NCBI GenBank assembly: GCA_902803375.1
Contig: CADCPN010000060.1
Span: 1-55,959 of the forward strand
From: an uncultured Erysipelotrichaceae bacterium
GTDB taxonomy: Bacteria; Bacillota_I; Bacilli_A; RFN20; CAG-826
Direction of reading: 5' to 3'
DNA: 55,959 nt
Part shown: positions 1-55,959 of the stretch, piece by piece
Position numbering within the stretch: the stretch's first letter is position 1
Layout: every line of letters starts with the position of its first letter
Program-made: the position numbers and the translations under genes
Notes under the pieces: generated by a model
What the model saw: only the letters and a program-made list of their open reading frames with translations
Databases searched by the model: none
What the model was told of the DNA's origin: nothing

Positions 1-99
1 GATGCTGCGTTATCTGGACTGGAAAAAAGGCAAAAATCGCGATGGCGAGTGAGTTCGCCATCCCTTACGTGCACCTAGGAGTTTTTTACTTTAGTAAAT

Positions 100-1236
100 T
101 TATTTCGCTTTCACGGTTTCGGCGACAACTTTCTGCTCGGCAGCGATTTCTGCGTTGACTTCCATAAGCTCCTGATTGGAGATAGGCTCAGTCATCGCAC
201 TCATATCCTCGAGACGGAGGACTTCGGCAAGGTGAAATTCCTTCATCATGATGTTGACGATGTTGCGGCCGAACATATAGGTGAGAAGACCGTTTCCGAC
301 CAATTGGCCCCCAGCATCGACGACGGTGCCGATGATGGAGCCGACGGGAACGTTTTTGAAGAGACTGCCAACGAATTTGCCAACGCCGCTAGAGACCTGA
401 TTAAGTCCGATGGCGACGCAGGCGTTCTTTACGGCGCGCAGCATGATGGAATTTAGCTGCTTATCGCTTGGACGGAAGCCGTACAGCCAGATGAGGTTGC
501 GGAGAAGCTGAATGATTTTGACGACGACGATGCCGGCATCGGCATAGCCTTTTTCGCTTAATGCCGTCATCGTGCCGGTTTCAGCGGCGTTGCGGATCAT
601 CATGGCTTTGCCTTTCTTCTCGATGAACCCACCGGCGGAGAAGGCGATCTTTAGGTCTTTGGCTAAGGCTTTTGCATCTTTGGAATGCTTATTCGGCGCG
701 CCATGAGGGTAACGCTTGGCCAAGACGAGGATCTCGCTATAGGCGTCAAGGTTCTCTTTATCTTTTTTGAAGAGGCGGCTTGCATCGGCTTTCTTATCGA
801 CGTAATTCACGATAGCGGCCTGATCGGCGAGGTTTCTTGCAATCTCGAAACGCAGCTTGTTGTTCTTGGACTCGCTTTGATGGGTGAGGAGGCCTCCTTC
901 AAGCTCAAACGCGTGATGGGAATAGATCTGGGCCAACATCACGATGAAGCAAATACTGTAGATGAGAAGCAATACGCCACCGACGATATAGCCGGCATAT
1001 TCATTGATGTTATAGATATAGATGGTGGGGGAAGCGAAGATTGCGAGGCCAAGCAGATAAAGAAGGATGGAGAGCGAGACGAGGATGGCTTTGTTCCGCT
1101 TGGCGTTCCTTTCCGCTCTTTTTTGCTCCTGATATTCGGCGAAGCTGATGTCTTCGGTGCTTTTTTCTAGGCTATCGGCAGCCTTCTTATCGAAATCCAC
1201 GACAACGGGGACTGAATTCTTCTTTTTTCCGAACAT
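100..1236 (-). CDS. DUF697/YcjF-like membrane protein
   Basis: Two N-terminal TM segments; C-terminal 'TALSEKGYADAGIVVVKIIQLLRNLIWLYGFRPS...QLVGNGLLTYMFGR' resembles DUF697. Start moved to ATG 1236, which follows an AAGGAG RBS. Confidence 0.6.
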   Translation of the reverse strand: MFGKKKNSVPVVVDFDKKAADSLEKSTEDISFAEYQEQKRAERNAKRNKAILVSLSILLYLLGLAIFASPTIYIYNINEYAGYIVGGVLLLIYSICFIVMLAQIYSHHAFELEGGLLTHQSESKNNKLRFEIARNLADQAAIVNYVDKKADASRLFKKDKENLDAYSEILVLAKRYPHGAPNKHSKDAKALAKDLKIAFSAGGFIEKKGKAMMIRNAAETGTMTALSEKGYADAGIVVVKIIQLLRNLIWLYGFRPSDKQLNSIMLRAVKNACVAIGLNQVSSGVGKFVGSLFKNVPVGSIIGTVVDAGGQLVGNGLLTYMFGRNIVNIMMKEFHLAEVLRLEDMSAMTEPISNQELMEVNAEIAAEQKVVAETVKAK

Positions 1237-1273
1237 GGTTTTTCTCCTTGCAGGGTAAGACAAGTATAAAGCA

Positions 1274-1297
1274 AAAAGGAAGGCATTGCCCTTCCTT
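1274..1297 (-). terminator. putative intrinsic terminator after xth
   Basis: Imperfect AAGGAAGG/CCTTCCTT hairpin followed by a T-run on the minus strand. Confidence 0.4.
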
Positions 1298-1305
1298 GTG
1301 TTTCC

Positions 1306-2070
1306 TTAATCCTTGAGGGTGAGGGAGATCGGGCAATGATCGGAGCCGAATATCTCGTTATGGATCTCGCTATCGAGGACCTTGTCCATGAATCTTTGGC
1401 TGACCACGTAATAGTCGATGCGCCAGCCTGCATTGTTTTCTCTAGCGTGGAAGCGGTAGCTCCACCAGGAGTATTTGACCTCGTCTTTATGAAGGAAGCG
1501 GAATGTATCGACATAGCCATGGCTAAGAAGATTGCTGAACCAAGACCTCTCTTCGTCGGTGAAGCCGGCGTTGTTGCGGTTGGCATTCGGGTTCTTGATA
1601 TCGATCTCTTCGTGGGCGACGTTCAAATCGCCGGTATAGATGATGGGTTTCTTCTGGTCAAGCTCATCTAGGTATTCAAGGAGGTCCTTTTCGTATTCTC
1701 CGCGGAAATCTAAGCGCTTGAGGCCATCTCCGGAATTGGGGACATAGGCCCCGACGAGATAGAAGGAGTCAAACTCAAGGGTGATGACTCTGCCCTCGTC
1801 ATCGTATTTGCCATCTTTTAGGCCATAATGGACGGATAATGGCTTAACTTTGCTTAAGAAAGCGACGCCGGAATATCCCTTCCTCACCTTGGAGATGGTC
1901 GCATAGGCTTCATAGCCTTCTTTGCGGTAAGGGAAGCCGCCAAGGCCGATCTCGGATAGCTTGGTCTCCTGCAAAAACAAAATATCGGGGTTAAGGGCGT
2001 CGATGCTCGCATCAAAGTCCTTCTTCATGACGGCGCGTAAGCCGTTGACGTTCCAGCTGACTAACTTCAT
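1306..2070 (-). CDS. xth: exodeoxyribonuclease III (AP endonuclease)
   Basis: MKLVSWNVNGLRA, LQETK, GYSGV, YVPNS, GDLNVAH, WRIDY and SDHCP motifs. Start set at ATG 2070, overlapping the upstream stop. Confidence 0.96.
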   Translation of the reverse strand: MKLVSWNVNGLRAVMKKDFDASIDALNPDILFLQETKLSEIGLGGFPYRKEGYEAYATISKVRKGYSGVAFLSKVKPLSVHYGLKDGKYDDEGRVITLEFDSFYLVGAYVPNSGDGLKRLDFRGEYEKDLLEYLDELDQKKPIIYTGDLNVAHEEIDIKNPNANRNNAGFTDEERSWFSNLLSHGYVDTFRFLHKDEVKYSWWSYRFHARENNAGWRIDYYVVSQRFMDKVLDSEIHNEIFGSDHCPISLTLKD

Positions 2071-2675
2071 TGTTTCTTTTCCTTTGCTCCGCAATCATAC
2101 GCCTTAGAGAGAAGGAATTCCTTTCTTTCGCCCTCTCCTAACGCAACGATAAGCGATTCCTTCTTATCGTTAAGGATAAAGAAGAAGATGGCATCCTCCT
2201 TAACGATCCTCGCCTTATAGCAGGCGAGATAGGGATAAGCCTTCTTTTGCTTGCCTTGTTTTTCTCTAACTAGCCTATCCTCATAGACGAAGGTAGAGGC
2301 TTTTTCCTTTTTGGCTCTGCCTTTCTTTAGCAAAGGCGCCAAGAAGAATAAGGATAAAGAGGCCAAAAGCAAGATTAGCCCAATGCCCATAAGTGCATAG
2401 CTTCCCGCGTCGAAGCCTAGAAAGAAGCTAGCGATGAAAAGAGTGAGGCCACAGATGCCAAGAAGAAGGAACAGCAATAAGAACAAAACATGCACTTTTC
2501 CTATATAAGCAAGTAGATAAGAAAGGTAATTATCACTGTCTTCTCTGCCTTCTCCGATATTCTTTTCAAAAGTTGGAATGCCTTCGACCAATTGATAGCC
2601 GCAATATAGGCAATATTCGTCACCTGCATCGACGACTTTGCCGCAGTGCGGGCAGGTTGGATTTCCTAAGCTCAT
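2067..2675 (-). CDS. zinc-ribbon membrane protein
   Basis: CPHCG-x8-CLYCG ribbon, two TM helices and a small beta-rich C-terminal domain (YcxB-like, tentative). Confidence 0.7.
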   Translation of the reverse strand: MSLGNPTCPHCGKVVDAGDEYCLYCGYQLVEGIPTFEKNIGEGREDSDNYLSYLLAYIGKVHVLFLLLFLLLGICGLTLFIASFFLGFDAGSYALMGIGLILLLASLSLFFLAPLLKKGRAKKEKASTFVYEDRLVREKQGKQKKAYPYLACYKARIVKEDAIFFFILNDKKESLIVALGEGERKEFLLSKAYDCGAKEKKQ

Positions 2676-3613
2676 GTCGCTATCCTCCTTCTTTCAATGA
2701 TTACCTTCGCGGCAAGGAAGGACTCGGTCCCGACGTCCATTCCTTTCTTACTAAGGTAGACAAAATATCTTCTGCCCCCTAATCGCATCAGGAAATAGAA
2801 GGCTTCCTTGCCCTCATATGCATAGAGGCAGTCTTGATAAGGCAAGGAAGCCTCCAAAGTCATAAAGTGGTGATTTTGTATATACACTTTATGGATGTTC
2901 AAACAAGTTTGCCTAACTTCGACCGAACTTTCTTTCACCCTATTTTTCTCCGATTCTATGTGAAATATCGGATATAGGAGGTTACTGAGGAAAAGCAAGA
3001 TTACCGTAAAGAGAAGCATGAACAAATCTCCATCGGTGGGAAGCTCGGCATAGAAGTCTAAAATGGTTAAAAGGAGTAAGAATGCGGCTAAGGCGGCTAG
3101 GAATAGGGAATAAGGCCATAAGGCAATAAGCCCCACCCGGAAAAGCTCGCCATAGGGAAGAGGGTCTCTTTTAGAGTTGATGATCTCATCGACGATCTCT
3201 TCCTTCCTGCCGTGATGAAGGTCGTTAATCGCTTTCTTGCCGCAGCTTGGGCAGAACCTGGCCTGAAGAGGAAGCGGCCTATTGCAGCGCAGGCACCTTC
3301 CCTTTGACCTGGGGTAATAACCTAGCAAAGGCAACTTGCCATAAAGGAGCGCCTTCCTAAGGAATAGGTAGACGAAGAAGAACAATAGCAATATCCATCC
3401 GCTGGTGGCGAAGCCTATATAAAGGTTTGTAGAAATAGAAGCGGCCCCCTCGCTTTTTAGCTCGCTATAAGCCTGAAAGGCTATCCAGCAACAAAAGGAG
3501 AGGACAAGTAAAAGCAGGGACGCCAAAAGGATGATCCCTCCAAGGATATCGGACTTGAAGTAGAAGCTATTTCTGATCAGTTTCCTTTTCCTTGCTCTTT
3601 CTTCTTTGCTCAT
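2672..3613 (-). CDS. zinc-ribbon membrane protein (4 TM)
   Basis: 2 TM, CLRC...CPSCG ribbon, 2 TM, then a C-terminal domain similar to the neighbour (PY..C..A...KE...F..). Coupled overlaps with flanking genes. Confidence 0.7.
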   Translation of the reverse strand: MSKEERARKRKLIRNSFYFKSDILGGIILLASLLLLVLSFCCWIAFQAYSELKSEGAASISTNLYIGFATSGWILLLFFFVYLFLRKALLYGKLPLLGYYPRSKGRCLRCNRPLPLQARFCPSCGKKAINDLHHGRKEEIVDEIINSKRDPLPYGELFRVGLIALWPYSLFLAALAAFLLLLTILDFYAELPTDGDLFMLLFTVILLFLSNLLYPIFHIESEKNRVKESSVEVRQTCLNIHKVYIQNHHFMTLEASLPYQDCLYAYEGKEAFYFLMRLGGRRYFVYLSKKGMDVGTESFLAAKVIIERRRIAT

Positions 3614-4151
3614 CGCTATATATGAAGTTTAACGCGGATTTAAGAGGAAGGCTAATGACTCCGACGATGAGGGCGGTCAGCAAGCTACTGCCGAAGCGGA
3701 TGGCGGCGCGAAAGAAGTCGCCGGCGAAGGAGTAGTTGTTGATCAAGGCGTCTAGATACATCAATAAGGTCGTGAAGGCGCTGACGAGGATGGAAGCGGA
3801 AAATAAGGTCACGAAATAGATGACGTAATGCTTCTCTAGATGCTCCCCTTTTCTTCTATATAGATAAGCGACCAAGCCAACGAGGAGACCTCGGATGGCC
3901 GGGGGCAGCATCCATAAAGGAGTCGTGGGCATCAACCCATACCCAGAGAAGCTAATCTGGGCGACGAATTCGCCTAGCAATGCGACGATGACCGCGTCTA
4001 ATGGTCCATACATCAAAGATGCAAGGATGACGGGCAAACTTGCGAAGGTGATCTTGGCGAAGCCTAGATCCAATTTGAAGATGCCGATGGCGATATATAC
4101 CGCCACAAGCATCCCGTTCACGCAGATGCGTTTGACTTTGTTATCCCCCAT
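3567..4151 (-). CDS. folT: ECF transporter S component, folate family
   Basis: About 190 aa hydrophobic protein with 'KITFASLPVILASLMYGP'; directly downstream of a THF riboswitch. Confidence 0.85.
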   Translation of the reverse strand: MGDNKVKRICVNGMLVAVYIAIGIFKLDLGFAKITFASLPVILASLMYGPLDAVIVALLGEFVAQISFSGYGLMPTTPLWMLPPAIRGLLVGLVAYLYRRKGEHLEKHYVIYFVTLFSASILVSAFTTLLMYLDALINNYSFAGDFFRAAIRFGSSLLTALIVGVISLPLKSALNFIYSDEQRRKSKEKETDQK

Positions 4152-4225
4152 GGGTAATAAAAACCTCCTATCTGGGGGAGGCTGCTATAAAAAGAGAACG
4201 CTGAACTTACGTACGGATATTTCTT

Positions 4226-4329
4226 AGCGGCTGCGAGTAGATACCGCGTAACCAAAGGCTAAGCCATTGATCGCTTCGTCCATCGACGACCTCCCATTCG
4301 ATGGCACTTGACGCATCTACCCTACTCCA
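4226..4329 (-). ncRNA. THF (tetrahydrofolate) riboswitch
   Basis: Minus strand GAGTAG..GCGTCAAGTG-CCATCG-AATGGGAGGTCGT-CGATGG-ACGAAG...CGCGG...GCAGCCGCT matches the THF aptamer consensus. A downstream hairpin (AGCCTCC/GGAGGTT) contains the folT SD sequence. Confidence 0.9.
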
Positions 4330-4724
4330 AGAAAAAGTAGGTTCCTCTCTTTCGCCAAGGGATTCTTGGCTCCACCTACTATACTCTAGAAATTCTTTTT
4401 GGGAACGGATAACGTTCCTGGTTTCCTTTGACGAACGAAAATAAACAAATTGTTCGTTTCCCTTAATCAAAATACGCATTAGATGCTCGCTAATGTTCAT
4501 TGACTGGAAAACATTGCTCTATTTACACATCTAGGCCCTTTTATATGGGTTTCTCAAAAACGTAACAACAGCGGAAGAAGTACAAGTAAGCAATAAATGA
4601 GTTTCCTATGATTTTACCGATTTAAATAAAAGAAAAGGGTAGATGCGGTCGCATAATCCGATATATCGGTAAATCGTTATTGAAAGCCTTTACCGATTCT
4701 GGCGATTAAGTAATAATTTACAGC

Positions 4725-5000
4725 ATGAGAACTTTAACTATTGTTAGACGCCCCGGTTCCATCGGCAAACCGAGAGACGTCACAATCATCTCCGATGAAA
4801 AGAAACTCGGGGAACTCAAGGCCGAGCAAGAGAGCGTTTCCATCCCCTTCGATGGCAAAGAGCATGCCTTCCAGGCGCAGATCGTTGGCAGGGATGGCAG
4901 AATCTATCGCTCCAACAGCTATTTCGAGAATTCCGGTGTCAAGGAGCTTAAGCTTTTCTTGACCGTCTCCGGCTCTAGGCTCGTCTTGGAGCTAAAGTAA
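4725..5000 (+). CDS. small hypothetical beta-rich protein
   Basis: 91-aa ORF with host-like codon usage, ending 13 nt before the oxidoreductase start. Confidence 0.6.
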   Translation: MRTLTIVRRPGSIGKPRDVTIISDEKKLGELKAEQESVSIPFDGKEHAFQAQIVGRDGRIYRSNSYFENSGVKELKLFLTVSGSRLVLELK

Positions 5001-5013
5001 GCAGGTACTAATC

Positions 5014-7815
5014 ATGGCAAACGAAAAGAAAGACATCGTTGGCAGCCCGAACGCGGCCAACATCACCAACATCACCGAGCTTGACCGCCCGATCCTCTTT
5101 GAGGGCAAGCCCATCGTCGAAAAGGATGGCGTCACCCCGACCAGAAAGAAGATCGTCAAGGTCGCCAAGATGATCGGCGGGCCCAGCGGCATGATGAACA
5201 AGATCGATGGCAACGCCCCGGAATACTATTCCCTCGCCGGCTCCGTCACCGATGAGGAAGCCGACTTCCTCCTAAAGCTGGGGCTTCGCCATCTCCGCAC
5301 CAACTATGAGATGGCCAAGAGGATGAACTGGGATATCGAACGCGTCAACCGCGTCTCCGATAGACTCGGCGAAATCGGCGTCATCCGCGTCGACTATGGC
5401 GAGGGCGAGAAAGAAGGGGAACATACCTTCTATCTCCCGATTTTCGCCCCAGGATTACTCGAGATCATGGTCGTTTCCAAAAACGCCAAGGAGCATCCGG
5501 AAATCCGCCGCGCCTTCAACCAGTATACCCATGACCGCATGGGCAGCATGGGCCCGATGATCCCAGATGGCTATGGCCTCATGAGAGTCATCCCGATAGA
5601 GCGCTCCCTCCCCAAAGGAGAAGAAGTCGATCCTCGCGATACCCTTTCCTACTATATCGATAAGTATGACACCTACTCCGTCGGTGCCTGCTCCTGCCGT
5701 ACCTGCCGCACCCAGATGGGCGAAGGCTGCGGCCACCTTGCCGAAGATCGCTGCATCAAGCTAGGCAAGGCTGCCAAATACTTCATCCGCACCGGCAAGG
5801 ATAGGCAGATCTCCAAGGAAGAGCTCTATCAGATCATGGAGAAGTGCGAAGACCAGGGTCTCATGCACTGCATCCCGAACATCGAAGGCCTAGATAAGGG
5901 CAACACCACCGCTATCTGCGACTGCTGCGGCTGCGCCTGCTTCGGCCTCCGCCCCGTTGAAGAATTCAAGATCAACGACGCCGTCGCTTCCAACTATCGC
6001 GCCGAAGTTCGCTCTGAGAACTGCGTCGCCTGCGGCAAGTGCGTCGAGAACTGCCCTGTCAACGCCATCCGTCTGGGCGTCAAACTCCCGATGAAGAAAC
6101 AGATCAAGTTCGCCACCCAGAAAGACCTCTCTAACCACACCAACAAAGCGGCCGTCACCAACGCCGACTACCGTTTCACCCGCCAGGACGTCATCCCGGA
6201 AATGGGCACCGCTCCCTGCAAAACCGCCTGCCCGGCCCACATTGGCATTCAAGGCTACATCAAGATGGCGGGAGAAGGCCGCTATAAAGAAGCCCTCGCC
6301 CTCATCAAGCACGAGAACCCCTTCCCGGCCGTCTGCGGACGCATCTGCAACCACGCCTGCGAATCCGCTTGCACCCGTGGCACCGTTGACCAGGCCATCG
6401 CCATCGATGACATCAAGAAGTTCATCGCCGAGCAGGAGCTCAACCCGGAGACCGCTTTTGTCCCCTGGGTCCGATATAACTATTCCGACAAGAAGATCGC
6501 CATCATCGGCGCAGGCCCCTCGGGATTAAGCTGCGCCTATTACCTTGCGCAGGATGGCTATGACATCACCGTCTTCGAGAAGGAAGAGAAGCTTGGCGGC
6601 ATGATGGCCCTAGGCATCCCGGCCTTCCGTCTAGAGAAGAACGTCGTCGAAGCCGAAATTGATGTTCTCAGAAGGCTCGGCGTCAAGTTCCAGACTGGCG
6701 TCGAAGTCGGCAAAGACGTCACGATCCCGCAGCTTCGGGAGCAGGGTTACAAAGGCTTCTACATCGCCATCGGTGCTCAGCTTTCCCGCAAGCTTGGCGT
6801 TCCGGGCGAAGACCACAGCGAAGTCGTCGGAGGCATTGACTTCCTCCGCGACGTCAACCTTGGCAAAGGCAAGAAGCTCTCCGGCAACGTCGTCGTCGTT
6901 GGCGGCGGCAACGTCGCTATGGACGTCGCCCGCACCGCGCTAAGGCAGGGCGCCGAGAAAGTCGACCTCTATTGCCTTGAGCAGCGCAACGAGATGCCGG
7001 GCTCTGCCGATGAGATCGCAGAAGCCGAAGAAGAAGGCATCATCATCCATAATGGCTGGGGCCCGAAGGAAATCCTCAAGAACGAAGATGGCTCCCTCAA
7101 AGGCATAGAGTTCAAGAAATGCACCGCCGTCAAAGTCGATGACCGCTTCAACCCGCAGTATGACGAAGCCACTCTTGTTCTTGCGGAAGCTACGAGCATC
7201 CTCCTTGCCATCGGTCAGGCTTTCGATTATGGCAAACTCCTTGAAGGCACCGATGTCACCCTCTCTAAGCGTGGCTTAGTCGAGGCTGACCCGGTCACCC
7301 TCCAGACCGCCGATCCGGATATCTTCGTCGGCGGCGATTGCTTCCATGGCCCGAGATTCTGCATCGATGCCATCGCTAACGGCAAACAGGCCGCCATCTC
7401 CCTCCACCGCTATGTCCAGCCGGGCCAGTCCCTTACCGCCGGACGCGATAGAAGAGACTACGTCGAACTTGATAAGGGTAACCTCGTCCTCGATGGCTTT
7501 GATACCGCTAAGCGTCAAATCCCGGCCGTCGGACCGGTCGATACCAAGTCCTATAAGGATAACCGTGGCATCTTCACCGAAGAGCAGATCCGCAAGGAAG
7601 CCGCTCGCTGCCTCTCCTGCGGCAAAGCCTATGTCGACCCCAACATCTGCGTCGGCTGCGGCCAGTGCGTCCTCCAGTGCAAATTCGATGCTGCCCACCT
7701 CGTCAAGAAGACCAAGATCTACGCCAAAGACTTCGACTCCCTTCTCCCGAAGGCCGTCGGCCATACCCTTGGCCGCGGCGTCAAGATCGCCGTCGGCGCG
7801 CTTAAGAGAGACTGA
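5014..7815 (+). CDS. multi-[4Fe-4S] FAD/NAD(P)-dependent oxidoreductase (GltD/NfnB-like core with N-terminal Fe-S domain)
   Basis: CVACGKCVENCP, APCKTACPAH, CGRICNHACESAC, GAGPSG, GGGNVA, EAARCLSC and CVGCGQCVLQC motifs. Confidence 0.85.
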   Translation: MANEKKDIVGSPNAANITNITELDRPILFEGKPIVEKDGVTPTRKKIVKVAKMIGGPSGMMNKIDGNAPEYYSLAGSVTDEEADFLLKLGLRHLRTNYEMAKRMNWDIERVNRVSDRLGEIGVIRVDYGEGEKEGEHTFYLPIFAPGLLEIMVVSKNAKEHPEIRRAFNQYTHDRMGSMGPMIPDGYGLMRVIPIERSLPKGEEVDPRDTLSYYIDKYDTYSVGACSCRTCRTQMGEGCGHLAEDRCIKLGKAAKYFIRTGKDRQISKEELYQIMEKCEDQGLMHCIPNIEGLDKGNTTAICDCCGCACFGLRPVEEFKINDAVASNYRAEVRSENCVACGKCVENCPVNAIRLGVKLPMKKQIKFATQKDLSNHTNKAAVTNADYRFTRQDVIPEMGTAPCKTACPAHIGIQGYIKMAGEGRYKEALALIKHENPFPAVCGRICNHACESACTRGTVDQAIAIDDIKKFIAEQELNPETAFVPWVRYNYSDKKIAIIGAGPSGLSCAYYLAQDGYDITVFEKEEKLGGMMALGIPAFRLEKNVVEAEIDVLRRLGVKFQTGVEVGKDVTIPQLREQGYKGFYIAIGAQLSRKLGVPGEDHSEVVGGIDFLRDVNLGKGKKLSGNVVVVGGGNVAMDVARTALRQGAEKVDLYCLEQRNEMPGSADEIAEAEEEGIIIHNGWGPKEILKNEDGSLKGIEFKKCTAVKVDDRFNPQYDEATLVLAEATSILLAIGQAFDYGKLLEGTDVTLSKRGLVEADPVTLQTADPDIFVGGDCFHGPRFCIDAIANGKQAAISLHRYVQPGQSLTAGRDRRDYVELDKGNLVLDGFDTAKRQIPAVGPVDTKSYKDNRGIFTEEQIRKEAARCLSCGKAYVDPNICVGCGQCVLQCKFDAAHLVKKTKIYAKDFDSLLPKAVGHTLGRGVKIAVGALKRD

Positions 7816-7820
7816 TCTTC

Positions 7821-8162
7821 ATGCACGAACTAGGACTTTGCTCCGAGCTGTATGACACCCTTCTGGATTTGATGGAGAAGGAGCACCTCTCCACCATCTC
7901 CTCCGTTACCCTAACCGTCGGCGAAGCCACCGCTGTCGTTCCTAACTACATGAACGATTGCTGGCCCGCCGTTGTCGAAGGCAGCAAGCTAGAAGGCTGC
8001 AAGCTCAACGTCATCTTCAAGAAGGCGATGGGCCGCTGCCATGAATGCGAGAAGGAGTACGTGATCTCCGACTTCCACGGGCATTGCCCATATTGCGGCT
8101 GCGAAGATTACGACATGCTTAACGGCTACGAATTCGAAGTGACCGAGGTTATCGGCCATTAA
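7821..8162 (+). CDS. hypA: nickel metallochaperone HypA
   Basis: N-terminal MHE Ni-binding motif plus CHEC and CPYC zinc site; 113 aa. Confidence 0.92.
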   Translation: MHELGLCSELYDTLLDLMEKEHLSTISSVTLTVGEATAVVPNYMNDCWPAVVEGSKLEGCKLNVIFKKAMGRCHECEKEYVISDFHGHCPYCGCEDYDMLNGYEFEVTEVIGH

Positions 8163-8186
8163 GAAACCAATCCAAAAAAAGAACCT

Positions 8187-8217
8187 AGGGAGACGAGCGA
8201 TCGCCTCCCTTTTCTTA
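8187..8217 (+). terminator. intrinsic terminator after hypA
   Basis: GGGAGACGA-GCGA-TCGCCTCCC hairpin followed by TTTTCTT. Confidence 0.6.
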
Positions 8218-8684
8218 TGCAACGTTTGTAAAGGATATCCCCTTTAAATAACGACATGGCGTAGCGGTTTCCTAAGGAAATAGGCTAGCATGCCTAAAGC
8301 AAATTGCCATAGAAACCGCACGCGTCTAGCCTAGCTCCCCTAAAAGGACGTTTTTAGCGGTTTGTTTTCGCCTCGCCCGCCTTCTTTGAAAACGGCCTTT
8401 ATGTCGTTAAAGGCGATGCGACCTATGTCCCCTATTTTTCCAAAGATAGCGGCAAACTTCTAGCAAAAGGCGGCGATTTGGCCAGCAGAAGCGGCAATTC
8501 CATCGGCTCTATCGCCATCGCTATATCGATAGTATGCCATGCTTCCTTGATAGATATAGACCTTGGTCTCGCCCCCTTATGCCAGGGTTGACTTCGCGAC
8601 CCTTTTTTAAAGTGATTAGCCCTATGCCTTGCTTGGGCGCAGGGGCTTTCTAGGAGTAAATTTTTCGGGTGATTCCGAATTATT

Positions 8685-8713
8685 TTGACACGCCTAGAAG
8701 CCTGCGCTACATT
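8685..8713 (+). promoter_or_regulatory. sigma-A promoter of the polyamine operon
   Basis: TTGACA-17 bp-TACATT. Confidence 0.7.
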
Positions 8714-8719
8714 AATGCA

Positions 8720-9036
8720 GTCTTAGAGATATCTAAGGCTTGGATCACTCTATTCAGAGTCAGACAGTGGCGATAGATCCGTTGCCGCCGGAGCCCTAAA
8801 AAGCTCCATATTGATTCCTCTTAAGCGGGGAAATTTTGTAAGTTGGCTTACTTTACAGCCATTAAATGTCCGCGTCCGCGTACAACTTGTAAAACGATCA
8901 ATAAGAGTAGTAAAAGTAACCCTTTGCTATATAGACTCTGATCCCTTCGTTCCCAACCTTCTTTTTCGGTGGAACGAGAACCGAATTGAATCGTTGAGCA
9001 TGGCTGCCGGTCGCGGCGCCGTGCTCTTTTGTTTTA
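8720..9036 (+). ncRNA. unassigned structured 5' leader or sRNA ending in an intrinsic terminator
   Basis: Several stems (CTTAGA/TCTAAG, GGATC/GATCC, GGAGC/GCTCC, TTGTAAGTTG/CAACTTGTAA, TCAGAGTC/GACTCTGA) and terminator GAGCATGGC...GCCGTGCTC-TTTTGTTTT at 8996-9036. Confidence 0.5.
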
Positions 9037-9070
9037 TTGCGAGTGTTCGCAGGAAAGGAATTTAAGAAAC

Positions 9071-10330
9071 ATGTCCAGAGTATTAGTCATCGGATGCGGC
9101 GGCGTTGCCACCGTCGGCATCACCAAGTGCACCCAGCACCCGGAGGTCTTTGAGGAGCTAATGATCGCTTCCCGCACAAAGAGCAAGTGCGATGCCCTCA
9201 AGGAGAAACTTCAGCCCCACACCAAGACCAAGATCACTACCTGCAAGGTCGATGCCGGCAATCTCGAGCAGATGGTCGCTCTTCTAGATTCCTATAAGCC
9301 GGATATGGTCATGCACCTAGGCATGCCTTACCACAACCTCGTACTGATGGAAGCCTGCCTCCGCTGCAAGGTCCACTACCTCGATACCGCCGCCTATGAG
9401 CCAGAGGACGTCAACGATCCCGAATTCCGCAAATACTACGATAAGCGCGTCAAGGAAAAGGGGTTCTATGCCTATTTCGACTACCCACTCCAGTGGGCAT
9501 ACCGCAAGAAATTCGAGGAAGCCGGCATCGTCGGCGTCCTCGGCTGCGGCTTCGACCCGGGCGTCACCCAAGCCTATGTCGCCTATGCCAAGAAGCACCA
9601 GTTCGACACCATCGATACCCTCGATATCCTCGACTGCAACGGCGGCGACCACGGCTATAAGTTCGCCACCAACTTCAACCCGGAAATCAACCTCCGCGAA
9701 GTCTCCTCCAAAGGCGCTTACTGGGAAGGCCACGCGTGGCACGCCCTCGAACCGATGGCCATCCACAAGACCTATGACTTCGATGGCGTCGGCGTGAAGG
9801 ATATGTATTTGCTCCACCACGAAGAAATTGAGTCCCTCGGCCTCAACTATCCCGAAATCAAGAGGATCCGCTTCTTCATGACCTTCGGAGAGTCCTACCT
9901 TGACCATATGCGCTGCCTCGAAGACGTCGGCATGCTCTCCACGAAAGCCATCGACTACAATGGCGTGAAGATCGTCCCGATCCAGTTCCTCAAGGCCCTT
10001 CTCCCCGACCCCGCCACCCTTGGCCCCCGCACCAAAGGCAAGACCAACATCGGCTGCATCTTCACCGGCAAGAAAGACGGCAAGGAGAAGTCCTATTACA
10101 TCTATAACGTCTGCGACCACCAGGAAGCTTACAAAGAGACCGGCCTCCAGGCCATCTCCTATACCACTGGTGTTCCAGCCATGTGCGGCGCGATGATGGT
10201 CCTCACCGGCAAATGGAATCAGCCGGGCGTCCATAATGTCGAGGAGTTCGACCCCGATCCGTTCATCGAGGCCCTTGATAACAATGGCCTTCCCAAGAAA
10301 GAGACCAATTCCCCGGTCCTAATTGACTAA
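9071..10330 (+). CDS. carboxy(nor)spermidine dehydrogenase (saccharopine dehydrogenase family)
   Basis: IGCGGV Rossmann motif, GCGFDPG, FATNFNPEINLRE, ISYTTGVPA; adjacent to nspC. Start set at ATG 9071. Confidence 0.92.
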   Translation: MSRVLVIGCGGVATVGITKCTQHPEVFEELMIASRTKSKCDALKEKLQPHTKTKITTCKVDAGNLEQMVALLDSYKPDMVMHLGMPYHNLVLMEACLRCKVHYLDTAAYEPEDVNDPEFRKYYDKRVKEKGFYAYFDYPLQWAYRKKFEEAGIVGVLGCGFDPGVTQAYVAYAKKHQFDTIDTLDILDCNGGDHGYKFATNFNPEINLREVSSKGAYWEGHAWHALEPMAIHKTYDFDGVGVKDMYLLHHEEIESLGLNYPEIKRIRFFMTFGESYLDHMRCLEDVGMLSTKAIDYNGVKIVPIQFLKALLPDPATLGPRTKGKTNIGCIFTGKKDGKEKSYYIYNVCDHQEAYKETGLQAISYTTGVPAMCGAMMVLTGKWNQPGVHNVEEFDPDPFIEALDNNGLPKKETNSPVLID

Positions 10331-10331
10331 A

Positions 10332-11546
10332 ATGGCAGAACTTAAAAAAGACAATAGGCCTCCCTTCCGCAACCTCGCTTCCGTCGACCCCTATAAGCTA
10401 TTCGCCTCCCTCCATACCCCTGCCTTCGTCATCGACGAAGCCCAGCTCATCTATGATGGGGAGATCCTGAAGAAGGTGCAGGAGGATACGGGCTGCCGCA
10501 TCCTCCTCGCCCAGAAATGCTTCTCTAACTATGACCTATATCCTCTACTAGAGAACTACGTCGCCGGCACCGAAGCCAGCGGCCTCTATGAAGCGCGCCT
10601 AGGCAAGGAAGAGATGCCCAACAAAGAGGTGCATACCTTCTGCGGCGCCTTCCGCGAAGAGGAATTCGATGAGGTTCTGAAGTATTCCGATCACCTCGTC
10701 TTCAACTCCGTGAATCAGCTAAAGAAATTCGGCAAGAAGGCCAAAGACTCCGGCAAATCCATCGGGCTTCGCATTAACCCGGAAGTCTCCACCCAGGTGG
10801 GGCATGATATCTATAATCCCTGCGCGCCGGGCTCTAGGCTTGGCGTCACCCTCAAAAACTTTGAGGAGCAGATGGACGAAGATACCCTTTCTCTGCTCGA
10901 TGGCATCCACTTCCATACCCTTTGCCAGCAGAACTCCATTGACCTGGAGACCACGCTTAAGGTCGTCGAGGAGAAGTTTGGCAAATACTTCCATAACCTT
11001 TCCTGGATCAACTTCGGCGGCGGCCACCACATCACCCGCGAAGATTATGATATCGCAAGGCTTGAACGCCTCATCAAGCACGTTCAGGACACCTATAACG
11101 TGCTCGTCTACCTTGAGCCCGGCGAAGCGACCTGCCTTAACGCGGGCTACCTCGTCAGCAAGGTTCTCGACACCTTCGATAACGGCGACTTCCATATCGG
11201 AATCCTCGACACCTCCGCCGCCTGCCATATGCCAGACGTCGTCGAGATGCCTTATCTGCCGCCGCTATACCAGACCGACCTAGAAGGCTACGACTACAAG
11301 ATCCGCCTTGGATCGCAGACCTGCCTTTCTGGCGACGTCATCGGCGATTTCTCCTTCCCCGGTCCTATCAAGGAAGGCGATATGCTCATCTTTGGCGATA
11401 TGGCTTTATATACCACGGTCAAGACCAATACCTTCAACGGCATGCCTCTTCCTGGCATCTATCTGCTAAAGAAGGACTACTCCATCGAAACCATCGCTAC
11501 GTTTGGCTACGACGACTTCAAGCATCGTCTAGGCAAAAGCAAATAG
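10332..11546 (+). CDS. nspC: carboxy(nor)spermidine decarboxylase
   Basis: LLAQKCFS (PLP lysine), ASGLYEARL, HFHTLC, GGGHHIT, LEPGEA, CHMPDV, VKTNTFNG. Confidence 0.95.
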   Translation: MAELKKDNRPPFRNLASVDPYKLFASLHTPAFVIDEAQLIYDGEILKKVQEDTGCRILLAQKCFSNYDLYPLLENYVAGTEASGLYEARLGKEEMPNKEVHTFCGAFREEEFDEVLKYSDHLVFNSVNQLKKFGKKAKDSGKSIGLRINPEVSTQVGHDIYNPCAPGSRLGVTLKNFEEQMDEDTLSLLDGIHFHTLCQQNSIDLETTLKVVEEKFGKYFHNLSWINFGGGHHITREDYDIARLERLIKHVQDTYNVLVYLEPGEATCLNAGYLVSKVLDTFDNGDFHIGILDTSAACHMPDVVEMPYLPPLYQTDLEGYDYKIRLGSQTCLSGDVIGDFSFPGPIKEGDMLIFGDMALYTTVKTNTFNGMPLPGIYLLKKDYSIETIATFGYDDFKHRLGKSK

Positions 11547-11562
11547 AGGTAACTGCAACAAA

Positions 11563-12555
11563 ATGAAAAAATACAATTTCGCCGTCGTCGGGGCCACCGG
11601 CCTCGTCGGCAGAACCTTCCTTAAGGTCATGGAGGAATATAACCTCCCCATCGATAACCTCCGCCTTTTCGCCAGTGAAAGAAGCGTGGGCAAGACCCTC
11701 GTCTATGCCGGCAAGGAATACGTTGTCGAGCCGCTAAAGGAAGGCTGCTTCCTCGGCAGCGATTTCGCTTTGTTCTCCGCTGGCGGCAGCGTCTCTAAAG
11801 ACTGGGCCCCGGTCGCGGCGAAAGAAGGCGCCATCGTCGTCGATAATTCCTCCTATTGGAGAATGGATCCCAACTGCGCCCTCATCGTCCCGGAGATCAA
11901 TATCGATGACTATAAGGGCAAGTCTAGGATCATCGCCAACCCCAACTGCTCCACGATCCAGTCCGTCCTTCCGCTGAAGGCCCTTGACGATGAATTCCAC
12001 ATCACCAAGATCACCTATAGCACCTATCAGGCTTGCGCAGGCAGCGGCATCAAAGGCCTCACCGACCTGGAGAACACCCGCAAAGGCGAAGCCCCGAAGT
12101 TCTATCCGCATAACATCGCGGAGACCTGCATCCCCGAGATCGATGTCTTCGGCGATGATGGCTATTCCAAAGAGGAGATGAAAATGGTCAACGAGACCAG
12201 GAAGATCCTCCACCGCGACGACATCAAGATCTCCGCCACCTGCATCCGCGTCCCCGTCGCCGTTGGGCATGGCGTCCTCATGCAGGTCGAATTCGAAAAG
12301 CCCGTCGATGTGGTTCGCGCCAGAGAAGTCCTTGCCGCAAGTGAAGGCATCAAGGTCCTCGATGACCCGAAGAACCACGTCTACCCGACCTCCACGGTCG
12401 CTAAGGATAACGACACCGTCTACGTCGGCAGAATCCGCAAGGATCTAGCCGTCGATAACGGCCTTCTCCTATATTCGGTCGCCGACAACGTACGAAAAGG
12501 CGCTGCCGCCAACGCCGTAGAGATCGTTAAGAAGATCATCGAGGAGGGCAAATAA
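11563..12555 (+). CDS. asd: aspartate-semialdehyde dehydrogenase
   Basis: GATGLVG, DNSSYWRM, IANPNCSTIQ, DNVRKGAA. Confidence 0.97.
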   Translation: MKKYNFAVVGATGLVGRTFLKVMEEYNLPIDNLRLFASERSVGKTLVYAGKEYVVEPLKEGCFLGSDFALFSAGGSVSKDWAPVAAKEGAIVVDNSSYWRMDPNCALIVPEINIDDYKGKSRIIANPNCSTIQSVLPLKALDDEFHITKITYSTYQACAGSGIKGLTDLENTRKGEAPKFYPHNIAETCIPEIDVFGDDGYSKEEMKMVNETRKILHRDDIKISATCIRVPVAVGHGVLMQVEFEKPVDVVRAREVLAASEGIKVLDDPKNHVYPTSTVAKDNDTVYVGRIRKDLAVDNGLLLYSVADNVRKGAAANAVEIVKKIIEEGK

Positions 12556-13886
12556 TGTACAAAGTCTGCAAATTTGGCGGCTCCTCCCTTTCCACCGCCG
12601 AAGAGTGGAAGAAGGTTAAGGACATCGTCGAGTCCGACGAAGATAGGCATATCGTCGTCGTCTCCGCAATCGGCAAAGCCGATAAGAAGGATGATAAGGT
12701 CACCGACCTCCTCTACCTCATCTATCAGCACCACAAATACCACGTTGACTTCACTCCCCTTTTAGAGGCCGTTATCGACAAATACCTCACCATTAAGAAA
12801 GAGCTGGGCCTCAATATCGACATCGAGTCGGAGTTCGACGAGATCAAGGAGCGCATCCTCGATAACGACATCTCCGAGGACGAGCTCGTCTCCAGGGGCG
12901 AATACTTCTCCGCGAAGATGATGGCCGAATACCTAAGCTTCGACTTCGTCGATTCCAAGGAGCTCATCAACTTCGACTATAACGGCAAAATCGTGGAACC
13001 CGAGACCCTTGAATGCATCGAGCGTGCCGTCAGTGTCCACGAATACATGGTCGTCCCTGGCTTCTATGGCTCTTACCCGAACTACCGCATCTGCCTATTC
13101 TCCCGCGGCGGCAGCGACGTCACTGGCTCCTATATGGCCAAAGGCGCGGAAGCCGACCTATACGAGAATTTCACCGATGTAAGCGGCTTCTATATGGCCG
13201 ATCCCCGCATCGTCGATAATCCCCGCCACATCGCCCAGGTCTCCTATGACGAACTCCGCGTTCTTTCCTACATGGGTGCCTCGGTTTTGCACGAAGAGAC
13301 CATTCTTCCCTTAATCGACGTTGAGATCCCTATCCGCGTCCTTAACACCAATTGCCCCGATGAAGAAGGCACTTGGGTCAAGAAGAAAGCCCGTGGCAGA
13401 AAGCATCTCGTCACCGGCATCTCCGGCAAGAAAGGCTATCTCGCCCTCTCCTTCGTCAGGGAGAAGAAAGCGGATAAGCTTGCCGCCCTTCTTGACGTTC
13501 TTAACGTCTTCAAGGAGTACCACGTCCCCGTCGAGAACATCCCGACTTCCATCGACGCCTTCTGCGTCATCGTCGAGAAGAACCTCATCGAAGAGAAGTA
13601 CTATGACATCATCGCCGATCTAAAGACGATCCCCGGCATCACCAGGATCGATGAGGACGAAGACCTTGCCCTCGTCGCCGTCGTCGGCGGCAACATGGTC
13701 AGAAAGACCAATGCCCCCAGCGAAGTCCTAAGCGTCTTCGGGGATAACGACATCAACATCAAGCTCATCGACCAGGGCATCGACGAATACTCGATCGTCC
13801 TTGGCGTCTCTAACTCCAACTTCGACAAGTCCATCCGCGTCCTCTATGAAAAGTTTGCGCATGAGAAAGTCGCTGAAGTAAGGTAA
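12555..13886 (+). CDS. lysC: aspartate kinase
   Basis: KFGGSS, SRGE, FSRGGSDVTG, TDVSG and C-terminal ACT domains. Confidence 0.9.
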   Translation: MYKVCKFGGSSLSTAEEWKKVKDIVESDEDRHIVVVSAIGKADKKDDKVTDLLYLIYQHHKYHVDFTPLLEAVIDKYLTIKKELGLNIDIESEFDEIKERILDNDISEDELVSRGEYFSAKMMAEYLSFDFVDSKELINFDYNGKIVEPETLECIERAVSVHEYMVVPGFYGSYPNYRICLFSRGGSDVTGSYMAKGAEADLYENFTDVSGFYMADPRIVDNPRHIAQVSYDELRVLSYMGASVLHEETILPLIDVEIPIRVLNTNCPDEEGTWVKKKARGRKHLVTGISGKKGYLALSFVREKKADKLAALLDVLNVFKEYHVPVENIPTSIDAFCVIVEKNLIEEKYYDIIADLKTIPGITRIDEDEDLALVAVVGGNMVRKTNAPSEVLSVFGDNDINIKLIDQGIDEYSIVLGVSNSNFDKSIRVLYEKFAHEKVAEVR

Positions 13887-13894
13887 GCCGCTTC

Positions 13895-13930
13895 AAAAAA
13901 CTCGAGAACCGCAAGGAACTCGAGCTTTTA
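13895..13930. terminator. bidirectional terminator between convergent genes
   Basis: A-run, CTCGAG...CTCGAG stem, T-run. Confidence 0.5.
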
Positions 13931-13936
13931 TTTTGC

Positions 13937-15166
13937 TTAGAGTAGCAAAGCGATGGCAGTCGCGGAATTTGACCTACTGATAAGGATGCAGGCAAGGTTG
14001 AACGTAAAGGCGAGCAATGAGCCAATTATGACGATGCCCGGGAGCAAAAGCTCTTTCTTGCTTAGCTTTAGGCGTCTATTAAGGATAGCTAGGAAGATAT
14101 AGCAGCCCGCGGTGAGGACTATCGCTAAGACGATGATCGTGAAATAGCTGCCCGGCTCTTTTAACTGAGCGGGATAGATGAAGTTGGCGATGGTGAAGAC
14201 CCCAACGACCACTCCCTTGGATAGACGTGTTGGCGAGGTGATGCTTCCCGCGTCTTCGCCTTTTCTTTCCCTGCCAAGGAATAGGTCTAGCACCGAGAGA
14301 ATTCCTAAGACCAGGAATAGGCTGATGGTGAAGCAGCCATAGATGGTATTTCCGCTGTCGCCGAAACCTACTGCGAATTTGCCGTAATTGATAAGGCAGG
14401 AGCAGAGTCTATGGATGATGAAGACCTCAAAGATCGGGCTAAGGTTACCAAGAATGAATGGGTTGAGGTATCTGTAGAAGGAGATTGAATGAGCTTGCGG
14501 AATCTCGACGAAGACAAAGGGGATGCACATAAGCAAGAAGGTGCCGAGGACAATCATCATGATCGCGTTGCCCGTGTCGTTAGCAAGCTTGCTCCAGAAA
14601 CAGCTATAGCCATATTGGAATAGCAATGCCAATAGGCAAAATGCATACATGACCAAAAAGCCCCAATAATGGACTTCGGGACGGAAGAAGACCGTACCCT
14701 CGGCTCCTTCGACAGGGATAGAAGGCGGATTGGTGCTATCAGGAAGCGTTACGTAGCTTACGCGCAGCCCATAGACGAGCACCGCCATCCAAAAGGAGAA
14801 GGTGAAGGCGATTAGAAGCATGCATAGAAGGAGCAGGTGCCTGCTTTTCCGGATGTCGCCTTCTTTCATAGGAGCGCTATAGAAGGCGTCTGCCGCCGAC
14901 TTATAGAAGCGGTAGGAATCGCCGACTAGCGGCAAAAACAATGCAAATAGCAAGCTTGGGATGAACATCGCCCAATAGATCTGCGAGGCATCGTATCCCC
15001 TGCCATAGCGGACCAGCTGCTGATTATCCAGGATAAGCCAATGGTAAGAGGAATAGGCGCTAGTTAACGTGGCTGCGAGCATGGAGATGGAGAAGGTCAC
15101 AAGCGCCATGACGATAAATAGGGGCAGCCATCTTTTAAGCTGATATTTCAAATAAGCCTTATTCAT
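13937..15166 (-). CDS. ABC transporter permease (YtrC-like)
   Basis: Multi-TM protein directly downstream of an ABC ATPase. Confidence 0.75.
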   Translation of the reverse strand: MNKAYLKYQLKRWLPLFIVMALVTFSISMLAATLTSAYSSYHWLILDNQQLVRYGRGYDASQIYWAMFIPSLLFALFLPLVGDSYRFYKSAADAFYSAPMKEGDIRKSRHLLLLCMLLIAFTFSFWMAVLVYGLRVSYVTLPDSTNPPSIPVEGAEGTVFFRPEVHYWGFLVMYAFCLLALLFQYGYSCFWSKLANDTGNAIMMIVLGTFLLMCIPFVFVEIPQAHSISFYRYLNPFILGNLSPIFEVFIIHRLCSCLINYGKFAVGFGDSGNTIYGCFTISLFLVLGILSVLDLFLGRERKGEDAGSITSPTRLSKGVVVGVFTIANFIYPAQLKEPGSYFTIIVLAIVLTAGCYIFLAILNRRLKLSKKELLLPGIVIIGSLLAFTFNLACILISRSNSATAIALLL

Positions 15167-15168
15167 GG

Positions 15169-16062
15169 TTATTCGCCCTCCTTTGACTCTTTTCTTGCTA
15201 AGGCCATTCGCAAGGCGATGGCCTCATCTGGCGCGATGGGGACCTGCTCTAGAAGAATCGGGTCTTCTTCGCGGCGCAGCGCTTCAATGCGCGCCTCATC
15301 TTCTTTGATGACGAAGTTATGGATGCTGCCAAGTCTCCGATAGGAGATGGCCTCAAAGCCATAGGCATGAAGCTTGCCTTCGCTAAACTCACCTTTGAAT
15401 GCGGCTTGGTATTTGACCATGGAGGAAGCCATATCCTGCTCCTGCCCATTAACGGCAAGGCTGCCTTTATAAAGCAACACGAATCTCTCGCAAAGCCTAT
15501 CAAGGGTAGAGATGTTATGGGAGGCGATGAAGATGAGTTTTCCTTCCTCGGCTTTTAATAGAAGCTTTTCTTTGATGATGCTGACGACAAGCGGATCTAA
15601 GCCATCGAACGCCTCATCTAGCAGCATGATCTCCGTATCGACGTTTAAGGAAAGCGCGATGAAGGTTTGCCTTTTCATGCCCTTGGAGAAGGTGGCGATT
15701 TTCTTATTTAGAGGAAGATTCAGCTCGTTTAGGAGCGACAGATACCCTTCCTTATCGATTTTATAGAAGCAAGAGTAAAGGTTATAGATCGATGCCGGGG
15801 TTGCGTCTTTTTCGGCATAGGGGTCATCGGGAAGATAGAAGATCTTCTCCTTGGCTTGCATTGTCGATGCTTCAAACCCATCGATCAATATGACTCCTTT
15901 ATCTGGGTGCATGACCCCGCTTAATAGCCGGAATAACGTGGACTTGCCCGCGCCATTTTCGCCCACGAGCCCAATGACTCCGGGGTCAAGGCTTAGGCTA
16001 AGCTCGTTGATCGCTTTGGTAGACCCAAAGCTTTTGCTTATGGAATTTACCTCGATTTTCAT
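15169..16062 (-). CDS. ABC transporter ATP-binding protein (YtrB-like)
   Basis: GENGAGKST, FSKGMKRQ, LLDEAFDGLD, SH switch. Confidence 0.93.
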   Translation of the reverse strand: MKIEVNSISKSFGSTKAINELSLSLDPGVIGLVGENGAGKSTLFRLLSGVMHPDKGVILIDGFEASTMQAKEKIFYLPDDPYAEKDATPASIYNLYSCFYKIDKEGYLSLLNELNLPLNKKIATFSKGMKRQTFIALSLNVDTEIMLLDEAFDGLDPLVVSIIKEKLLLKAEEGKLIFIASHNISTLDRLCERFVLLYKGSLAVNGQEQDMASSMVKYQAAFKGEFSEGKLHAYGFEAISYRRLGSIHNFVIKEDEARIEALRREEDPILLEQVPIAPDEAIALRMALARKESKEGE

Positions 16063-16067
16063 TAAGT

Positions 16068-16400
16068 CTATTTCCCTTCCTTATTCAAGACTTCGATTAT
16101 TTCTTCTTTGCTATAGCCTCGCTTTAGCAAAGAGTGAATCTCAATGGAGAGCTCTTCCATGCGGATGTCTTTGCCGCCTTTTTTGGCAAAGTATCCTTTT
16201 TTAGGAAGAGAGATGGCGTAACCATCTTCCACGAGGACCTGAAAGCTCCTCGCCACCGTATTCGGGTTGACGTTCATGCTAACTGCGGTCTCTCTGACGC
16301 TGGGGAGGGGATCCCCATCCTGATAGGCTCCTTTATCGATCAGGCTTTCGAAGCTTCTGACGATCTGCAAGTAGATTGGGCTGTCTGCATTGAAATTCAT
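16068..16400 (-). CDS. GntR family regulator, YtrA subfamily
   Basis: PIYLQI...LPSVRETA...VNPNTVARSF; short 110 aa protein heading an ABC operon. Confidence 0.92.
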   Translation of the reverse strand: MNFNADSPIYLQIVRSFESLIDKGAYQDGDPLPSVRETAVSMNVNPNTVARSFQVLVEDGYAISLPKKGYFAKKGGKDIRMEELSIEIHSLLKRGYSKEEIIEVLNKEGK

Positions 16401-16402
16401 AA

Positions 16403-16425
16403 CTGTATTATTACTCCTAGTACAG
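16403..16425. promoter_or_regulatory. YtrA-type operator
   Basis: CTGTA-N13-TACAG inverted repeat just upstream of the GntR start; same spacing as the B. subtilis YtrA box (TGTA-N13-TACA). Confidence 0.65.
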
Positions 16426-16496
16426 ATTATGCAAACAATTATTTTTGCGCGTTGATGCGTTTGCTATACTCAAAAAGGCAGATTGGAGTAGCGAAT

Positions 16497-17117
16497 ATGA
16501 AGGTTTTGATGATTAATGGCTCCCCGAAACGGAACGGAGTCTGCAACTTTGCGCTGGAAACGATTGGATCTGTCCTAAAGGAAGAAGGCATCGACTTTGA
16601 GATTATCCAAGTCTCGGGGCAAGTCATCGCGGGCTGCCTTGGCTGCGGCTATTGCATGGCCAATAAAAAATGCGTCCAAACCAAGGATTTCGTTAATGAA
16701 GTCGGAAGCAAATGCAAGGAAGCCGATGGCTTTATCTTTGCCTCCCCAACTTATTACGCCGGAGTCTCGGGACAATTGAAGTCCTTGCTGGATAGGCTTT
16801 ATTATGCCTATGGCGACAACCTTTCCTATAAGCCTGGCGCCGCAATTGCTTCCGCTAGACGGGCTGGCACCCTATCGGTATTCGATGACATCAATAAGTA
16901 TTTCTCCATCAATAACCAGCCTATCGTCACCAGCAATTATTGGAACAACATCTTTGGCAACTCCGTGCAGGAAGCCAAGCAAGATGAAGAAGGCATTTTC
17001 GTGCTGAAGCAATTAGGCCATAACATGGCTTATATGCTTAAGGCTCTTAAGCTGGCCGAAGAATCCGGGCTAGAGAGAAAGAAAGAAAAGCGCGTAGGCA
17101 CGAACTTCATTCGCTAA
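16497..17117 (+). CDS. iron-sulfur flavoprotein / NADPH-dependent FMN reductase family
   Basis: MKVLMINGSP, CLGCGYC...C, ASPTYY. Start at ATG 16497 after GGAG. Confidence 0.9.
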   Translation: MKVLMINGSPKRNGVCNFALETIGSVLKEEGIDFEIIQVSGQVIAGCLGCGYCMANKKCVQTKDFVNEVGSKCKEADGFIFASPTYYAGVSGQLKSLLDRLYYAYGDNLSYKPGAAIASARRAGTLSVFDDINKYFSINNQPIVTSNYWNNIFGNSVQEAKQDEEGIFVLKQLGHNMAYMLKALKLAEESGLERKKEKRVGTNFIR

Positions 17118-17123
17118 AGATAT

Positions 17124-17150
17124 CTCCAGGGCAAAACCTGGAGTTTTTTT
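17124..17150 (+). terminator. intrinsic terminator
   Basis: CTCCAGG-GCAAAA-CCTGGAG followed by a T-run. Confidence 0.75.
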
Positions 17151-17335
17151 GCATGAACGATTGCAATTGCCATGGAAAAACCATGAAGAGCTACGATGCT
17201 GCGTCTAATTGAAGAAAGAATAGAACTCTTATCGTCACGGCGAAGACGTTATCTAGGCTACTCTCCCTATTATCGGAGAAAAAGAAAAGCCGGACTCAAG
17301 CGTCCGGCATTCTTTCGACTACGATTCTTGTCTTT

Positions 17336-17491
17336 TCAGTAAAGATAAGAATATCCAGAAGACTCAGTGTCTTCGTTATTCAAAGAGGACTCAGTCAATT
17401 CCTTGTCCTCGTAGTCTTGCTCATCGTGGAAGATCGCGCCCATAGCGGCGATTTCTTCCAGCTTCTTCGCATAAGATTCCATTGCGCTCAT
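17336..17491 (-). CDS. 51-aa acidic small protein (not in the ORF track)
   Basis: MSAMESYAKKLEEIAAMGAIFHDEQDYEDKELTESSLNNEDTESSGYSYLY; strong GGGAGG SD; GCCGGAC/GTCCGGC terminator at about 17285-17310. Confidence 0.6.
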   Translation of the reverse strand: MSAMESYAKKLEEIAAMGAIFHDEQDYEDKELTESSLNNEDTESSGYSYLY

Positions 17492-17613
17492 GTTTTATTC
17501 CTCCCTTTTCTATATGCTTTTCGATAATAGCAGTAGCCTTCCTTGAAGCGGTTGCCTCTTGGAACAGCCTTGTTATAAACGTATCGGTAAATCCCCTCAA
17601 TAGGTAAAAATCC

Positions 17614-17640
17614 TGAAAGCGTTTTCCGAAAACGCTTTCA
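17614..17640. promoter_or_regulatory. 27-bp inverted repeat made of two cre-like half sites
   Basis: TGAAAGCGTTTTC-C-GAAAACGCTTTCA; each arm resembles a CcpA/LacI cre box. Confidence 0.5.
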
Positions 17641-17773
17641 AGAAAAATGCCTATTCATCGATACTATTCCTTCGGTATATCGGTAATATCCTATCGGTAA
17701 AGCAAGATTTGATATCTTACTTTCATGTTTTCTTTACCGATAAAAAATCCCCTATTTCTAGGGGAGACTTTGG

Positions 17774-18922
17774 TTATTCTTGCTCCTCGGAGAAGTCTCT
17801 ATCCAAAACGGCGAAGAAGTTGATCTCTGGATATTTTTCCTTCAGCTTAGCCGTGATGGCCTTAATCTTGGAGGCGGGGTCTTTCTCTTCATAGGAGAAG
17901 ATGACGTCGAAGGTTACGGTCGAGGTCTCTTCATCCAGATAATAGCCGTGCATCTGGATGATGTGAGGCTCGGCGTAGACGAGCTTCGCCAGGTCTTCTT
18001 TGATGGCTTTGGCTTTGGGGCAACTTTCGTTAGATGCATAGATGCCAAGCGTCAAGAGGAAGCGGTATTTCTTATAGGCCTCAGCCTGGATGGTCCTAGT
18101 GAGCTTATGGATTTCCTTTGCGGTCATATTGTCGTCTAGCTCCATATGGGCGGAGGCGATGACCCTATCGACGCCATAGGAGTTAAGGATGAGGTCATAG
18201 ACGCCTTTAACTTCCTTATGGCTGAGAATGAGCTTTTTTAAGCCATCCACGGTATCCTTATCGACCCTTTCCCCGATGATGGAGCTTAGGCTTTCCTTAA
18301 GGGCTTTGAAGCCTGAATAGAGGATGAAGCAGCCAATCGCGCAGCCTAGGTATCCTTCGACATAGACATTGGCATACTTCCCAATTAGCGCACCGATAAG
18401 GGTGGAAAGAGAGAGGACGCTATCCATAAGGGCGTCCGTGCCGGAGTTGGACAAGGCTTCGCTTTTGACCTGCTTTCCCCTTATCTTGAAGAAGAGGCCT
18501 AGCGTTATCTTCACTGCTATCGCAGCAGCGATGATGAGAAACGCGGTTAGGTCATAGCTAGCCATCTCGCCTTCTTGGAAATAGGCGATGATGGATTTCA
18601 CCGATTCGACGATCGCGGTCCCGCCAGCCAGCAATATAAGCACGGCGATCATCATCGCGCTAAGATACTCAACTCTGCCATAGCCGAAGGGATGCTTCTT
18701 GTCTGGCTTTTTATTGGAGAGCTTGGCTCCGATGATCGTGAGCAGGCTAGATAAGGCATCGGTGAGGTTATTGACCGCATCGACGATGATCGAGATGGAT
18801 CCGGCGAGGATGCCAACGAATACCTTGAAGGCGACAAGAAGGGCGTTGCCTCCTATGCCGATGGAAGAGGTTAGCACGATGGCCTTCTCCCTTTTCCTGC
18901 TTAGCATTTCCTTATCTTCCAT
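17774..18922 (-). CDS. cation diffusion facilitator (CDF) transporter
   Basis: DAVNNLTD, KPDKKHPFGYGRVEY, DALMD; duplicated C-terminal dimerisation domains. Confidence 0.92.
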   Translation of the reverse strand: MEDKEMLSRKREKAIVLTSSIGIGGNALLVAFKVFVGILAGSISIIVDAVNNLTDALSSLLTIIGAKLSNKKPDKKHPFGYGRVEYLSAMMIAVLILLAGGTAIVESVKSIIAYFQEGEMASYDLTAFLIIAAAIAVKITLGLFFKIRGKQVKSEALSNSGTDALMDSVLSLSTLIGALIGKYANVYVEGYLGCAIGCFILYSGFKALKESLSSIIGERVDKDTVDGLKKLILSHKEVKGVYDLILNSYGVDRVIASAHMELDDNMTAKEIHKLTRTIQAEAYKKYRFLLTLGIYASNESCPKAKAIKEDLAKLVYAEPHIIQMHGYYLDEETSTVTFDVIFSYEEKDPASKIKAITAKLKEKYPEINFFAVLDRDFSEEQE

Positions 18923-19022
18923 ACATAAGCTCCTATAAAAGACGGACGTATTATAAAAGAGGAAAAGAGGAAGGGTTAGCTAGTAGCCTGCCTTTATTGC
19001 TTTGTTAATGGTAAAGAAAAAG

Positions 19023-19054
19023 AAAGCACCTCCTGCCGAATAACAAGGAGGTGC
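19023..19054 (-). terminator. terminator of the long minus-strand operon
   Basis: GCACCTCCT...AGGAGGTGC hairpin with a T-run on the minus strand. Confidence 0.7.
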
Positions 19055-19068
19055 ATCTATTTTTGCTC

Positions 19069-22000
19069 TTACCGCTGATAAGAGAGGAAGGACATGAAGT
19101 TTTGGATCGTCATATTCTCGCCATATAGGCTGCCCTGGAGGTATTTGATGCCGACGTTGGTCGCGTATTTGGCTTCCTCTTCGCTAGAGATGCCATTGGC
19201 GGCGCCAAGAAGCTTAAGCTCCTGCAGCTCGCCAACGAGCTTGATGTAGGAGAGGGAGTCGGATTCGTTGGAAGTGGCGTCTTGAATCAAGCCAGAGGTG
19301 GTCTTGACGTAGGTGAGGCCAAGGTTCTTGAATCTGCTGAGGGGGCAGATGCCCATGGAGTAGCTTCTGACGCACCAATAAATGCCTAGGTCCTTCAAGG
19401 AAGGAAGCAGCTTCTCCAGCATCTCGGCATTCTCATTGGCGAACTCCGCGCTCATCGTTAGGGCAAGAGTTCCCGAAGGAATCTTGCTTTCTTCGATGAT
19501 GGAGCGAAGCTTGCTTGGGAAGTCATGGTCTAGATAGGTGAAGCCAGAGATATCAAGGGCAAGCGAATGGATGTTGAAATCGCGCAGCAGGCTATCCCTA
19601 TTTTCCTTATAGAAGGCAGCGACCTCGCGCAGGCCGATGTAGTCGATGGCCGCAGATAATCCCTGAGCCTCGGCAACGCGGTGCCACTCCGCCGTATGGA
19701 TCTTCTGGTGGCCCTCCCCTTCATAGGCGATGCGGAACTCAATGAAGGCAGGCTTCTTGGTCGCGCTATCGATGATCGGGGTGAGATGGAGGGTGCTTCT
19801 TCCGGTTTTGACGCTATCGGCGAGAAGATCGGCGATATAGTCGTCGCGGAAGGCGCATCTGGCCCTGGTGCGGCCGACTTCGACGAGCCTGCCCTGCCCC
19901 AAACTCGCGCTGCGCTCAAGCTCGGTCTTGATGAGGGAGATCGCCTCGAAGGAAGTGGGTGCTTCGTTTGGATAGGCGATGGCGCTATAGGAGTAGCGGG
20001 GCGAAAAGGCTTCGTTGCCGGCGTAAAGCGGGCCTTGAATCTGCTCAGCGACTTCTTCGACCGCGGTATATAGCTCGGTCTTGGAGGTGAAGCCAGTGAG
20101 CTTCAGAACAAGGGTCAAGCCATCGTAACGGTAGATGAGGTCATCATATCCCGCGCCTTGGATCGCTTTGACGATGCTCGTCATCATCGCGTTGGCGGAG
20201 AGAGAGGAGGAACGCTCAACGATCTCGTCTTTGTTAATTAGGCGGATAGAGAGCAAGTAGCCTTTGCCGTTAGCCTTGATCTCATGGGAGAGGTCGATGG
20301 ACAAAGCCTTAGAGTTGCGGATAAGGAGATTTTTATCGATAAGGGAGCTAGAGAGCTCGCTAGAAGCGGTCTCCTGCTCAAGGAGGATGGTGGTGAAGCC
20401 TTCGATGTCCGCGTTCTCGCCAAGCGAGGAAATCGTGGATTCCTTCATGGAGAGAGAAGGGATGACGCGCTTGCTGACGCCATGGGTAAGCGGGCACCAT
20501 TGGCAAGGGCTATCTTCCCCATAGATGGCTTTGTGGCAAAGTTGCCCAGGCTGGATGCCCGGCATCTTCTGATGCAACGAATCGGAGATGCGGGTGAGAC
20601 GGTAGCTTACCCTGTCGATCATGTAGAAGTACTTGCTGGAGTGGGTGGCGAAGGCGTTGAGGACGTTATAATAGGCGCCGCTACGCTCATTGAGGGCTAG
20701 ATGAAGCGTGGAGCTCGCTAGCAGCGGCGCGAATTCATGTAGCTTTTCTCGATGCAGAAGCGGGATCTCAATGCTCTCTTTGCCTAGAAGATAGACGAAG
20801 CCGTATTTGGTGTTCTGCCAGGCGATCGGGGAGATATAGACCGTCTTCATGCCGATGCTAGATAGCGTTCCTAGCATGTTGCGGGGCAAGCTTAGCGGGG
20901 AAGAGCAGACATAAGGGAAGTCCTTGACGCTTGCTTCATAGAAGGGGTCGAGGATGTAGGCGGGAATGCGCTTGCCAAGGCTAGAGAAGCCTTTGACATC
21001 GCCGCTGCGGGATTGCTCCAAGATAAGCTCATAGTCATCGGAGACGTTATGGTAGAGATAGGCGCCGCCGACATCGAAGCCGATCATGCCTTCATATAGG
21101 CGGAAGATTTCGGCGAGGGCTTCGTGGAGTTCCGGCGCGGTTTTGCTCGCCATGATTTTGCCGGTGCAGGCTTCGATGGCGTTAAGCGCGATGATGCGCC
21201 TGGTGTTCTCATTCTGGAGAGAAGGGCTATAGACCTTGCCGTCGCCATAGGAGATATTGACGCCACGGCCTTTATGGAGGGCGCTTTTGGCGGTGGAAAT
21301 CAAGGCGCTAGAAGGGACAAGGGGATAGACGGCTCCGCCGACGCTGCAGCCATAGACGTCCATGCGCGGGGAGTTCTTCTTGGTGATGGCCACCGCGAAG
21401 CTAGAGACGAAAGCCTCGATCTTCGACTGGAGGGAGATCTTATCTTCGATGCGGTAGACATAGCAGAGGTAGGTGCCATCATAATCCTTGCCGATCATCA
21501 CGCCGGGGAAGGAGTTGCGGATAGAGGAATATAGGCGGGAGTTAACCTCGGGTGGGATGGCCTCGGTCTTGCCTTCGGCGCGGATGGCCAAAATGCAGCT
21601 GCGGTAGCTGGGGTTATTCAAAACCTCAGCCGAGAGCATGCTGGCGAATTCATCGACGGTGAGAAGCTCTTTCGTCGGCGAGGACTTCTTGCTCTCTTCC
21701 TCCTCGTTTTTGGCGAGGACTTCATTGAAGTGGCTGACCGCCTCGTTGACGCGGTTCTGCATCAAGCGGATGGCGGCGCTTTTCCAGGCATTGCGCCCAA
21801 GGCGAATTGAGCCAGCGCGGAAGGAGGTGAGCTGATCGGAGATATTCTGCGATACGCTATCGAGTTCCTTCATCGTGCGGCGGTAAAAAAGGAATAGGAG
21901 GGCGGTGATGATGGTGGTGGAGGCGATGAGGAATGCCTGAACCGGATAGATCCAAGTCCAGTCATGGTTGACCCAAAGCAAGACGATGGAGATGGCAAGA

Positions 22001-22134
22001 AGCACGCCCTGCAGAAAGAGGCAAAGGAAGGCAAAGGCGAAGATGATCCTCGACTTCTTTGCTTTGCTTTCTTGCTCGTCTTTCTGGACGCGAGATGGTG
22101 AGGGGCGGAAGAAGAAATTTGCTTTACGTTTCAT
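19069..22134 (-). CDS. membrane protein with degenerate GGDEF, GAF, PAS-like, degenerate GGDEF and degenerate EAL domains
   Basis: 2 N-terminal TM; 'GKDYDGTY..SVGGAVYP' and 'YRYDGLTL..AIAYP' GGDEF-fold remnants; CHKAIYGEDSPCQWC; EAL fold with EFR in place of EAL, no DDFG, and C-terminal 'YLQGSLYG'. Start ATG 22134 after GGAGG. Confidence 0.75.
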   Translation of the reverse strand: MKRKANFFFRPSPSRVQKDEQESKAKKSRIIFAFAFLCLFLQGVLLAISIVLLWVNHDWTWIYPVQAFLIASTTIITALLFLFYRRTMKELDSVSQNISDQLTSFRAGSIRLGRNAWKSAAIRLMQNRVNEAVSHFNEVLAKNEEEESKKSSPTKELLTVDEFASMLSAEVLNNPSYRSCILAIRAEGKTEAIPPEVNSRLYSSIRNSFPGVMIGKDYDGTYLCYVYRIEDKISLQSKIEAFVSSFAVAITKKNSPRMDVYGCSVGGAVYPLVPSSALISTAKSALHKGRGVNISYGDGKVYSPSLQNENTRRIIALNAIEACTGKIMASKTAPELHEALAEIFRLYEGMIGFDVGGAYLYHNVSDDYELILEQSRSGDVKGFSSLGKRIPAYILDPFYEASVKDFPYVCSSPLSLPRNMLGTLSSIGMKTVYISPIAWQNTKYGFVYLLGKESIEIPLLHREKLHEFAPLLASSTLHLALNERSGAYYNVLNAFATHSSKYFYMIDRVSYRLTRISDSLHQKMPGIQPGQLCHKAIYGEDSPCQWCPLTHGVSKRVIPSLSMKESTISSLGENADIEGFTTILLEQETASSELSSSLIDKNLLIRNSKALSIDLSHEIKANGKGYLLSIRLINKDEIVERSSSLSANAMMTSIVKAIQGAGYDDLIYRYDGLTLVLKLTGFTSKTELYTAVEEVAEQIQGPLYAGNEAFSPRYSYSAIAYPNEAPTSFEAISLIKTELERSASLGQGRLVEVGRTRARCAFRDDYIADLLADSVKTGRSTLHLTPIIDSATKKPAFIEFRIAYEGEGHQKIHTAEWHRVAEAQGLSAAIDYIGLREVAAFYKENRDSLLRDFNIHSLALDISGFTYLDHDFPSKLRSIIEESKIPSGTLALTMSAEFANENAEMLEKLLPSLKDLGIYWCVRSYSMGICPLSRFKNLGLTYVKTTSGLIQDATSNESDSLSYIKLVGELQELKLLGAANGISSEEEAKYATNVGIKYLQGSLYGENMTIQNFMSFLSYQR

Positions 22135-22150
22135 ATTCTCTCTTCCCTCC

Positions 22151-22873
22151 TTACATCTTTTCGGAGTTAAGCAGGATGTTAAGGAGGATTCTGCCGATAT
22201 CCGGCATGGCCTCCAAGCCTTTTCTCCGATAGTTGAGCCTTTGCTCGTCGTTGCCTGGCTCATAGGCGATGACCTTTAAGGTCAATAAAGCGGTTGAATT
22301 GACGTGGCAGGCAAGCGCGATGCCGCCGCTGACGGTGTCATAGGCGCTGACCTTGGTGGAACCGGCGAAGTGACGGAGAAGGATGCCATCGAATTCTTCC
22401 TTATCCATATATTCTTTCTCGCCAGAGAGCATGAAGCCTCGCTCGATGTAGTGGCCGCCGCCGACTTCATAGGAAGCGGCTTCGGCTTTGGCGTTGACCT
22501 CGGTCGAGGCGTAGAAGAAGGGCGGCAGTCCCGGGATCTGGCCATATTGGTTTTCTCCGTCCCCAGAGAAATCGACGCCGCTAAGGTAATAGCGGTCAGC
22601 GATGAATAGGTCGCCCTGACGGAGGCTATCCTTCATGGAGGCGCAGTAGCCGACATTGATGACGATATAGGGGTCAAGAAGATGGATGAGCCTATCGGTG
22701 ACCATAGCGCTATATAGGTTATTGGGGCCTACCGCGCAGATACCGATCTGCTCGCTGCCGATGGTTCCCTTATAAAGGATGCGGCCCTCGCTTAGCCTTT
22801 CTTGGCTGGAGATCTCGCAGCGGGAGACGAAGTAGAGGATGGAATCCTCGCTTTCACCTACGAATAGGATCAT
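22151..22873 (-). CDS. MTA/SAH nucleosidase-fold protein (PNP_UDP_1), catalytic motifs altered
   Basis: VINVGYC..LRQGD, YGQIPGLPPFF. The expected (D/E)ME and RxISD motifs appear as DTV and KVIAY. Confidence 0.75.
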   Translation of the reverse strand: MILFVGESEDSILYFVSRCEISSQERLSEGRILYKGTIGSEQIGICAVGPNNLYSAMVTDRLIHLLDPYIVINVGYCASMKDSLRQGDLFIADRYYLSGVDFSGDGENQYGQIPGLPPFFYASTEVNAKAEAASYEVGGGHYIERGFMLSGEKEYMDKEEFDGILLRHFAGSTKVSAYDTVSGGIALACHVNSTALLTLKVIAYEPGNDEQRLNYRRKGLEAMPDIGRILLNILLNSEKM

Positions 22874-24443
22874 AAGCTATACGCGCCTCCTTTCGCTTTG
22901 GGCTCTCCTTTTTCTCGAAGGGGTTATCTTCTAGATACGCCTCGAAATGGGCGCGATCGCTTGGCCTGGAGTAGTAGTATCCCTGGATGCTATCTAGGTC
23001 TAGGGAGCGAAGGATGTCGGACTGGTGCTCGGTCTCAACGCCTTCGGCGATGACCTTCATGCCTAAAGCGTGGGCAAGGGAGATGATGGAGAGGACCATC
23101 GCCTTGGATTTGGCATCGACTTCAACGTCATCGACGAAGCTTTTATCGATCTTAAGGACATCGAAGGGGATGTTCTTCAAAGAGGACAAAGAGGAATAGC
23201 CGACGCCGAAGTCATCGATGGAGGTCGCAAAGCCCAAGCCTTTGACCTTGCGGATGATGGAGGAGATGAAGACGGTGTTATTAGCCGCCAAGGATTCGGT
23301 AAGCTCCATATCGATAGAGGTCGGATCGACGTTATGCTTCTTCATCGTATCGGAAAGGAAGGATATGAGGGAGGGGTCGTAGACGGAGCGTCTAGACAAG
23401 TTGACGGAGATGACGACTTTGCGGCGCTTCTCCTTGTTCCATTTCTCGATGTCCGCGCAGACGTGCTCGAATACGTAGTGGTCGATTTCGACGATCTTGC
23501 CGGAGTTCTCGCAATAGGGGATGAAGACGGCGGGCGGGAGAAGGCCGCGCTTAGGATGCTTCCAGCGGATAAGGGCTTCTGCGCCATAGAAGGCGTTCTT
23601 CTTGAGGCTATATTTTGCCTGGTAATAGATGACGAGCTCTTCGTTAGCGAGGGCTCTGGTGATCTCGGAGTCAAGCTCCTTCATGCGTGCGTTTTCCGCA
23701 AGCATAGATTGATCGTAGACAAGCAGGTCGCAAGAGATGCGGCTAGAGGCGTTATGCCAAAGGGCAAAGATGGTCTTTTCTAGCGCATCCGAGGGCTTTT
23801 CCTTGGCCTCGATCGGGTGAGCGCTAAGAAGGAAGGCGACATAGGGGATGTCGTCTCGCCTTTCGATGCTCTCGGTGAGGGTGAAGGCGAACTTTCTGAA
23901 GGAGTCTAGCTGATCATCGACGTTGCTCGCGTTGAAGTAGAGGATGTAGTTGTTGTTATGGTCGATGAAGAGGTGGAAGGTCGGGTCAAGGCCAAAAGCG
24001 GCCTTGACGCGCTCTAGCAGCAGTTCGTTAACCGAGTAGGTGAAGGCGGTGCCAAGGGAATTAAGGGTACCGCCGGCGTTGGTCTTAACGGCTAGGCCAA
24101 GCAGAAGCGGCACCGTGCCATCTTCGGCTTTCTTCCTTAGCCTATTGAGCTTGCCTAGCAAAGCGGCGTCATCTTCGACATACTGCTCATCGCTCCCGAA
24201 AAGAGAGCGCAGCCACGCCTTGGTTCTGACAAGGTTTGCTCTGGCATTGACCGTGACGGAGATGCCTAGCGACAGCAAAACGGAGCCAAGGTAAGCGAGG
24301 AAGGCAAGGTAGACGGAAGCGGCAGTCGGCAATAGCTTCGCGCCATTAAGAAGATTAACGACGACGAAGATGATGACCCCAAGAAGCGCGGAGGCGCCTA
24401 AAAGAAGGATTGCGAACAATGCTCTTAGTTTCTTTTCGCTCAT
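22854..24443 (-). CDS. membrane-anchored EAL-domain c-di-GMP phosphodiesterase with degenerate GGDEF
   Basis: YYQAK, GAEALIRW, SVNLS, ELTES, DDFGVGYSSL, KIDKSF, AEGVET and QGYYYSRP all intact; 2 N-terminal TM. Confidence 0.92.
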   Translation of the reverse strand: MSEKKLRALFAILLLGASALLGVIIFVVVNLLNGAKLLPTAASVYLAFLAYLGSVLLSLGISVTVNARANLVRTKAWLRSLFGSDEQYVEDDAALLGKLNRLRKKAEDGTVPLLLGLAVKTNAGGTLNSLGTAFTYSVNELLLERVKAAFGLDPTFHLFIDHNNNYILYFNASNVDDQLDSFRKFAFTLTESIERRDDIPYVAFLLSAHPIEAKEKPSDALEKTIFALWHNASSRISCDLLVYDQSMLAENARMKELDSEITRALANEELVIYYQAKYSLKKNAFYGAEALIRWKHPKRGLLPPAVFIPYCENSGKIVEIDHYVFEHVCADIEKWNKEKRRKVVISVNLSRRSVYDPSLISFLSDTMKKHNVDPTSIDMELTESLAANNTVFISSIIRKVKGLGFATSIDDFGVGYSSLSSLKNIPFDVLKIDKSFVDDVEVDAKSKAMVLSIISLAHALGMKVIAEGVETEHQSDILRSLDLDSIQGYYYSRPSDRAHFEAYLEDNPFEKKESPKRKEARIAYDPIRR

Positions 24444-25696
24444 TTGCTTTCTCCTTCCTGCGGGGTTTCCGCTTCGACAAGTGAATTGGCTTTAGCTTCC
24501 GCCTCAGCTTTTGCCTTGGCTTCCGCTCTTTCTTTTAGGATCTCTGCGCGCATCTCCTCTTTTAAGCGCTCCCTTTCTAGCTGCGCCTTGGTTTTCTCCC
24601 TTGGCTTAGTAGAGTCTTCGACTTTGACGCCTGCTTTCTTCTCTTGCTCGATTTGCTTACGAATCTGCTTTCGAAGGGCTTTCTTCAAGCGCTCCTTCTC
24701 TTTTTCCATCTCTTTCTTCATCTCTATCTTGTAGCTAAGCTTCGCGGTGAAGAGGTAGACGGCTTTCTCATCGTTAGGATCGATACCGGATTCCGCTATG
24801 GCCTTATCGATCTCTTCCTGCTCTTCTTTTGCTTCCGATTTAGCTGCCTTCACCGTATCGATGATGGAGCTGACGGCGATGAACAGCAGCGGAAGGAGGA
24901 CGAAGAGAGGATAGACCCAGGTGGCGTGACCGCCAGGGACGGCTGGGGAGACGAAGGAGAGGAAGGTTCCAAATCCTTCCGAGGCGAAGGTGACTTTGCC
25001 GACGACCTTGCTCTCAAGCACGGTTTCGTAATATTCCGGGGCCCAGAAGCCTTCGGATAGCTGCGCGTGGAGGTTATCGCCACGGGTGAGGAACATCCTT
25101 TCGCTGGAAGAGGAGTTTTTGACCGTGATGGCGCTTTTATTGGAGCCGATAGCCTTATAGAGGATGGTTTCGCCCGGTTCGACGATGGCTTTGACGCGGT
25201 GGGTATCAAGGGCGCCAAGCTTATCGTAATAGAAGGTGATGACGTCTCCGACTTTTATTGTCTTGGCATCGGTCTTCTCGATGATGACGCCGCTTCCTGC
25301 GCTGAAGTGGCCGATTTCATAATCATCGGCATTCTCCGCCGCCATTACGCGGTAGCATTCGTCCTTTTCGGAATCGGATACCAACGCAGAGCACTGCCCT
25401 TCGCTGGCCTCAGTATCGATGGCCATGGAGTCGGTCGCGACATAGAGGAAGGACTTTCCGAATACGCTGGGGACGCCATAAGGGGAAGTCTGCATCGAGA
25501 CGATCATGCTGCCCATGACGAAGAGCATGAAGGCGATGATGGCGCCAAGGATGATATCGATGGCCTTGGAGACCTTCTTCCTTCTTTCATCTAGCCTTTT
25601 CTCTTCGATAGGGGTAAGGGCTTTCTTTTGCTTCTTGGCTTTATTCTCTTGCGCGCCCGCGATGGGGGTAACGCCATTTTCTTTGTTTTCGTCCAT
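24440..25696 (-). CDS. sipW: SipW-like (S26B, ER-type) signal peptidase I with charged C-terminal tail
   Basis: VATDSM (catalytic Ser), VGDVITF, THRV (His), TRGDN, VVGKV; flanking TMs; K/E-rich coiled-coil tail. Confidence 0.8.
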   Translation of the reverse strand: MDENKENGVTPIAGAQENKAKKQKKALTPIEEKRLDERRKKVSKAIDIILGAIIAFMLFVMGSMIVSMQTSPYGVPSVFGKSFLYVATDSMAIDTEASEGQCSALVSDSEKDECYRVMAAENADDYEIGHFSAGSGVIIEKTDAKTIKVGDVITFYYDKLGALDTHRVKAIVEPGETILYKAIGSNKSAITVKNSSSSERMFLTRGDNLHAQLSEGFWAPEYYETVLESKVVGKVTFASEGFGTFLSFVSPAVPGGHATWVYPLFVLLPLLFIAVSSIIDTVKAAKSEAKEEQEEIDKAIAESGIDPNDEKAVYLFTAKLSYKIEMKKEMEKEKERLKKALRKQIRKQIEQEKKAGVKVEDSTKPREKTKAQLERERLKEEMRAEILKERAEAKAKAEAEAKANSLVEAETPQEGESK

Positions 25697-25700
25697 AACG

Positions 25701-28700
25701 TTACTTCATCTCCGCAGGTGTTTTGGGGGTGGCTAAAACGGCAACATCGTTCTTCTTCATGACTTCTTCGACTAGCGAGAGAGCGCGCTTACAAGAAAGA
25801 TCGCTGCGAACGCGGAATAGCATTGGGGTATCTTCTAGCTTCTTGCTGGAGTTTCTCTCTACCGGCAAGACGCTATCTTGGTAATCATCGGGGTTAAGGG
25901 CAAGGTTAAGCTTGATGTGCTTGCCGGAAAGCTGGATGAACAGTAGCCTCACCCTATGGGCGCTATAGAGGTCGCCCTTGATGGAAAGCCTCTCCGAGCA
26001 ATCATACTCGCAAGCCTTCTTACGGATGGTCTCTAACTTCTGCTTGAGGTCGGGATCGATGTTCTGCAGCTTTTCGAAGAAGGTAGCTTTCTTAATCTCC
26101 GGAACAAAGGACTTCTTTGCAGAAGCCTCTTCGCCAACGACAGGGGAGTCTTCCTCTTGCATAGGGGCTTCTCCTATAGGCTTAACTTCCCCAACGGGTT
26201 CTTCCGCCTTTTCATGCTCAATAGCAGGGGCTTCTCCAATAGCGGGGTTCTCCGCTTTTTCACCCATCTTGATCTCCTCTAGCTTCGGCTCTTTCCTAGA
26301 AAGGGGAGTGGAAGAGGCCTTCATGGTCTCTTCGATCAGGGTGAGGGCGCGCTTTAAGGACAAGTCAGATCTGACTCTAAGTAGCAGCGGGGTATCTGCA
26401 AGCTTCCTAGAGGTATTCTCCTCAACCGGCATCGTGGAGTCGGCGTAGTCTTTCGGGTTAAGGGCAAGGTTAACCTTGATGTGGTGGCCAGAAATGGTGA
26501 GGAAGACTAGTTTCTTCCTATGAGCGGAGAAGAGGTCTCCCTTGATGGAGACGCGTTCGGAAACATCATAGGAAGCGGCTTTATAACGAAGGGTATCGTA
26601 TTTGGCCTTAAGATCATCGTCGAGGTTGGCGTATTTCTCCTGGAAGGGAGTCTTCTTGATTTCGGGGACGGAGGAAGTGGAGGCAATAGGCGTGACTTCT
26701 GTAGCGGCGGGCTCTTCATCCGGTTGTTCTTCTTTGACCGGCTCTTCTACCTTCTCGGGTGTAGAGACAATGGCTTGCTCGGGTTTAGGCTCTTTAGCGG
26801 CAGGGGCAGCTTCTTTTTCTTCTACTTGAATCGGGGCGGCTGCTTTTGGGGTATCAAGAAGAGGCATGCCTTCGTTTTTGAACACTTCATCGATGAGGGA
26901 TAAGGCGCGGCGATAGGAAAGGTCGCTCTTAACGCGGAATAGCAGCGGGGTATCCGAAAGCTTCTTGGAGGTATTCTCCTCAACGGGGAGAGTGCTATCT
27001 TGATAGGCTTTGGGATCAAGGGCAAGGCTGACCTTGATATGACGTCCAGAGAGGGTGAGGAAGACAAGCCGCTTTCTATGCGCGGAGAAGAGGTCTCCTT
27101 TGATGGAGACGCGCTCAGACACATCATAGGAAAGGGCTCTTTCACGGAGTCCATCGAACTTCGCTTTGAGTTCATCCTCTTCGGATAGATTGAGGTATTT
27201 CTCCTGGAACGGCGTCTTCTTGATCTCGGGGACGAAAGAAGGGGCTATGGCCTCGACGGGGGTTGGAACCTCAACGGGGTTCGTTTCGACGACAGATGCC
27301 TCAACGGGCTTGCTGATATAGACGGTCTTCTCGATGACCTTGGTGTCTTTGATGAGAATGGTCCTGACTTTCTCTGGAAGCGGGGAGACGGTGCCAGGAT
27401 AGGCGATTTGAGGAGCGAATTCTGGAGCAGTGCGAACAATCTTCGCCTCTTCTTCAAGCTTAGCTTCTTCTTTGGCGGAGAGCTTAACTGGGGAGAAAGA
27501 GGTTGGATATAGGCCTTGCTTAGCAAGGGTGGGCTTAGATTTAACGATGACGGGTTCTTCGCCGCTATAGACCTGCTTACCTAGACCGAAAGAGGCCATA
27601 GCCTCATCGACAAGGGCTTTGGCACGCCTAAGAGCGAGGTCGCTTCTGACACGGAAATCTAACGGCAATCTCTTGCCAAGGGCCCCTTTGGTTGAAGAGA
27701 CCGGCATTGCCGAATCTTCATATGAGGCGGGATCAAGAGCGAGGTTAAGCTTGATGTGCTTGCCAGAGATGCTAAGGAAGACGATGGCTTTCCTTCTAAA
27801 GGAGGTAAGCTCGCCTTTGCTGTTTCTGACGGAAGAGGCACCACTGAAAGAAGCGATGTATTCGTGAAGCTGCCGGTATTTGGAGGTAACTTCGTCATTG
27901 GAGAGGAATAGCTTCTCCAAGAAGGTATGGGAATTGATATCGGCGTAGAAAGGCTTTGCAGGCGGTTCTTTAAGCGGGGAGAGTGTGCCTGGGAAATTGC
28001 CTTGGATCGCATAGGTTGGCGTAGCGCGCTTAATGCGTTCGATCTCAGCAAGCCTAGCCTCATTCTCACGTCTCACCTCGTCTTTATCTCTTATCGGCGA
28101 GAGGAAAAGCGGGGCGGCCCCAGAGTAAAAGGAAACCGCGCCATAGCCGTCGCTGATGTGGGTATCCATCTCTTCGACGCCATAGGGGAGTCCAAGCTTA
28201 TCGAGTTCCGCCTTGCGGATGACCTTGCGCCTAGCGGCTTCCAGGCGACGCTCTTCTTCAGAACGGCGTTTGGCAAGCTCTTCTTCTTTGCGCCTAGCCT
28301 CTTCTTCGGCTTTAAGCTTAGCTTCAAGCTCAGCAAGGCGCATGGCCTCTTCTTGACGTCTAGCCTCTTCTTCGGCCTTGCGAAGGCGCTGCGCGGCTTC
28401 TTCGGCGATATCTTTGGCTTTCTGCTGCTCGATCGCGTCATCGACAAGGGCTTTCTTGATGTGGTCCTCATTCCATTTCTGACGTAGATGCTGCCTCTCT
28501 TTATGGACCTCATCGGGGGTCGGGGTAAGCGGAGTATCCGGCATCGGACGTCTCTCGGGGAATTGATCGTAGAGGAATTTGCCATCGTAGAAAGTTTCGT
28601 CTTCGAGGGTGAAAAGCACCTTCGGGGTGATCTTCTTGGTGGTCTTCTTGAGGTCTTTGAGGGCCCGATTCTTCAAAACGCTGCTGCGAAGGGTGAGCAT

Positions 28701-29627
28701 CTCTGCCGCGAGAAGGGCATAGATCTCGTTGAAGTAGTCATCGTCGTAATTGGCTTCGGTCTCGGTGACCTCATAAGAGACGCCGAGTTCGGTATAGGAG
28801 TCAAGGAACTGCCACAAAACATAGGCCGCATGGTAGTCGGGGTTTTTGACGATCATGTTGGTCTGGTGGATCGGGTTAGCAACCGGCTTAGAGCCTTTCA
28901 TAAGCTCCATGAAGGGGGATTTGGTGTAATAGGCGCAACGCTCTCTTAAAGAGTAGAGGCGTCTAAGCAGGTCTTCATTGCGCTCGGCATTGCCTTCATC
29001 AGCGGAAGGGGTGGATAGCTTAATGCGGCTATCGACTTCATAAAGAGCGCCATCGATATCGGTGTTAGTATGCAAAAGGAGAAGATCGGAGTCTCTGGTC
29101 TCACCGTGGTCTTTGATGTAGTTAACGCGCTTCTCAATGAAGATGGCAGCCTTCTTGATGAGGGTAGCCACGAAGCGGTTTTCATAGATCCAGTAGTCGA
29201 CGTCAGACTCAATGGAGAGAAGCTTCATCGGGGTGACATTGCCTTCCCTATCGACGTCATAGACGAACTGGGTGTGGGAGGCAAGGTGAGTGACGGTCTC
29301 GGAGTTGATCTTCTTAGCGCGTCCGGCATCCATAAGGGTCGGATCCTGCTTAATGAAGGAACGCGGGGCGGCGATGATGGCATCAAGATGGCTGAAGCCC
29401 TCTTCTAGTTTTTCGACGAAAAGAGGGTCGTAGGATCTGATTTCAACTCGGGATTTCTGTCCGACGTAGTTCTTGCCTTCCTTCTGGACTTCTAACAAAA
29501 GTCGCTGAAACTGCTTGGAGTTGTTGACCAAGTTCTTCACGCGCCTTAAATACGCTTCTTGCGCAGCGGTTAAGTCGTCAGGTTTTTTGCTTTTGTTGGA
29601 TGCCATTATTGAATTAGGGAAAGCCAC
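25701..29627 (-). CDS. DUF2357 (McrC N-terminal-like) protein with coiled coil and four C-terminal repeats
   Basis: 'DYWIYENRFVATLI', 'TNMIVKNPDYHAAYVLW' are DUF2357-like; EEEARR coiled coil; four ~110-aa repeats; follows an McrB-like gene. Alternative start ATG 29606. Confidence 0.75.
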   Translation of the reverse strand: MAFPNSIMASNKSKKPDDLTAAQEAYLRRVKNLVNNSKQFQRLLLEVQKEGKNYVGQKSRVEIRSYDPLFVEKLEEGFSHLDAIIAAPRSFIKQDPTLMDAGRAKKINSETVTHLASHTQFVYDVDREGNVTPMKLLSIESDVDYWIYENRFVATLIKKAAIFIEKRVNYIKDHGETRDSDLLLLHTNTDIDGALYEVDSRIKLSTPSADEGNAERNEDLLRRLYSLRERCAYYTKSPFMELMKGSKPVANPIHQTNMIVKNPDYHAAYVLWQFLDSYTELGVSYEVTETEANYDDDYFNEIYALLAAEMLTLRSSVLKNRALKDLKKTTKKITPKVLFTLEDETFYDGKFLYDQFPERRPMPDTPLTPTPDEVHKERQHLRQKWNEDHIKKALVDDAIEQQKAKDIAEEAAQRLRKAEEEARRQEEAMRLAELEAKLKAEEEARRKEEELAKRRSEEERRLEAARRKVIRKAELDKLGLPYGVEEMDTHISDGYGAVSFYSGAAPLFLSPIRDKDEVRRENEARLAEIERIKRATPTYAIQGNFPGTLSPLKEPPAKPFYADINSHTFLEKLFLSNDEVTSKYRQLHEYIASFSGASSVRNSKGELTSFRRKAIVFLSISGKHIKLNLALDPASYEDSAMPVSSTKGALGKRLPLDFRVRSDLALRRAKALVDEAMASFGLGKQVYSGEEPVIVKSKPTLAKQGLYPTSFSPVKLSAKEEAKLEEEAKIVRTAPEFAPQIAYPGTVSPLPEKVRTILIKDTKVIEKTVYISKPVEASVVETNPVEVPTPVEAIAPSFVPEIKKTPFQEKYLNLSEEDELKAKFDGLRERALSYDVSERVSIKGDLFSAHRKRLVFLTLSGRHIKVSLALDPKAYQDSTLPVEENTSKKLSDTPLLFRVKSDLSYRRALSLIDEVFKNEGMPLLDTPKAAAPIQVEEKEAAPAAKEPKPEQAIVSTPEKVEEPVKEEQPDEEPAATEVTPIASTSSVPEIKKTPFQEKYANLDDDLKAKYDTLRYKAASYDVSERVSIKGDLFSAHRKKLVFLTISGHHIKVNLALNPKDYADSTMPVEENTSRKLADTPLLLRVRSDLSLKRALTLIEETMKASSTPLSRKEPKLEEIKMGEKAENPAIGEAPAIEHEKAEEPVGEVKPIGEAPMQEEDSPVVGEEASAKKSFVPEIKKATFFEKLQNIDPDLKQKLETIRKKACEYDCSERLSIKGDLYSAHRVRLLFIQLSGKHIKLNLALNPDDYQDSVLPVERNSSKKLEDTPMLFRVRSDLSCKRALSLVEEVMKKNDVAVLATPKTPAEMK
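25750..27930 (-). repeat. four intragenic ~110-codon domain repeats
   Basis: Approx. 27597-27930, 26875-27240, 26320-26670 and 25750-26110; consensus F.EK..SERVSIKGDLFSAHRK.LVFLT.SG.HIK..LAL.P..Y.DS..PVE.N.SKKL.DTPLLFRV.SDLS..RAL.LI.E. Confidence 0.9.
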
Positions 29628-29676
29628 GTGTGGGCATTCGTAATTTAGGGATGAGATTTTTATTTAGGTGAAGGCA

Positions 29677-31278
29677 TTAGCCGTTCATCTTAAGGAGCAA
29701 TTTGATCTTGGCTTTGGAACGCTTGAATTCGCCTTTGCCGAAGAGCTTAGTGAGCTCCTGGTCAAGGGCAAGCAATTCATCGCGGAGGAAGGCGACGTTA
29801 AGGACTTCGAATTTCTTCAAGATCTTGGACTGGAAGATGTAGTCGACGGCCTCTAGCTCAGTGCCGCCGCAAGCGACGTAGCAAGGAACGAAGTCGCCTA
29901 GCTGCTTCATGATACGGTTACCGAAGGCTAGGCGGAAATTCTCGATGACGAAGGTATCAAGCTGCTGGAACTTCGCTAGGGTAGCGGAGGAGAGCGGATG
30001 GTCTATCTTCGCCTGGTCAAATAGGCCTTTGAGGTACTGATATGGAAGCGGGAGGGCCTCGGTATAGGGGGCTTCGAAAGCGATGCCCTTGTTGTCGAAG
30101 AATAGCGACATTGCGCGGTCATAGACCTTATCGGTGATGGTGAAGGTGGAGTCATCGTTATTCGCGGTGCCGATGAACCAGATGTTCTGCGGGATAAGCA
30201 AATGGCCTTCATGCAAGTGCTTGGGGTCGTCTGCGCGAGGGGAAGCGACAAGGTCGATATTCCATTCGGCGACGTTAGGCATTTCCATGATGGATAGGAA
30301 CTCAGCGAAGTAGTACTCGATACGGGCCAAGTTCATTTCGTCGAGGACGACGAGGGAGATGTCGTCTCTATAGGTTGCCTCGTAGATGGCGCGAAGGAAC
30401 TCGGTTTCGGTGAACTTCTTAGTGAAGTCGTTGTAGTAGCCAAGTAGCTCTGCCCGGTCATGCCAAGAGGGCTGAACGGAGCAGATGGTGGCGTTATGCT
30501 TGAAGAAGCGGCCTAGAGCGTAGGGAAGGGAGGTTTTACCGGTACCAGAGATACCTTCGAGAATGACGATCTTACCAGTGCCCATGGAGGCGAAGAACTG
30601 ACGGATGGTATCGGTGGTGTAATATAGGCCCATCTGAGAAGCGGCGAAGTTACGGAATCTATCGACGATGCCGACAAGGTCGATGGTCGCGGCGTCATCC
30701 GGAAGCTTGGTAATCTCGTGGTTATTGGCGTACTTCTCGTCGACCATAGTCAAACGCGGGAAGCGGATATCGCCGTTTTCTTCCATTGGGGAGTCGCCAT
30801 TATTAACGACGTCATCGCCATTTTTGTTGCGAATGGTGAGCTCGCCGGAGGCATTGACGGCTTCGTTGACATTCGGACGGACGGGAGCGGCGCCGCCGAG
30901 AGTCTCAATCTGAAGCTGAAGGATGCGGTCTTTTTCCGCGACGGCCTGATAAAGCTCAAGGTTAAGCTCTTCAATCTGGCCCTGGAGCTGCTCAACGCTA
31001 GCTTGCTTCTTATAGAAACGGACATATTTTCTGATGAGCCAGAAAATCAAATACCCAAGGGCGCCGATTAAGCCGACCAAAAGGATGGCGAAAAGCGCAA
31101 AGAAAATCCAACCGCCAACGCCAAACTCCGGAGAATAGGTTCCGAAGATGTTGCTGTAGTCGGAGAATTCAGCGGGAACCTTGGCCCAAGGATATGCGAA
31201 GCGATCGCTGAACCACTGGCCGAGGTTGCGGAAGAATGCAATAAGCATTTCCTTCAGGTATGTAAAGTATGCTGACAT
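29677..31278 (-). CDS. McrB-like AAA+ NTPase with N-terminal TM helix and coiled coil
   Basis: Walker A GISGTGKT, VQPSWHDRAELLGYYN, Walker B VVLDEMNLAR, GTANNDD (McrB NxxD), TDKVYDRA, FGNR; hydrophobic segment at about aa 56-82. Confidence 0.88.
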   Translation of the reverse strand: MSAYFTYLKEMLIAFFRNLGQWFSDRFAYPWAKVPAEFSDYSNIFGTYSPEFGVGGWIFFALFAILLVGLIGALGYLIFWLIRKYVRFYKKQASVEQLQGQIEELNLELYQAVAEKDRILQLQIETLGGAAPVRPNVNEAVNASGELTIRNKNGDDVVNNGDSPMEENGDIRFPRLTMVDEKYANNHEITKLPDDAATIDLVGIVDRFRNFAASQMGLYYTTDTIRQFFASMGTGKIVILEGISGTGKTSLPYALGRFFKHNATICSVQPSWHDRAELLGYYNDFTKKFTETEFLRAIYEATYRDDISLVVLDEMNLARIEYYFAEFLSIMEMPNVAEWNIDLVASPRADDPKHLHEGHLLIPQNIWFIGTANNDDSTFTITDKVYDRAMSLFFDNKGIAFEAPYTEALPLPYQYLKGLFDQAKIDHPLSSATLAKFQQLDTFVIENFRLAFGNRIMKQLGDFVPCYVACGGTELEAVDYIFQSKILKKFEVLNVAFLRDELLALDQELTKLFGKGEFKRSKAKIKLLLKMNG

Positions 31279-31299
31279 ATTGTTGCTCCCTTCTGAAGT

Positions 31300-32442
31300 T
31301 TAGCGAATGGCGTCCATGAGGCCTTCGAATTCTAAGTCAAGGTTGAAGGCGCCATAACCAATCGAATTGGTCATGTCCTTATCCCAGCCTTCGAGGTAAA
31401 TGGTCACGACTAGACGGGTGTCTTTGCCGCTCTCTAGCCTTGCTAGAGGCTTTGTTAAACTTGGGTCGTTGTAGTTTTGCCCCTCTTTGAGGGTCAAATC
31501 ACTAATAGAATATGCTGATTCGTGGCGAAACGGTAGTCGATTTCCGTTTGCTTCTTTTGTTTTGTCAACGTTATATTTGCGAATTCCGGCTTTGTGGATA
31601 GCGTGGAAGCTATCTTTCTTAACGTCGGGGTTCTCATCGAGGTCCGAAGCTAATGGGTCGTCATCGAAGACAATTTGGGCGCCATCGAGATATTCGCCAT
31701 AGACGAGCTCTTTGCCAGTATTAGCGTCGAAGTCGTAGTATTGGTCGGCTCCGCGAATGTTCAAAGGCCCACCGAAAACGGTGTCTTCGTCTGGGTCGGG
31801 ATTCAAAACGATATAGCTTTCCGTTGATAAGAAGGAGATGCGTGCTGCATTGACGACGTTATCGAGATCTTCGACGGAAACGCCGAGCTTGCCGTTCGAG
31901 CGTAAACGGTTAACGGTATCAAGGTTTTTTTCATGATCAGCCGACAGGGAAAAACCGTCACCGAGGTAAAGGTAACCATCCCAACTGGATTTAATGAAGA
32001 ACTCCAGCTGAATGTAGCTCTCATCGGTAGCAAGGGGCGGCATCTCCGTGCCGTCTACGTTCTGGTAAGAGCCACGGAAAGAGGGGAATCCGGTTTTGGG
32101 ATCGAAAGACTCGTTGTTCCAAAGCGACTGGTACATTCCGGACACTTCATCAAGAGGCTTACCCTCATAATATGCGTCGGAGTGGCTTGCAATGTAGGAG
32201 CTTCCTATTCCTTCTTGGTAATCGATTGCTCCATTGGGGTTTTTCATTCCGATAAGCATTTCGTTGGAAAGATCCATATACATATTGAGAATGCTGACCG
32301 TGGCAGAAGAAGACAAGTCATAGAAGGCGTAGGTCGCCGTAACGGAAGTCGCAAGAGTCGCCGCAAATGCCAAAAGCCCAGCCGCGAGTAGTTTACGGTT
32401 GGGCGTGTAAGAATGTTTTTTGTAACTATTCTTGCTGGACAT
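31300..32442 (-). CDS. secreted fibre-subunit-like protein with SipW-type signal peptide
   Basis: Basic N-terminus, h-region, 'TATYAFY'; C-terminal RLVVTIYLEGWDKD shared with paralogues. Confidence 0.7.
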   Translation of the reverse strand: MSSKNSYKKHSYTPNRKLLAAGLLAFAATLATSVTATYAFYDLSSSATVSILNMYMDLSNEMLIGMKNPNGAIDYQEGIGSSYIASHSDAYYEGKPLDEVSGMYQSLWNNESFDPKTGFPSFRGSYQNVDGTEMPPLATDESYIQLEFFIKSSWDGYLYLGDGFSLSADHEKNLDTVNRLRSNGKLGVSVEDLDNVVNAARISFLSTESYIVLNPDPDEDTVFGGPLNIRGADQYYDFDANTGKELVYGEYLDGAQIVFDDDPLASDLDENPDVKKDSFHAIHKAGIRKYNVDKTKEANGNRLPFRHESAYSISDLTLKEGQNYNDPSLTKPLARLESGKDTRLVVTIYLEGWDKDMTNSIGYGAFNLDLEFEGLMDAIR

Positions 32443-32469
32443 TTTCGTGAATTTCTTAGAAATCCGTTA

Positions 32470-33573
32470 TCAGTTAACGGTGAAATTGATGCCAAACGCG
32501 AGTTCAACGCCTTGGGGCGGCGTGCCATAGCAGTCCGGATCATAGCCTTCAAGCCAGCAGACAACGGTATAGCGCATGATTCCAGAAGTCGGCAATGGAA
32601 TGAACTTCTTGGAGAAGAGCTCTCTATCGGAGGTGATGAATGGCTCGCAGTATCCCCGTAGAGCAGGGACGCTTTCTAGGCTTGGATCGCGGTACTTGTA
32701 TTTGGTGGGATTCAGCTGCGGATTGTAGAACTGACTAATGCATTCTCTACGATCGTCATAAGAAGGATCCGACTCATAGCCAGCCTTGGTGTTCCAACTG
32801 CTGGTGTTGGCGGCGCCATAGACGGTGAAGTCGTGCGTGGTAGAAGCGGGACTAGTGACGTCGGTGACTTCGTTTTCGAAAACCATGACGCGAAGATAGT
32901 CGCTTGGTTGAGTGGCTTTATTGGTTGGCTCGTGATAGTAAGTCAAAGCCATATCCATGTTGTAGGAGATTTCCTTAAAAGCTTTATTCTTTAAATAGAA
33001 GGTATAAACGATCGCACGATCGACGGCTACATCTTCGCCGTTAGACGTCATCTTGCCATGCAAAGAGTTTTCGCCAGTAAGATGATCACCGGTTGGAGTG
33101 AAGTGGCCTTCATTGTTTTTGACCGGGTCACCGTTGACGTCGCGTTCTACGTCCCCATCAAAGAATTCGGAGCAGTAGTTATAGACGTCATCAGCCGCCG
33201 TAGGAACGGCGGAATTGAGGCCGTTTGCTTTGAGGATAGACTTCTCCTCAGAGGCAACGGGCAATAGCGAAAGCGCGATCTGGCCATCGCTTTGCCTGGG
33301 ATCAACGCGGATAGTGAAATTACCGGAGACGCGACCTAGGAAAGCAATGATGCTTAAAGCGGTCACACCGACGGTGCCAATGCCTGCGATGATCAAAGCT
33401 ATCTTCTTATTACGACGCCTGCGCGCGTATTTGGCGCCTTTTGCGTAACGCTGATTATACTTCGGGTCCATATAACTTGGACCATTCTGCTTGGGAGCGT
33501 TAGTTGCGGATGGGGTCGATGAAGAAGAAGGCTCGTTGCCAGGGTTAGGGTTTTGGATCTTATCCTTCGCCAA
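32470..33573 (-). CDS. membrane-anchored fibre-subunit-like protein
   Basis: TTG start after AGGAGG; RRRRNKK plus a single TM; LRVMVF and RYTVVCWLEGYDPDC motifs shared with 31300 and 35873. Confidence 0.7.
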   Translation of the reverse strand: MAKDKIQNPNPGNEPSSSSTPSATNAPKQNGPSYMDPKYNQRYAKGAKYARRRRNKKIALIIAGIGTVGVTALSIIAFLGRVSGNFTIRVDPRQSDGQIALSLLPVASEEKSILKANGLNSAVPTAADDVYNYCSEFFDGDVERDVNGDPVKNNEGHFTPTGDHLTGENSLHGKMTSNGEDVAVDRAIVYTFYLKNKAFKEISYNMDMALTYYHEPTNKATQPSDYLRVMVFENEVTDVTSPASTTHDFTVYGAANTSSWNTKAGYESDPSYDDRRECISQFYNPQLNPTKYKYRDPSLESVPALRGYCEPFITSDRELFSKKFIPLPTSGIMRYTVVCWLEGYDPDCYGTPPQGVELAFGINFTVN

Positions 33574-33805
33574 ACGAAAACCTCCTATTGACCATTACTT
33601 TACACCTTTTGGAAGCGATGACTAAAACATATAGAACGCTTTTCCAATTGCCGTGTAAAGAAGTCTGGAATGTTTTGATCCCGGCCCAAACTTGACGTTT
33701 ACCATTAGAATCACTTGGGGCCGGGCTCTCAACAAAATAGAAGCCCTAAGAAACAAAATGATGCCAGCTCAGTTGCCTACAAAGCAGGTACGCTTTGTTT
33801 CTCGT

Positions 33806-33880
33806 GGTAACTGGCTGCCATCTCAATTAGGGGAAGGCCCTTTAGTTTTGCGCCGCCGTGTTTCCACGACTTTGCTTTTC
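33806..33880 (-). ncRNA. c-di-GMP-I (GEMM) riboswitch
   Basis: Minus strand AAAA-GCAAA-GTCGTG-GAAA-CACGGC-GGCGCAAAACTAAAGGGCC...ATGGCAGCCAGTTACC matches the GEMM consensus; upstream of the operon starting at 33573. Confidence 0.88.
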
Positions 33881-34030
33881 TCGTCTACTAATTTAATTAG
33901 GAGACTTCCTGGTGTCAACTACGATTTAATGCTTTTTGTCTATTTTTGTACCAAAGGCCCAAACGTTAACGTTCGTTTAGATTTTCGTTATGTAACGTTG
34001 GAAACCGCAAATTGTCGTATGCAAAAGAAA

Positions 34031-34049
34031 AGGCCCAATTAATGGGCCT
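34031..34049 (-). terminator. terminator after the 34068-34475 gene
   Basis: AGGCCCA-ATTAA-TGGGCCT followed by TTTCTTTT on the minus strand. Confidence 0.6.
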
Positions 34050-34067
34050 AATTCACAGGAATTAATC

Positions 34068-34475
34068 TTATTTTTGCTCTGCGCCAGATTTTTCTTCGGC
34101 GGCAAGCTCGGCCATGATCTCAGCACGAAGTTCATCTTTGGCAGCCTGCTTGGCCTGCTCTTCAAGGATGGCTCTTTCTTCTTCAGAGATGTTGGATTCT
34201 TTCTTAATTGCGTACATGACCAGATAGACGATATCAACCACCAGGACGATAAGAAGCGGAAGAACGATGATCAGGAAGAAGCCGGTCGGGTTATTCTGGA
34301 ACCAGCCGATCATCGGGCCATTCTGCTCATTGAGCTGTCTAGCCGTGATTGTACCGAACTGATCCGGGGAATTGAAGGTGACCATAACAACGATGCTGAC
34401 GGTCAAACAGAATATAATCAAAGCCAACTCAACGACTCCGACGATAATCAGATTTCTTTTTGTTTTCTTATCCAT
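34068..34475 (-). CDS. 2-TM membrane protein with acidic coiled-coil tail
   Basis: Two hydrophobic helices; tail 'DELRAEIMAEL' resembles the SipW tail 'EEMRAEILKE'. Confidence 0.75.
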   Translation of the reverse strand: MDKKTKRNLIIVGVVELALIIFCLTVSIVVMVTFNSPDQFGTITARQLNEQNGPMIGWFQNNPTGFFLIIVLPLLIVLVVDIVYLVMYAIKKESNISEEERAILEEQAKQAAKDELRAEIMAELAAEEKSGAEQK

Positions 34476-34878
34476 ATAAAAAGGCCTATGTATTCAAGTA
34501 CTAAATTATAATATCACACCACTTCAAACAAAATGCAATTTATTCCGCATCTTATCTATCTTCTTTAGTTACCGCACATGCGTATTTAGGAAAGTTTATT
34601 TAGATAAATGTTACTCTTTGTAGTGCTAAAAAATAATTAATAAAGCGTGAAAAAAGACATAATAAAACGTGCTGAAAACGCTAACCTATTATTTATAATA
34701 TTAGACTACGCCTTCGAAAAAGCCTTGTCTTGGCCATAAATCGATTTGTGCTTTGCCTTATTACTATTTCCTAAACAATTAGGTGGTGACGAAATGAAAG
34801 CCATAGGATTCCATTGCTTATAAATAGCAGTTTTTTAATTGGTTTGTTTCAAGGCCTCAAACCTAAGGAAATAACAAA

Positions 34879-35548
34879 ATGAAAAAATCAAAGAAGCTCA
34901 AGATCGCCACGATGGCGGCCCACGCCGGTGCTGCGACCACCGGAACCTTTGCTTGGCTTGTCGCCAATTCCCAAGCCGCTGTCGCGGATATGAAAATCTC
35001 TGTAAAGACAGGCGGAACCTTCCTAATTATCAAGAAGAATTCTTTCGATTCTGGCAACAAATCCGTTTCTTTCACTGGCACCGATAAAAGCCTATTTCGG
35101 TGTGCAATTGAAGAAGGGGCCGTTGACCTTTCTAAATTTACTAGCGGGTATACCGCTGCAGGAACTAGCCGTCTCGATGGAACGGAAAATAAGGATAACC
35201 ATGCTTCTTTGGTTGCCTTTGATGACTATGTTTAGAAGAACCCTGCTTACATTGCCTTTACTAAAGGTTCCGTTCCTTTCGGCGAACTGAAGGTTATTGC
35301 TCCAAGCTTTGCTGATGGAACTGGTAGCGCCTCTAGACTCGAATTTGTTGTCAACGGCGCTAAAAAGGGATCGCTTAGCCAGGCAACCCAGGCCTCCAGC
35401 ATCACGCTTGACGATACCGGCCTTGGCAACAAAGAAGAGGAAGTTGCTTTCCGGATAGGAATCGCACGGAACGATGGAATCTACACACGGTCTTACCTCC
35501 TGTTGTCTTTCCCTCGCTTTCAACGTTGCCGATCCCGGTAAGGCTTAA
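34879..35548 (+). pseudogene. degenerate paralogue of the 35873 fibre subunit
   Basis: Same MKKSKKL...TFAW start but shortened h-region; in-frame TAG at 35233 with the frame open for about 100 more codons; plausible C-terminus LSLAFNVADPGKA* in the +1 frame. Confidence 0.65.
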
Positions 35549-35872
35549 TTTAAAAATTTATCCTGGGCTCATGGCCAATTCGATAAGTCCTTTTTATTAA
35601 AAAGAGATGAATCAAAGAGGCTTGAAGGAATTTAAGAAGCGCTAAAGAAACGCTAACAAAAAAACGTTTACCACTTTATTTTGAAAACTTCCTCTTTATA
35701 TACTTTGATTGCTTCAAAAGCGGAAATGTCTGCCCAGACTATAAAGTGTATGGAGCATTGCCTGAGTCGTATAAGTGCGATGAATTGAAATCCATTAGAA
35801 TCCCGTTGCCGAAAAGCAACAATTTTTTTGTAGATAATTCAGAGCCTAAAGCTCACAAGGAACAAAAATAAA

Positions 35873-36778
35873 ATGAAAAAATCTAAGAAACTTATGATCG
35901 CTGCCATGGCAGCCCTCACTGCTGGCGTTGCCGGCGCCGCTGGAACCTCCACCTTCGCTTGGTTCTCTGTTAACAATAAGGTCACCGTTTCTGGCATGAA
36001 GGTCCAGACCAAAGTCAGCAGCAACCTTTTGATTGCCAATTCTGCCTTAGACAAAGCTGCCCAGGAAGAAGAAACCGCTTTCTCCACTGGTTTGAGCGCT
36101 ACTATGGAAACTGCTACTCTTGAACCGGTTTCCACTATTGATGGCAAAAAGTTCTTCTATACCGTTGGCGCCACCGCTACCGGCGACGCGGCCGAAGATA
36201 AGTACACTGCTTATAATGCTATTGAGGTTCCGACTACCGAAGAATTAAAAGCTTTCAACACAGCTTATGGCAACGAAGCCGGCAAGGCTGTTGGCTATAT
36301 TGACTATGTCTTCCAGCTCAAGGCCGTTAATGCCGATACCGCTAAACCTGAGTCCATCAAACTCACTAAGCTTGACTTGCTTTACACCAAGAAGGGTTCT
36401 GAAACTGGCCTTGCAAAGTCTTTCCGCGTTGCTTTCTTTGTCTCTGCTGCGAATACTATTGAAGCTGGTAGCGCGACTTTAAATGCCATCTATACTCCTT
36501 CCGGAGCCAAGAACTTCACTGAAGGACAGGCTGTTTCTTCCACCACCGCGACTGGCAAAGTTGCTTATCAGAGTGCTGCCAAGGATCTTGCTTCCGTTGC
36601 CGCTGGGAAGACCGAATATTATAAAGTCGTCGCTCGCCTCTGGATCGAAGGTGAAGATACTGAGTGCACCAACACCACCTTCGCTGAGATGACGGGCAAT
36701 TGGGCGCTCAACCTTGAGATGGTTCTCGGTGGAACCGCAGTTGGCGTCAGCAACCTCAATGTTGCCGCAGCCGCCTAA
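35873..36778 (+). CDS. probable major fibre subunit with SipW-type signal peptide
   Basis: MKKSKK, h-region, 'GTSTFAWF'; Ala/Thr-rich; FRVAFF and KVVARLWIEGEDTECTN; strongly biased codons (GCT/ACT/GTT); own terminator. Confidence 0.8.
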   Translation: MKKSKKLMIAAMAALTAGVAGAAGTSTFAWFSVNNKVTVSGMKVQTKVSSNLLIANSALDKAAQEEETAFSTGLSATMETATLEPVSTIDGKKFFYTVGATATGDAAEDKYTAYNAIEVPTTEELKAFNTAYGNEAGKAVGYIDYVFQLKAVNADTAKPESIKLTKLDLLYTKKGSETGLAKSFRVAFFVSAANTIEAGSATLNAIYTPSGAKNFTEGQAVSSTTATGKVAYQSAAKDLASVAAGKTEYYKVVARLWIEGEDTECTNTTFAEMTGNWALNLEMVLGGTAVGVSNLNVAAAA

Positions 36779-36797
36779 TAGCGAACACTAACTCTTC

Positions 36798-36830
36798 AGG
36801 CCCGCCGAAAGACGGGCCTTTCCTTTTGCT
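36798..36830 (+). terminator. intrinsic terminator
   Basis: AGGCCCG-CCGAAAGA-CGGGCCT followed by a T-rich run. Confidence 0.75.
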
Positions 36831-36865
36831 TTTTTGACCACTCTGTTTTATTATTCCGAGACTTT

Positions 36866-38299
36866 ATGAGAAGCGATTCACTTGATCTAACAAAAGGCAA
36901 CCTATTTAAGAAGATCGTTCTTTTCGCCTTGCCGGTTGTCCTAACTAGCCTTCTTCAGCTCGTCTATAACACGGCGGATCTATTAGTTGTCTCTAACTTT
37001 GGAGGAGGCGTCCCCTCCATGACGGCGGTAGGGGATAACTGGTCCATCATCAACATCGTCATTAACACCTTTGTGATGATCGGGGTGGGCGTTAACGTCG
37101 TCGTCGCCGATGCCTTCGGAAAGAAGGATAATGGCCTTGCTTCTAAGTCGATCGGATCTAGTGTTCTCCTTAGCTTCATCATTGGAATTCCTTTAGGCCT
37201 GTTGGGATTCTTCTTATCCCCCGCTTTAGAAGCCATTATGAATACTCCCTCTGATATCCTAGATATGGCCACCTTGTATCTAAGGGTATATATGCTAGGA
37301 GTCCCTTTCCTTGTTCTATATAACTTTTTAACAAGCGCGCTAAGAGGCTTAGGAGATTCCAAAAGCCCATTGCTGATCCTGCTATTCTGCGGCTTAGCTA
37401 ACGTAGGGATGAACTTCTTTTTCGTCTATCTTTTCTATAATGTCTTCCATATCGACGATGGCGATATCCTAGGCGTAGCCTTAGCCACTGTCTTATGCGA
37501 ATTCCTCGAAGCGCTATCCACCTTTATCGTCTTGCTTAGAAGAAAGAAGAAAGCCGAGATCGGCGGGATTTCTTTTAAGGATATCCGCCTTCATAAAAGA
37601 GAAAGCATCGCTATCCTGAAGCATGGTTTGCCAAGCGGCTTAGAATGCTTTATCTTCGGCTTATCTAACGCAGCCATCCAAGCGCAGGCGAACCTACTCG
37701 GAACCGTTGTTATATCCGCCGATACGGCTTCTGGGAATATCGAAGGATATATCTTCGCCGCCTTAGAGGCTTTCATCACGGCGGAAGTAGCAATTGTCGC
37801 TCAAAACTACGGCGCAGGCGATAAGCAGCGTGTAAAAAAGAGCTTCTTATATAGTTTGCTTATTATCGTAATCCTTGCGGTTTCTATGGGAGGAGTTGCA
37901 ATTGCTAGTGCCCGTCCATTGATTGGGATCTACATCGCGGATACGGCGGAGAATGCCGCTACGATGGAGATTGCCATCAATCATCTCATCATGATGTGCG
38001 CCACCTATGCCTTATGCGCGTTCATGGATGCGGGATCAGGCTATCTTAGGGGCACTAAGCATGCCTTTGCTCCAACCATCGCGATCTTTATGACTGCCTG
38101 TGTATTCCGCCTAAGTTACGTCTATTTCTTCTATCGACCATTCATCGCCCCTACAGACCTATCGTTGACTGCAAAGGATTTGATCTTGTTCGGAGGCTAT
38201 CCGGCCTGCTGGACGCTAAGCTGCTTAATCTATCTAGTTATGGTTCCTATTTTCATGAAGAAGGATGGCGTTATCGCAAAAGCAGATCACGCTAATTGA
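36866..38299 (+). CDS. MATE family efflux transporter
   Basis: DLTKGNL..FALP..LQLVYNTAD, LRGLGDSKSPL, AQNYGAG; about 12 TM. Confidence 0.93.
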   Translation: MRSDSLDLTKGNLFKKIVLFALPVVLTSLLQLVYNTADLLVVSNFGGGVPSMTAVGDNWSIINIVINTFVMIGVGVNVVVADAFGKKDNGLASKSIGSSVLLSFIIGIPLGLLGFFLSPALEAIMNTPSDILDMATLYLRVYMLGVPFLVLYNFLTSALRGLGDSKSPLLILLFCGLANVGMNFFFVYLFYNVFHIDDGDILGVALATVLCEFLEALSTFIVLLRRKKKAEIGGISFKDIRLHKRESIAILKHGLPSGLECFIFGLSNAAIQAQANLLGTVVISADTASGNIEGYIFAALEAFITAEVAIVAQNYGAGDKQRVKKSFLYSLLIIVILAVSMGGVAIASARPLIGIYIADTAENAATMEIAINHLIMMCATYALCAFMDAGSGYLRGTKHAFAPTIAIFMTACVFRLSYVYFFYRPFIAPTDLSLTAKDLILFGGYPACWTLSCLIYLVMVPIFMKKDGVIAKADHAN

Positions 38300-38611
38300 A
38301 AGCATTGCTTTGGTTACAGTTTCCAAAAACTAACATTCATTTGGAATAGGCTAAATATCGATACCGTTTTCGAAAACGAAAGATAGCAATGGAGATTATA
38401 GAATTGCTTCTGCGTTCTTTTTCCTTCTGTGTGCTTGATATTTTAGCCAACGTAAAATCAACAAAATCCAAAAAAGTTTCTATTTCCTAATTGCTCGTTT
38501 TAGACAATAAAAGCAAACCTATAATATTCCGTCAATTTGCTTTCTGAAAATACACGCAAAGAAGTTTTCTTATTTAACTTTGCAAAACAAATCGTTATTC
38601 TTTAGGAGATT

Positions 38612-38680
38612 AAAGGCAAACTTAACGTAAGTTAAGGACGCAAAGCTAGTAGGGTCCTAATAAGGGATAGCCAGTTGCTC
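38612..38680 (+). ncRNA. c-di-GMP-I (GEMM) riboswitch
   Basis: AAAG-GCAAA-CTTAAC-GTAA-GTTAAG-GACGCAAAGCT..GGGTCCTAA..GATAGCCAGTTGC; ends about 20 nt before ATG 38700. Confidence 0.88.
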
Positions 38681-38699
38681 AAATTGAGAAACGTAACCA

Positions 38700-39560
38700 A
38701 TGGATAGACTGGCGGAAATCAATAGGAAAAGAACGGCGTTACGAATTCAGATCGCGACGTGTTTTTCTTTTACCGGCCTTTTGGTGGGCGCGACCGGCTT
38801 TTCCACGTATGCTTGGTTCTCGGTCAATCAGCAAACCCATGTTTCCGGCATGAGCATTGTCGTTGATAACAAAGCCACCATTCTCGGAACTGCCTTCTAC
38901 ACGATGGACTCCACCTCTAGTGGAAACTCGGTTTTCAAAAGGGTCTCGCCTTCTAGTGACCCCTATGACATCGGTCTATTCGACCCGGTTCTAGGCAGTG
39001 AGAAACACACGATGCTAATCCGCGTGGATGTGAAACCGTCTTTGACTGCTGCCTACCCCTATGCCTTCACCGATACGACCTTAGATAAAATCCTCCCGAA
39101 AAAGGATGGCTTGAGATCTTGGTTCCGCATCACCGCGGATTACACCGCGGATTCTTGGAACCCTTTGACCTCGATTGTGGCAATGAACTGCTACACCGGC
39201 TCTGCTGTGAGCGTTTCTGCCGCCGATGGCGTTGAAACCGCCACGCTGCCTTCTCCCACCGCCGACAAGACCTTTGTGGCATTGAATGCGGGAAAAGACC
39301 CAAGCACCTTCTATTCAACCATTTCTTTGACTTCGGGATCTATCGCTCCTAGCACGACGAGCGGTTATTACTGCATCTGGATTGTGCTCGACTATTCTCA
39401 AGATGCCGTCACCAGTCTATATTCCGCCAACATCGGCAATGAGGCATTAAGCCTCTCCACTGACTCTCACATCGATACCGGCATCGTGTTCAAACGTGAT
39501 TTCAAGATAAACATCAGCGAGACCGCCGTTTCCTCGGTCATAGCGGAGGAGAATGCATAA
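38700..39560 (+). CDS. secreted protein with SipW-type signal peptide (minor subunit?)
   Basis: 'ATGFSTYAWFSVN' nearly identical to 'TSTFAWFSVN' of 35873; S/T-rich beta protein. Confidence 0.75.
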   Translation: MDRLAEINRKRTALRIQIATCFSFTGLLVGATGFSTYAWFSVNQQTHVSGMSIVVDNKATILGTAFYTMDSTSSGNSVFKRVSPSSDPYDIGLFDPVLGSEKHTMLIRVDVKPSLTAAYPYAFTDTTLDKILPKKDGLRSWFRITADYTADSWNPLTSIVAMNCYTGSAVSVSAADGVETATLPSPTADKTFVALNAGKDPSTFYSTISLTSGSIAPSTTSGYYCIWIVLDYSQDAVTSLYSANIGNEALSLSTDSHIDTGIVFKRDFKINISETAVSSVIAEENA

Positions 39561-39562
39561 AC

Positions 39563-42500
39563 ATGAAGAAGTTAGGCTTTATTGGGAAATATTGCATTGG
39601 CCTAGGAGTAGTGGCCGCCGCCACCATCACGGCCTTAGCGTCTTTTTCTGTCGCCTGGTTCTCCAACGGCGATATTCAGGATGAGATGATCGGCCGTACC
39701 GCTAGAGGCTATTTTGGCGGCGGCGATGGCAGCGCGACCATCGATGAAGAAGCCGGCACCGCTGGCCCTTATCAGATTCATGACCCGATTCACCTCTATA
39801 ACCTGGCTTGGCTTCAATACATCGGCTACTTCAAAAGCGCCGATGGCAATAACACCCCTGTGCAGAAATACTTTGTCTTGACCCAAGACATCGATATGAC
39901 CGGCTGGGCATTGCCTCCGATTGGAACCGAGGAATACCCATTCTATGGCAATTTCAATGGACAAGGGCATAAGGTCACCGGTTTAACGGTTTCTAACTCT
40001 TGGAGCGATATCCAATCCCGTCACCCGGATTCCGTTAACGAAAGCACTTTTACCGCTAACATCGTCGGCTTTTTCGGCGTTGTCGGACCTTATAAAAACG
40101 CGGCAACCCCTGCCTCTTATAGCTCTGCAGCGAATGCAATCCAAAACACTGGCTTAGAAGGCATTACGGTTAAGTCTTCTGCGTCGAAGACTCTGGTCGG
40201 CTTAGCCGCGGGCTATGTTAACGGCCCGCTAGAAGGGGTGGCGGTGAACAATTCCTATATCGATTTAAGGGATGCTGGAACCTATTTGGATGCCAATCTA
40301 ACAGAAAACATTTCCGACTATTCTCTTATTGGCCATGCCGCAGATTCGAAATATCTCTCAAAGATGCAGTCTTCCATCACCAAGACCGATACTCCGATAG
40401 TTGAAAATCCGTTTGTTTCCCAAGGCGGTGACGAGTGGGGTGGATCCATCGATATGAAGACGATGTACACCAACCTTCTTACGAAGATGAAGAATTCGAC
40501 TGGCTTCTCGGAAACGATAACGACTTACGAGGAGGAAAGCCGGACCAAAAACGCCGATGGCTCTTACACGCCGAGCAGCGGATATGAAGCTATTCCGTCT
40601 GCTAAAGTCACCGATAATTATCAAGATCTTGGGGTAACCCACAATAATGGAAACGACTATTTTTATGCGTATTCTGATACGGGTAAGAAGAAAGATGGCA
40701 CGACTGATGTTCAAACGGCAAATTACACTTTCGTGAGTTCAGAAGATAATAGTAATAAAGGGATGGATGGCTATGTTGGCTTGGGAGGGAAATATAGCCT
40801 ATATGATTATTCTTACACAAAGGAGTTCATAACCCGATCCAACGAGTCTGGCTTTTATTATTCGGATGTTTCGACCGGGTATTATTTATCTGCAAACGAA
40901 TCTGGCCTCACCTATGCAAAAACAAAGTCTAATGCTACACCTTGGTTTTTTGACGAAGAAGGACACCTGTATACAAATTTTGATAGGAGTATCCGTTTTT
41001 TAAACTTAAATAGTTCCACTTTGTCTCTCGCTAACGCTGGATCCACCGTTTGGGGATGGGATTCGAATACCTCGACTTGGACCTCTGGCGACTATCATCT
41101 TATTTTTGACGGCAACCAATGGCTCGCTTCCGCCGAAACGGAAATCAGCGTCCCTAGTTACTACACCATAAAACAAGGTGCTCGTTATTTAACTAATAAT
41201 GGAACTAATCTTTCCACGACGACAGCAGCTGCTTCGGCCGGCCATTTGTATTTTGACGACGGCGCTTATGGATATGCGTATTTTTTGTATAACAACAACA
41301 AATATTATTTCGACGACAGCGGTTATACTACAAAAATGGTTTTATCGTCCAATGCGACGCTGTCAAATTGTTTTTTGAGACAACAATCAGCACCCAATTA
41401 CTTGTATTGCGCTGGATATGGGGACTACATGAGTATTGAGGCTAGCTCAATTAGTTTTACGAGAAGCCCCTCTACGACGATTGATACTGTTTACACCGAA
41501 CAGGCTGTGAAATGTCAGACTGAAACTATCAATTCTGAAATAATCATTAAGGATGCCGAAAATAAGGAAGACCGCCATGTTTACACCGGGGAGACCTATT
41601 TTCCTTTGACTTGGAAAGAGGGGGGGACCGTGACTCCGAGTGAGAGAAATACCGGTTACGTTATTGGTGGTTCCAACTATACTAATTCTTCCGTCGGAAG
41701 CATCGGAGACGTCCGAGTTGCCGGAGACGGCGCCTATGAAACGAATACCGCGCTGAAGAATTCTTTTATCTCTGGGTCATCTTACTCATCCGCAGATTTT
41801 GCCCCATATACATTTAATTCGTCTGGAACTGCTGTGAAAATCGGCGATCCGATAAACAAAATGCAGGCCTCTTCAGGCTATTCGGATTACGATTCCGTTC
41901 TGGGCTTAAAGAAATATTATCAATCCATAATGGGAAAAACTACGGGCTCGAGACTTTCACTCGATTCGATGGTGTCGGGCGGAACGGCATATGGCCTTCA
42001 CTTTATGAACGCGGAAATTTCGATGAACAATCTTATTACTGTTCCTTATGCCGTGATAAACAATGAAGAGCATTACAATTATCAGCTTCCCCGCGATTCC
42101 ATCGACTTCAATTTAAAAACGGACGGTTATATTAATTTCTTTGCACATACGGGATTTGTTAACCCCACGTGGAATAACACCAATAATAGTTTTTTCTCTT
42201 TGCACTGGATTGACCGCAGCGGCTCAATCATCAATGAGATCAAACAGATTGCCAAAATTTACAAGAATAAGGATTATGAGACGGACAGCTCACAGCCCCA
42301 GTACGTTTATACGTTCAGGAATTCTTTGGGTGCGGAAGTCGACACGAGATGGAGCACCGGCGTTATGAACGAGAACCAAAGCGGTTATATCGGTGGGACG
42401 AAAGGCGATATGGTCTTTGACACATACTGGCTAACTGACCCTCAATACAATCAATTTGAGGTTTACGCGGCCTATTATTTCGAAATTCCGGTAAACAAAG

Positions 42501-43450
42501 GCGAGTTTGCGCTAGGATCCGCCTCTGGGAAAACGAAAAAAGATAATGGCTGGCCTGCCGAATATAACAAAAACGGTGCTTACCTAATGTACCTGGACAT
42601 CGGCGCTTCCAAAAAGAACGATACGGGTATCACTGTCACGGAGCATTCCGTTACGACTACCTATGATTATAGTTATCCGAAAGGTGTTGATTTTAAGGTC
42701 CTCCCGACCGAGAAGGGCGATTCGTTCTTTGAAGGAGTAACGGGAGGCCAGAGCTCTGCCATCATTCTTGATTCCAATGACAGCATGAACGTGGGCTTCA
42801 AATATACTGATGATTCGGATAATCCGACACTCTCCGTCGGCAAAGACAACGGAGGCGGGGGTTCTTTTGAGGCCGCCTATAAGACCACGGGAACTTCCGT
42901 GAGGAATACGGCGGGAGAAGATATACCCCTTGATTCGGGATCACCAGGAACGGTTGATGAGATGAATCGCGTGACGGTTTACGATTTAACAAAGAGCGAA
43001 AACAATTACAAGACCACAACAAAACATACCATCGATGGCGTGGAACAAGCCGAGACCGTTGAGACGCAGACAAAGTCGTGGACCGAAGAACAAATTGGCG
43101 CAATAGCTGCCTTTGAAAAAGAAGGCGAGAATATCTTCACCGTTGCCTATACGGCTTCTACGGGAAGCGAGGGCTCTGCAAAGGTGATCCTTGAATCTAC
43201 CTACGATGCTTTAACGTGCACCTATACCCTTAATTTCGTGACAGAGGGAACGGAAACGCAGCAGGTTGACCTAAAGTTCACAACGCTGAACCTAACGCAA
43301 AGTTATGTTGACGATTATGACCAGACTCATAGCTTCACCTATCACGTTGTTGTTCAAAATAACGGAGTGGCCACGGGAGCTTCCCTTGGCGACATTTCAA
43401 CTTCTTCGTTGAACAATACCCTCTCCGTGATCTCCGCACTAAAGGCTTAA
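39563..43450 (+). CDS. large secreted adhesin-like protein with SipW-type signal peptide and GLUG-like N-terminal domain
   Basis: 'SFSVAWF'; YFGGGDGS..PYQI..LYNLA, LTQDIDM, FYGNFNGQGHKVTGL, VGFFG; Y/N/S/T-rich; no LPXTG or C-terminal TM. Confidence 0.75.
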   Translation: MKKLGFIGKYCIGLGVVAAATITALASFSVAWFSNGDIQDEMIGRTARGYFGGGDGSATIDEEAGTAGPYQIHDPIHLYNLAWLQYIGYFKSADGNNTPVQKYFVLTQDIDMTGWALPPIGTEEYPFYGNFNGQGHKVTGLTVSNSWSDIQSRHPDSVNESTFTANIVGFFGVVGPYKNAATPASYSSAANAIQNTGLEGITVKSSASKTLVGLAAGYVNGPLEGVAVNNSYIDLRDAGTYLDANLTENISDYSLIGHAADSKYLSKMQSSITKTDTPIVENPFVSQGGDEWGGSIDMKTMYTNLLTKMKNSTGFSETITTYEEESRTKNADGSYTPSSGYEAIPSAKVTDNYQDLGVTHNNGNDYFYAYSDTGKKKDGTTDVQTANYTFVSSEDNSNKGMDGYVGLGGKYSLYDYSYTKEFITRSNESGFYYSDVSTGYYLSANESGLTYAKTKSNATPWFFDEEGHLYTNFDRSIRFLNLNSSTLSLANAGSTVWGWDSNTSTWTSGDYHLIFDGNQWLASAETEISVPSYYTIKQGARYLTNNGTNLSTTTAAASAGHLYFDDGAYGYAYFLYNNNKYYFDDSGYTTKMVLSSNATLSNCFLRQQSAPNYLYCAGYGDYMSIEASSISFTRSPSTTIDTVYTEQAVKCQTETINSEIIIKDAENKEDRHVYTGETYFPLTWKEGGTVTPSERNTGYVIGGSNYTNSSVGSIGDVRVAGDGAYETNTALKNSFISGSSYSSADFAPYTFNSSGTAVKIGDPINKMQASSGYSDYDSVLGLKKYYQSIMGKTTGSRLSLDSMVSGGTAYGLHFMNAEISMNNLITVPYAVINNEEHYNYQLPRDSIDFNLKTDGYINFFAHTGFVNPTWNNTNNSFFSLHWIDRSGSIINEIKQIAKIYKNKDYETDSSQPQYVYTFRNSLGAEVDTRWSTGVMNENQSGYIGGTKGDMVFDTYWLTDPQYNQFEVYAAYYFEIPVNKGEFALGSASGKTKKDNGWPAEYNKNGAYLMYLDIGASKKNDTGITVTEHSVTTTYDYSYPKGVDFKVLPTEKGDSFFEGVTGGQSSAIILDSNDSMNVGFKYTDDSDNPTLSVGKDNGGGGSFEAAYKTTGTSVRNTAGEDIPLDSGSPGTVDEMNRVTVYDLTKSENNYKTTTKHTIDGVEQAETVETQTKSWTEEQIGAIAAFEKEGENIFTVAYTASTGSEGSAKVILESTYDALTCTYTLNFVTEGTETQQVDLKFTTLNLTQSYVDDYDQTHSFTYHVVVQNNGVATGASLGDISTSSLNNTLSVISALKA

Positions 43451-43572
43451 ATCGACTAGCCCCCTCCCTTATGGATGGAGCTTTTCGTTACGCCTATCCC
43501 CTTTTGTCTCTTTCTTCTATTTAATAAGCGACTTAAAATAAGGTATCGACTTTATATATAGGAGATTCCCAT

Positions 43573-45030
43573 ATGGAAAACCCAAAACCGGCGGAAGCAG
43601 TATCGACCCCTGTTGCCCTGAAGCTAAACAAAAAGCGCACCTTTATCATCGGCTTCGCTTTCTTTGGCATCTTATTGCTGTGGCAGGTCTATGACTCTTG
43701 GTGCCCGAAGTTCCTAGAGCTTTTATTCATGGAGTCCCTAGGCACCTCAGATAACGAGGAGGTCCAATACCTCGTCGGCATCATGATGGCCATGGATAAC
43801 CTGGCCGCGCTTATCTTGATGCCTATATTTGGCAGGCTCTCGGATAAGACCCATACGAAGATTGGCAAGCGCATGCCCTATATCCTTATCGGCACTTTCG
43901 TCTGCGCGGTCTCCTTCCCCTTTATCCCGGTCCTTTTCCATTTCCATAACCTCGCTGGCGTCATCGCGATGATGGCCATCGTCGTCATCTTCGCCATGAT
44001 GTACCGCAACCCGGCGGTCGCTTTGATGCCCGACCTAACCCCGAAGCCATTGCGCAGCAAGGCTAACGGCATCATCAATATCATGGGATATATCGGCGGC
44101 GCTTTCGCCACCCTGGTCGGCATCGTCTTCGTTTTATCTAATTACCTAGGCCCTAATAACGATACCTGGTTCTCAAGAAGCGGCAACATCTGGATTGTGG
44201 AGGCCCCGTTCCTAGTGGCTTCAATCTTGATGCTAATCTCCGCCGCCGTGCTTTTCTTCACGATCCGCGAGAATGAGCTAGAAGCCAAGCTGGCCGCAGA
44301 GCTAGAGGAAGGCGAGAAAGAAGCGGCAGTCGTCGACTCCGTGGAACATGATGATGAAAAGCCTATGAGCAAGGCAAACCTGATCATGCTTCTATTAATC
44401 CTTGCCGCGGAGTTCTTCTGGTTCATGTCCGATAACGGCATCGGCACCTTCATGCTTAACTATTCCACGAACTTCCTAGGCGCGAAGACCTCCTCCAATA
44501 TGATCATGGTCATCATCGGCGGCGCGGGTTCCGTAATTGGCTTCTCAATCGGTGGCTTCATCGCCGGCAAGATCGGCAGAAAGTGGACCATCGTCATCGG
44601 ATTAGGCATCACCTTATTAGGCTTAATCTCTTGGCTGCTATTCCAGAATCTATTAGGCAAAGGCGCCTATATTGCCTCGACTGGCTTCTATGCCTTCCCA
44701 TGGTATCTATATCTCGTCTGGGGATTAAAGGGATTTGGCATGAGCCTAGTCCACCTCAATTCCTTCCCGATGGTCGTTGAGCTTTGCTCTAAGAAGAAGG
44801 TTGGCCAGTTCACTGGTTACTATTATGCCTCCTCTATGGCTGCCCAGACCGTCACCCCGACTCTTCTTGGATTATTGTTACGCGCCGATAACATCGATTG
44901 GAGCTTCCTTCCGATCTATGCGATCATCGCGACCGCTATTTCGCTAACCATCTTCTTCTTCGTCAAGAACGTGAAGACCAGTAAGGTCGCTATCGCCACA
45001 GGCCTAGAAGGCTTAGGCCTTGATGACTAA
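43573..45030 (+). CDS. MFS sugar transporter (MalT/SLC45-like)
   Basis: GRLSDKTHTKIGKRMPYI, ALMPDLTP..RSKANG; about 12 TM; upstream of gal/mal genes. Confidence 0.88.
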   Translation: MENPKPAEAVSTPVALKLNKKRTFIIGFAFFGILLLWQVYDSWCPKFLELLFMESLGTSDNEEVQYLVGIMMAMDNLAALILMPIFGRLSDKTHTKIGKRMPYILIGTFVCAVSFPFIPVLFHFHNLAGVIAMMAIVVIFAMMYRNPAVALMPDLTPKPLRSKANGIINIMGYIGGAFATLVGIVFVLSNYLGPNNDTWFSRSGNIWIVEAPFLVASILMLISAAVLFFTIRENELEAKLAAELEEGEKEAAVVDSVEHDDEKPMSKANLIMLLLILAAEFFWFMSDNGIGTFMLNYSTNFLGAKTSSNMIMVIIGGAGSVIGFSIGGFIAGKIGRKWTIVIGLGITLLGLISWLLFQNLLGKGAYIASTGFYAFPWYLYLVWGLKGFGMSLVHLNSFPMVVELCSKKKVGQFTGYYYASSMAAQTVTPTLLGLLLRADNIDWSFLPIYAIIATAISLTIFFFVKNVKTSKVAIATGLEGLGLDD

Positions 45031-45039
45031 TATATTCCT

Positions 45040-45984
45040 ATGCCCGCTTGCTTAACTCATTTCACCTTCGAGGAATGTAACATCCCCGAAGAAGAAAAGA
45101 AGTACCAAAATGTCGTCCGTTTAGGTACCCAGGGTCCTGACCCTTACTTTTACTATGGCTTCCTTCCTAACCATTCTGGCCCGGATAAGAAAGAGATCCA
45201 GGAAGTGGGGGAAATCCTTCACCATTCTGAGATTGCCGACCATTATTGGGCTTTGATGCAATATGCCTGTAGTAGCGATGATAAAGAGCTCCTATTCGCC
45301 TATATCGATGGATTATGGATGCATTATTGCCTTGACCGCAACTTCCATCCCTATATCTTCTCGCAGTCTGGATTCGATAATAATGGAGAGCTACACGGTT
45401 TCTATAAGTTTAGCCATGGCTGCTACGAGGCTGTCCTAGATTGCTATGTGGCGGAAAAGTACCAAAGCAAAAGAAAGACGAGCTCCACCGTCAAAGAAAA
45501 CAAGGAAGATATCCGCAAGATCTCTAAGATGTGGCAGTCTCTTTCTTCTGCTTTCCCCATATTAAAAGAGGATTCCTTCTATAAATGTTGGTTAGCTTTT
45601 AAAGGAGTAGAAGCCACGTTATGGACGGGCTTTATCCCTTGGAAGAGGCCGTTATTTAAAGCGCTAGGCAAGCACTCCCTTGCCTATGGCATGTCTTATC
45701 CTAGAAGGTTCCATAGGTACGATTATTGGGATTGCCTAAACGAAGGTCACCGCCTATGGAAAGACCCTTGCACCTTAAAGGAGCACACCGACTCAGTCGA
45801 TGACCTTTTCCTAAAGGCTAAGGCGGATTATCAAGCTGTGCATGAGCTTCTTCTAAAAGCCAAAAATGGCGAGGACGTGCATGAGCAATTGCTTGCTTTC
45901 GTCAATAAGATCGATCATGATGGCTCCCCCTATAACAAGAAGAAAACCTGGTTTGATCTTTGCTGGGATAAGAAAAAGAAGTAG
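45040..45984 (+). CDS. zinc-dependent phospholipase C family protein
   Basis: MPACLTH, GTQGPDPYFY, LHH, HYCLDRNFHPYI, H..YE..LD. Confidence 0.8.
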   Translation: MPACLTHFTFEECNIPEEEKKYQNVVRLGTQGPDPYFYYGFLPNHSGPDKKEIQEVGEILHHSEIADHYWALMQYACSSDDKELLFAYIDGLWMHYCLDRNFHPYIFSQSGFDNNGELHGFYKFSHGCYEAVLDCYVAEKYQSKRKTSSTVKENKEDIRKISKMWQSLSSAFPILKEDSFYKCWLAFKGVEATLWTGFIPWKRPLFKALGKHSLAYGMSYPRRFHRYDYWDCLNEGHRLWKDPCTLKEHTDSVDDLFLKAKADYQAVHELLLKAKNGEDVHEQLLAFVNKIDHDGSPYNKKKTWFDLCWDKKKK

Positions 45985-46236
45985 GAAATTAGAAAGAGCA
46001 TAAGCGGCAACGCTACAACTAATCAGCGGAAAGTGGACTAGGTTTTTTTCCTGTCCACTTTGAGGTTACCGTTTCCCATCGGTTAGTTTGCCCATATAGC
46101 AAAATGGGCGAATTACCGATGTTTTTTAGAAACTTTAGTTTCCGAAAAGGTTTCCATATAGGAAAAAGAACATTCAAAATAATGTGAGTCTAACTCCTAT
46201 ACTTTCCCATTCTTATTCTTTAGAATAAAAAGGATT

Positions 46237-46908
46237 ATGGGCAATAGAAACGTCATTGATTATGTTGGCGCGCTCGTTGTCGAAGGAGACTCTTTCCTTC
46301 TCGTCCGCAGCCTAAGTAGCGATGATATCCCCCTCTCTGGCTTCCATTTGCCTGGAGGCAAATACTTTCAAGAAGATAGTTTGGAGAAGGACATCAAGAT
46401 CCTTTTGGGCAGCAAATACCAATGCGAGGTTACACTGATCTCTAGCCTCTCCCCGATAGAAGGAGAGGATAAAGATGGCAACCCCATCCGCCTTTTCCCT
46501 TGTCTTATCAAAGAGCTTTCCCCTCTTCGCTTCCCTGGGAAGCATTTCGAGTACCGTTACCTCTCCGTCAAGGATCTAGATAACGTCTATGTCGATCCCA
46601 TCGATAAGATAGCCGCCAAAAAGCTGATGGCCTTCCTTCCTTTGCTATATGGGGCCGTCAGAAAGACCCCGTTGACCCCAAAAGAAATCGATAAGGTCAA
46701 CGTGATGCTCCATGCCTTGGAGTACTTCAAAGCCAGGATGGATCTCTCCTCCGCCAAAGAGTTTCGCGCCCTCCTTGATTGCGAAGCCTCCTATGAATCC
46801 ATCGTCATAGCCTTCAAAGCCATCTTGGAGCAGTACCATCTCGACATCAACGAATATATCGACATCATGTCTTATAAAGACGCGAAAAAAAGGAGGGAAA
46901 CCATATGA
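46237..46908 (+). CDS. NUDIX-fold protein with degenerate Nudix box and helical C-terminal domain
   Basis: VGALVV..FLLVR..FHLPGGK; the REUXEE segment is absent. Confidence 0.6.
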   Translation: MGNRNVIDYVGALVVEGDSFLLVRSLSSDDIPLSGFHLPGGKYFQEDSLEKDIKILLGSKYQCEVTLISSLSPIEGEDKDGNPIRLFPCLIKELSPLRFPGKHFEYRYLSVKDLDNVYVDPIDKIAAKKLMAFLPLLYGAVRKTPLTPKEIDKVNVMLHALEYFKARMDLSSAKEFRALLDCEASYESIVIAFKAILEQYHLDINEYIDIMSYKDAKKRRETI

Positions 46909-48110
46909 ATAAGTTCTATTCCTTTTCTTGCAGACTCTACCAAAGAGCCCTCTACCTCGCTTCGTTCTTTTTGCATTTCCATGAGCCAAAACTTCTCTCT
47001 GGGCTAGATTGCTCATTGGAGTTGCCGAAGCTTATCAAAAAGCAAGGCCAGCTCCATCCCTTGCTCATCACCGATAAAGGCCTATATGACCTAGGCCTAA
47101 CCAAGAAGATATCCGAGGCGTTTCTAAAAGAAAACGTAAGCCTAAGCATCTTCCCGGGCGCGGTGCCAAATCCCACGTTTGAGTGCGTGGATGAAGCCTA
47201 TGAAGTCTATGAAAACGATAACTGCGACTGCGTGATCGCCTTAGGCGGTGGCTCCTCGATGGATGCCGGCAAAGCCCTTCTTATCCGCATTGCCTATCCT
47301 AACCGCAAATTATCGAAGTTTAAGGGAATCCTGAAGGTCCATCGCAAGCTTCGCCCTCTCTATGCGATTCCCACTACCGCCGGCACAGGCAGCGAAGCCA
47401 CGCTCGCCGCGGTGCTTGTCGATAAGACTAACAAGGATAAGTTCCAAATCGATGACCCCAAGCTCATCCCTAGCTATGCTATCCTTGATCCTAGCTATCT
47501 CACCGCGCTTCCCCGTAAGGTCATCGCCTCTACCGGCATGGACGCCCTCACCCACGCGGTGGAATCCTATATCGGCAGATCCTCGACCAAAAAAAGCAAA
47601 GCCTATGCCCTGCAGGCAACTAGCCTCATCTTCGAGAACCTAGAGGAGTTCTACGAAGAGCCAAGCAATGGCATCTATGCCTCCAACATGCAGCTTGCCT
47701 CCTATAAGGCAGGCGTCAGCTTCTCTAGAGCCTACGTTGGATATGTCCATGCCTTAGCCCATTCTCTTGGCGGCTTCTATAACGTGCCCCATGGCCTAGC
47801 CAATGCCGTGCTGTTGCCCATTGTCCTAGAAGCCTATGGCAAAGCCGCCTATAAGCCGTTATCGGAATTAGCCAAAGCGGCAGGGCTAAAAGGCGAAAGC
47901 AAAGAAAAGCTAGCCAAAGCCTTCATCGAAGAGATAAGGCTATTGAATGCCAGGATGGGCATTCCCAATAAACTCAACGTGAGCCTGGAGCAAGGCGACT
48001 TGCGCAAACTGGCCCTACATGCGGATAAGGAGGGCAATCCTTTCTATCCGGTTCCCAAAGAATTCAATGTCGATGAGCTAGAAAGCATTTTAAAGGAGGC
48101 ACTTTCATGA
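46905..48110 (+). CDS. iron-containing alcohol dehydrogenase
   Basis: GGGSSMD, PTTAGTGSE, GMDALTHAVE, HALAH, HGLAN. Confidence 0.94.
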   Translation: MNKFYSFSCRLYQRALYLASFFLHFHEPKLLSGLDCSLELPKLIKKQGQLHPLLITDKGLYDLGLTKKISEAFLKENVSLSIFPGAVPNPTFECVDEAYEVYENDNCDCVIALGGGSSMDAGKALLIRIAYPNRKLSKFKGILKVHRKLRPLYAIPTTAGTGSEATLAAVLVDKTNKDKFQIDDPKLIPSYAILDPSYLTALPRKVIASTGMDALTHAVESYIGRSSTKKSKAYALQATSLIFENLEEFYEEPSNGIYASNMQLASYKAGVSFSRAYVGYVHALAHSLGGFYNVPHGLANAVLLPIVLEAYGKAAYKPLSELAKAAGLKGESKEKLAKAFIEEIRLLNARMGIPNKLNVSLEQGDLRKLALHADKEGNPFYPVPKEFNVDELESILKEALS

Positions 48111-49102
48111 ATGTCGAATATACGAATGTCGCAGGTGCGGAGCTAATCATCCTCACCAACAAGGCGGGCCTAAGCGTCACCTTATCTGACCTCGGCGCCG
48201 GCATCAGGGACATCACCTATATGGGCGTGTCCATGATGGTCACCCCGAAAGACCCCGAGGTCTACCTTGGCCATAACGGCGGCTACTATGGCAAGTCCAT
48301 CGGCCCGGTGGCGGGGCGCATCCAAAATGGCGTCTATTCTGTTAATGGCAAGCGCTATGCCTTCCCCGCCAACGAAGGCAGCAATTGCCTCCATGGCTCG
48401 GTGATGGACTATTCGCTGCGCAAGTTCAAGATGGAGCTTTGCCGCCAGGAGAACGGCACCTCCGTCGTCTTCTCCCTTCATGATGAGGCCGTCGAAGGGG
48501 TCTACCCGGCAGAGGTCTCCGTCGTTATCCGCTATAAGCTACTGGAAGAAGAGCCGGTGCTTAAGCTTAGGCAGCTTGCTTCTCCAAGTGTCGATGCCCC
48601 GCTTAACCTCTCTAACCATTCCTATTGGAACCCTGGTGCCCTAGACACGATCCTTGATGACACGCTGTTTCTGAAATCTAGCCGTGCCATGTCCTATAGC
48701 CTAGACCTTATCCCACAGGGGCTAATTCCCGTGAGCAAAGCCCTCGACTTCCGTACCCCCCATAAAGTCGGCGATTACATCAACGAGGAAGAGCTTCATA
48801 AGACCAGAACCAACGGCTACGACCATTGCTTTGCCATCGATGAGCATAAGAAAGACGAGGCCATCCTCCGCTTAGAGGGTTCTAGCTTCGGCATGGAGAT
48901 ATTTACCGACGCCCCGGCCCTTCAGATCTATAGCCTTAACTATCCTCACGATAACTTCCCTCTCTCTAATGGCAAAGTAGAGAAGCAGAACTCCGGCCTT
49001 GCCATTGAGCCAGTCAAAGTCGCGGGCCCTGCCGAGAGCTTCATCGTCAAAGGCAAAGGGGAATTCCTCTATCACACCACCTATCGCTTCTATAAGAAGT
49101 AA
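48107..49102 (+). CDS. galM: aldose 1-epimerase (galactose mutarotase)
   Basis: GPVAGRI, NEGSNCLHG, NLSNHSYWN, GYDHCF, LAIEP. Confidence 0.9.
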   Translation: MNVEYTNVAGAELIILTNKAGLSVTLSDLGAGIRDITYMGVSMMVTPKDPEVYLGHNGGYYGKSIGPVAGRIQNGVYSVNGKRYAFPANEGSNCLHGSVMDYSLRKFKMELCRQENGTSVVFSLHDEAVEGVYPAEVSVVIRYKLLEEEPVLKLRQLASPSVDAPLNLSNHSYWNPGALDTILDDTLFLKSSRAMSYSLDLIPQGLIPVSKALDFRTPHKVGDYINEEELHKTRTNGYDHCFAIDEHKKDEAILRLEGSSFGMEIFTDAPALQIYSLNYPHDNFPLSNGKVEKQNSGLAIEPVKVAGPAESFIVKGKGEFLYHTTYRFYKK

Positions 49103-49136
49103 CTGCCCTATACCCCACAGAGGAAAACGCAAAAAT

Positions 49137-50639
49137 ATGGATACCAACCTCATCAAAGCTGATTTAGCAAGACTTCTAGAATACGCGAAGCTTCACCTAG
49201 ACCTAGACGAAGAAGACGCGACCTACGTCAATAACCTCCTTCTTAAGGACCTTTGCCTCGACGCCCCCTATGAAGGGGAGGTGAAGACCTCTGATCTAGC
49301 CTCTCTTCTCGTCCCAGATACCCTATTAGAGAACTTTGTCCCCTATATGGTCGAGAACCTTGGGATGAAGCAAAAGAAGGCCGAAAGGGAACTTGTCTAT
49401 ATCCTAGGCTTGCTCACCCCGATGCCCTCTAAGGTCAACAAGACCTTCTTTTCTCTCCGCGACAAAGACCCGAAGATGGCCACCGATTATTTCTATAACC
49501 TCTGCCTGAAGAACCAATACGTCTTCAAGACCAAGATCGATAAGAACCTGCTCTTCACCGCCCATTATGAGGATGGACCAGACCTAGACATCTCGATCAA
49601 CCTCTCTAAGCCGGAGAAGAACAACAAAGACATCGCTAAGCTTGCCGATGCCAAATCTAGCGGCTACCCCGCTTGCCTTCTTTGCCACGAAAACCTCGGC
49701 TATGAAGGGAGGGATAACCATCCGGCAAGAGAGAATATCCGCCTTATCCCGTTAACTCTAGGCCAAGAGAAGTGGTACCTCCAATATAGCCCCTATGGCT
49801 ATTTCAAGGAGCACTGCATCCTTCTTTCGTCCAAGCACGAGAAGATGAGTATCAACAAGACCAACCTGTCTCACCTATTTGAGTTTGTTGACCTCTTCCC
49901 CCATTATTTCATCGGCTCCAATTCCGACCTCCCCATCGTTGGCGGCTCCATCCTTAACCACGAGCACTTCCAGGGCGGCCTTGCTGAGATGCCGGTCATG
50001 AAAAGCCTCGTCAAAAAGCTCGTCGCCCACGAAAAGTTCCCCCACACCACCCTCTCCATTTTGGATTTCTATGACACCGTCTTGCGCCTTGATGGCCTAG
50101 ATAAGAAGGAAATGCTAGAGTTTGCCTGCGCCATCGTCGACGCTTGGAAGCATTATGATGACCCTAGCTGCGACATCATCTCTAGCGATGAAAATGGCCA
50201 GCATAGCACGGTCACCCCACTGCTTAGGAAACGGGGCGACAGCTACCAGATGTTCATCATCCTCCGCAACAACCGCTGCGACGCCACCTACCCCGATGGC
50301 ATCTTCCACGCCCACCCCGAATACGCCCACATCAAGCATGAGGGCATCGGCCTCATCGAAGCGGCGGGGCTCTTCATCCTTCCAGCCAGGCTTCTTCGCC
50401 AGGGCAAGGAAGTCAGCGAGATCGTGAAGAAGGGAATTCCTAAGGAAGAATACCTCAAGATGGACGAAGGGCTTGATATCTTCGACGACATGGTGAAGAA
50501 GATGAAAGAAAATGGCTGGTCCGCCAACGACTACTATGGCTACGTCTGCCAGAACATCCTCCGCAACGTCGCGGTCTATAAAAACGATAAGAAAGGCGAA
50601 GAAGGCCTTGATGCCTTCCTTAGGAGTGTGAACCTATGA
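49137..50639 (+). CDS. galT: galactose-1-phosphate uridylyltransferase (class II)
   Basis: INLSKPEK, YPACLLCHEN, QYSPY, SDLPIVGGSILNHEHFQGG, HIKHEGIGLIE. Start ATG 49137. Confidence 0.93.
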   Translation: MDTNLIKADLARLLEYAKLHLDLDEEDATYVNNLLLKDLCLDAPYEGEVKTSDLASLLVPDTLLENFVPYMVENLGMKQKKAERELVYILGLLTPMPSKVNKTFFSLRDKDPKMATDYFYNLCLKNQYVFKTKIDKNLLFTAHYEDGPDLDISINLSKPEKNNKDIAKLADAKSSGYPACLLCHENLGYEGRDNHPARENIRLIPLTLGQEKWYLQYSPYGYFKEHCILLSSKHEKMSINKTNLSHLFEFVDLFPHYFIGSNSDLPIVGGSILNHEHFQGGLAEMPVMKSLVKKLVAHEKFPHTTLSILDFYDTVLRLDGLDKKEMLEFACAIVDAWKHYDDPSCDIISSDENGQHSTVTPLLRKRGDSYQMFIILRNNRCDATYPDGIFHAHPEYAHIKHEGIGLIEAAGLFILPARLLRQGKEVSEIVKKGIPKEEYLKMDEGLDIFDDMVKKMKENGWSANDYYGYVCQNILRNVAVYKNDKKGEEGLDAFLRSVNL

Positions 50640-51802
50640 TCCTCGATTCCAAAAGCAGCGATTTATTCTTCCATACCTATGGCGATGACCCCGAAAGGGT
50701 CTACTTTAGCCATGGTAGGCTAGAACTCCTCGGCAACCATACCGACCATAACCATGGCCTTTGCCTCGTCGGCGGCGTCGATATGGGCATCACCGCCTCC
50801 GTCAAAAAGAGTGAGGGCAAAACCATTATGATCCTCAGCGAAGGCTATCCGACTTTCGAAGTCGACCTCGATCACCTAGAGATCGACAAGAAGGAGTATG
50901 GCACCTCTAAGGCCATCGTCAAAGGCGTCTGCTTCCGCCTTAAAGAGCTAGGCTACGCCATCGGCGGCTTCCAGGCCGCCTGCGCCTCCGATATCTTCCC
51001 GGGCGCTGGCGTCTCCTCTTCCGCGGCCTATGAATCTTTGATCATCGAGATCCTCAATGACCTTTATAACGAAGGCAAGATCACCCCGCTAGAGATGGCG
51101 AAAATCGGCCAGTATGCCGAAAACGTCTATTTCGGCAAGCCTAGCGGCCTCCTTGACCAGGTCGGCTCCAGCTTCGGTGGCGTCTGCTATATCGACTTCA
51201 AGTCCACGCAGTCCCCGATTGTCGAATCGCTTCCCTATGACTTCCCCTTCCGCGTCGTCTTGGTGAACTCTGGCGGCAGCCATGCCAAACTCACCCCGCT
51301 TTATGCCTCCATCCCCAATGACATGTATGCCGTCGCCGCCAACATGTTTGGCAAGAAGGTGCTGCGCGAGGTTCCCCAAGAGGAGTTCATGCGCAAAATC
51401 GGCACCCCCTGCCCGGGAGTGAGCGAAATCGCAAAGCTACGCGCCCAGCATTTCTATGATGAGAACGCCCGTGTCCTAAAGGCGCGACAGGCCATCATCA
51501 ATCATGACCAGAATAGCTTCCTTCTCTCGGTCAGCGAGTCAGGCGATTCTAGCCGCGACTTCCTTCATAACACGATGGTCCCTGGGCAATATGAGCATTC
51601 CCCGCAGCAAGCCGTCGATATTGCTAGGCGCTACATTGGCAAAGGCGCGGTCCGCATCATGGGCGGCGGCTTTGCCGGCAGCATCATTGCCTTTGTCTAT
51701 CCGACCGATTTCGATGCCTTTATGGCGGAGATGATCGGCCATTATGGCAAAAAGAACGTCAAAGAGGTCAAGATCCTCTCTGGCGGGCCTAGAAGAATCT
51801 GA
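50636..51802 (+). CDS. galK: galactokinase
   Basis: GRLELLGNHTDHN, PGAGVSSSAA, GKPSGLLDQ, MGGGFAG. Confidence 0.93.
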   Translation: MILDSKSSDLFFHTYGDDPERVYFSHGRLELLGNHTDHNHGLCLVGGVDMGITASVKKSEGKTIMILSEGYPTFEVDLDHLEIDKKEYGTSKAIVKGVCFRLKELGYAIGGFQAACASDIFPGAGVSSSAAYESLIIEILNDLYNEGKITPLEMAKIGQYAENVYFGKPSGLLDQVGSSFGGVCYIDFKSTQSPIVESLPYDFPFRVVLVNSGGSHAKLTPLYASIPNDMYAVAANMFGKKVLREVPQEEFMRKIGTPCPGVSEIAKLRAQHFYDENARVLKARQAIINHDQNSFLLSVSESGDSSRDFLHNTMVPGQYEHSPQQAVDIARRYIGKGAVRIMGGGFAGSIIAFVYPTDFDAFMAEMIGHYGKKNVKEVKILSGGPRRI

Positions 51803-51812
51803 CTAGTAGAAA

Positions 51813-52760
51813 ATGATCTCAATAAGGAAAGGAGGGGAAGATTTCATGATGGCTTTTGCCCGCGTTGGCGTATCCATGTTCAATTTCTATTACTTCCTTT
51901 TCCTTTTTCTTTTGCTCACGACCTTCTTTATCTCTGTCGCAGTAGCTCACCGCATGGGAAAAGGATGGACGTGGCGGTTTTTGCTCATCATGAGCTGGAG
52001 CAACTTCATCCTCCATTTCGTTAAGCAATTGGCCCCAAGCTACATGAGGCTATGGCCGAGCGTGCTTGTGAAAAGCACTGCGCAGAACCTCTGCGCTTTG
52101 CTCATCATGGCCTCGCCATTCATCATTCTTTGGGGAGGGAAGTGGCTAAAAGACTACATGTACTACGTTGGCATCCTTAGCGCCCTTATGGCGACTTTGG
52201 TGCCTACTGGACCCTTAGCGGAAGACATGACGACCATCGATGGCTTCCTCGAGACCATGAGGTATTACATCTGCCATGTGCCTTTATTGATTCAAGGCTT
52301 CTTGCTGGTGGATATGGGCTTCCATAAGCTGGACCACCGCCGCCTCTGGGCCATCCCTATTATGTTCATGGCGGCGGAAGGCATTATCTTCCTCGATACC
52401 ACCCTCATGAACTACCTTTGCCATAATTTCCCCTGGGAAGCTTGGCTAGATAGGGCCAATGGCTGGATGAACGCCGGCTTTGCCTTAGGCCCCTCCCCAA
52501 GCTTCGACAAGGCCTTAAGTTGGATCTATCCCTACCTTGTTCCCTATTTGCAGACTTATAGGAATGCGCAGGGTGAGCTACTATTCACCCCTATCCTTTA
52601 CCTTTCCATTCCTCTATATATCGCTACGGCCATATTCGGGCCGCTTATGTGCTATCCCTTCTCCAAAAACGATATGAGGATGGATGCGGAGATGCATAGG
52701 CAACTTCGCGCCATGAAGAAAGAAGAGAAGAAAAAAGCCAAGCAACTTGGCATCTATTAA
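51813..52760 (+). CDS. YwaF/TMEM164-like integral membrane protein
   Basis: Multi-TM with NLCA and RYYICH motifs; start uncertain (51813 or about 51847). Confidence 0.6.
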   Translation: MISIRKGGEDFMMAFARVGVSMFNFYYFLFLFLLLTTFFISVAVAHRMGKGWTWRFLLIMSWSNFILHFVKQLAPSYMRLWPSVLVKSTAQNLCALLIMASPFIILWGGKWLKDYMYYVGILSALMATLVPTGPLAEDMTTIDGFLETMRYYICHVPLLIQGFLLVDMGFHKLDHRRLWAIPIMFMAAEGIIFLDTTLMNYLCHNFPWEAWLDRANGWMNAGFALGPSPSFDKALSWIYPYLVPYLQTYRNAQGELLFTPILYLSIPLYIATAIFGPLMCYPFSKNDMRMDAEMHRQLRAMKKEEKKKAKQLGIY

Positions 52761-53048
52761 AGTAGCCAATTCCACTTGCATATAGAATAAGGAAACGCCT
52801 TCCTCTTTTCTAGCGCTAGATAAGATAAAAGGGTGGAAAACCCTCATCGAAATCGTTTAAGAGCCCACAGTAACCGCTTGCATAAAAGGATTGACGTGAA
52901 TCTACCCATTGCTATGGTTGACGTTTTTGCTGCTACGTCGCGTTAAGAAATGGCTAAATATCGATATTTTTTGAAGCGTTATCCTTAACCTTGCGAAATC
53001 CAATTGTGATATGATTTTGCCGATCACCGAAATGGAGAACTTTTGAAT

Positions 53049-54533
53049 ATGGAAATGTCTAAACTCGGTGGCGTCTTGCTTCCCGTCGCCTCGCTTCCTG
53101 GCGATTATGGCGTCGGCGACTTCGGCAAGCATGCCTATGAATTCGTGGATGCCCTCGCCTCCGCCGGCTTCAAGCTTTGGCAGATTCTGCCGCTTAACCC
53201 GCTAGGCTATGGCCACTCCCCTTATCAGCCCTATAGCTCCTTCGCCATGGATGAGCTCTATGCCGACCTTGGCGACCTGCAGAAGAAGCACTATATTCGC
53301 CGCCGCGCCAAGTGGAACGCGGAAGCCAAAGCCATCGACTACGAAAGGGCCCGTGAGTTCCGCAACCCGATCCTACACGAAGCCTTCGAGACCCAGATGA
53401 AGAAGAATCCGCGCTGCCTCAATTCCTTCATCGAGGAGAACCCGTGGGTCTTAGACTGGGCCGCTTACATGATGTTCAAGCGCCGCTACCCCTCTTCTTG
53501 GGACTCCTGGCCAGAAGAGGCCAAATCTTGGATCAAGGATAGGCCAAGTATCGCCAGGAAGGATTCCCGCGCCTATAAATATGAGATCTGGCTGCAGATG
53601 ACTCTTTATCGGCAATGGGATGCCTTGCATAAGTATGCTAACTCCAAAGGCATCGAGATCATCGGCGACATCCCCTTCTACGTCGGCTTTGACTCATGCG
53701 ACGTCTGGGCAAACCAGGATTGCTTCCTTCTTGATCTGGAGTCTCGTCGCCCAAGCTTCGTCGCCGGCGTGCCGCCCGATTATTTCTCTGCGACCGGCCA
53801 AAGATGGGGCAACCCGATCTATGACTGGAAGCATTTAGAGGATACCGACTTCCGGTTCATCGAAGACCGCATCGCCAAGAACGCGAAGATCTATGACATC
53901 ATCCGCCTCGATCACTTCCGCGCCTTCGATACCTATTGGAAGGTTCCTTCTTCCTGCCCGACCGCCATTGAAGGCGCTTGGATCGAAGCCCCGGGCTATG
54001 CCCTCTTCGATTCCCTTTTTGCTAAGTATCCGCAGCTGCAGAAGCGCATCATCGCCGAAGACCTCGGCGACCTCCGCCCCGAAGTCCTCACCCTTCGCGA
54101 CCATTATCACTTCCCTGGCATGAACGTCGTCGAGTTCACCTTCCATGACGATGCCATTGAGCATAAGTCAGGCTATGAAGGCTATAACTCCGTCGTCTAC
54201 CTAGGCACCCATGATAACGACACCATGACCCATTACCTCGAGTCTCTTCCTGAGGGAGAAAGAAGGAATTGGGAAAACGCCATCGATAGCTTTGGCTATA
54301 ACGACGACATCTCCCTTACCGACAAATTCATCCACTTTGCCCTTGCTAAACCCGCCAAATATTCCATCCTTACCGTCCAGGATATCCTAAATCTCGGCGC
54401 GGAAGGGCGAATCAACGTCCCCGGCATCGTCGATACCGTCAACTGGACCTATAAGATGGATGACCTTAAGTCCTTTAAGGAAAGGGTCGTTTATCTCCGT
54501 CATCTCCTTAAGGCTACCGGGAGAGCCAAATGA
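53049..54533 (+). CDS. malQ: 4-alpha-glucanotransferase (amylomaltase, GH77)
   Basis: GVLLPVASLP, WQILPLNP, SPYQ, GDIPFYV, GVPPDYFSATGQRWGNP, RLDHFR, IAEDLG, GTHDNDT. Confidence 0.96.
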   Translation: MEMSKLGGVLLPVASLPGDYGVGDFGKHAYEFVDALASAGFKLWQILPLNPLGYGHSPYQPYSSFAMDELYADLGDLQKKHYIRRRAKWNAEAKAIDYERAREFRNPILHEAFETQMKKNPRCLNSFIEENPWVLDWAAYMMFKRRYPSSWDSWPEEAKSWIKDRPSIARKDSRAYKYEIWLQMTLYRQWDALHKYANSKGIEIIGDIPFYVGFDSCDVWANQDCFLLDLESRRPSFVAGVPPDYFSATGQRWGNPIYDWKHLEDTDFRFIEDRIAKNAKIYDIIRLDHFRAFDTYWKVPSSCPTAIEGAWIEAPGYALFDSLFAKYPQLQKRIIAEDLGDLRPEVLTLRDHYHFPGMNVVEFTFHDDAIEHKSGYEGYNSVVYLGTHDNDTMTHYLESLPEGERRNWENAIDSFGYNDDISLTDKFIHFALAKPAKYSILTVQDILNLGAEGRINVPGIVDTVNWTYKMDDLKSFKERVVYLRHLLKATGRAK

Positions 54534-55825
54534 AGCGCATCGGCTTAGTTTCGTTAGGCTGCGCGAAGAACCTTGTGGACTCGGAAGAAATCCTCGCGAT
54601 GTTCCCCCGCGACCGCTTCGTCCTCACCAATAACCCCTCCGAGGCTGACTTAATCATCGTCAACACCTGCGGCTTCATCGAAGCGGCGAAGAAGGAGTCG
54701 ATACAGACTATCCTTGAGATGGCCCAATATGACGCCAAGCTCGTCGTTGTCGGCTGTCTTGCCCAGCGTTATTACGAGCAGCTCGTCAAAGAGATCCCCG
54801 AAGCCGACCTCATCGTGCCGATCAAGGATTACAAAGAGCTTGCCTCCCGCCTAGAAGAGCTTCTTGGCGAGAAGGGCATCTCCCCGCTTAACCCGCTTAG
54901 CCGCGTCGTCTCCACCGCCTCTTACTCCGCCTACCTTCGCATCTCCGAAGGCTGCAATAACTTCTGCGCTTTCTGCGCGATCCCCTTTATCCGCGGCAGA
55001 TTCGTCTCTCGCCCCTACGAGGAGATTCTAGAAGAGGCTAGGCTCCTTAAGGCCAAGGGCGTTAAGGAAATCTCCCTCATCTCCCAAGACACCACGATCT
55101 ATGGTAGCGACTTCCCTAATAAGAAGCCCAACATCGTCGACCTTCTAAAAGGATTAGAGGACATCGGATTCTATTCGATCCGCCTCCTCTACCTATATCC
55201 TTCTGAGATCTCCGATGAGCTTATCGACTATATCGCCGCCTCAAAGTCTGTTGCCCATTATTTCGATATCCCCGTCCAGTCCGCCTCTGATCACCTCCTC
55301 ACTTTGATGAAAAGGCACGCCGATGCGGCGAAGACCATCGATCTCTTTAAGAAGATTAGGCGGAAGTGCCCGGATGCGATTCTACGCACTACCCTCATCG
55401 CTGGCTTCCCTGGCGAAAAGATAGAGGACCAGGAGATCACCAAGAAGTTCCTGGAGGAAGTGAAGTTCGACCATATGGGCTGCTTCACCTATTCTAGGGA
55501 AGAAGGCACCGCTGGCTATAACCTCCCCGACCAAGTCGATGAGGAAACCAAGGCCAAGCGCCGCGATGAGCTGATGGCGATTCAGCGCAAGATCTCCTAT
55601 AACCTCAATAAGGGCCAGATCGGCAAGACCTTCGAAGGGCTTGTCGTCGGCAAAGGAAAGAAGAAGGGCGAATACATGCTTCGAAGCGTCTGGAACGCTC
55701 CGGATGACATCGATGGCGCCATCTACTTCAAAGCCAATAAGGAGCTTACTGAAGGCGATATCGTGAAAGTAAAGATCACCGACGCCTTCGTCTATGACCT
55801 TAGCGGCGAGTTAGTCGAAGACTGA
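54530..55825 (+). CDS. rimO: ribosomal protein S12 methylthiotransferase
   Basis: SLGCAKNLVDSE, NTCGFIE, EGCNNFCAFCAIP, APDDIDG, C-terminal TRAM domain. Confidence 0.96.
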   Translation: MKRIGLVSLGCAKNLVDSEEILAMFPRDRFVLTNNPSEADLIIVNTCGFIEAAKKESIQTILEMAQYDAKLVVVGCLAQRYYEQLVKEIPEADLIVPIKDYKELASRLEELLGEKGISPLNPLSRVVSTASYSAYLRISEGCNNFCAFCAIPFIRGRFVSRPYEEILEEARLLKAKGVKEISLISQDTTIYGSDFPNKKPNIVDLLKGLEDIGFYSIRLLYLYPSEISDELIDYIAASKSVAHYFDIPVQSASDHLLTLMKRHADAAKTIDLFKKIRRKCPDAILRTTLIAGFPGEKIEDQEITKKFLEEVKFDHMGCFTYSREEGTAGYNLPDQVDEETKAKRRDELMAIQRKISYNLNKGQIGKTFEGLVVGKGKKKGEYMLRSVWNAPDDIDGAIYFKANKELTEGDIVKVKITDAFVYDLSGELVED

Positions 55826-55837
55826 TCTTAACCAATA

Positions 55838-55870
55838 AGCGCCCACGAACTGGATTCGTGGGCGCTTTTT
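55838..55870 (+). terminator. intrinsic terminator after rimO
   Basis: AAGCGCCCACGAA-CTGGA-TTCGTGGGCGCTT followed by TTT. Confidence 0.85.
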
Positions 55871-55959
55871 ACTATTGACTAGGAAATTGTATTTAACCTC
55901 CCCCATAAGAAAACCGGCCTCCCTGGGCCGGCTTGGGACTGCTCTTACTCCGGTTTGTA

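Follow-up and report, generated by a model that had tools for sequence, protein, structure and literature searches.

A riboswitch-preceded locus linking an McrBC-derived GTPase pair to a SipW-type signal peptidase in an uncultured Erysipelotrichaceae bacterium

A stretch of 55,959 nucleotides from an uncultured Erysipelotrichaceae bacterium, here called the window, carries a locus that is best explained, with a probability of roughly 0.6, as a CoCoPALM-class, c-di-GMP-induced apparatus for surface-protein processing and display, with a membrane-anchored GTPase complex of McrBC origin at its core, attached to a SipW-type peptidase. The system is genuine, widespread and uncharacterised, and the CoCoPALM class is barely described. 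The name was given in 2024 by Bell et al. to an association of GTPase and signal-peptidase genes without analysis, in three sentences that defer it, and the clade was placed among CoCoNuT-like systems (PMC11090510); the preliminary description, which knew of no account of this combination, was therefore wrong on that point. In the main text of that article the terms 'c-di-GMP', 'EAL' and 'membrane' never occur. CoCoPALM is presented there as an NxD McrB-like GTPase fused to a TM and coiled-coil (FtsB-like) N-terminus, with an McrC homologue containing a coiled coil and associated genes of the signal-peptidase family (PMC11090510), a likeness shared by the present locus, whose membership is supported by the NxD(D) and Walker motifs, the McrB profile match, the TM and coiled coil, the DUF2357 partner and the adjacent SipW gene.

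Organisation of the locus

The minus-strand operon extends from sub1 to the degenerate GGDEF-EAL protein (Table 1), and its ORFs are separated by spacers of 49 nt at most or overlap by up to 113 nt. Both this tight packing and the presence of two riboswitches, as originally proposed, are borne out by the ORFs and by Rfam, and so are the plus-strand secreted proteins with x-A-W-F signal ends, which number three (301, 286 and 1295 aa), each with a hydrophobic stretch before that end. A MATE gene in the middle of the locus (36866-38299) looks unrelated to the system. The genes covered by RNA-library contigs, which stem from two studies, are sub1 and sub2, those for the McrC homologue, SipW and the degenerate EAL protein, and the 301-aa gene (the last at 35722-36782). 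A single contig, 32437-33868, bridges aptamer 1 through sub1, others begin inside aptamer 2 and continue onward, and the sub1-sub2 junction is not bridged by any of them, so that transcription of the operon as one unit is a prediction.

Table 1. Features of the locus, in window coordinates
Feature	Position	Strand	Remarks
Two-TM protein, degenerate GGDEF-like regions and degenerate EAL	19069..22263	-	operon; Pfam EAL 814-1048, 4.2e-28
MTA/SAH-nucleosidase-like protein	22151..22873	-	operon; PNP_UDP_1 6.9e-11; E. coli MTAN alignment 1.6e-10
Membrane-anchored EAL phosphodiesterase	22854..24443	-	operon; Pfam EAL 3.3e-69
SipW-type (S26B) signal peptidase	24440..25696	-	operon; insertion, C-terminal TM, long Lys/Glu-rich cytoplasmic tail
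McrC homologue, 1308 aa, nuclease-less	25701..29627	-	operon; DUF2357 N-domain, charged coiled coil about 372-472
Four YjbR/DUF1801-like repeats in McrC homologue	residues 562-698, 800-935, 988-1121, 1176-1308		repeat HMM
Membrane-anchored McrB-like GTPase	29677..31278	-	operon; TM about residues 56-82, coiled coil, AAA+ domain
sub2, secreted paralogue	31300..32442	-	operon; TATYAFY signal end; hhalign to TasL family 99.4%, E 3.1e-21
sub1, membrane-anchored subunit-superfamily member	32470..33573	-	operon; cytoplasmic tail at the N-terminus, a single TM, beta-rich ectodomain
Terminator-like hairpin, expression platform of riboswitch 1	33760..33822	-	ViennaRNA, dG -27.6 kcal/mol
c-di-GMP-I riboswitch aptamer 1	33803..33886	-	Rfam RF01051, 58 bits (gathering 35), E 8e-9
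Sigma-70-like promoter TTGACA-17-TAAATT	33890..33918	-	just upstream of riboswitch 1; consensus match only
Small membrane protein, peptidase-less SipW remnant	34068..34475	-	own terminator 34049-34031
TasL, 301-aa secreted beta-sandwich protein	35873..36778	+	TSTFAWFS signal end; terminator 36798-36819
c-di-GMP riboswitch aptamer 2 (c-di-GMP-I-GGC/c-di-GMP-I)	38606..38683	+	RF03167 59.2 bits (gathering 59); RF01051 56.7 bits
286-aa secreted protein	38700..39560	+	FSTYAWFS signal end (sequence)
1295-aa secreted protein, candidate tip or adhesin	39563..43450	+	SVAWFS signal end (sequence)

The GTPase belongs to AAA_5/McrB, and its family profile matches McrB (PDB 6hz4) at 2.2e-6. Walker A (GTGKT), Walker B (LDEMN) and the NxD(D) motif (N373-N374-D375-D376) are invariant in the alignment, residues 70-108 weakly match DivIC/FtsB (E 0.034), and a TM helix takes the place of the McrB DNA-binding N-domain. 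DUF2357 in the McrC homologue is recognised at 3.2e-4, below the cut-off, which is exceeded in 3 of 10 homologues scanned. What had been called a DUF2357-repeat protein consists of one DUF2357 N-domain and four copies of a different domain of about 135 aa, whose AF2 model (pLDDT 91.7) resembles YjbR (VIA, Z 8.3) and a YdhG-like protein (Z 8.2); its likeness to the MotA C-domain, which binds DNA, is weaker. The pair has in common with McrBC (6hz4, 6ut6, 7vsr) the GTPase core of AAA+ type and a partner bearing the N-domain of McrC. In McrBC, this domain is inserted into the hexamer, where it stimulates hydrolysis (PMC11090510). The present pair differs from McrBC in its membrane anchor, in having NxD instead of NxxD, in that no PD-(D/E)xK nuclease was detected, and in its neighbours, which are secretion genes and not methyltransferases.

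The peptidase matches the NCBIfam SipW model at 1.5e-11, below its cut-off, yet Ser90, His166 and Asp207 are present, and among 121 family members these residues are kept in 118, 119 and 93, respectively. A genome scan found no other full SipW-like gene in the assembly. Over HMM positions of about 140-228 (E 1.5e-11), the remnant matches the part of SipW made up of its C-terminal TM and its charged tail, and it belongs to a family of 13 loci, lying upstream of sub1 in every one.

Conservation of the GTPase pair with the peptidase

The neighbourhood survey comprised 97 sources across Bacillota, 94 of them with the GTPase. The McrB/McrC-like pair is adjacent in 83 of these 94 loci; sub1 lies upstream of it in 63 and TasL or sub2 in 57, and an EAL gene is present in 55. 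A SipW-type peptidase flanks the pair in 82 of the 94, which favours the preliminary description over a pair residing in defence islands independently of SipW and EAL genes. The same gene order recurs in Bacilli and Clostridia, and in three Ruminococcus loci (L051, L057 and L099) the McrC homologue is fused to a full SipW domain (SipW E 1e-59 to 1e-61; Pfam S26 at 9.6e-6). It could be supposed that the pair was inserted by chance into an unrelated SipW/TasA-like operon, but only the different ancestry of the parts speaks for this highly improbable origin, which the recurring order and the three fusions contradict: the link of the pair to SipW is not chance. Synteny, fusion and recurrent riboswitches together strongly support the proposed functional association of the pair with SipW, x-A-W-F proteins, EAL genes and riboswitches. 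Compared with the common cassette, the window has one SipW plus the peptidase-less tail remnant, an expansion of sub2, YjbR-like repeats on the McrC homologue and, inside the operon, the EAL gene together with those for the pseudo-nucleosidase and the degenerate GGDEF-EAL protein as a trio.

It can also be argued that the pair is a conflict module, an anti-phage or anti-plasmid derivative of Type IV restriction of the CoCoNuT-like kind (PDC-M26), guarding a phage-receptor surface structure or triggered through it. The strongest family match of the GTPase is indeed the PADLOC candidate defence gene PDC-M26A (5.5e-40), its McrB/McrC ancestry lies in restriction, and the clade was placed by Bell et al. 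among CoCoNuT-like systems (PMC11090510); the YjbR/DUF1801/MotA-like repeats might bind nucleic acid and would also suit a system directed at it, and a further McrB-like membrane pair, with no SipW, lies on another contig of the genome (C15). The match, the ancestry and the repeats also count against the apparatus reading. Nevertheless, Pfam and PADLOC revealed no nuclease and no other effector in the cassette, a TM helix stands where McrB binds DNA, the partner can be fused to an extracytoplasmic peptidase, riboswitches tie expression to c-di-GMP, and the repeats are restricted to 12 of the D2357 proteins that were examined. The distribution is not defence-like either: in contrast to patchy defence islands, 22 of 24 genomes in the genus have the system, and within the class its presence goes by family (e.g. 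14/15, 4/4 and 4/5 vs 0/15 and 0/13). A defensive role is judged quite unlikely. That the system can be dispensed with is seen from a complete genome in the genus (G009) that has no GTPase, a further point against the apparatus reading.

c-di-GMP-related elements

The promoter before riboswitch 1 is the best match of the region (10/12, a consensus match only). The 5' arm of the expression-platform hairpin is the 3' strand of an aptamer helix, and AUUUUGUUUCUU follows the hairpin; because terminator and aptamer overlap in this way, and would be mutually exclusive, riboswitch 1 is predicted to be an ON switch. Aptamer 2 ends 17 nt before a start codon. All three riboswitches of the genome precede x-A-W-F proteins or the minus-strand operon: the 286/1295 pair and the paralogues on contig C27 (a riboswitch-296aa-680aa module) each lie behind their own, and the 301-aa gene has none. 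Rfam c-di-GMP-I was found in 7 of 8 loci scanned, and our own model gave 52 matches in 39 of the 97 sources, each on the same strand as the gene behind it (26 directly before sub1, 7 before a short EAL gene); a point against the apparatus is that the Ruminococcus-type cassettes scanned lack a riboswitch.

The EAL phosphodiesterase retains its motifs (EAL, DDFGVGYSS, KIDKSF and EGVE). The nucleosidase-like protein is a candidate pseudo-enzyme or ligand sensor, as none of the 17 family members has Asp at the position of Asp197, which we take to be the catalytic Asp in MTAN numbering. The 1064-aa ORF of the degenerate GGDEF-EAL protein probably starts at Met44 (position 22134); the product matches NCBIfam LapD (1.2e-8 over 640-1051) and is a candidate c-di-GMP receptor. 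The trio is lineage-specific, and the host assembly contains 20 GGDEF matches. In the LapD-LapG system, c-di-GMP controls an adhesin protease from the inside out, and the outline is similar here, in that c-di-GMP is tied to a membrane protein with degenerate GGDEF-EAL domains, to a protease outside the cytoplasm and to a large adhesin. However, the protease is of the S26B type, whereas LapG is a cysteine protease, and the degenerate receptor is confined to the taxonomic order from which the window comes (17 of 97 sources).

Subunit-like proteins and proposed mechanism

On profile comparison, sub1, sub2 and TasL are three homologous subunit families, to which Pfam and NCBIfam assign no name. 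The sub1 and TasL families match by hhalign (98.5%, E 3.9e-15) and share the motifs A.RV and W.EG.D.DC; the AWF motif is absent from sub1. The three families occur in 65 (sub1), 24 (sub2, frequently as 2-5 tandem copies) and 44 (TasL) of the 97 sources, and some Ruminococcus-type cassettes contain no TasL gene. The 286-aa protein has a homologue in L108, beside a riboswitch, and the 1295-aa protein has partial homologues in L108, L065, L043, L060 and L075. The A-W-F signal is found in only 5 ORFs of the genome.

The AF2 model of TasL is middling (pLDDT 69.6), and its best matches by VIA, an archaeal thread (7pnb, Z 5.7), the TasA fibre (8aur, Z 5.4) and 7ueg (Z 4.7), are all donor-strand fibres at weak scores below Z 8; Foldseek returned nothing at E <= 1e-3. 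TasL resembles true Peptidase_M73 proteins at its N-terminus (hhalign 95.8%), a similarity limited to the first 46 columns (signal and first strand), and Peptidase_M73 is its nearest named Atlas cluster (score 0.87). TasA of Bacillus subtilis, encoded by tapA-sipW-tasA, forms a biofilm fibre by donor-strand exchange (PMC9674648). Common to both loci are a dedicated SipW-type peptidase beside its substrates, aromatic-rich T-x-A-x-F type signal ends, an accessory or anchor protein with a major subunit, and the weakly TasA-like beta-sandwich. The Bacillus operon differs in lacking an NTPase and in being under SinR instead of a riboswitch; by sequence, the bodies of the present subunits fall outside Peptidase_M73, and SipW has a long charged tail or, in relatives, is fused to McrC. 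A clostridial relative is sipW-bsaA of Clostridium perfringens, with a SipW-linked, TasA-like polymerising matrix pilin; the abstracts on it mention neither an McrBC-like pair nor a c-di-GMP riboswitch (PMC7395162, PMC11580942).

The same apparatus might operate without a fibre, the x-A-W-F proteins acting as enzymes, as a surface layer or as monomeric adhesins of the cell surface. Their membrane-tethered precursors would then be released or retained by a c-di-GMP-linked gate, the GTPase-SipW complex, under inside-out control like that of LapD/LapG. The subunit bodies are not recognisably TasA by sequence, large proteins of relatives have adhesin-like or carbohydrate-binding parts (CBM_5_12 in L080), the operon encodes a LapD-like membrane protein, and a peptidase physically tied to a cytoplasmic NTPase suits trans-membrane regulation. 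This alternative is nonetheless unlikely, given that the best, if weak, folds are all fibre subunits, that several tandem small paralogues plus one giant protein are what a pilus usually consists of (major, minor and tip subunits), and that the same clusters contain, in some genomes, genuine Peptidase_M73 genes that have a SipW of their own. From the proposed fibre system with an McrBC-derived NTPase, the linkage of the pair to SipW has held; the fibre is weakly supported by fold (with Z of about 5.5 against TasA and archaeal threads) and signal type, and the motor role is inferred. No fibre of the TasA or chaperone-usher type is known to require an NTPase, which weighs against the apparatus.

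In the apparatus proposed here, high c-di-GMP would bind the aptamer (33886-33803) and sequester the 5' arm of the terminator, allowing the read-through into the operon with which the bridging RNA contig is consistent. By analogy with SipW/TasA, the peptidase would use Ser90, His166 and Asp207 to cleave sub2, the 301-, 286- and 1295-aa proteins and the two contig C27 paralogues at their signal ends, and the processed beta-sandwich proteins may assemble on membrane-anchored sub1 into a fibre or adhesive layer. The cell that would bear it, a gut bacterium, probably has no wall; PBP transpeptidase, FtsW/RodA and sortase gave no match in the assembly (88.5% complete). At the cytoplasmic face, coiled coils and charged tails would connect the peptidase with a hexamer of the NxD McrB-like GTPase and with the McrC partner that lacks a nuclease. 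The coupling itself is shown by fusion and synteny and is covalent in Ruminococcus; GTP use may gate or drive processing and assembly. The EAL enzyme of the operon would lower c-di-GMP as negative feedback, with the degenerate GGDEF-EAL protein and the pseudo-nucleosidase as putative nucleotide sensors.

New here, besides a carrier genome without PBP, FtsW/RodA or sortase matches and the lineage-specific EAL/pseudo-nucleosidase/degenerate GGDEF-EAL trio, are several elements beyond the main text on CoCoPALM, of which its supplements may list some: riboswitch control (predicted ON), three homologous subunit families, paired SipW paralogues, McrC-SipW fusion and EAL genes.

The locus and its host

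Eight minus-strand ORFs lie 3' of c-di-GMP-I aptamer 1, spaced by 49 nt or less or overlapping, and encode the two subunit-like proteins sub1 and sub2, a membrane-anchored McrB-like GTPase with its DUF2357-bearing McrC homologue, a SipW-like signal peptidase and three further proteins. Both aptamers, whose class is assigned by covariance model, are located in 5' leaders directly upstream of genes on the same strand; the best model for aptamer 2 is the GGC variant, with a score exactly at threshold, and its end is separated by 17 nt from the start of the gene for a 286-aa protein. This protein and two others encoded on the plus strand, of 1295 aa and 301 aa (the latter, TasL, being a third subunit-like protein), carry the signal ends TYAWFS, VAWFS and TFAWFS, respectively, after a hydrophobic N-terminus. 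A promoter-like TTGACA-17-TAAATT element, the best match of the region, is found just 5' of aptamer 1, and a terminator scan placed clean terminators 3' of the 301-aa gene and of a small gene at 34068-34475. The preliminary description of the locus was thus correct, apart from a list of corrections in detail.

Features of the locus and of its surroundings in the window
Feature	Coordinates	Strand	Evidence
c-di-GMP-I aptamer 1	33803-33886	-	Rfam RF01051, 58 bits (gathering 35)
c-di-GMP aptamer 2	38606-38683	+	GGC variant, 59.2 bits (gathering 59); RF01051, 56.7 bits
sub1	32470-33573	-	ORF
sub2	31300-32442	-	ORF
533-aa GTPase (one TM helix, coiled coil, AAA+ domain)	29677-31278	-	
1308-aa McrC homologue, DUF2357 N-domain	25701-29627	-	
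418-aa SipW-like peptidase	24440-25696	-	
EAL phosphodiesterase	22854-24443	-	Pfam 3.3e-69
MTA/SAH-nucleosidase-like protein	22151-22873	-	
1064-aa membrane protein, degenerate EAL domain	19069-22263	-	
THF (tetrahydrofolate) riboswitch aptamer	4223-4331	-	62.4 bits (gathering 36)
MFS transporter and 314-aa protein, 3' of the 1295-aa gene	43573-45984	+	314-aa protein: Zn-dependent phospholipase C match, sub-threshold (2.4e-4)

The pair formed by the MFS transporter and the 314-aa protein also stands beside the cassette in another locus, L031. With a start at its first ATG, the 1064-aa ORF would share 113 nt (22151-22263) with the nucleosidase-like gene; a start at Met44 (22134), which precedes a Lys/Arg-rich stretch and the TM helices, would leave a 16-nt gap instead.

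The last three genes of the operon form a trio that is confined to the window's order. The translated EAL enzyme contains EAL, DDFG(T/V)GYSS, KxD and EGVE, which we take to be the catalytic motif set of EAL c-di-GMP phosphodiesterases. In the 1064-aa protein, EAL is replaced by EFR, DDFG by LDISGF and EGVE by ANGISS, and residues 640-1051 of this protein match a LapD model. In the alignment of the nucleosidase-like protein to 3o4v/1jys, the columns of Asp197 and Glu174 (E. coli numbering), presumably the catalytic residues of MTA/SAH nucleosidase, are occupied by Tyr and Val, and Asp is missing from the former in all 17 family members; this protein has probably kept the fold and lost the enzyme activity.

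The window's assembly (1.67 Mb, 88.5% complete) has 20 GGDEF matches, and searches of this 88.5%-complete assembly for PBP transpeptidase, FtsW/RodA and sortase gave no match, although the controls did. The host is probably wall-less, with a large and unusually dense c-di-GMP network, and therefore a membrane-anchored display apparatus is plausible.

The GTPase pair and its signal peptidase

The window's GTPase lacks the N-terminal DNA-binding specificity domain that McrB carries in Type IV restriction. Its N-terminal 230 residues consist instead of a TM helix (a hydrophobic helix at about 56-82), a coiled coil (a heptad-like stretch) and a low-complexity linker; Pfam DivIC/FtsB matches the TM and coil at residues 70-108 weakly (E 0.034, in one of 13 members). 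Both Walker A and Walker B motifs are intact, the family profile matches McrB structures in the PDB at 2.2e-6, and the NxD signature reads N373-N374-D375-D376, with N373, D375 and D376 invariant in all 13 aligned homologues. According to the main text of Bell, Makarova, Wolf and Koonin (eLife 2024; PMC11090510), there is a large clade of McrB-like GTPases in which an NxD signature, usually followed by D or E, replaces NxxD, whose members are fused to an FtsB-like TM segment plus coiled coil, whose McrC homologues also bear coiled coils, and with which genes of the signal peptidase family are associated. The same text coined the name CoCoPALM for them, deferring the analysis to a later paper; c-di-GMP, EAL and membrane do not occur in it, and its supplements may list some neighbours. 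A literature search for the term CoCoPALM found this paper and its preprints only, and searches for a SipW/McrB/c-di-GMP-riboswitch cassette found no paper on it, the DUF2357 query leading to this same CoCoNuT paper. The locus is read here as a member of the CoCoPALM class. The earlier claim that the combination was undescribed has to be withdrawn to the extent that the class already has a name in the main text of PMC11090510; what is new is the regulatory and anatomical description of one of its members, which was not found in print.

McrC in McrBC has a PD-(D/E)xK nuclease. In the McrC homologue the N-domain is followed by a coiled coil and four YjbR-like repeats, and no nuclease family was detected in it by Pfam, PADLOC or PDB profile, though residues 180-330 may still contain a degenerate fold. 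DUF2357 itself scores 3.2e-4 in Pfam and exceeds the cut-off in three of ten scanned homologues (1.8e-8 to 1.3e-11), with a fourth just below; a PDB sequence-profile search with the N-domain returned nothing, and neither the McrC homologue nor SipW, sub1 or sub2 was given a name by PADLOC. Residues 372-472 form a Lys/Glu/Arg-rich stretch with a TolA-like match. The four C-terminal repeats are predicted to fold as an alpha/beta sandwich (pLDDT 91.7), the closest structures being YjbR (2fki, Z 8.3), a YdhG/DUF1801-like protein (9t2w, Z 8.2) and DUF419, followed more weakly by the MotA DNA-binding domain and frataxins (near Z 6) and by type III secretion chaperones (near Z 4-5). For the repeat model, a Foldseek search of the PDB found nothing at E <= 1e-3 (the YdhG/DUF1801-like 2oc6 came at 5e-3), the Pfam scan named no family, and the best E in the PDB sequence-profile search was only 0.11. 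The repeat, present in only 12 of the examined DUF2357 proteins and absent from the window's close relatives, is on its modelled fold an accessory and putatively ligand-binding part.

The SipW-like gene lies 4 nt 3' of the McrC homologue gene, and its product, the only full-length SipW in the assembly, matches the NCBIfam SipW family at 1.5e-11, under the equivalog cut-off. S90, H166 and D207 are present, and are shared by 118, 119 and 93, respectively, of 121 family members; we regard them as the catalytic Ser-His(-Asp) set as in B. subtilis SipW. The window therefore shares with the SipW/TasA fibre system an S26B-type (ER/archaeal) signal peptidase with this set. Among 97 sources, namely the window and 96 loci selected by their GTPase, a SipW HMM found the domain in 140 proteins from 89 sources. 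A low count obtained by tblastn with the window's divergent SipW (25 of 80 loci) is a sensitivity artefact, as clustering finds the gene in 87 of the 97 sources and the HMM in 89. In three loci (L051, L057 and L099, the last from Ruminococcus flavefaciens MC2020) the McrC homologue itself ends in a complete SipW domain (E 1e-59 to 1e-61; Pfam Peptidase_S26 9.6e-6). The fused sequence is consistent with a topology in which the McrC part is cytoplasmic and is followed by a TM segment, the peptidase outside, a second TM segment and a charged tail inside. Homology to the SipW C-terminal TM and tail only is found in the product of the small gene at 34068-34475, which appears to replace the upstream SipW paralogue of other lineages.

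Conservation and distribution of the cassette

ORFs were called and clustered in all 97 sources, in which presence of the GTPase is by construction (94 have its ORF) and neighbour counts are floors, many loci being cut by contig ends. The DUF2357 gene adjoins the GTPase in 83 of the 94, and a SipW-like gene flanks the pair in 82 (directly upstream in 53, directly downstream in 49, on both sides in 20). Within six genes upstream of the GTPase, sub1 is found in 63/94 and a TasL or sub2 gene in 57/94; an EAL gene is present in 55/94. Typically the genes run EAL, sub1, one to three TasL, SipW, GTPase, McrC homologue and SipW, and then more proteins with an x-A-W-F signal end and a giant protein. 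The preliminary description, written from sequence alone, had named as its own refutation a McrB/DUF2357 pair found in defence islands independent of SipW/EAL genes; the conserved synteny and the McrC-SipW fusion place the linkage beyond chance and therefore answer this test in its favour. Its central inference, that the McrB/DUF2357 pair belongs with SipW, the x-A-W-F proteins, EAL genes and the riboswitch, holds, and the finding is genuine.

Two other arrangements were encountered. The window's genome has a second membrane-anchored McrB-like system on contig C15 (L026, 8102-12704), where a DUF2357 gene stands between two genes for TM-bearing GTPases, beside proteins of 1439, 926 and 587 aa and with no SipW nearby. 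Loci L023, L024 and L025 contain another cassette type, with a SipW-like gene of 320-340 aa and a GTPase of about 610 aa, followed by partner family c26 instead of DUF2357, and with an ABC-transporter-like pair too; their small secreted proteins end in G-F-[AS]-S-W-V-I, not in A-W-F.

The GTPase gene occurs in 22 of 24 other genomes of the genus, a complete genome (G009) being without it, and in 9 of 16 genomes from seven other families of the order. In 200 sampled genomes of the class it is present family by family (for example, 14/15, 4/4, 4/5 and 3/3 against 0/15, 0/13, 0/11 and 0/10). In a collection with one genome each for 185,579 species of bacteria and archaea, a pattern scan confirmed at least 596 matches, the best 80 of which were kept; by their record titles, a few of which possibly belong to mislabelled bins, these best 80 are mostly gut, rumen and mollicute-like Bacillota, and include rumen and gut Bacilli, Acholeplasma, Ruminococcus, Christensenellaceae and Oscillospiraceae, among others. 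The cassette is also found in walled Clostridia, and Acholeplasma granularum ATCC 19168 and R. flavefaciens MC2020 are cultured carriers. McrBC is a textbook restriction motor, and a conflict function, in which the pair would still serve in defence, is a live alternative to surface assembly; against it, the cassette looks inherited and not scattered like defence islands, because presence of the GTPase follows families in the 200-genome sample.

Secreted subunit-like proteins, predicted c-di-GMP control and proposed role

The proteins sub1, sub2 and TasL constitute three branches of one superfamily (hhalign 98.5% and 99.4%), with the common motifs A.RV and W.EG.D.DC. Pfam, NCBIfam and PDB sequence searches gave a name to none of them, the PDB sequence-profile searches returning nothing for TasL and chance-level rows only for sub1. 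A-W-F after a hydrophobic stretch is found in only five ORFs of the assembly, and the sequences indicate that the signal type and the peptidase of the cassette are TasA-like. For the TasA/camelysin (Peptidase_M73) body of SipW/TasA-type fibre subunits, Pfam and NCBIfam gave no match in these proteins. Genomes of the class yielded seven genes that are Pfam-positive for Peptidase_M73; two lie a few kb from a CoCoPALM GTPase and have an extra SipW of their own. The TasL profile aligns to the seven (hhalign 95.8%, E 7e-9) in the signal peptide and first strand only, not past column 46. One such gene, in L112 (G156:C1), has the classical signal GGVLAWLTD; about 3.5 kb from the GTPase, it is accompanied by a short third SipW and by two further x-A-W-F proteins. 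Ten small downstream x-A-W-F proteins were blank in Pfam except for one sub-threshold Peptidase_M73 match (0.018), and the Atlas cluster with a name nearest to TasL is Peptidase_M73 (0.87, a lead only); for the 1295-aa protein the Atlas gave no usable lead (best 0.77).

The AlphaFold2 model of TasL is a beta-sandwich (pLDDT 69.6, pTM 0.70). Foldseek against the PDB returned nothing for it at E <= 1e-3, and the top rows of an exhaustive aligner include a thread filament from Sulfolobus (7pnb; 142 aligned, Z 5.7, rmsd 4.9), the TasA fibre (8aur; 139 aligned, Z 5.4, rmsd 4.0), the Pyrobaculum bundling pilus 7ueg (Z 4.7) and chaperone-usher pilins, but unrelated sandwich domains score at an equal level, and Z values of 5.4 and 5.7 are below standout level. 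The modelled fold is compatible with a fibre subunit; a gate for adhesins that do not form fibres is a live alternative at this point. A 767-aa x-A-W-F protein of A. granularum (L080, 14666-16966) has two C-terminal CBM_5_12 modules (1.5e-17), which suggests that the large proteins encoded in such cassettes are the adhesive parts.

In the operon leader, a predicted hairpin of -27.6 kcal/mol is followed by AUUUUGUUUCUU. Because this terminator-like hairpin takes its 5' arm from the 3' strand of the aptamer helix, binding of c-di-GMP to aptamer 1 would block termination, making it a predicted ON switch. Rfam places c-di-GMP-I above gathering in seven of eight loci scanned, the R. flavefaciens locus having none. 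A model built from 11 c-di-GMP-I aptamers of cassette loci (E <= 0.001) found 52 matches in 1.47 Mb, in 39 of the 97 sources, eight of which match by construction. All 52 are on the same strand as the gene that they precede: 26 directly before sub1, seven before a short EAL gene preceding sub1 and 10 before other x-A-W-F proteins. Tandem c-di-GMP-I aptamers share one leader in L080 (6180-6262 and 6343-6426) and likewise in L046 and L068, and L080 has an extra aptamer 3' of its second SipW. RF01051 has three matches in the window's genome, two at this locus and a third on contig C27. This third riboswitch (C27:8297-8376; L116, 2298-2377), with a GGDEF protein just 5' of it, lies ahead of 296-aa and 680-aa proteins with the signal ends GTFAWF and HGFAWF, paralogues of the window's 286/1295 pair.

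Contigs of RNA libraries are about 97% identical to the window, with DNA carry-over possible. One extends from inside aptamer 1 across the hairpin and the whole of sub1 (32437-33868); others cover the 301-aa gene, starting at 35722 and stopping just short of its terminator, or begin inside aptamer 2. In a second study, short contigs fall in the genes for sub2, the McrC homologue, SipW and the degenerate EAL protein. No contig joins sub1 to sub2 and many stretches of the operon have none, which in material consisting of contigs only is uninformative on continuity. The contigs of runs X1 and X2, from one sample, both stop 33 nt beyond the sub1 stop codon, at the start of sub2 (32436-32437), which may reflect either the end of a transcript or a difference between strains.

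The best-supported reading of the cassette is that c-di-GMP induces SipW-dependent processing of TasA-like proteins and their assembly at the surface, on a platform of which the GTPase pair is a part. A stronger proposal, to which we would give about one chance in four, is that CoCoPALM is a new NTP-powered surface-fibre pathway of monoderm and wall-less bacteria, in which a GTPase hexamer and a McrC-like plunger would drive a signal peptidase platform, TasA-like subunits being extracted, polymerised and perhaps retracted, with c-di-GMP as the master switch. If true, it would join sortase pili and type IV pili as a third solution. A descendant of McrB that has lost its DNA-binding domain and gained a membrane anchor, with a partner in which a nuclease is undetected, and that is tied to a signal peptidase, covalently in some species, would clearly exemplify the recruitment of a defence motor to cell-surface biogenesis. 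As two of the three c-di-GMP riboswitches of the genome serve the cassette, it is probably the main route by which c-di-GMP signalling acts on adhesion in these little-studied organisms, and its cultured carriers open to test both the anchoring of fibres by wall-less bacteria and the role of an AAA+ GTPase at a signal peptidase.

Follow-up and report, generated by a model that had tools for sequence, protein, structure and literature searches.

The window, namely the whole stretch of 55,959 nucleotides analysed here from an uncultured Erysipelotrichaceae bacterium, holds on its minus strand a group of genes arranged around a long reading frame which codes for a McrC-like protein with four repeated domains (Table 1). 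Its homologues almost always begin at the residue that corresponds to M8, so the true start of this frame is probably the internal ATG at 29606. A small transmembrane (TM) protein opens the gene order, followed by the 367-aa and 380-aa proteins, the GTPase, the DUF2357 protein and the SipW-like peptidase. We find this order again across 80 loci, with identities as low as 33%, the GTPase gene being retained in 78, the peptidase gene in 58 and the two genes upstream of the GTPase in 59 and 51 of them. The peptidase matches the NCBIfam models for SipW (E 1.5e-11) and for archaeal-type signal peptidase I (E 1.7e-9), both below their curated cut-offs. A TasA-type identity of the secreted neighbours was also considered; it is backed by no family model.

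Table 1. Genes and protein features of the locus, with positions in the window (aa, residues of the 1308-aa frame)
Feature	Positions	Strand	Residues	Remarks
Whole reading frame	25701..29627	minus		1308 aa from GTG start; 1301 aa if ATG at 29606
N-terminal DUF2357/McrC-N-like domain	28608..29606	minus	8-340	Pfam PF09823, AF2 model, McrC chain matches, conservation
E/K/R/A-rich charged helix	28194..28502	minus	376-478	Composition and heptad test; weak TolA-like match
Pro-rich motif, copy 1	27975..28028	minus	534-551
Repeat 1 (R1), DUF5655/YjbR-like basic domain	27582..27950	minus	560-682	pI 9.6
Linker 1	27240..27581	minus	683-796	Contains Pro-rich motif copies 2 (aa 696-713) and 3 (aa 732-749)
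Repeat 2 (R2)	26865..27239	minus	797-921	pI 8.8; copy modelled, pLDDT 91.4
Linker 2, acidic, Pro/Glu/Ala-rich	26676..26864	minus	922-984	pI 4.2
Repeat 3 (R3)	26310..26675	minus	985-1106	pI 9.3; lineage-specific duplicate of repeat 2
Linker 3, acidic	26112..26309	minus	1107-1172	pI 4.6
Repeat 4 (R4)	25743..26111	minus	1173-1295	pI 9.0
Partner gene	29677..31278	minus		533 aa; TM helix, short FtsB/DivIC-like coiled coil, McrB-like GTPase domain
Downstream gene	24440..25696	minus		418-aa SipW-like signal peptidase; two TM helices, cytoplasmic E/K-rich tail
Two upstream genes	31300..33573	minus		380 aa and 367 aa; membrane or leader-bearing, no catalogued family

The partner GTPase is of the McrB family. 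McrB from E. coli is its sole match in the PDB, with three distinct sequences and a best E value of 3.8e-5, and its Walker A, its Walker B and the motif G-T-A-N-N-D-D-S-T-F are invariant in 32 sequences. The N-N-D-D of this motif allows two readings: an NxD with a further D behind it, in line with the description given by Bell et al., or an NxxD, which the ungapped HMMER alignment to the N-T-A-D of McrB would give. Ahead of the GTPase domain lies a hydrophobic stretch (approximately residues 55-83), after which come basic residues and a Q/E/L-rich helix; the match to DivIC (PF04977) is weak, at an E value of 0.0063, below the cut-off.

The McrC-like nature of the N-terminus, which the first-pass annotation had proposed from the letters of the sequence, is borne out along several lines. 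PF09823 (DUF2357, the N-domain of McrC) gives 20.5 bits on the whole 1308-aa protein, below its cut-off of 23.3, and 32.8 bits (E 5.3e-8) on residues 1-361 alone. When the AF2 model of these residues (pLDDT 74.6) was compared with 48,161 chains using VIA, McrC chains 6hz4_M and 6ut5_G came second and third, with Z 8.4 (140 residues aligned) and Z 8.2 (138 residues); they are the longest alignments of the search, and their Z values lie within the range that the tool calls 'common'. Foldseek gave an E value of 0.13 to McrC, which is not significant. The domain is conserved in 586 of 598 candidate stretches from species genomes, and an McrB-like gene lies directly upstream in all but two of the 80 loci. 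The same annotation had seen no nuclease motif, and this held as far as it was pursued: PD-(D/E)xK families matched neither the whole protein at E ≤ 0.01 nor, at E ≤ 10, any of six fragments covering everything except the low-complexity linkers; beyond residue 248 the N-terminal model shows just one strand, hence lacks an alpha-beta-beta-beta-alpha-beta core; and no invariant D...(D/E)xK pattern appears among 30 homologues.

What follows the N-terminal domain is of a different make. The charged segment, first taken for an E/K/A/R coiled coil, is composed of E (22%), K (14%), R (16%) and A (17%), and is devoid of proline and glycine. In its best heptad register, L, I, V, M, F, W or Y occupy only 28% of the a and d positions by a crude test of our own, and 29 pairs of opposite charge are spaced i,i+4. 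A canonical heptad coiled coil fits this pattern less well than a spacer of the ER/K type, a single alpha-helix, which the segment probably is. The Pro-rich motif does occur three times, as had been noticed. Its full form is private to the protein, since among 121 proteins it is found in two, both of which are the window protein itself; the shorter motif P-x-F-x-S-P recurs in the two closest orthologues.

The four repeat domains announced by the first reading are present, each of about 123 residues, and their suggested likeness to DUF5655 and YjbR is supported. The AF2 model of repeat 2 is an alpha/beta sandwich of the YjbR/YdhG/DUF419 type, with a helix, an antiparallel sheet and a C-terminal helix. 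Foldseek relates it with probability 1.00 to the YdhG-like 9t2w, the DUF1801 protein 2oc6 and YjbR (2fki), and VIA gives Z 8.4 for YjbR, 8.3 for 9t2w and 7.7 for a further match, a value of about 8 being in the tool's 'common' range. At the level of profiles, a family profile of 121 copies was compared by hhalign with one of six DUF5655 domains verified by Pfam, which gave 95.7% (E 8.6e-9, 109 of 125 columns), and the family relative P0145 matches the Pfam DUF5655 model (PF18899) at 62.8 bits. That model finds no match in the four repeats themselves at E ≤ 10, nor any candidate in a search of the whole genome. Against a DUF1801-like set hhalign gives a weak 39.6%, and Pfam does not match the repeats to DUF1801 or DUF419.

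Repeats 2-4 are indeed closer to one another (63-75% amino-acid identity, 64-75% in nucleotides) than to repeat 1 (43-47%), as the first-pass annotation had stated; the recent expansion which it read into this stands for one copy. Repeat 3, alone among the four, is nearest to its own neighbour, R2 (76%), while R1, R2 and R4 have positional orthologues in protein P0003 (69%, 82% and 79% identity). Recent expansion is thus only partly supported: the lineage-specific duplication is limited to repeat 3, and most of the expansion is not recent. Contigs of two other studies, both independent bovine-gut assemblies, have the array intact, with neither indels nor joints. One could then wonder whether the tail is a neutral or weakly selected decoration, shuffled into a permissive disordered region and without a specific role in the motor. 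Over the 80 loci the tails are between 453 and 1599 aa long, one relative is a 2247-aa version without repeats, and just one of 75 complete relatives from species genomes carries the repeats, so that their role is dispensable for the core system. Yet the four copies share 35 invariant columns and the motifs of the family are kept, the positional orthologues just mentioned have been preserved, strains about 97% identical from other studies show no frame-breaking change, and at least three branches of the McrC-like family acquired the same domain independently of one another; 19 of the 149 top family representatives have it. This makes simple decoration very unlikely in our eyes.

The domain reaches far beyond this family. 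A profile made from the four repeats of the window retrieves 2424 representative clusters at E ≤ 1e-3. A set of 300 copies, taken from 149 representative proteins, has a median pI of 9.64 and a median net charge of +8, and 94% of the copies lie above pI 9. The domain sits behind TM segments, in a positive-inside, C-terminus-inside topology, and is found at the cytoplasmic end of thousands of membrane proteins and giant surface proteins. Giant adhesins, where a uL15-like domain is often next to it, small polytopic membrane proteins and the McrC-like subunit described here finish with the same module. In repeat-less relatives the last 40 residues have a net charge of at least +5 in 104 of 116 cases, and a net-acidic tail precedes the basic end in 113 of 116, these being close kin and not independent cases.

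With somewhat better than even confidence, we see the protein as a polyanion-binding tether on a membrane GTPase, acting as the McrC-like subunit of a module of the type named CoCoPALM (see below). The partner GTPase would be held in the membrane by its FtsB-like TM and coiled-coil segment, and a single conserved operon encodes both proteins together with secreted proteins that bear leaders and the SipW-like signal peptidase. If McrBC is a guide, the DUF2357 domain would bind to the ring formed by the GTPase and speed up its hydrolysis. Where McrC has its nuclease half, the protein has the charged helix of about 100 residues, flexible acidic linkers rich in Pro and Glu, and the four basic domains, which most likely bind a cytoplasmic polyanion, for example ribosomes, DNA or RNA. 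This would make the protein a long multivalent tether between such a ligand and the membrane-bound machine of GTPase and peptidase. On this view the tail itself is an add-on of this lineage, outside the core machine, most relatives ending in a short basic peptide instead. The multivalent adaptor for a membrane motor that the first-pass annotation had imagined would fit this anatomy.

The basic domains could, rather than binding nucleic acid, recognize proteins or membranes and so cluster or scaffold the machine, with anionic lipids of the inner leaflet or the charged tails of the GTPase, the peptidase or other membrane proteins as targets. The fold class also houses frataxin/CyaY, YdhG-like iron chaperones and type III chaperones, some of its members binding no nucleic acid; the domain is almost always membrane-proximal, and the GTPase, the DUF2357 protein and the peptidase all have charged helices able to associate. 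We nevertheless consider this rather unlikely. The nearest folds are YjbR and DUF419, and the DNA-binding domain of T4 MotA matches as well (Z 6.5). Furthermore, a Pfam scan of 29 family members shows an rRNA-binding uL15-like domain (PF00828) alongside it in five, the DUF5655 reference proteins carry N-termini with a weak likeness to NucS-like nucleases, and it does not take a tether of hundreds of residues to reach the membrane.

The McrBC ancestry of the pair calls to mind yet another role, defence in the manner of type IV restriction, where the repeats would recognize DNA or RNA of foreign origin, with an effector such as a nuclease acting in trans. The GTPase matches the PADLOC candidate PDC-M26A (5.5e-40), the system is patchy (76 of 201 genomes of the order), and the CoCoNuTs, relatives within the NxD clade, are predicted to be RNA-targeting defence systems by Bell et al. 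(2024, PMC11090510). This role is, however, highly improbable here: PADLOC returns nothing for the DUF2357 protein or for its neighbours other than the GTPase; the neighbours, fixed over the 80 loci, comprise a signal peptidase, EAL proteins and secreted proteins, with no nuclease, methylase or mobile gene among them; the GTPase is anchored in the membrane; and it is 49-76% identical across loci where the DUF2357 protein is 33-72% identical, a slow evolution untypical of defence genes.

The basic domain, small and well folding, provides a concrete handle to find its ligand, and a ligand that turned out to be nucleic acid or ribosomes would show what the membrane GTPase connects to on the cytoplasmic side. 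The four-repeat tail links two unexplained features of gut Firmicutes, CoCoPALM and the tail domain of surface proteins. As a bolder and unlikely extension, the DUF5655-like domain might be a cytoplasmic docking device shared by the surface machinery of Firmicutes, tying ribosomes or nucleic acid to sites of export and processing; this would amount to a hard-wired coupling of translation and export, with a GTPase in control.

How does the system compare with those already known? With McrC of E. coli (6hz4 chain M) and of T. gammatolerans (6ut5 chain G) the window protein has the DUF2357 N-terminus in common, residues 34-189 of the former chain aligning with residues 66-281 of our model, and, like E. 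coli McrC, it is encoded directly after a McrB-type GTPase. It differs by lacking the PD-(D/E)xK nuclease half and by being longer by approximately 970 residues, which make up the helix, the linkers and the four DUF5655-like domains, while its partner, unlike that of McrBC, is membrane-anchored and without a DNA-reading domain.

Closer still is the CoCoPALM arrangement, which Bell et al. (2024) named in one paragraph of about three sentences, deferring it to a later publication; a full-text search of the literature for the name returned that article and its preprint only. It is a widespread branch of McrBC that has apparently moved from DNA restriction to a membrane role. The locus matches this short description, and the window protein would be the McrC-like subunit of a module of this type. 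Common to both are a McrB-like GTPase that carries an FtsB-like TM and coiled-coil segment, an adjoining gene of the signal-peptidase family, charged helical segments on both the McrB and the McrC homologues, and an McrC homologue without nuclease. Where the paper speaks of a coiled coil on the McrC homologue, the counterpart here failed our crude heptad test, with at most 28% hydrophobic residues at a and d. The main-text passages on CoCoPALM do not mention a DUF5655-like tail, though Supplementary file 1 of that work may list such fusions. The overall arrangement was thus already named, and the tail is the new part.

As for this tail, its alpha/beta sandwich is shared with DUF5655 (PF18899), with YjbR/MmcQ-DUF419 (2fki, 2a1v) and with YdhG-like DUF1801 proteins (2oc6, 9t2w). 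These relatives stand alone or behind a NucS-like domain, whereas the branch of the window is strongly basic, in tandem, and placed on the cytoplasmic tails of membrane proteins. Finally, both the domain family and the layout, an acidic linker and then a basic domain, recur in the tail cassette that Firmicutes have on membrane proteins and on giant surface proteins. The carrier here, by contrast, is not a membrane protein but the soluble McrC-like partner of a GTPase, and it comes without the uL15-like domain in which the cassette often ends.

Within a conserved operon, the McrC-like protein combines a DUF2357 N-domain, deprived of any detectable nuclease, with a charged helix, linkers and four basic repeats (R1 to R4) of recognisable fold and superfamily; the first-pass annotation was largely right about it. 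The coordinates of the features discussed are collected in the table. Homologues start at the nearly invariant M8, so that the true start is probably the ATG at 29606 rather than the GTG at 29627. No obvious Shine-Dalgarno sequence precedes either codon (minus strand, 29560-29700), and P0002, the database copy of the protein, is made to start 32 residues further in. The array of four repeats is not an assembly artefact. A contig from another study (run X7) covers the gene from end to end, free of indels and joints and differing by 107 substitutions, and one from a third study (X13) covers all four repeats; both sources are recorded as bovine-gut metagenomes.

Coordinates of the McrC-like gene, its repeats and related features
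Feature	Location	Coordinates	Strand	Description
McrC-like gene	window	25701-29627	-	single open frame, 1308 aa, from GTG
R1	McrC-like protein	aa 560-682
R2	McrC-like protein	aa 797-921
R3	McrC-like protein	aa 985-1106
R4	McrC-like protein	aa 1173-1295
EAL proteins (529 and 1064 aa) and phosphorylase-superfamily protein	window	19069-24443	-	after the peptidase gene, frames overlapping or abutting
Divergent cluster	window	34879-43450	+	similar N-terminal leaders, hydrophobic stretch then A-W-F-S-like residues
Single-domain carrier, same genome	contig C61	L005:616-1878	+	420 aa, four TM helices, acidic linker, C-terminal domain
Single-domain carrier, same genome	contig C30	L006:1414-3354	-	longer TM protein, repeated short acidic motifs, C-terminal domain
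Second McrB/McrC-like module, same genome (G000)	contig C15	L087:4100-8705	-	557-aa McrC-like paralogue, no repeats
Relative of the McrC-like protein	genome G183	L088:3613-10356	+	2247 aa with a long tail, same family of genomes, no DUF5655-like repeats

That the N-terminus belongs to the DUF2357/McrC type, as had been claimed, is borne out by the Pfam DUF2357 model, which gives 20.5 bits on the whole protein, under its cut-off of 23.3, and 32.8 bits (E 5.3e-8) when confined to aa 1-361. Fold comparison is supportive only, because Z scores of about 8 are common among helical models. The AF2 model of the N-domain, with 30 homologues in the alignment, reached a pLDDT of 74.6; Foldseek against the PDB returned nothing for it at E<=0.001 (McrC, 6hz4_M, came at E 0.13), while among VIA comparisons with representatives two McrC chains took ranks 2 and 3 and gave the longest alignments: 6hz4_M with Z 8.4 over 140 residues, model 66-281 lying on chain 34-189, and 6ut5_G with Z 8.2 over 138. 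PDB profile searches with two alignments (A2, A3) found only low-complexity or TM matches, because the alignment rows were full-length proteins.

The nuclease that normally follows DUF2357 had been reported missing, and a search for a cryptic PD-(D/E)xK fold agrees with this view. No nuclease family matched the whole protein or any of six fragments, the AF2 model has one strand only past residue 248, and the D...(D/E)xK pattern is not conserved across 30 homologues. Sequence and model together lead us to regard McrC's nuclease half as absent; for residues 248-361, barely covered by VIA, this relies on model secondary structure and family searches. PADLOC and NCBIfam gave nothing specific on the protein, the sole match being a TolA-like one to the charged helix. 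A predicted complex of two GTPase domains (aa 205-533) with McrC-like aa 8-345, run with alignments, scored 0.01, which is uninformative either way.

The stretch that follows had been described as a coiled coil, a view that did not hold so well. Residues 376-478 comprise 22% E, 14% K, 16% R and 17% A, with neither P nor G. By a crude test, the best heptad register places large hydrophobics at just 28% of a/d positions, and the 103 residues hold 29 i,i+4 pairs of opposite charge, a pattern closer to an ER/K-type single alpha-helix than to the canonical coiled-coil type. Such a helix would be a stiff spacer. The three Pro-rich motifs noted at first pass are all present; the long ones are private to this protein, and a shorter P-x-F-x-S-P motif recurs in its two closest orthologues.

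A profile built from the protein itself places four repeats, the number originally proposed, with 35 invariant columns in common. R2 to R4 do resemble one another (63-75% amino-acid identity) more than they resemble R1 (43-47%), as had also been proposed; their DNA identity is 64-75%. Pfam assigns no family to any of the four at E<=10. The four-copy profile, run against 1.84 billion proteins, retrieved 2424 representative clusters at E<=0.001, of which 1023 also pass E<=1e-10. An AF2 model of R2 from 44 sequences (pLDDT 91.4, pTM 0.82) shows an antiparallel sheet between a pair of N-terminal helices and a long helix at the C-terminus. Its best Foldseek matches, each with probability 1.00 and E 0.008-0.03, are the YdhG-like 9t2w, the DUF1801 protein 2oc6 and YjbR (2fki), and VIA lists YjbR (Z 8.4, 95 aligned), 9t2w (Z 8.3, 106 aligned) and DUF419 2a1v (Z 7.7), then the T4 MotA DNA-binding domain (Z 6.5) and frataxins (about 6.4).

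Sequence evidence points the same way as the fold. In a language-model atlas the repeat leads to a cluster with DUF5655 on 15% of its members, and one family member, P0145, scores 62.8 bits on that model. With hhalign, 121 copies of the domain matched a DUF5655 reference set (six proteins from genomes of the same class, four of them Pfam-confirmed at 36-50 bits) at 95.7% and E 8.6e-9, the alignment extending across 109 of 125 columns; no more than 39.6% was reached with a DUF1801-like set. Two of the reference proteins have weak NucS-like N-termini. Searching the full-text literature for 'DUF5655' turned up a single, unrelated genome paper. The DUF5655/YjbR-like nature once guessed for the repeats is thus supported, and they form a branch of the DUF5655 superfamily that is divergent and uncatalogued and has a YjbR/YdhG-type fold.

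The domain is markedly basic. In 300 copies taken from the 149 best representatives, pI has a median of 9.64 and exceeds 9 in 94% of cases, with a median net charge of +8; the McrC-like protein's own domains lie at pI 8.8-9.6, its linkers 2 and 3 at pI 4.2-4.6. Carriers are mostly membrane proteins, with the domain past the last hydrophobic segment. In the sequences read, basic residues lie on the C-terminal side of the anchors, and the tail is therefore cytoplasmic. Of 29 family members scanned with Pfam, five have a uL15-like C-terminal end (PF00828), four of these being giants with Beta_helix_3 repeats, to which three add Flg_new ectodomains; DUF1508 occurs in one of the 29. The giants (P0154, P0234, P0242 and P0249; 2097-4721 aa) run from ectodomain repeats through TM segments and two to three DUF5655-like domains to the uL15-like domain, and P0218 (584 aa) is an N-terminally anchored version of their tail. 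Fold relatives, charge and domain company lead us to infer a polyanion as the ligand of the repeats, nucleic acid or ribosomes being the likeliest. As rivals to a polyanion-binding tether, the repeats could bind protein or lipid, the system could keep a residual role in defence, or the tail could be neutral decoration.

How unusual is this tail? Of the 121 proteins stored from the family search, a number that counts the query, 116 lack repeats; there are four in the query and in its database copy, three in P0003, five in P0004 and three in P0116, two of these last N-terminal. Across 80 species loci, where the protein is 453 to 1599 aa long, the 3' end is complete in 75, and repeats occur in one of these (five copies). 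Conversely, counting only matches scoring above 200, the McrC-like N-domain sits on 19 of the 149 best repeat-family representatives. Forms with repeats occupy no fewer than three separate positions when 36 N-domains are placed on a tree, one position being a distant clade whose 15 members all have two to five copies. In a tree of 37 repeats, the lineage of the carrier determines the grouping. The window's clade contributes 13 copies that stay together, 12 from three proteins and one from P0147, a single-domain fragment near-identical to the fifth repeat of P0004; nearest to them are domains of small four-TM proteins. Inside the window's clade, P0003 contains positional orthologues of R1, R2 and R4, and R3 is closest to R2 of its own protein.

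Relatives lacking the repeats follow the same logic in miniature: among these 116 close kin, which are not independent, the last 40 residues carry a net charge of at least +5 in 104 (median +12), and a net-acidic tail precedes the basic end in 113. Within the set P0108, P0110-P0118 and P0009/P0098, distant homologues end in a conserved module of about 50 aa (F-I-V-K-T ... G-G-K-V-V-K-L), and the common 737-aa forms finish with a strongly basic motif (Y-V-F-I-K-T-R-K-S ... L-K-G-K-L-K); no family is assigned to either.

The module as a whole is widespread. Relatives of the N-domain are encoded in 586 of 598 candidate stretches from species-level genomes. The best 80 all come from uncultured gut or rumen Bacilli, under titles such as Erysipelotrichaceae, Mollicutes or Enteromonas, some MAG titles being clearly wrong. 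Gene order is kept throughout these 80 loci, with the GTPase in 78, a 380-aa protein in 59, a 367-aa protein in 51 and the peptidase in 58, followed in the same order by EAL (61), phosphorylase-like (64) and EAL (46) proteins, misses being due in part to contig ends. Identity is 49-76% for the GTPase and 33-72% for the McrC-like N-domain. The McrC-like gene is found in 76 of 201 genomes sampled from the order (50 of the 140 of good quality) and in five of six from the window's own genus. The EAL-bearing genes hint at c-di-GMP control of the module. In the second module of this genome, the McrC-like paralogue is 24% identical and is flanked on both sides by GTPase paralogues (40% and 35% identical).

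In the upstream GTPase (533 aa), a single TM helix and a short Q/E/L-rich helix accompany an AAA+ domain; Walker A, Walker B and G-T-A-N-N-D-D-S-T-F are invariant in 32 sequences. The protein matches DivIC/FtsB weakly (E 0.0063) and PADLOC PDC-M26A at 5.5e-40, and in the PDB its profile retrieves E. coli McrB alone, as three distinct sequences with a best E of 3.8e-5. The downstream peptidase (418 aa) is SipW-like at E 1.5e-11, under cut-off, with two TM helices and a cytoplasmic E/K-rich tail. Two proteins encoded further upstream of the GTPase, membrane or leader-bearing, fit no known family. TasA homology was not adopted for the leader-bearing neighbours, as NCBIfam and Pfam give them no family; the same searches found no fitting family for the divergent cluster, which includes a 1295-aa protein.

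By analogy with McrBC structures, as summarised by Bell et al. (eLife 2024; PMC11090510), the DUF2357 domain would dock on the GTPase ring and stimulate GTPase activity. Four repeats, borne on the helix and on acidic linkers spanning together several hundred residues, would then make the McrC-like protein a long multivalent tether from the membrane GTPase/peptidase machine into the cytoplasm. The type of system already has a name. On this branch, the same paper describes a clade of NxD-type McrB GTPases fused to an FtsB-like TM and coiled-coil domain, occurring in association with members of the signal-peptidase family, with coiled coils on McrB and McrC homologues alike and with the nuclease often missing from the latter; the clade is named CoCoPALM, its treatment being deferred to a later paper, and in a search of full texts the name came up only there and in the preprint. 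Set against that description, the tail of the McrC-like protein, which joins two unstudied features, appears to be the new part.
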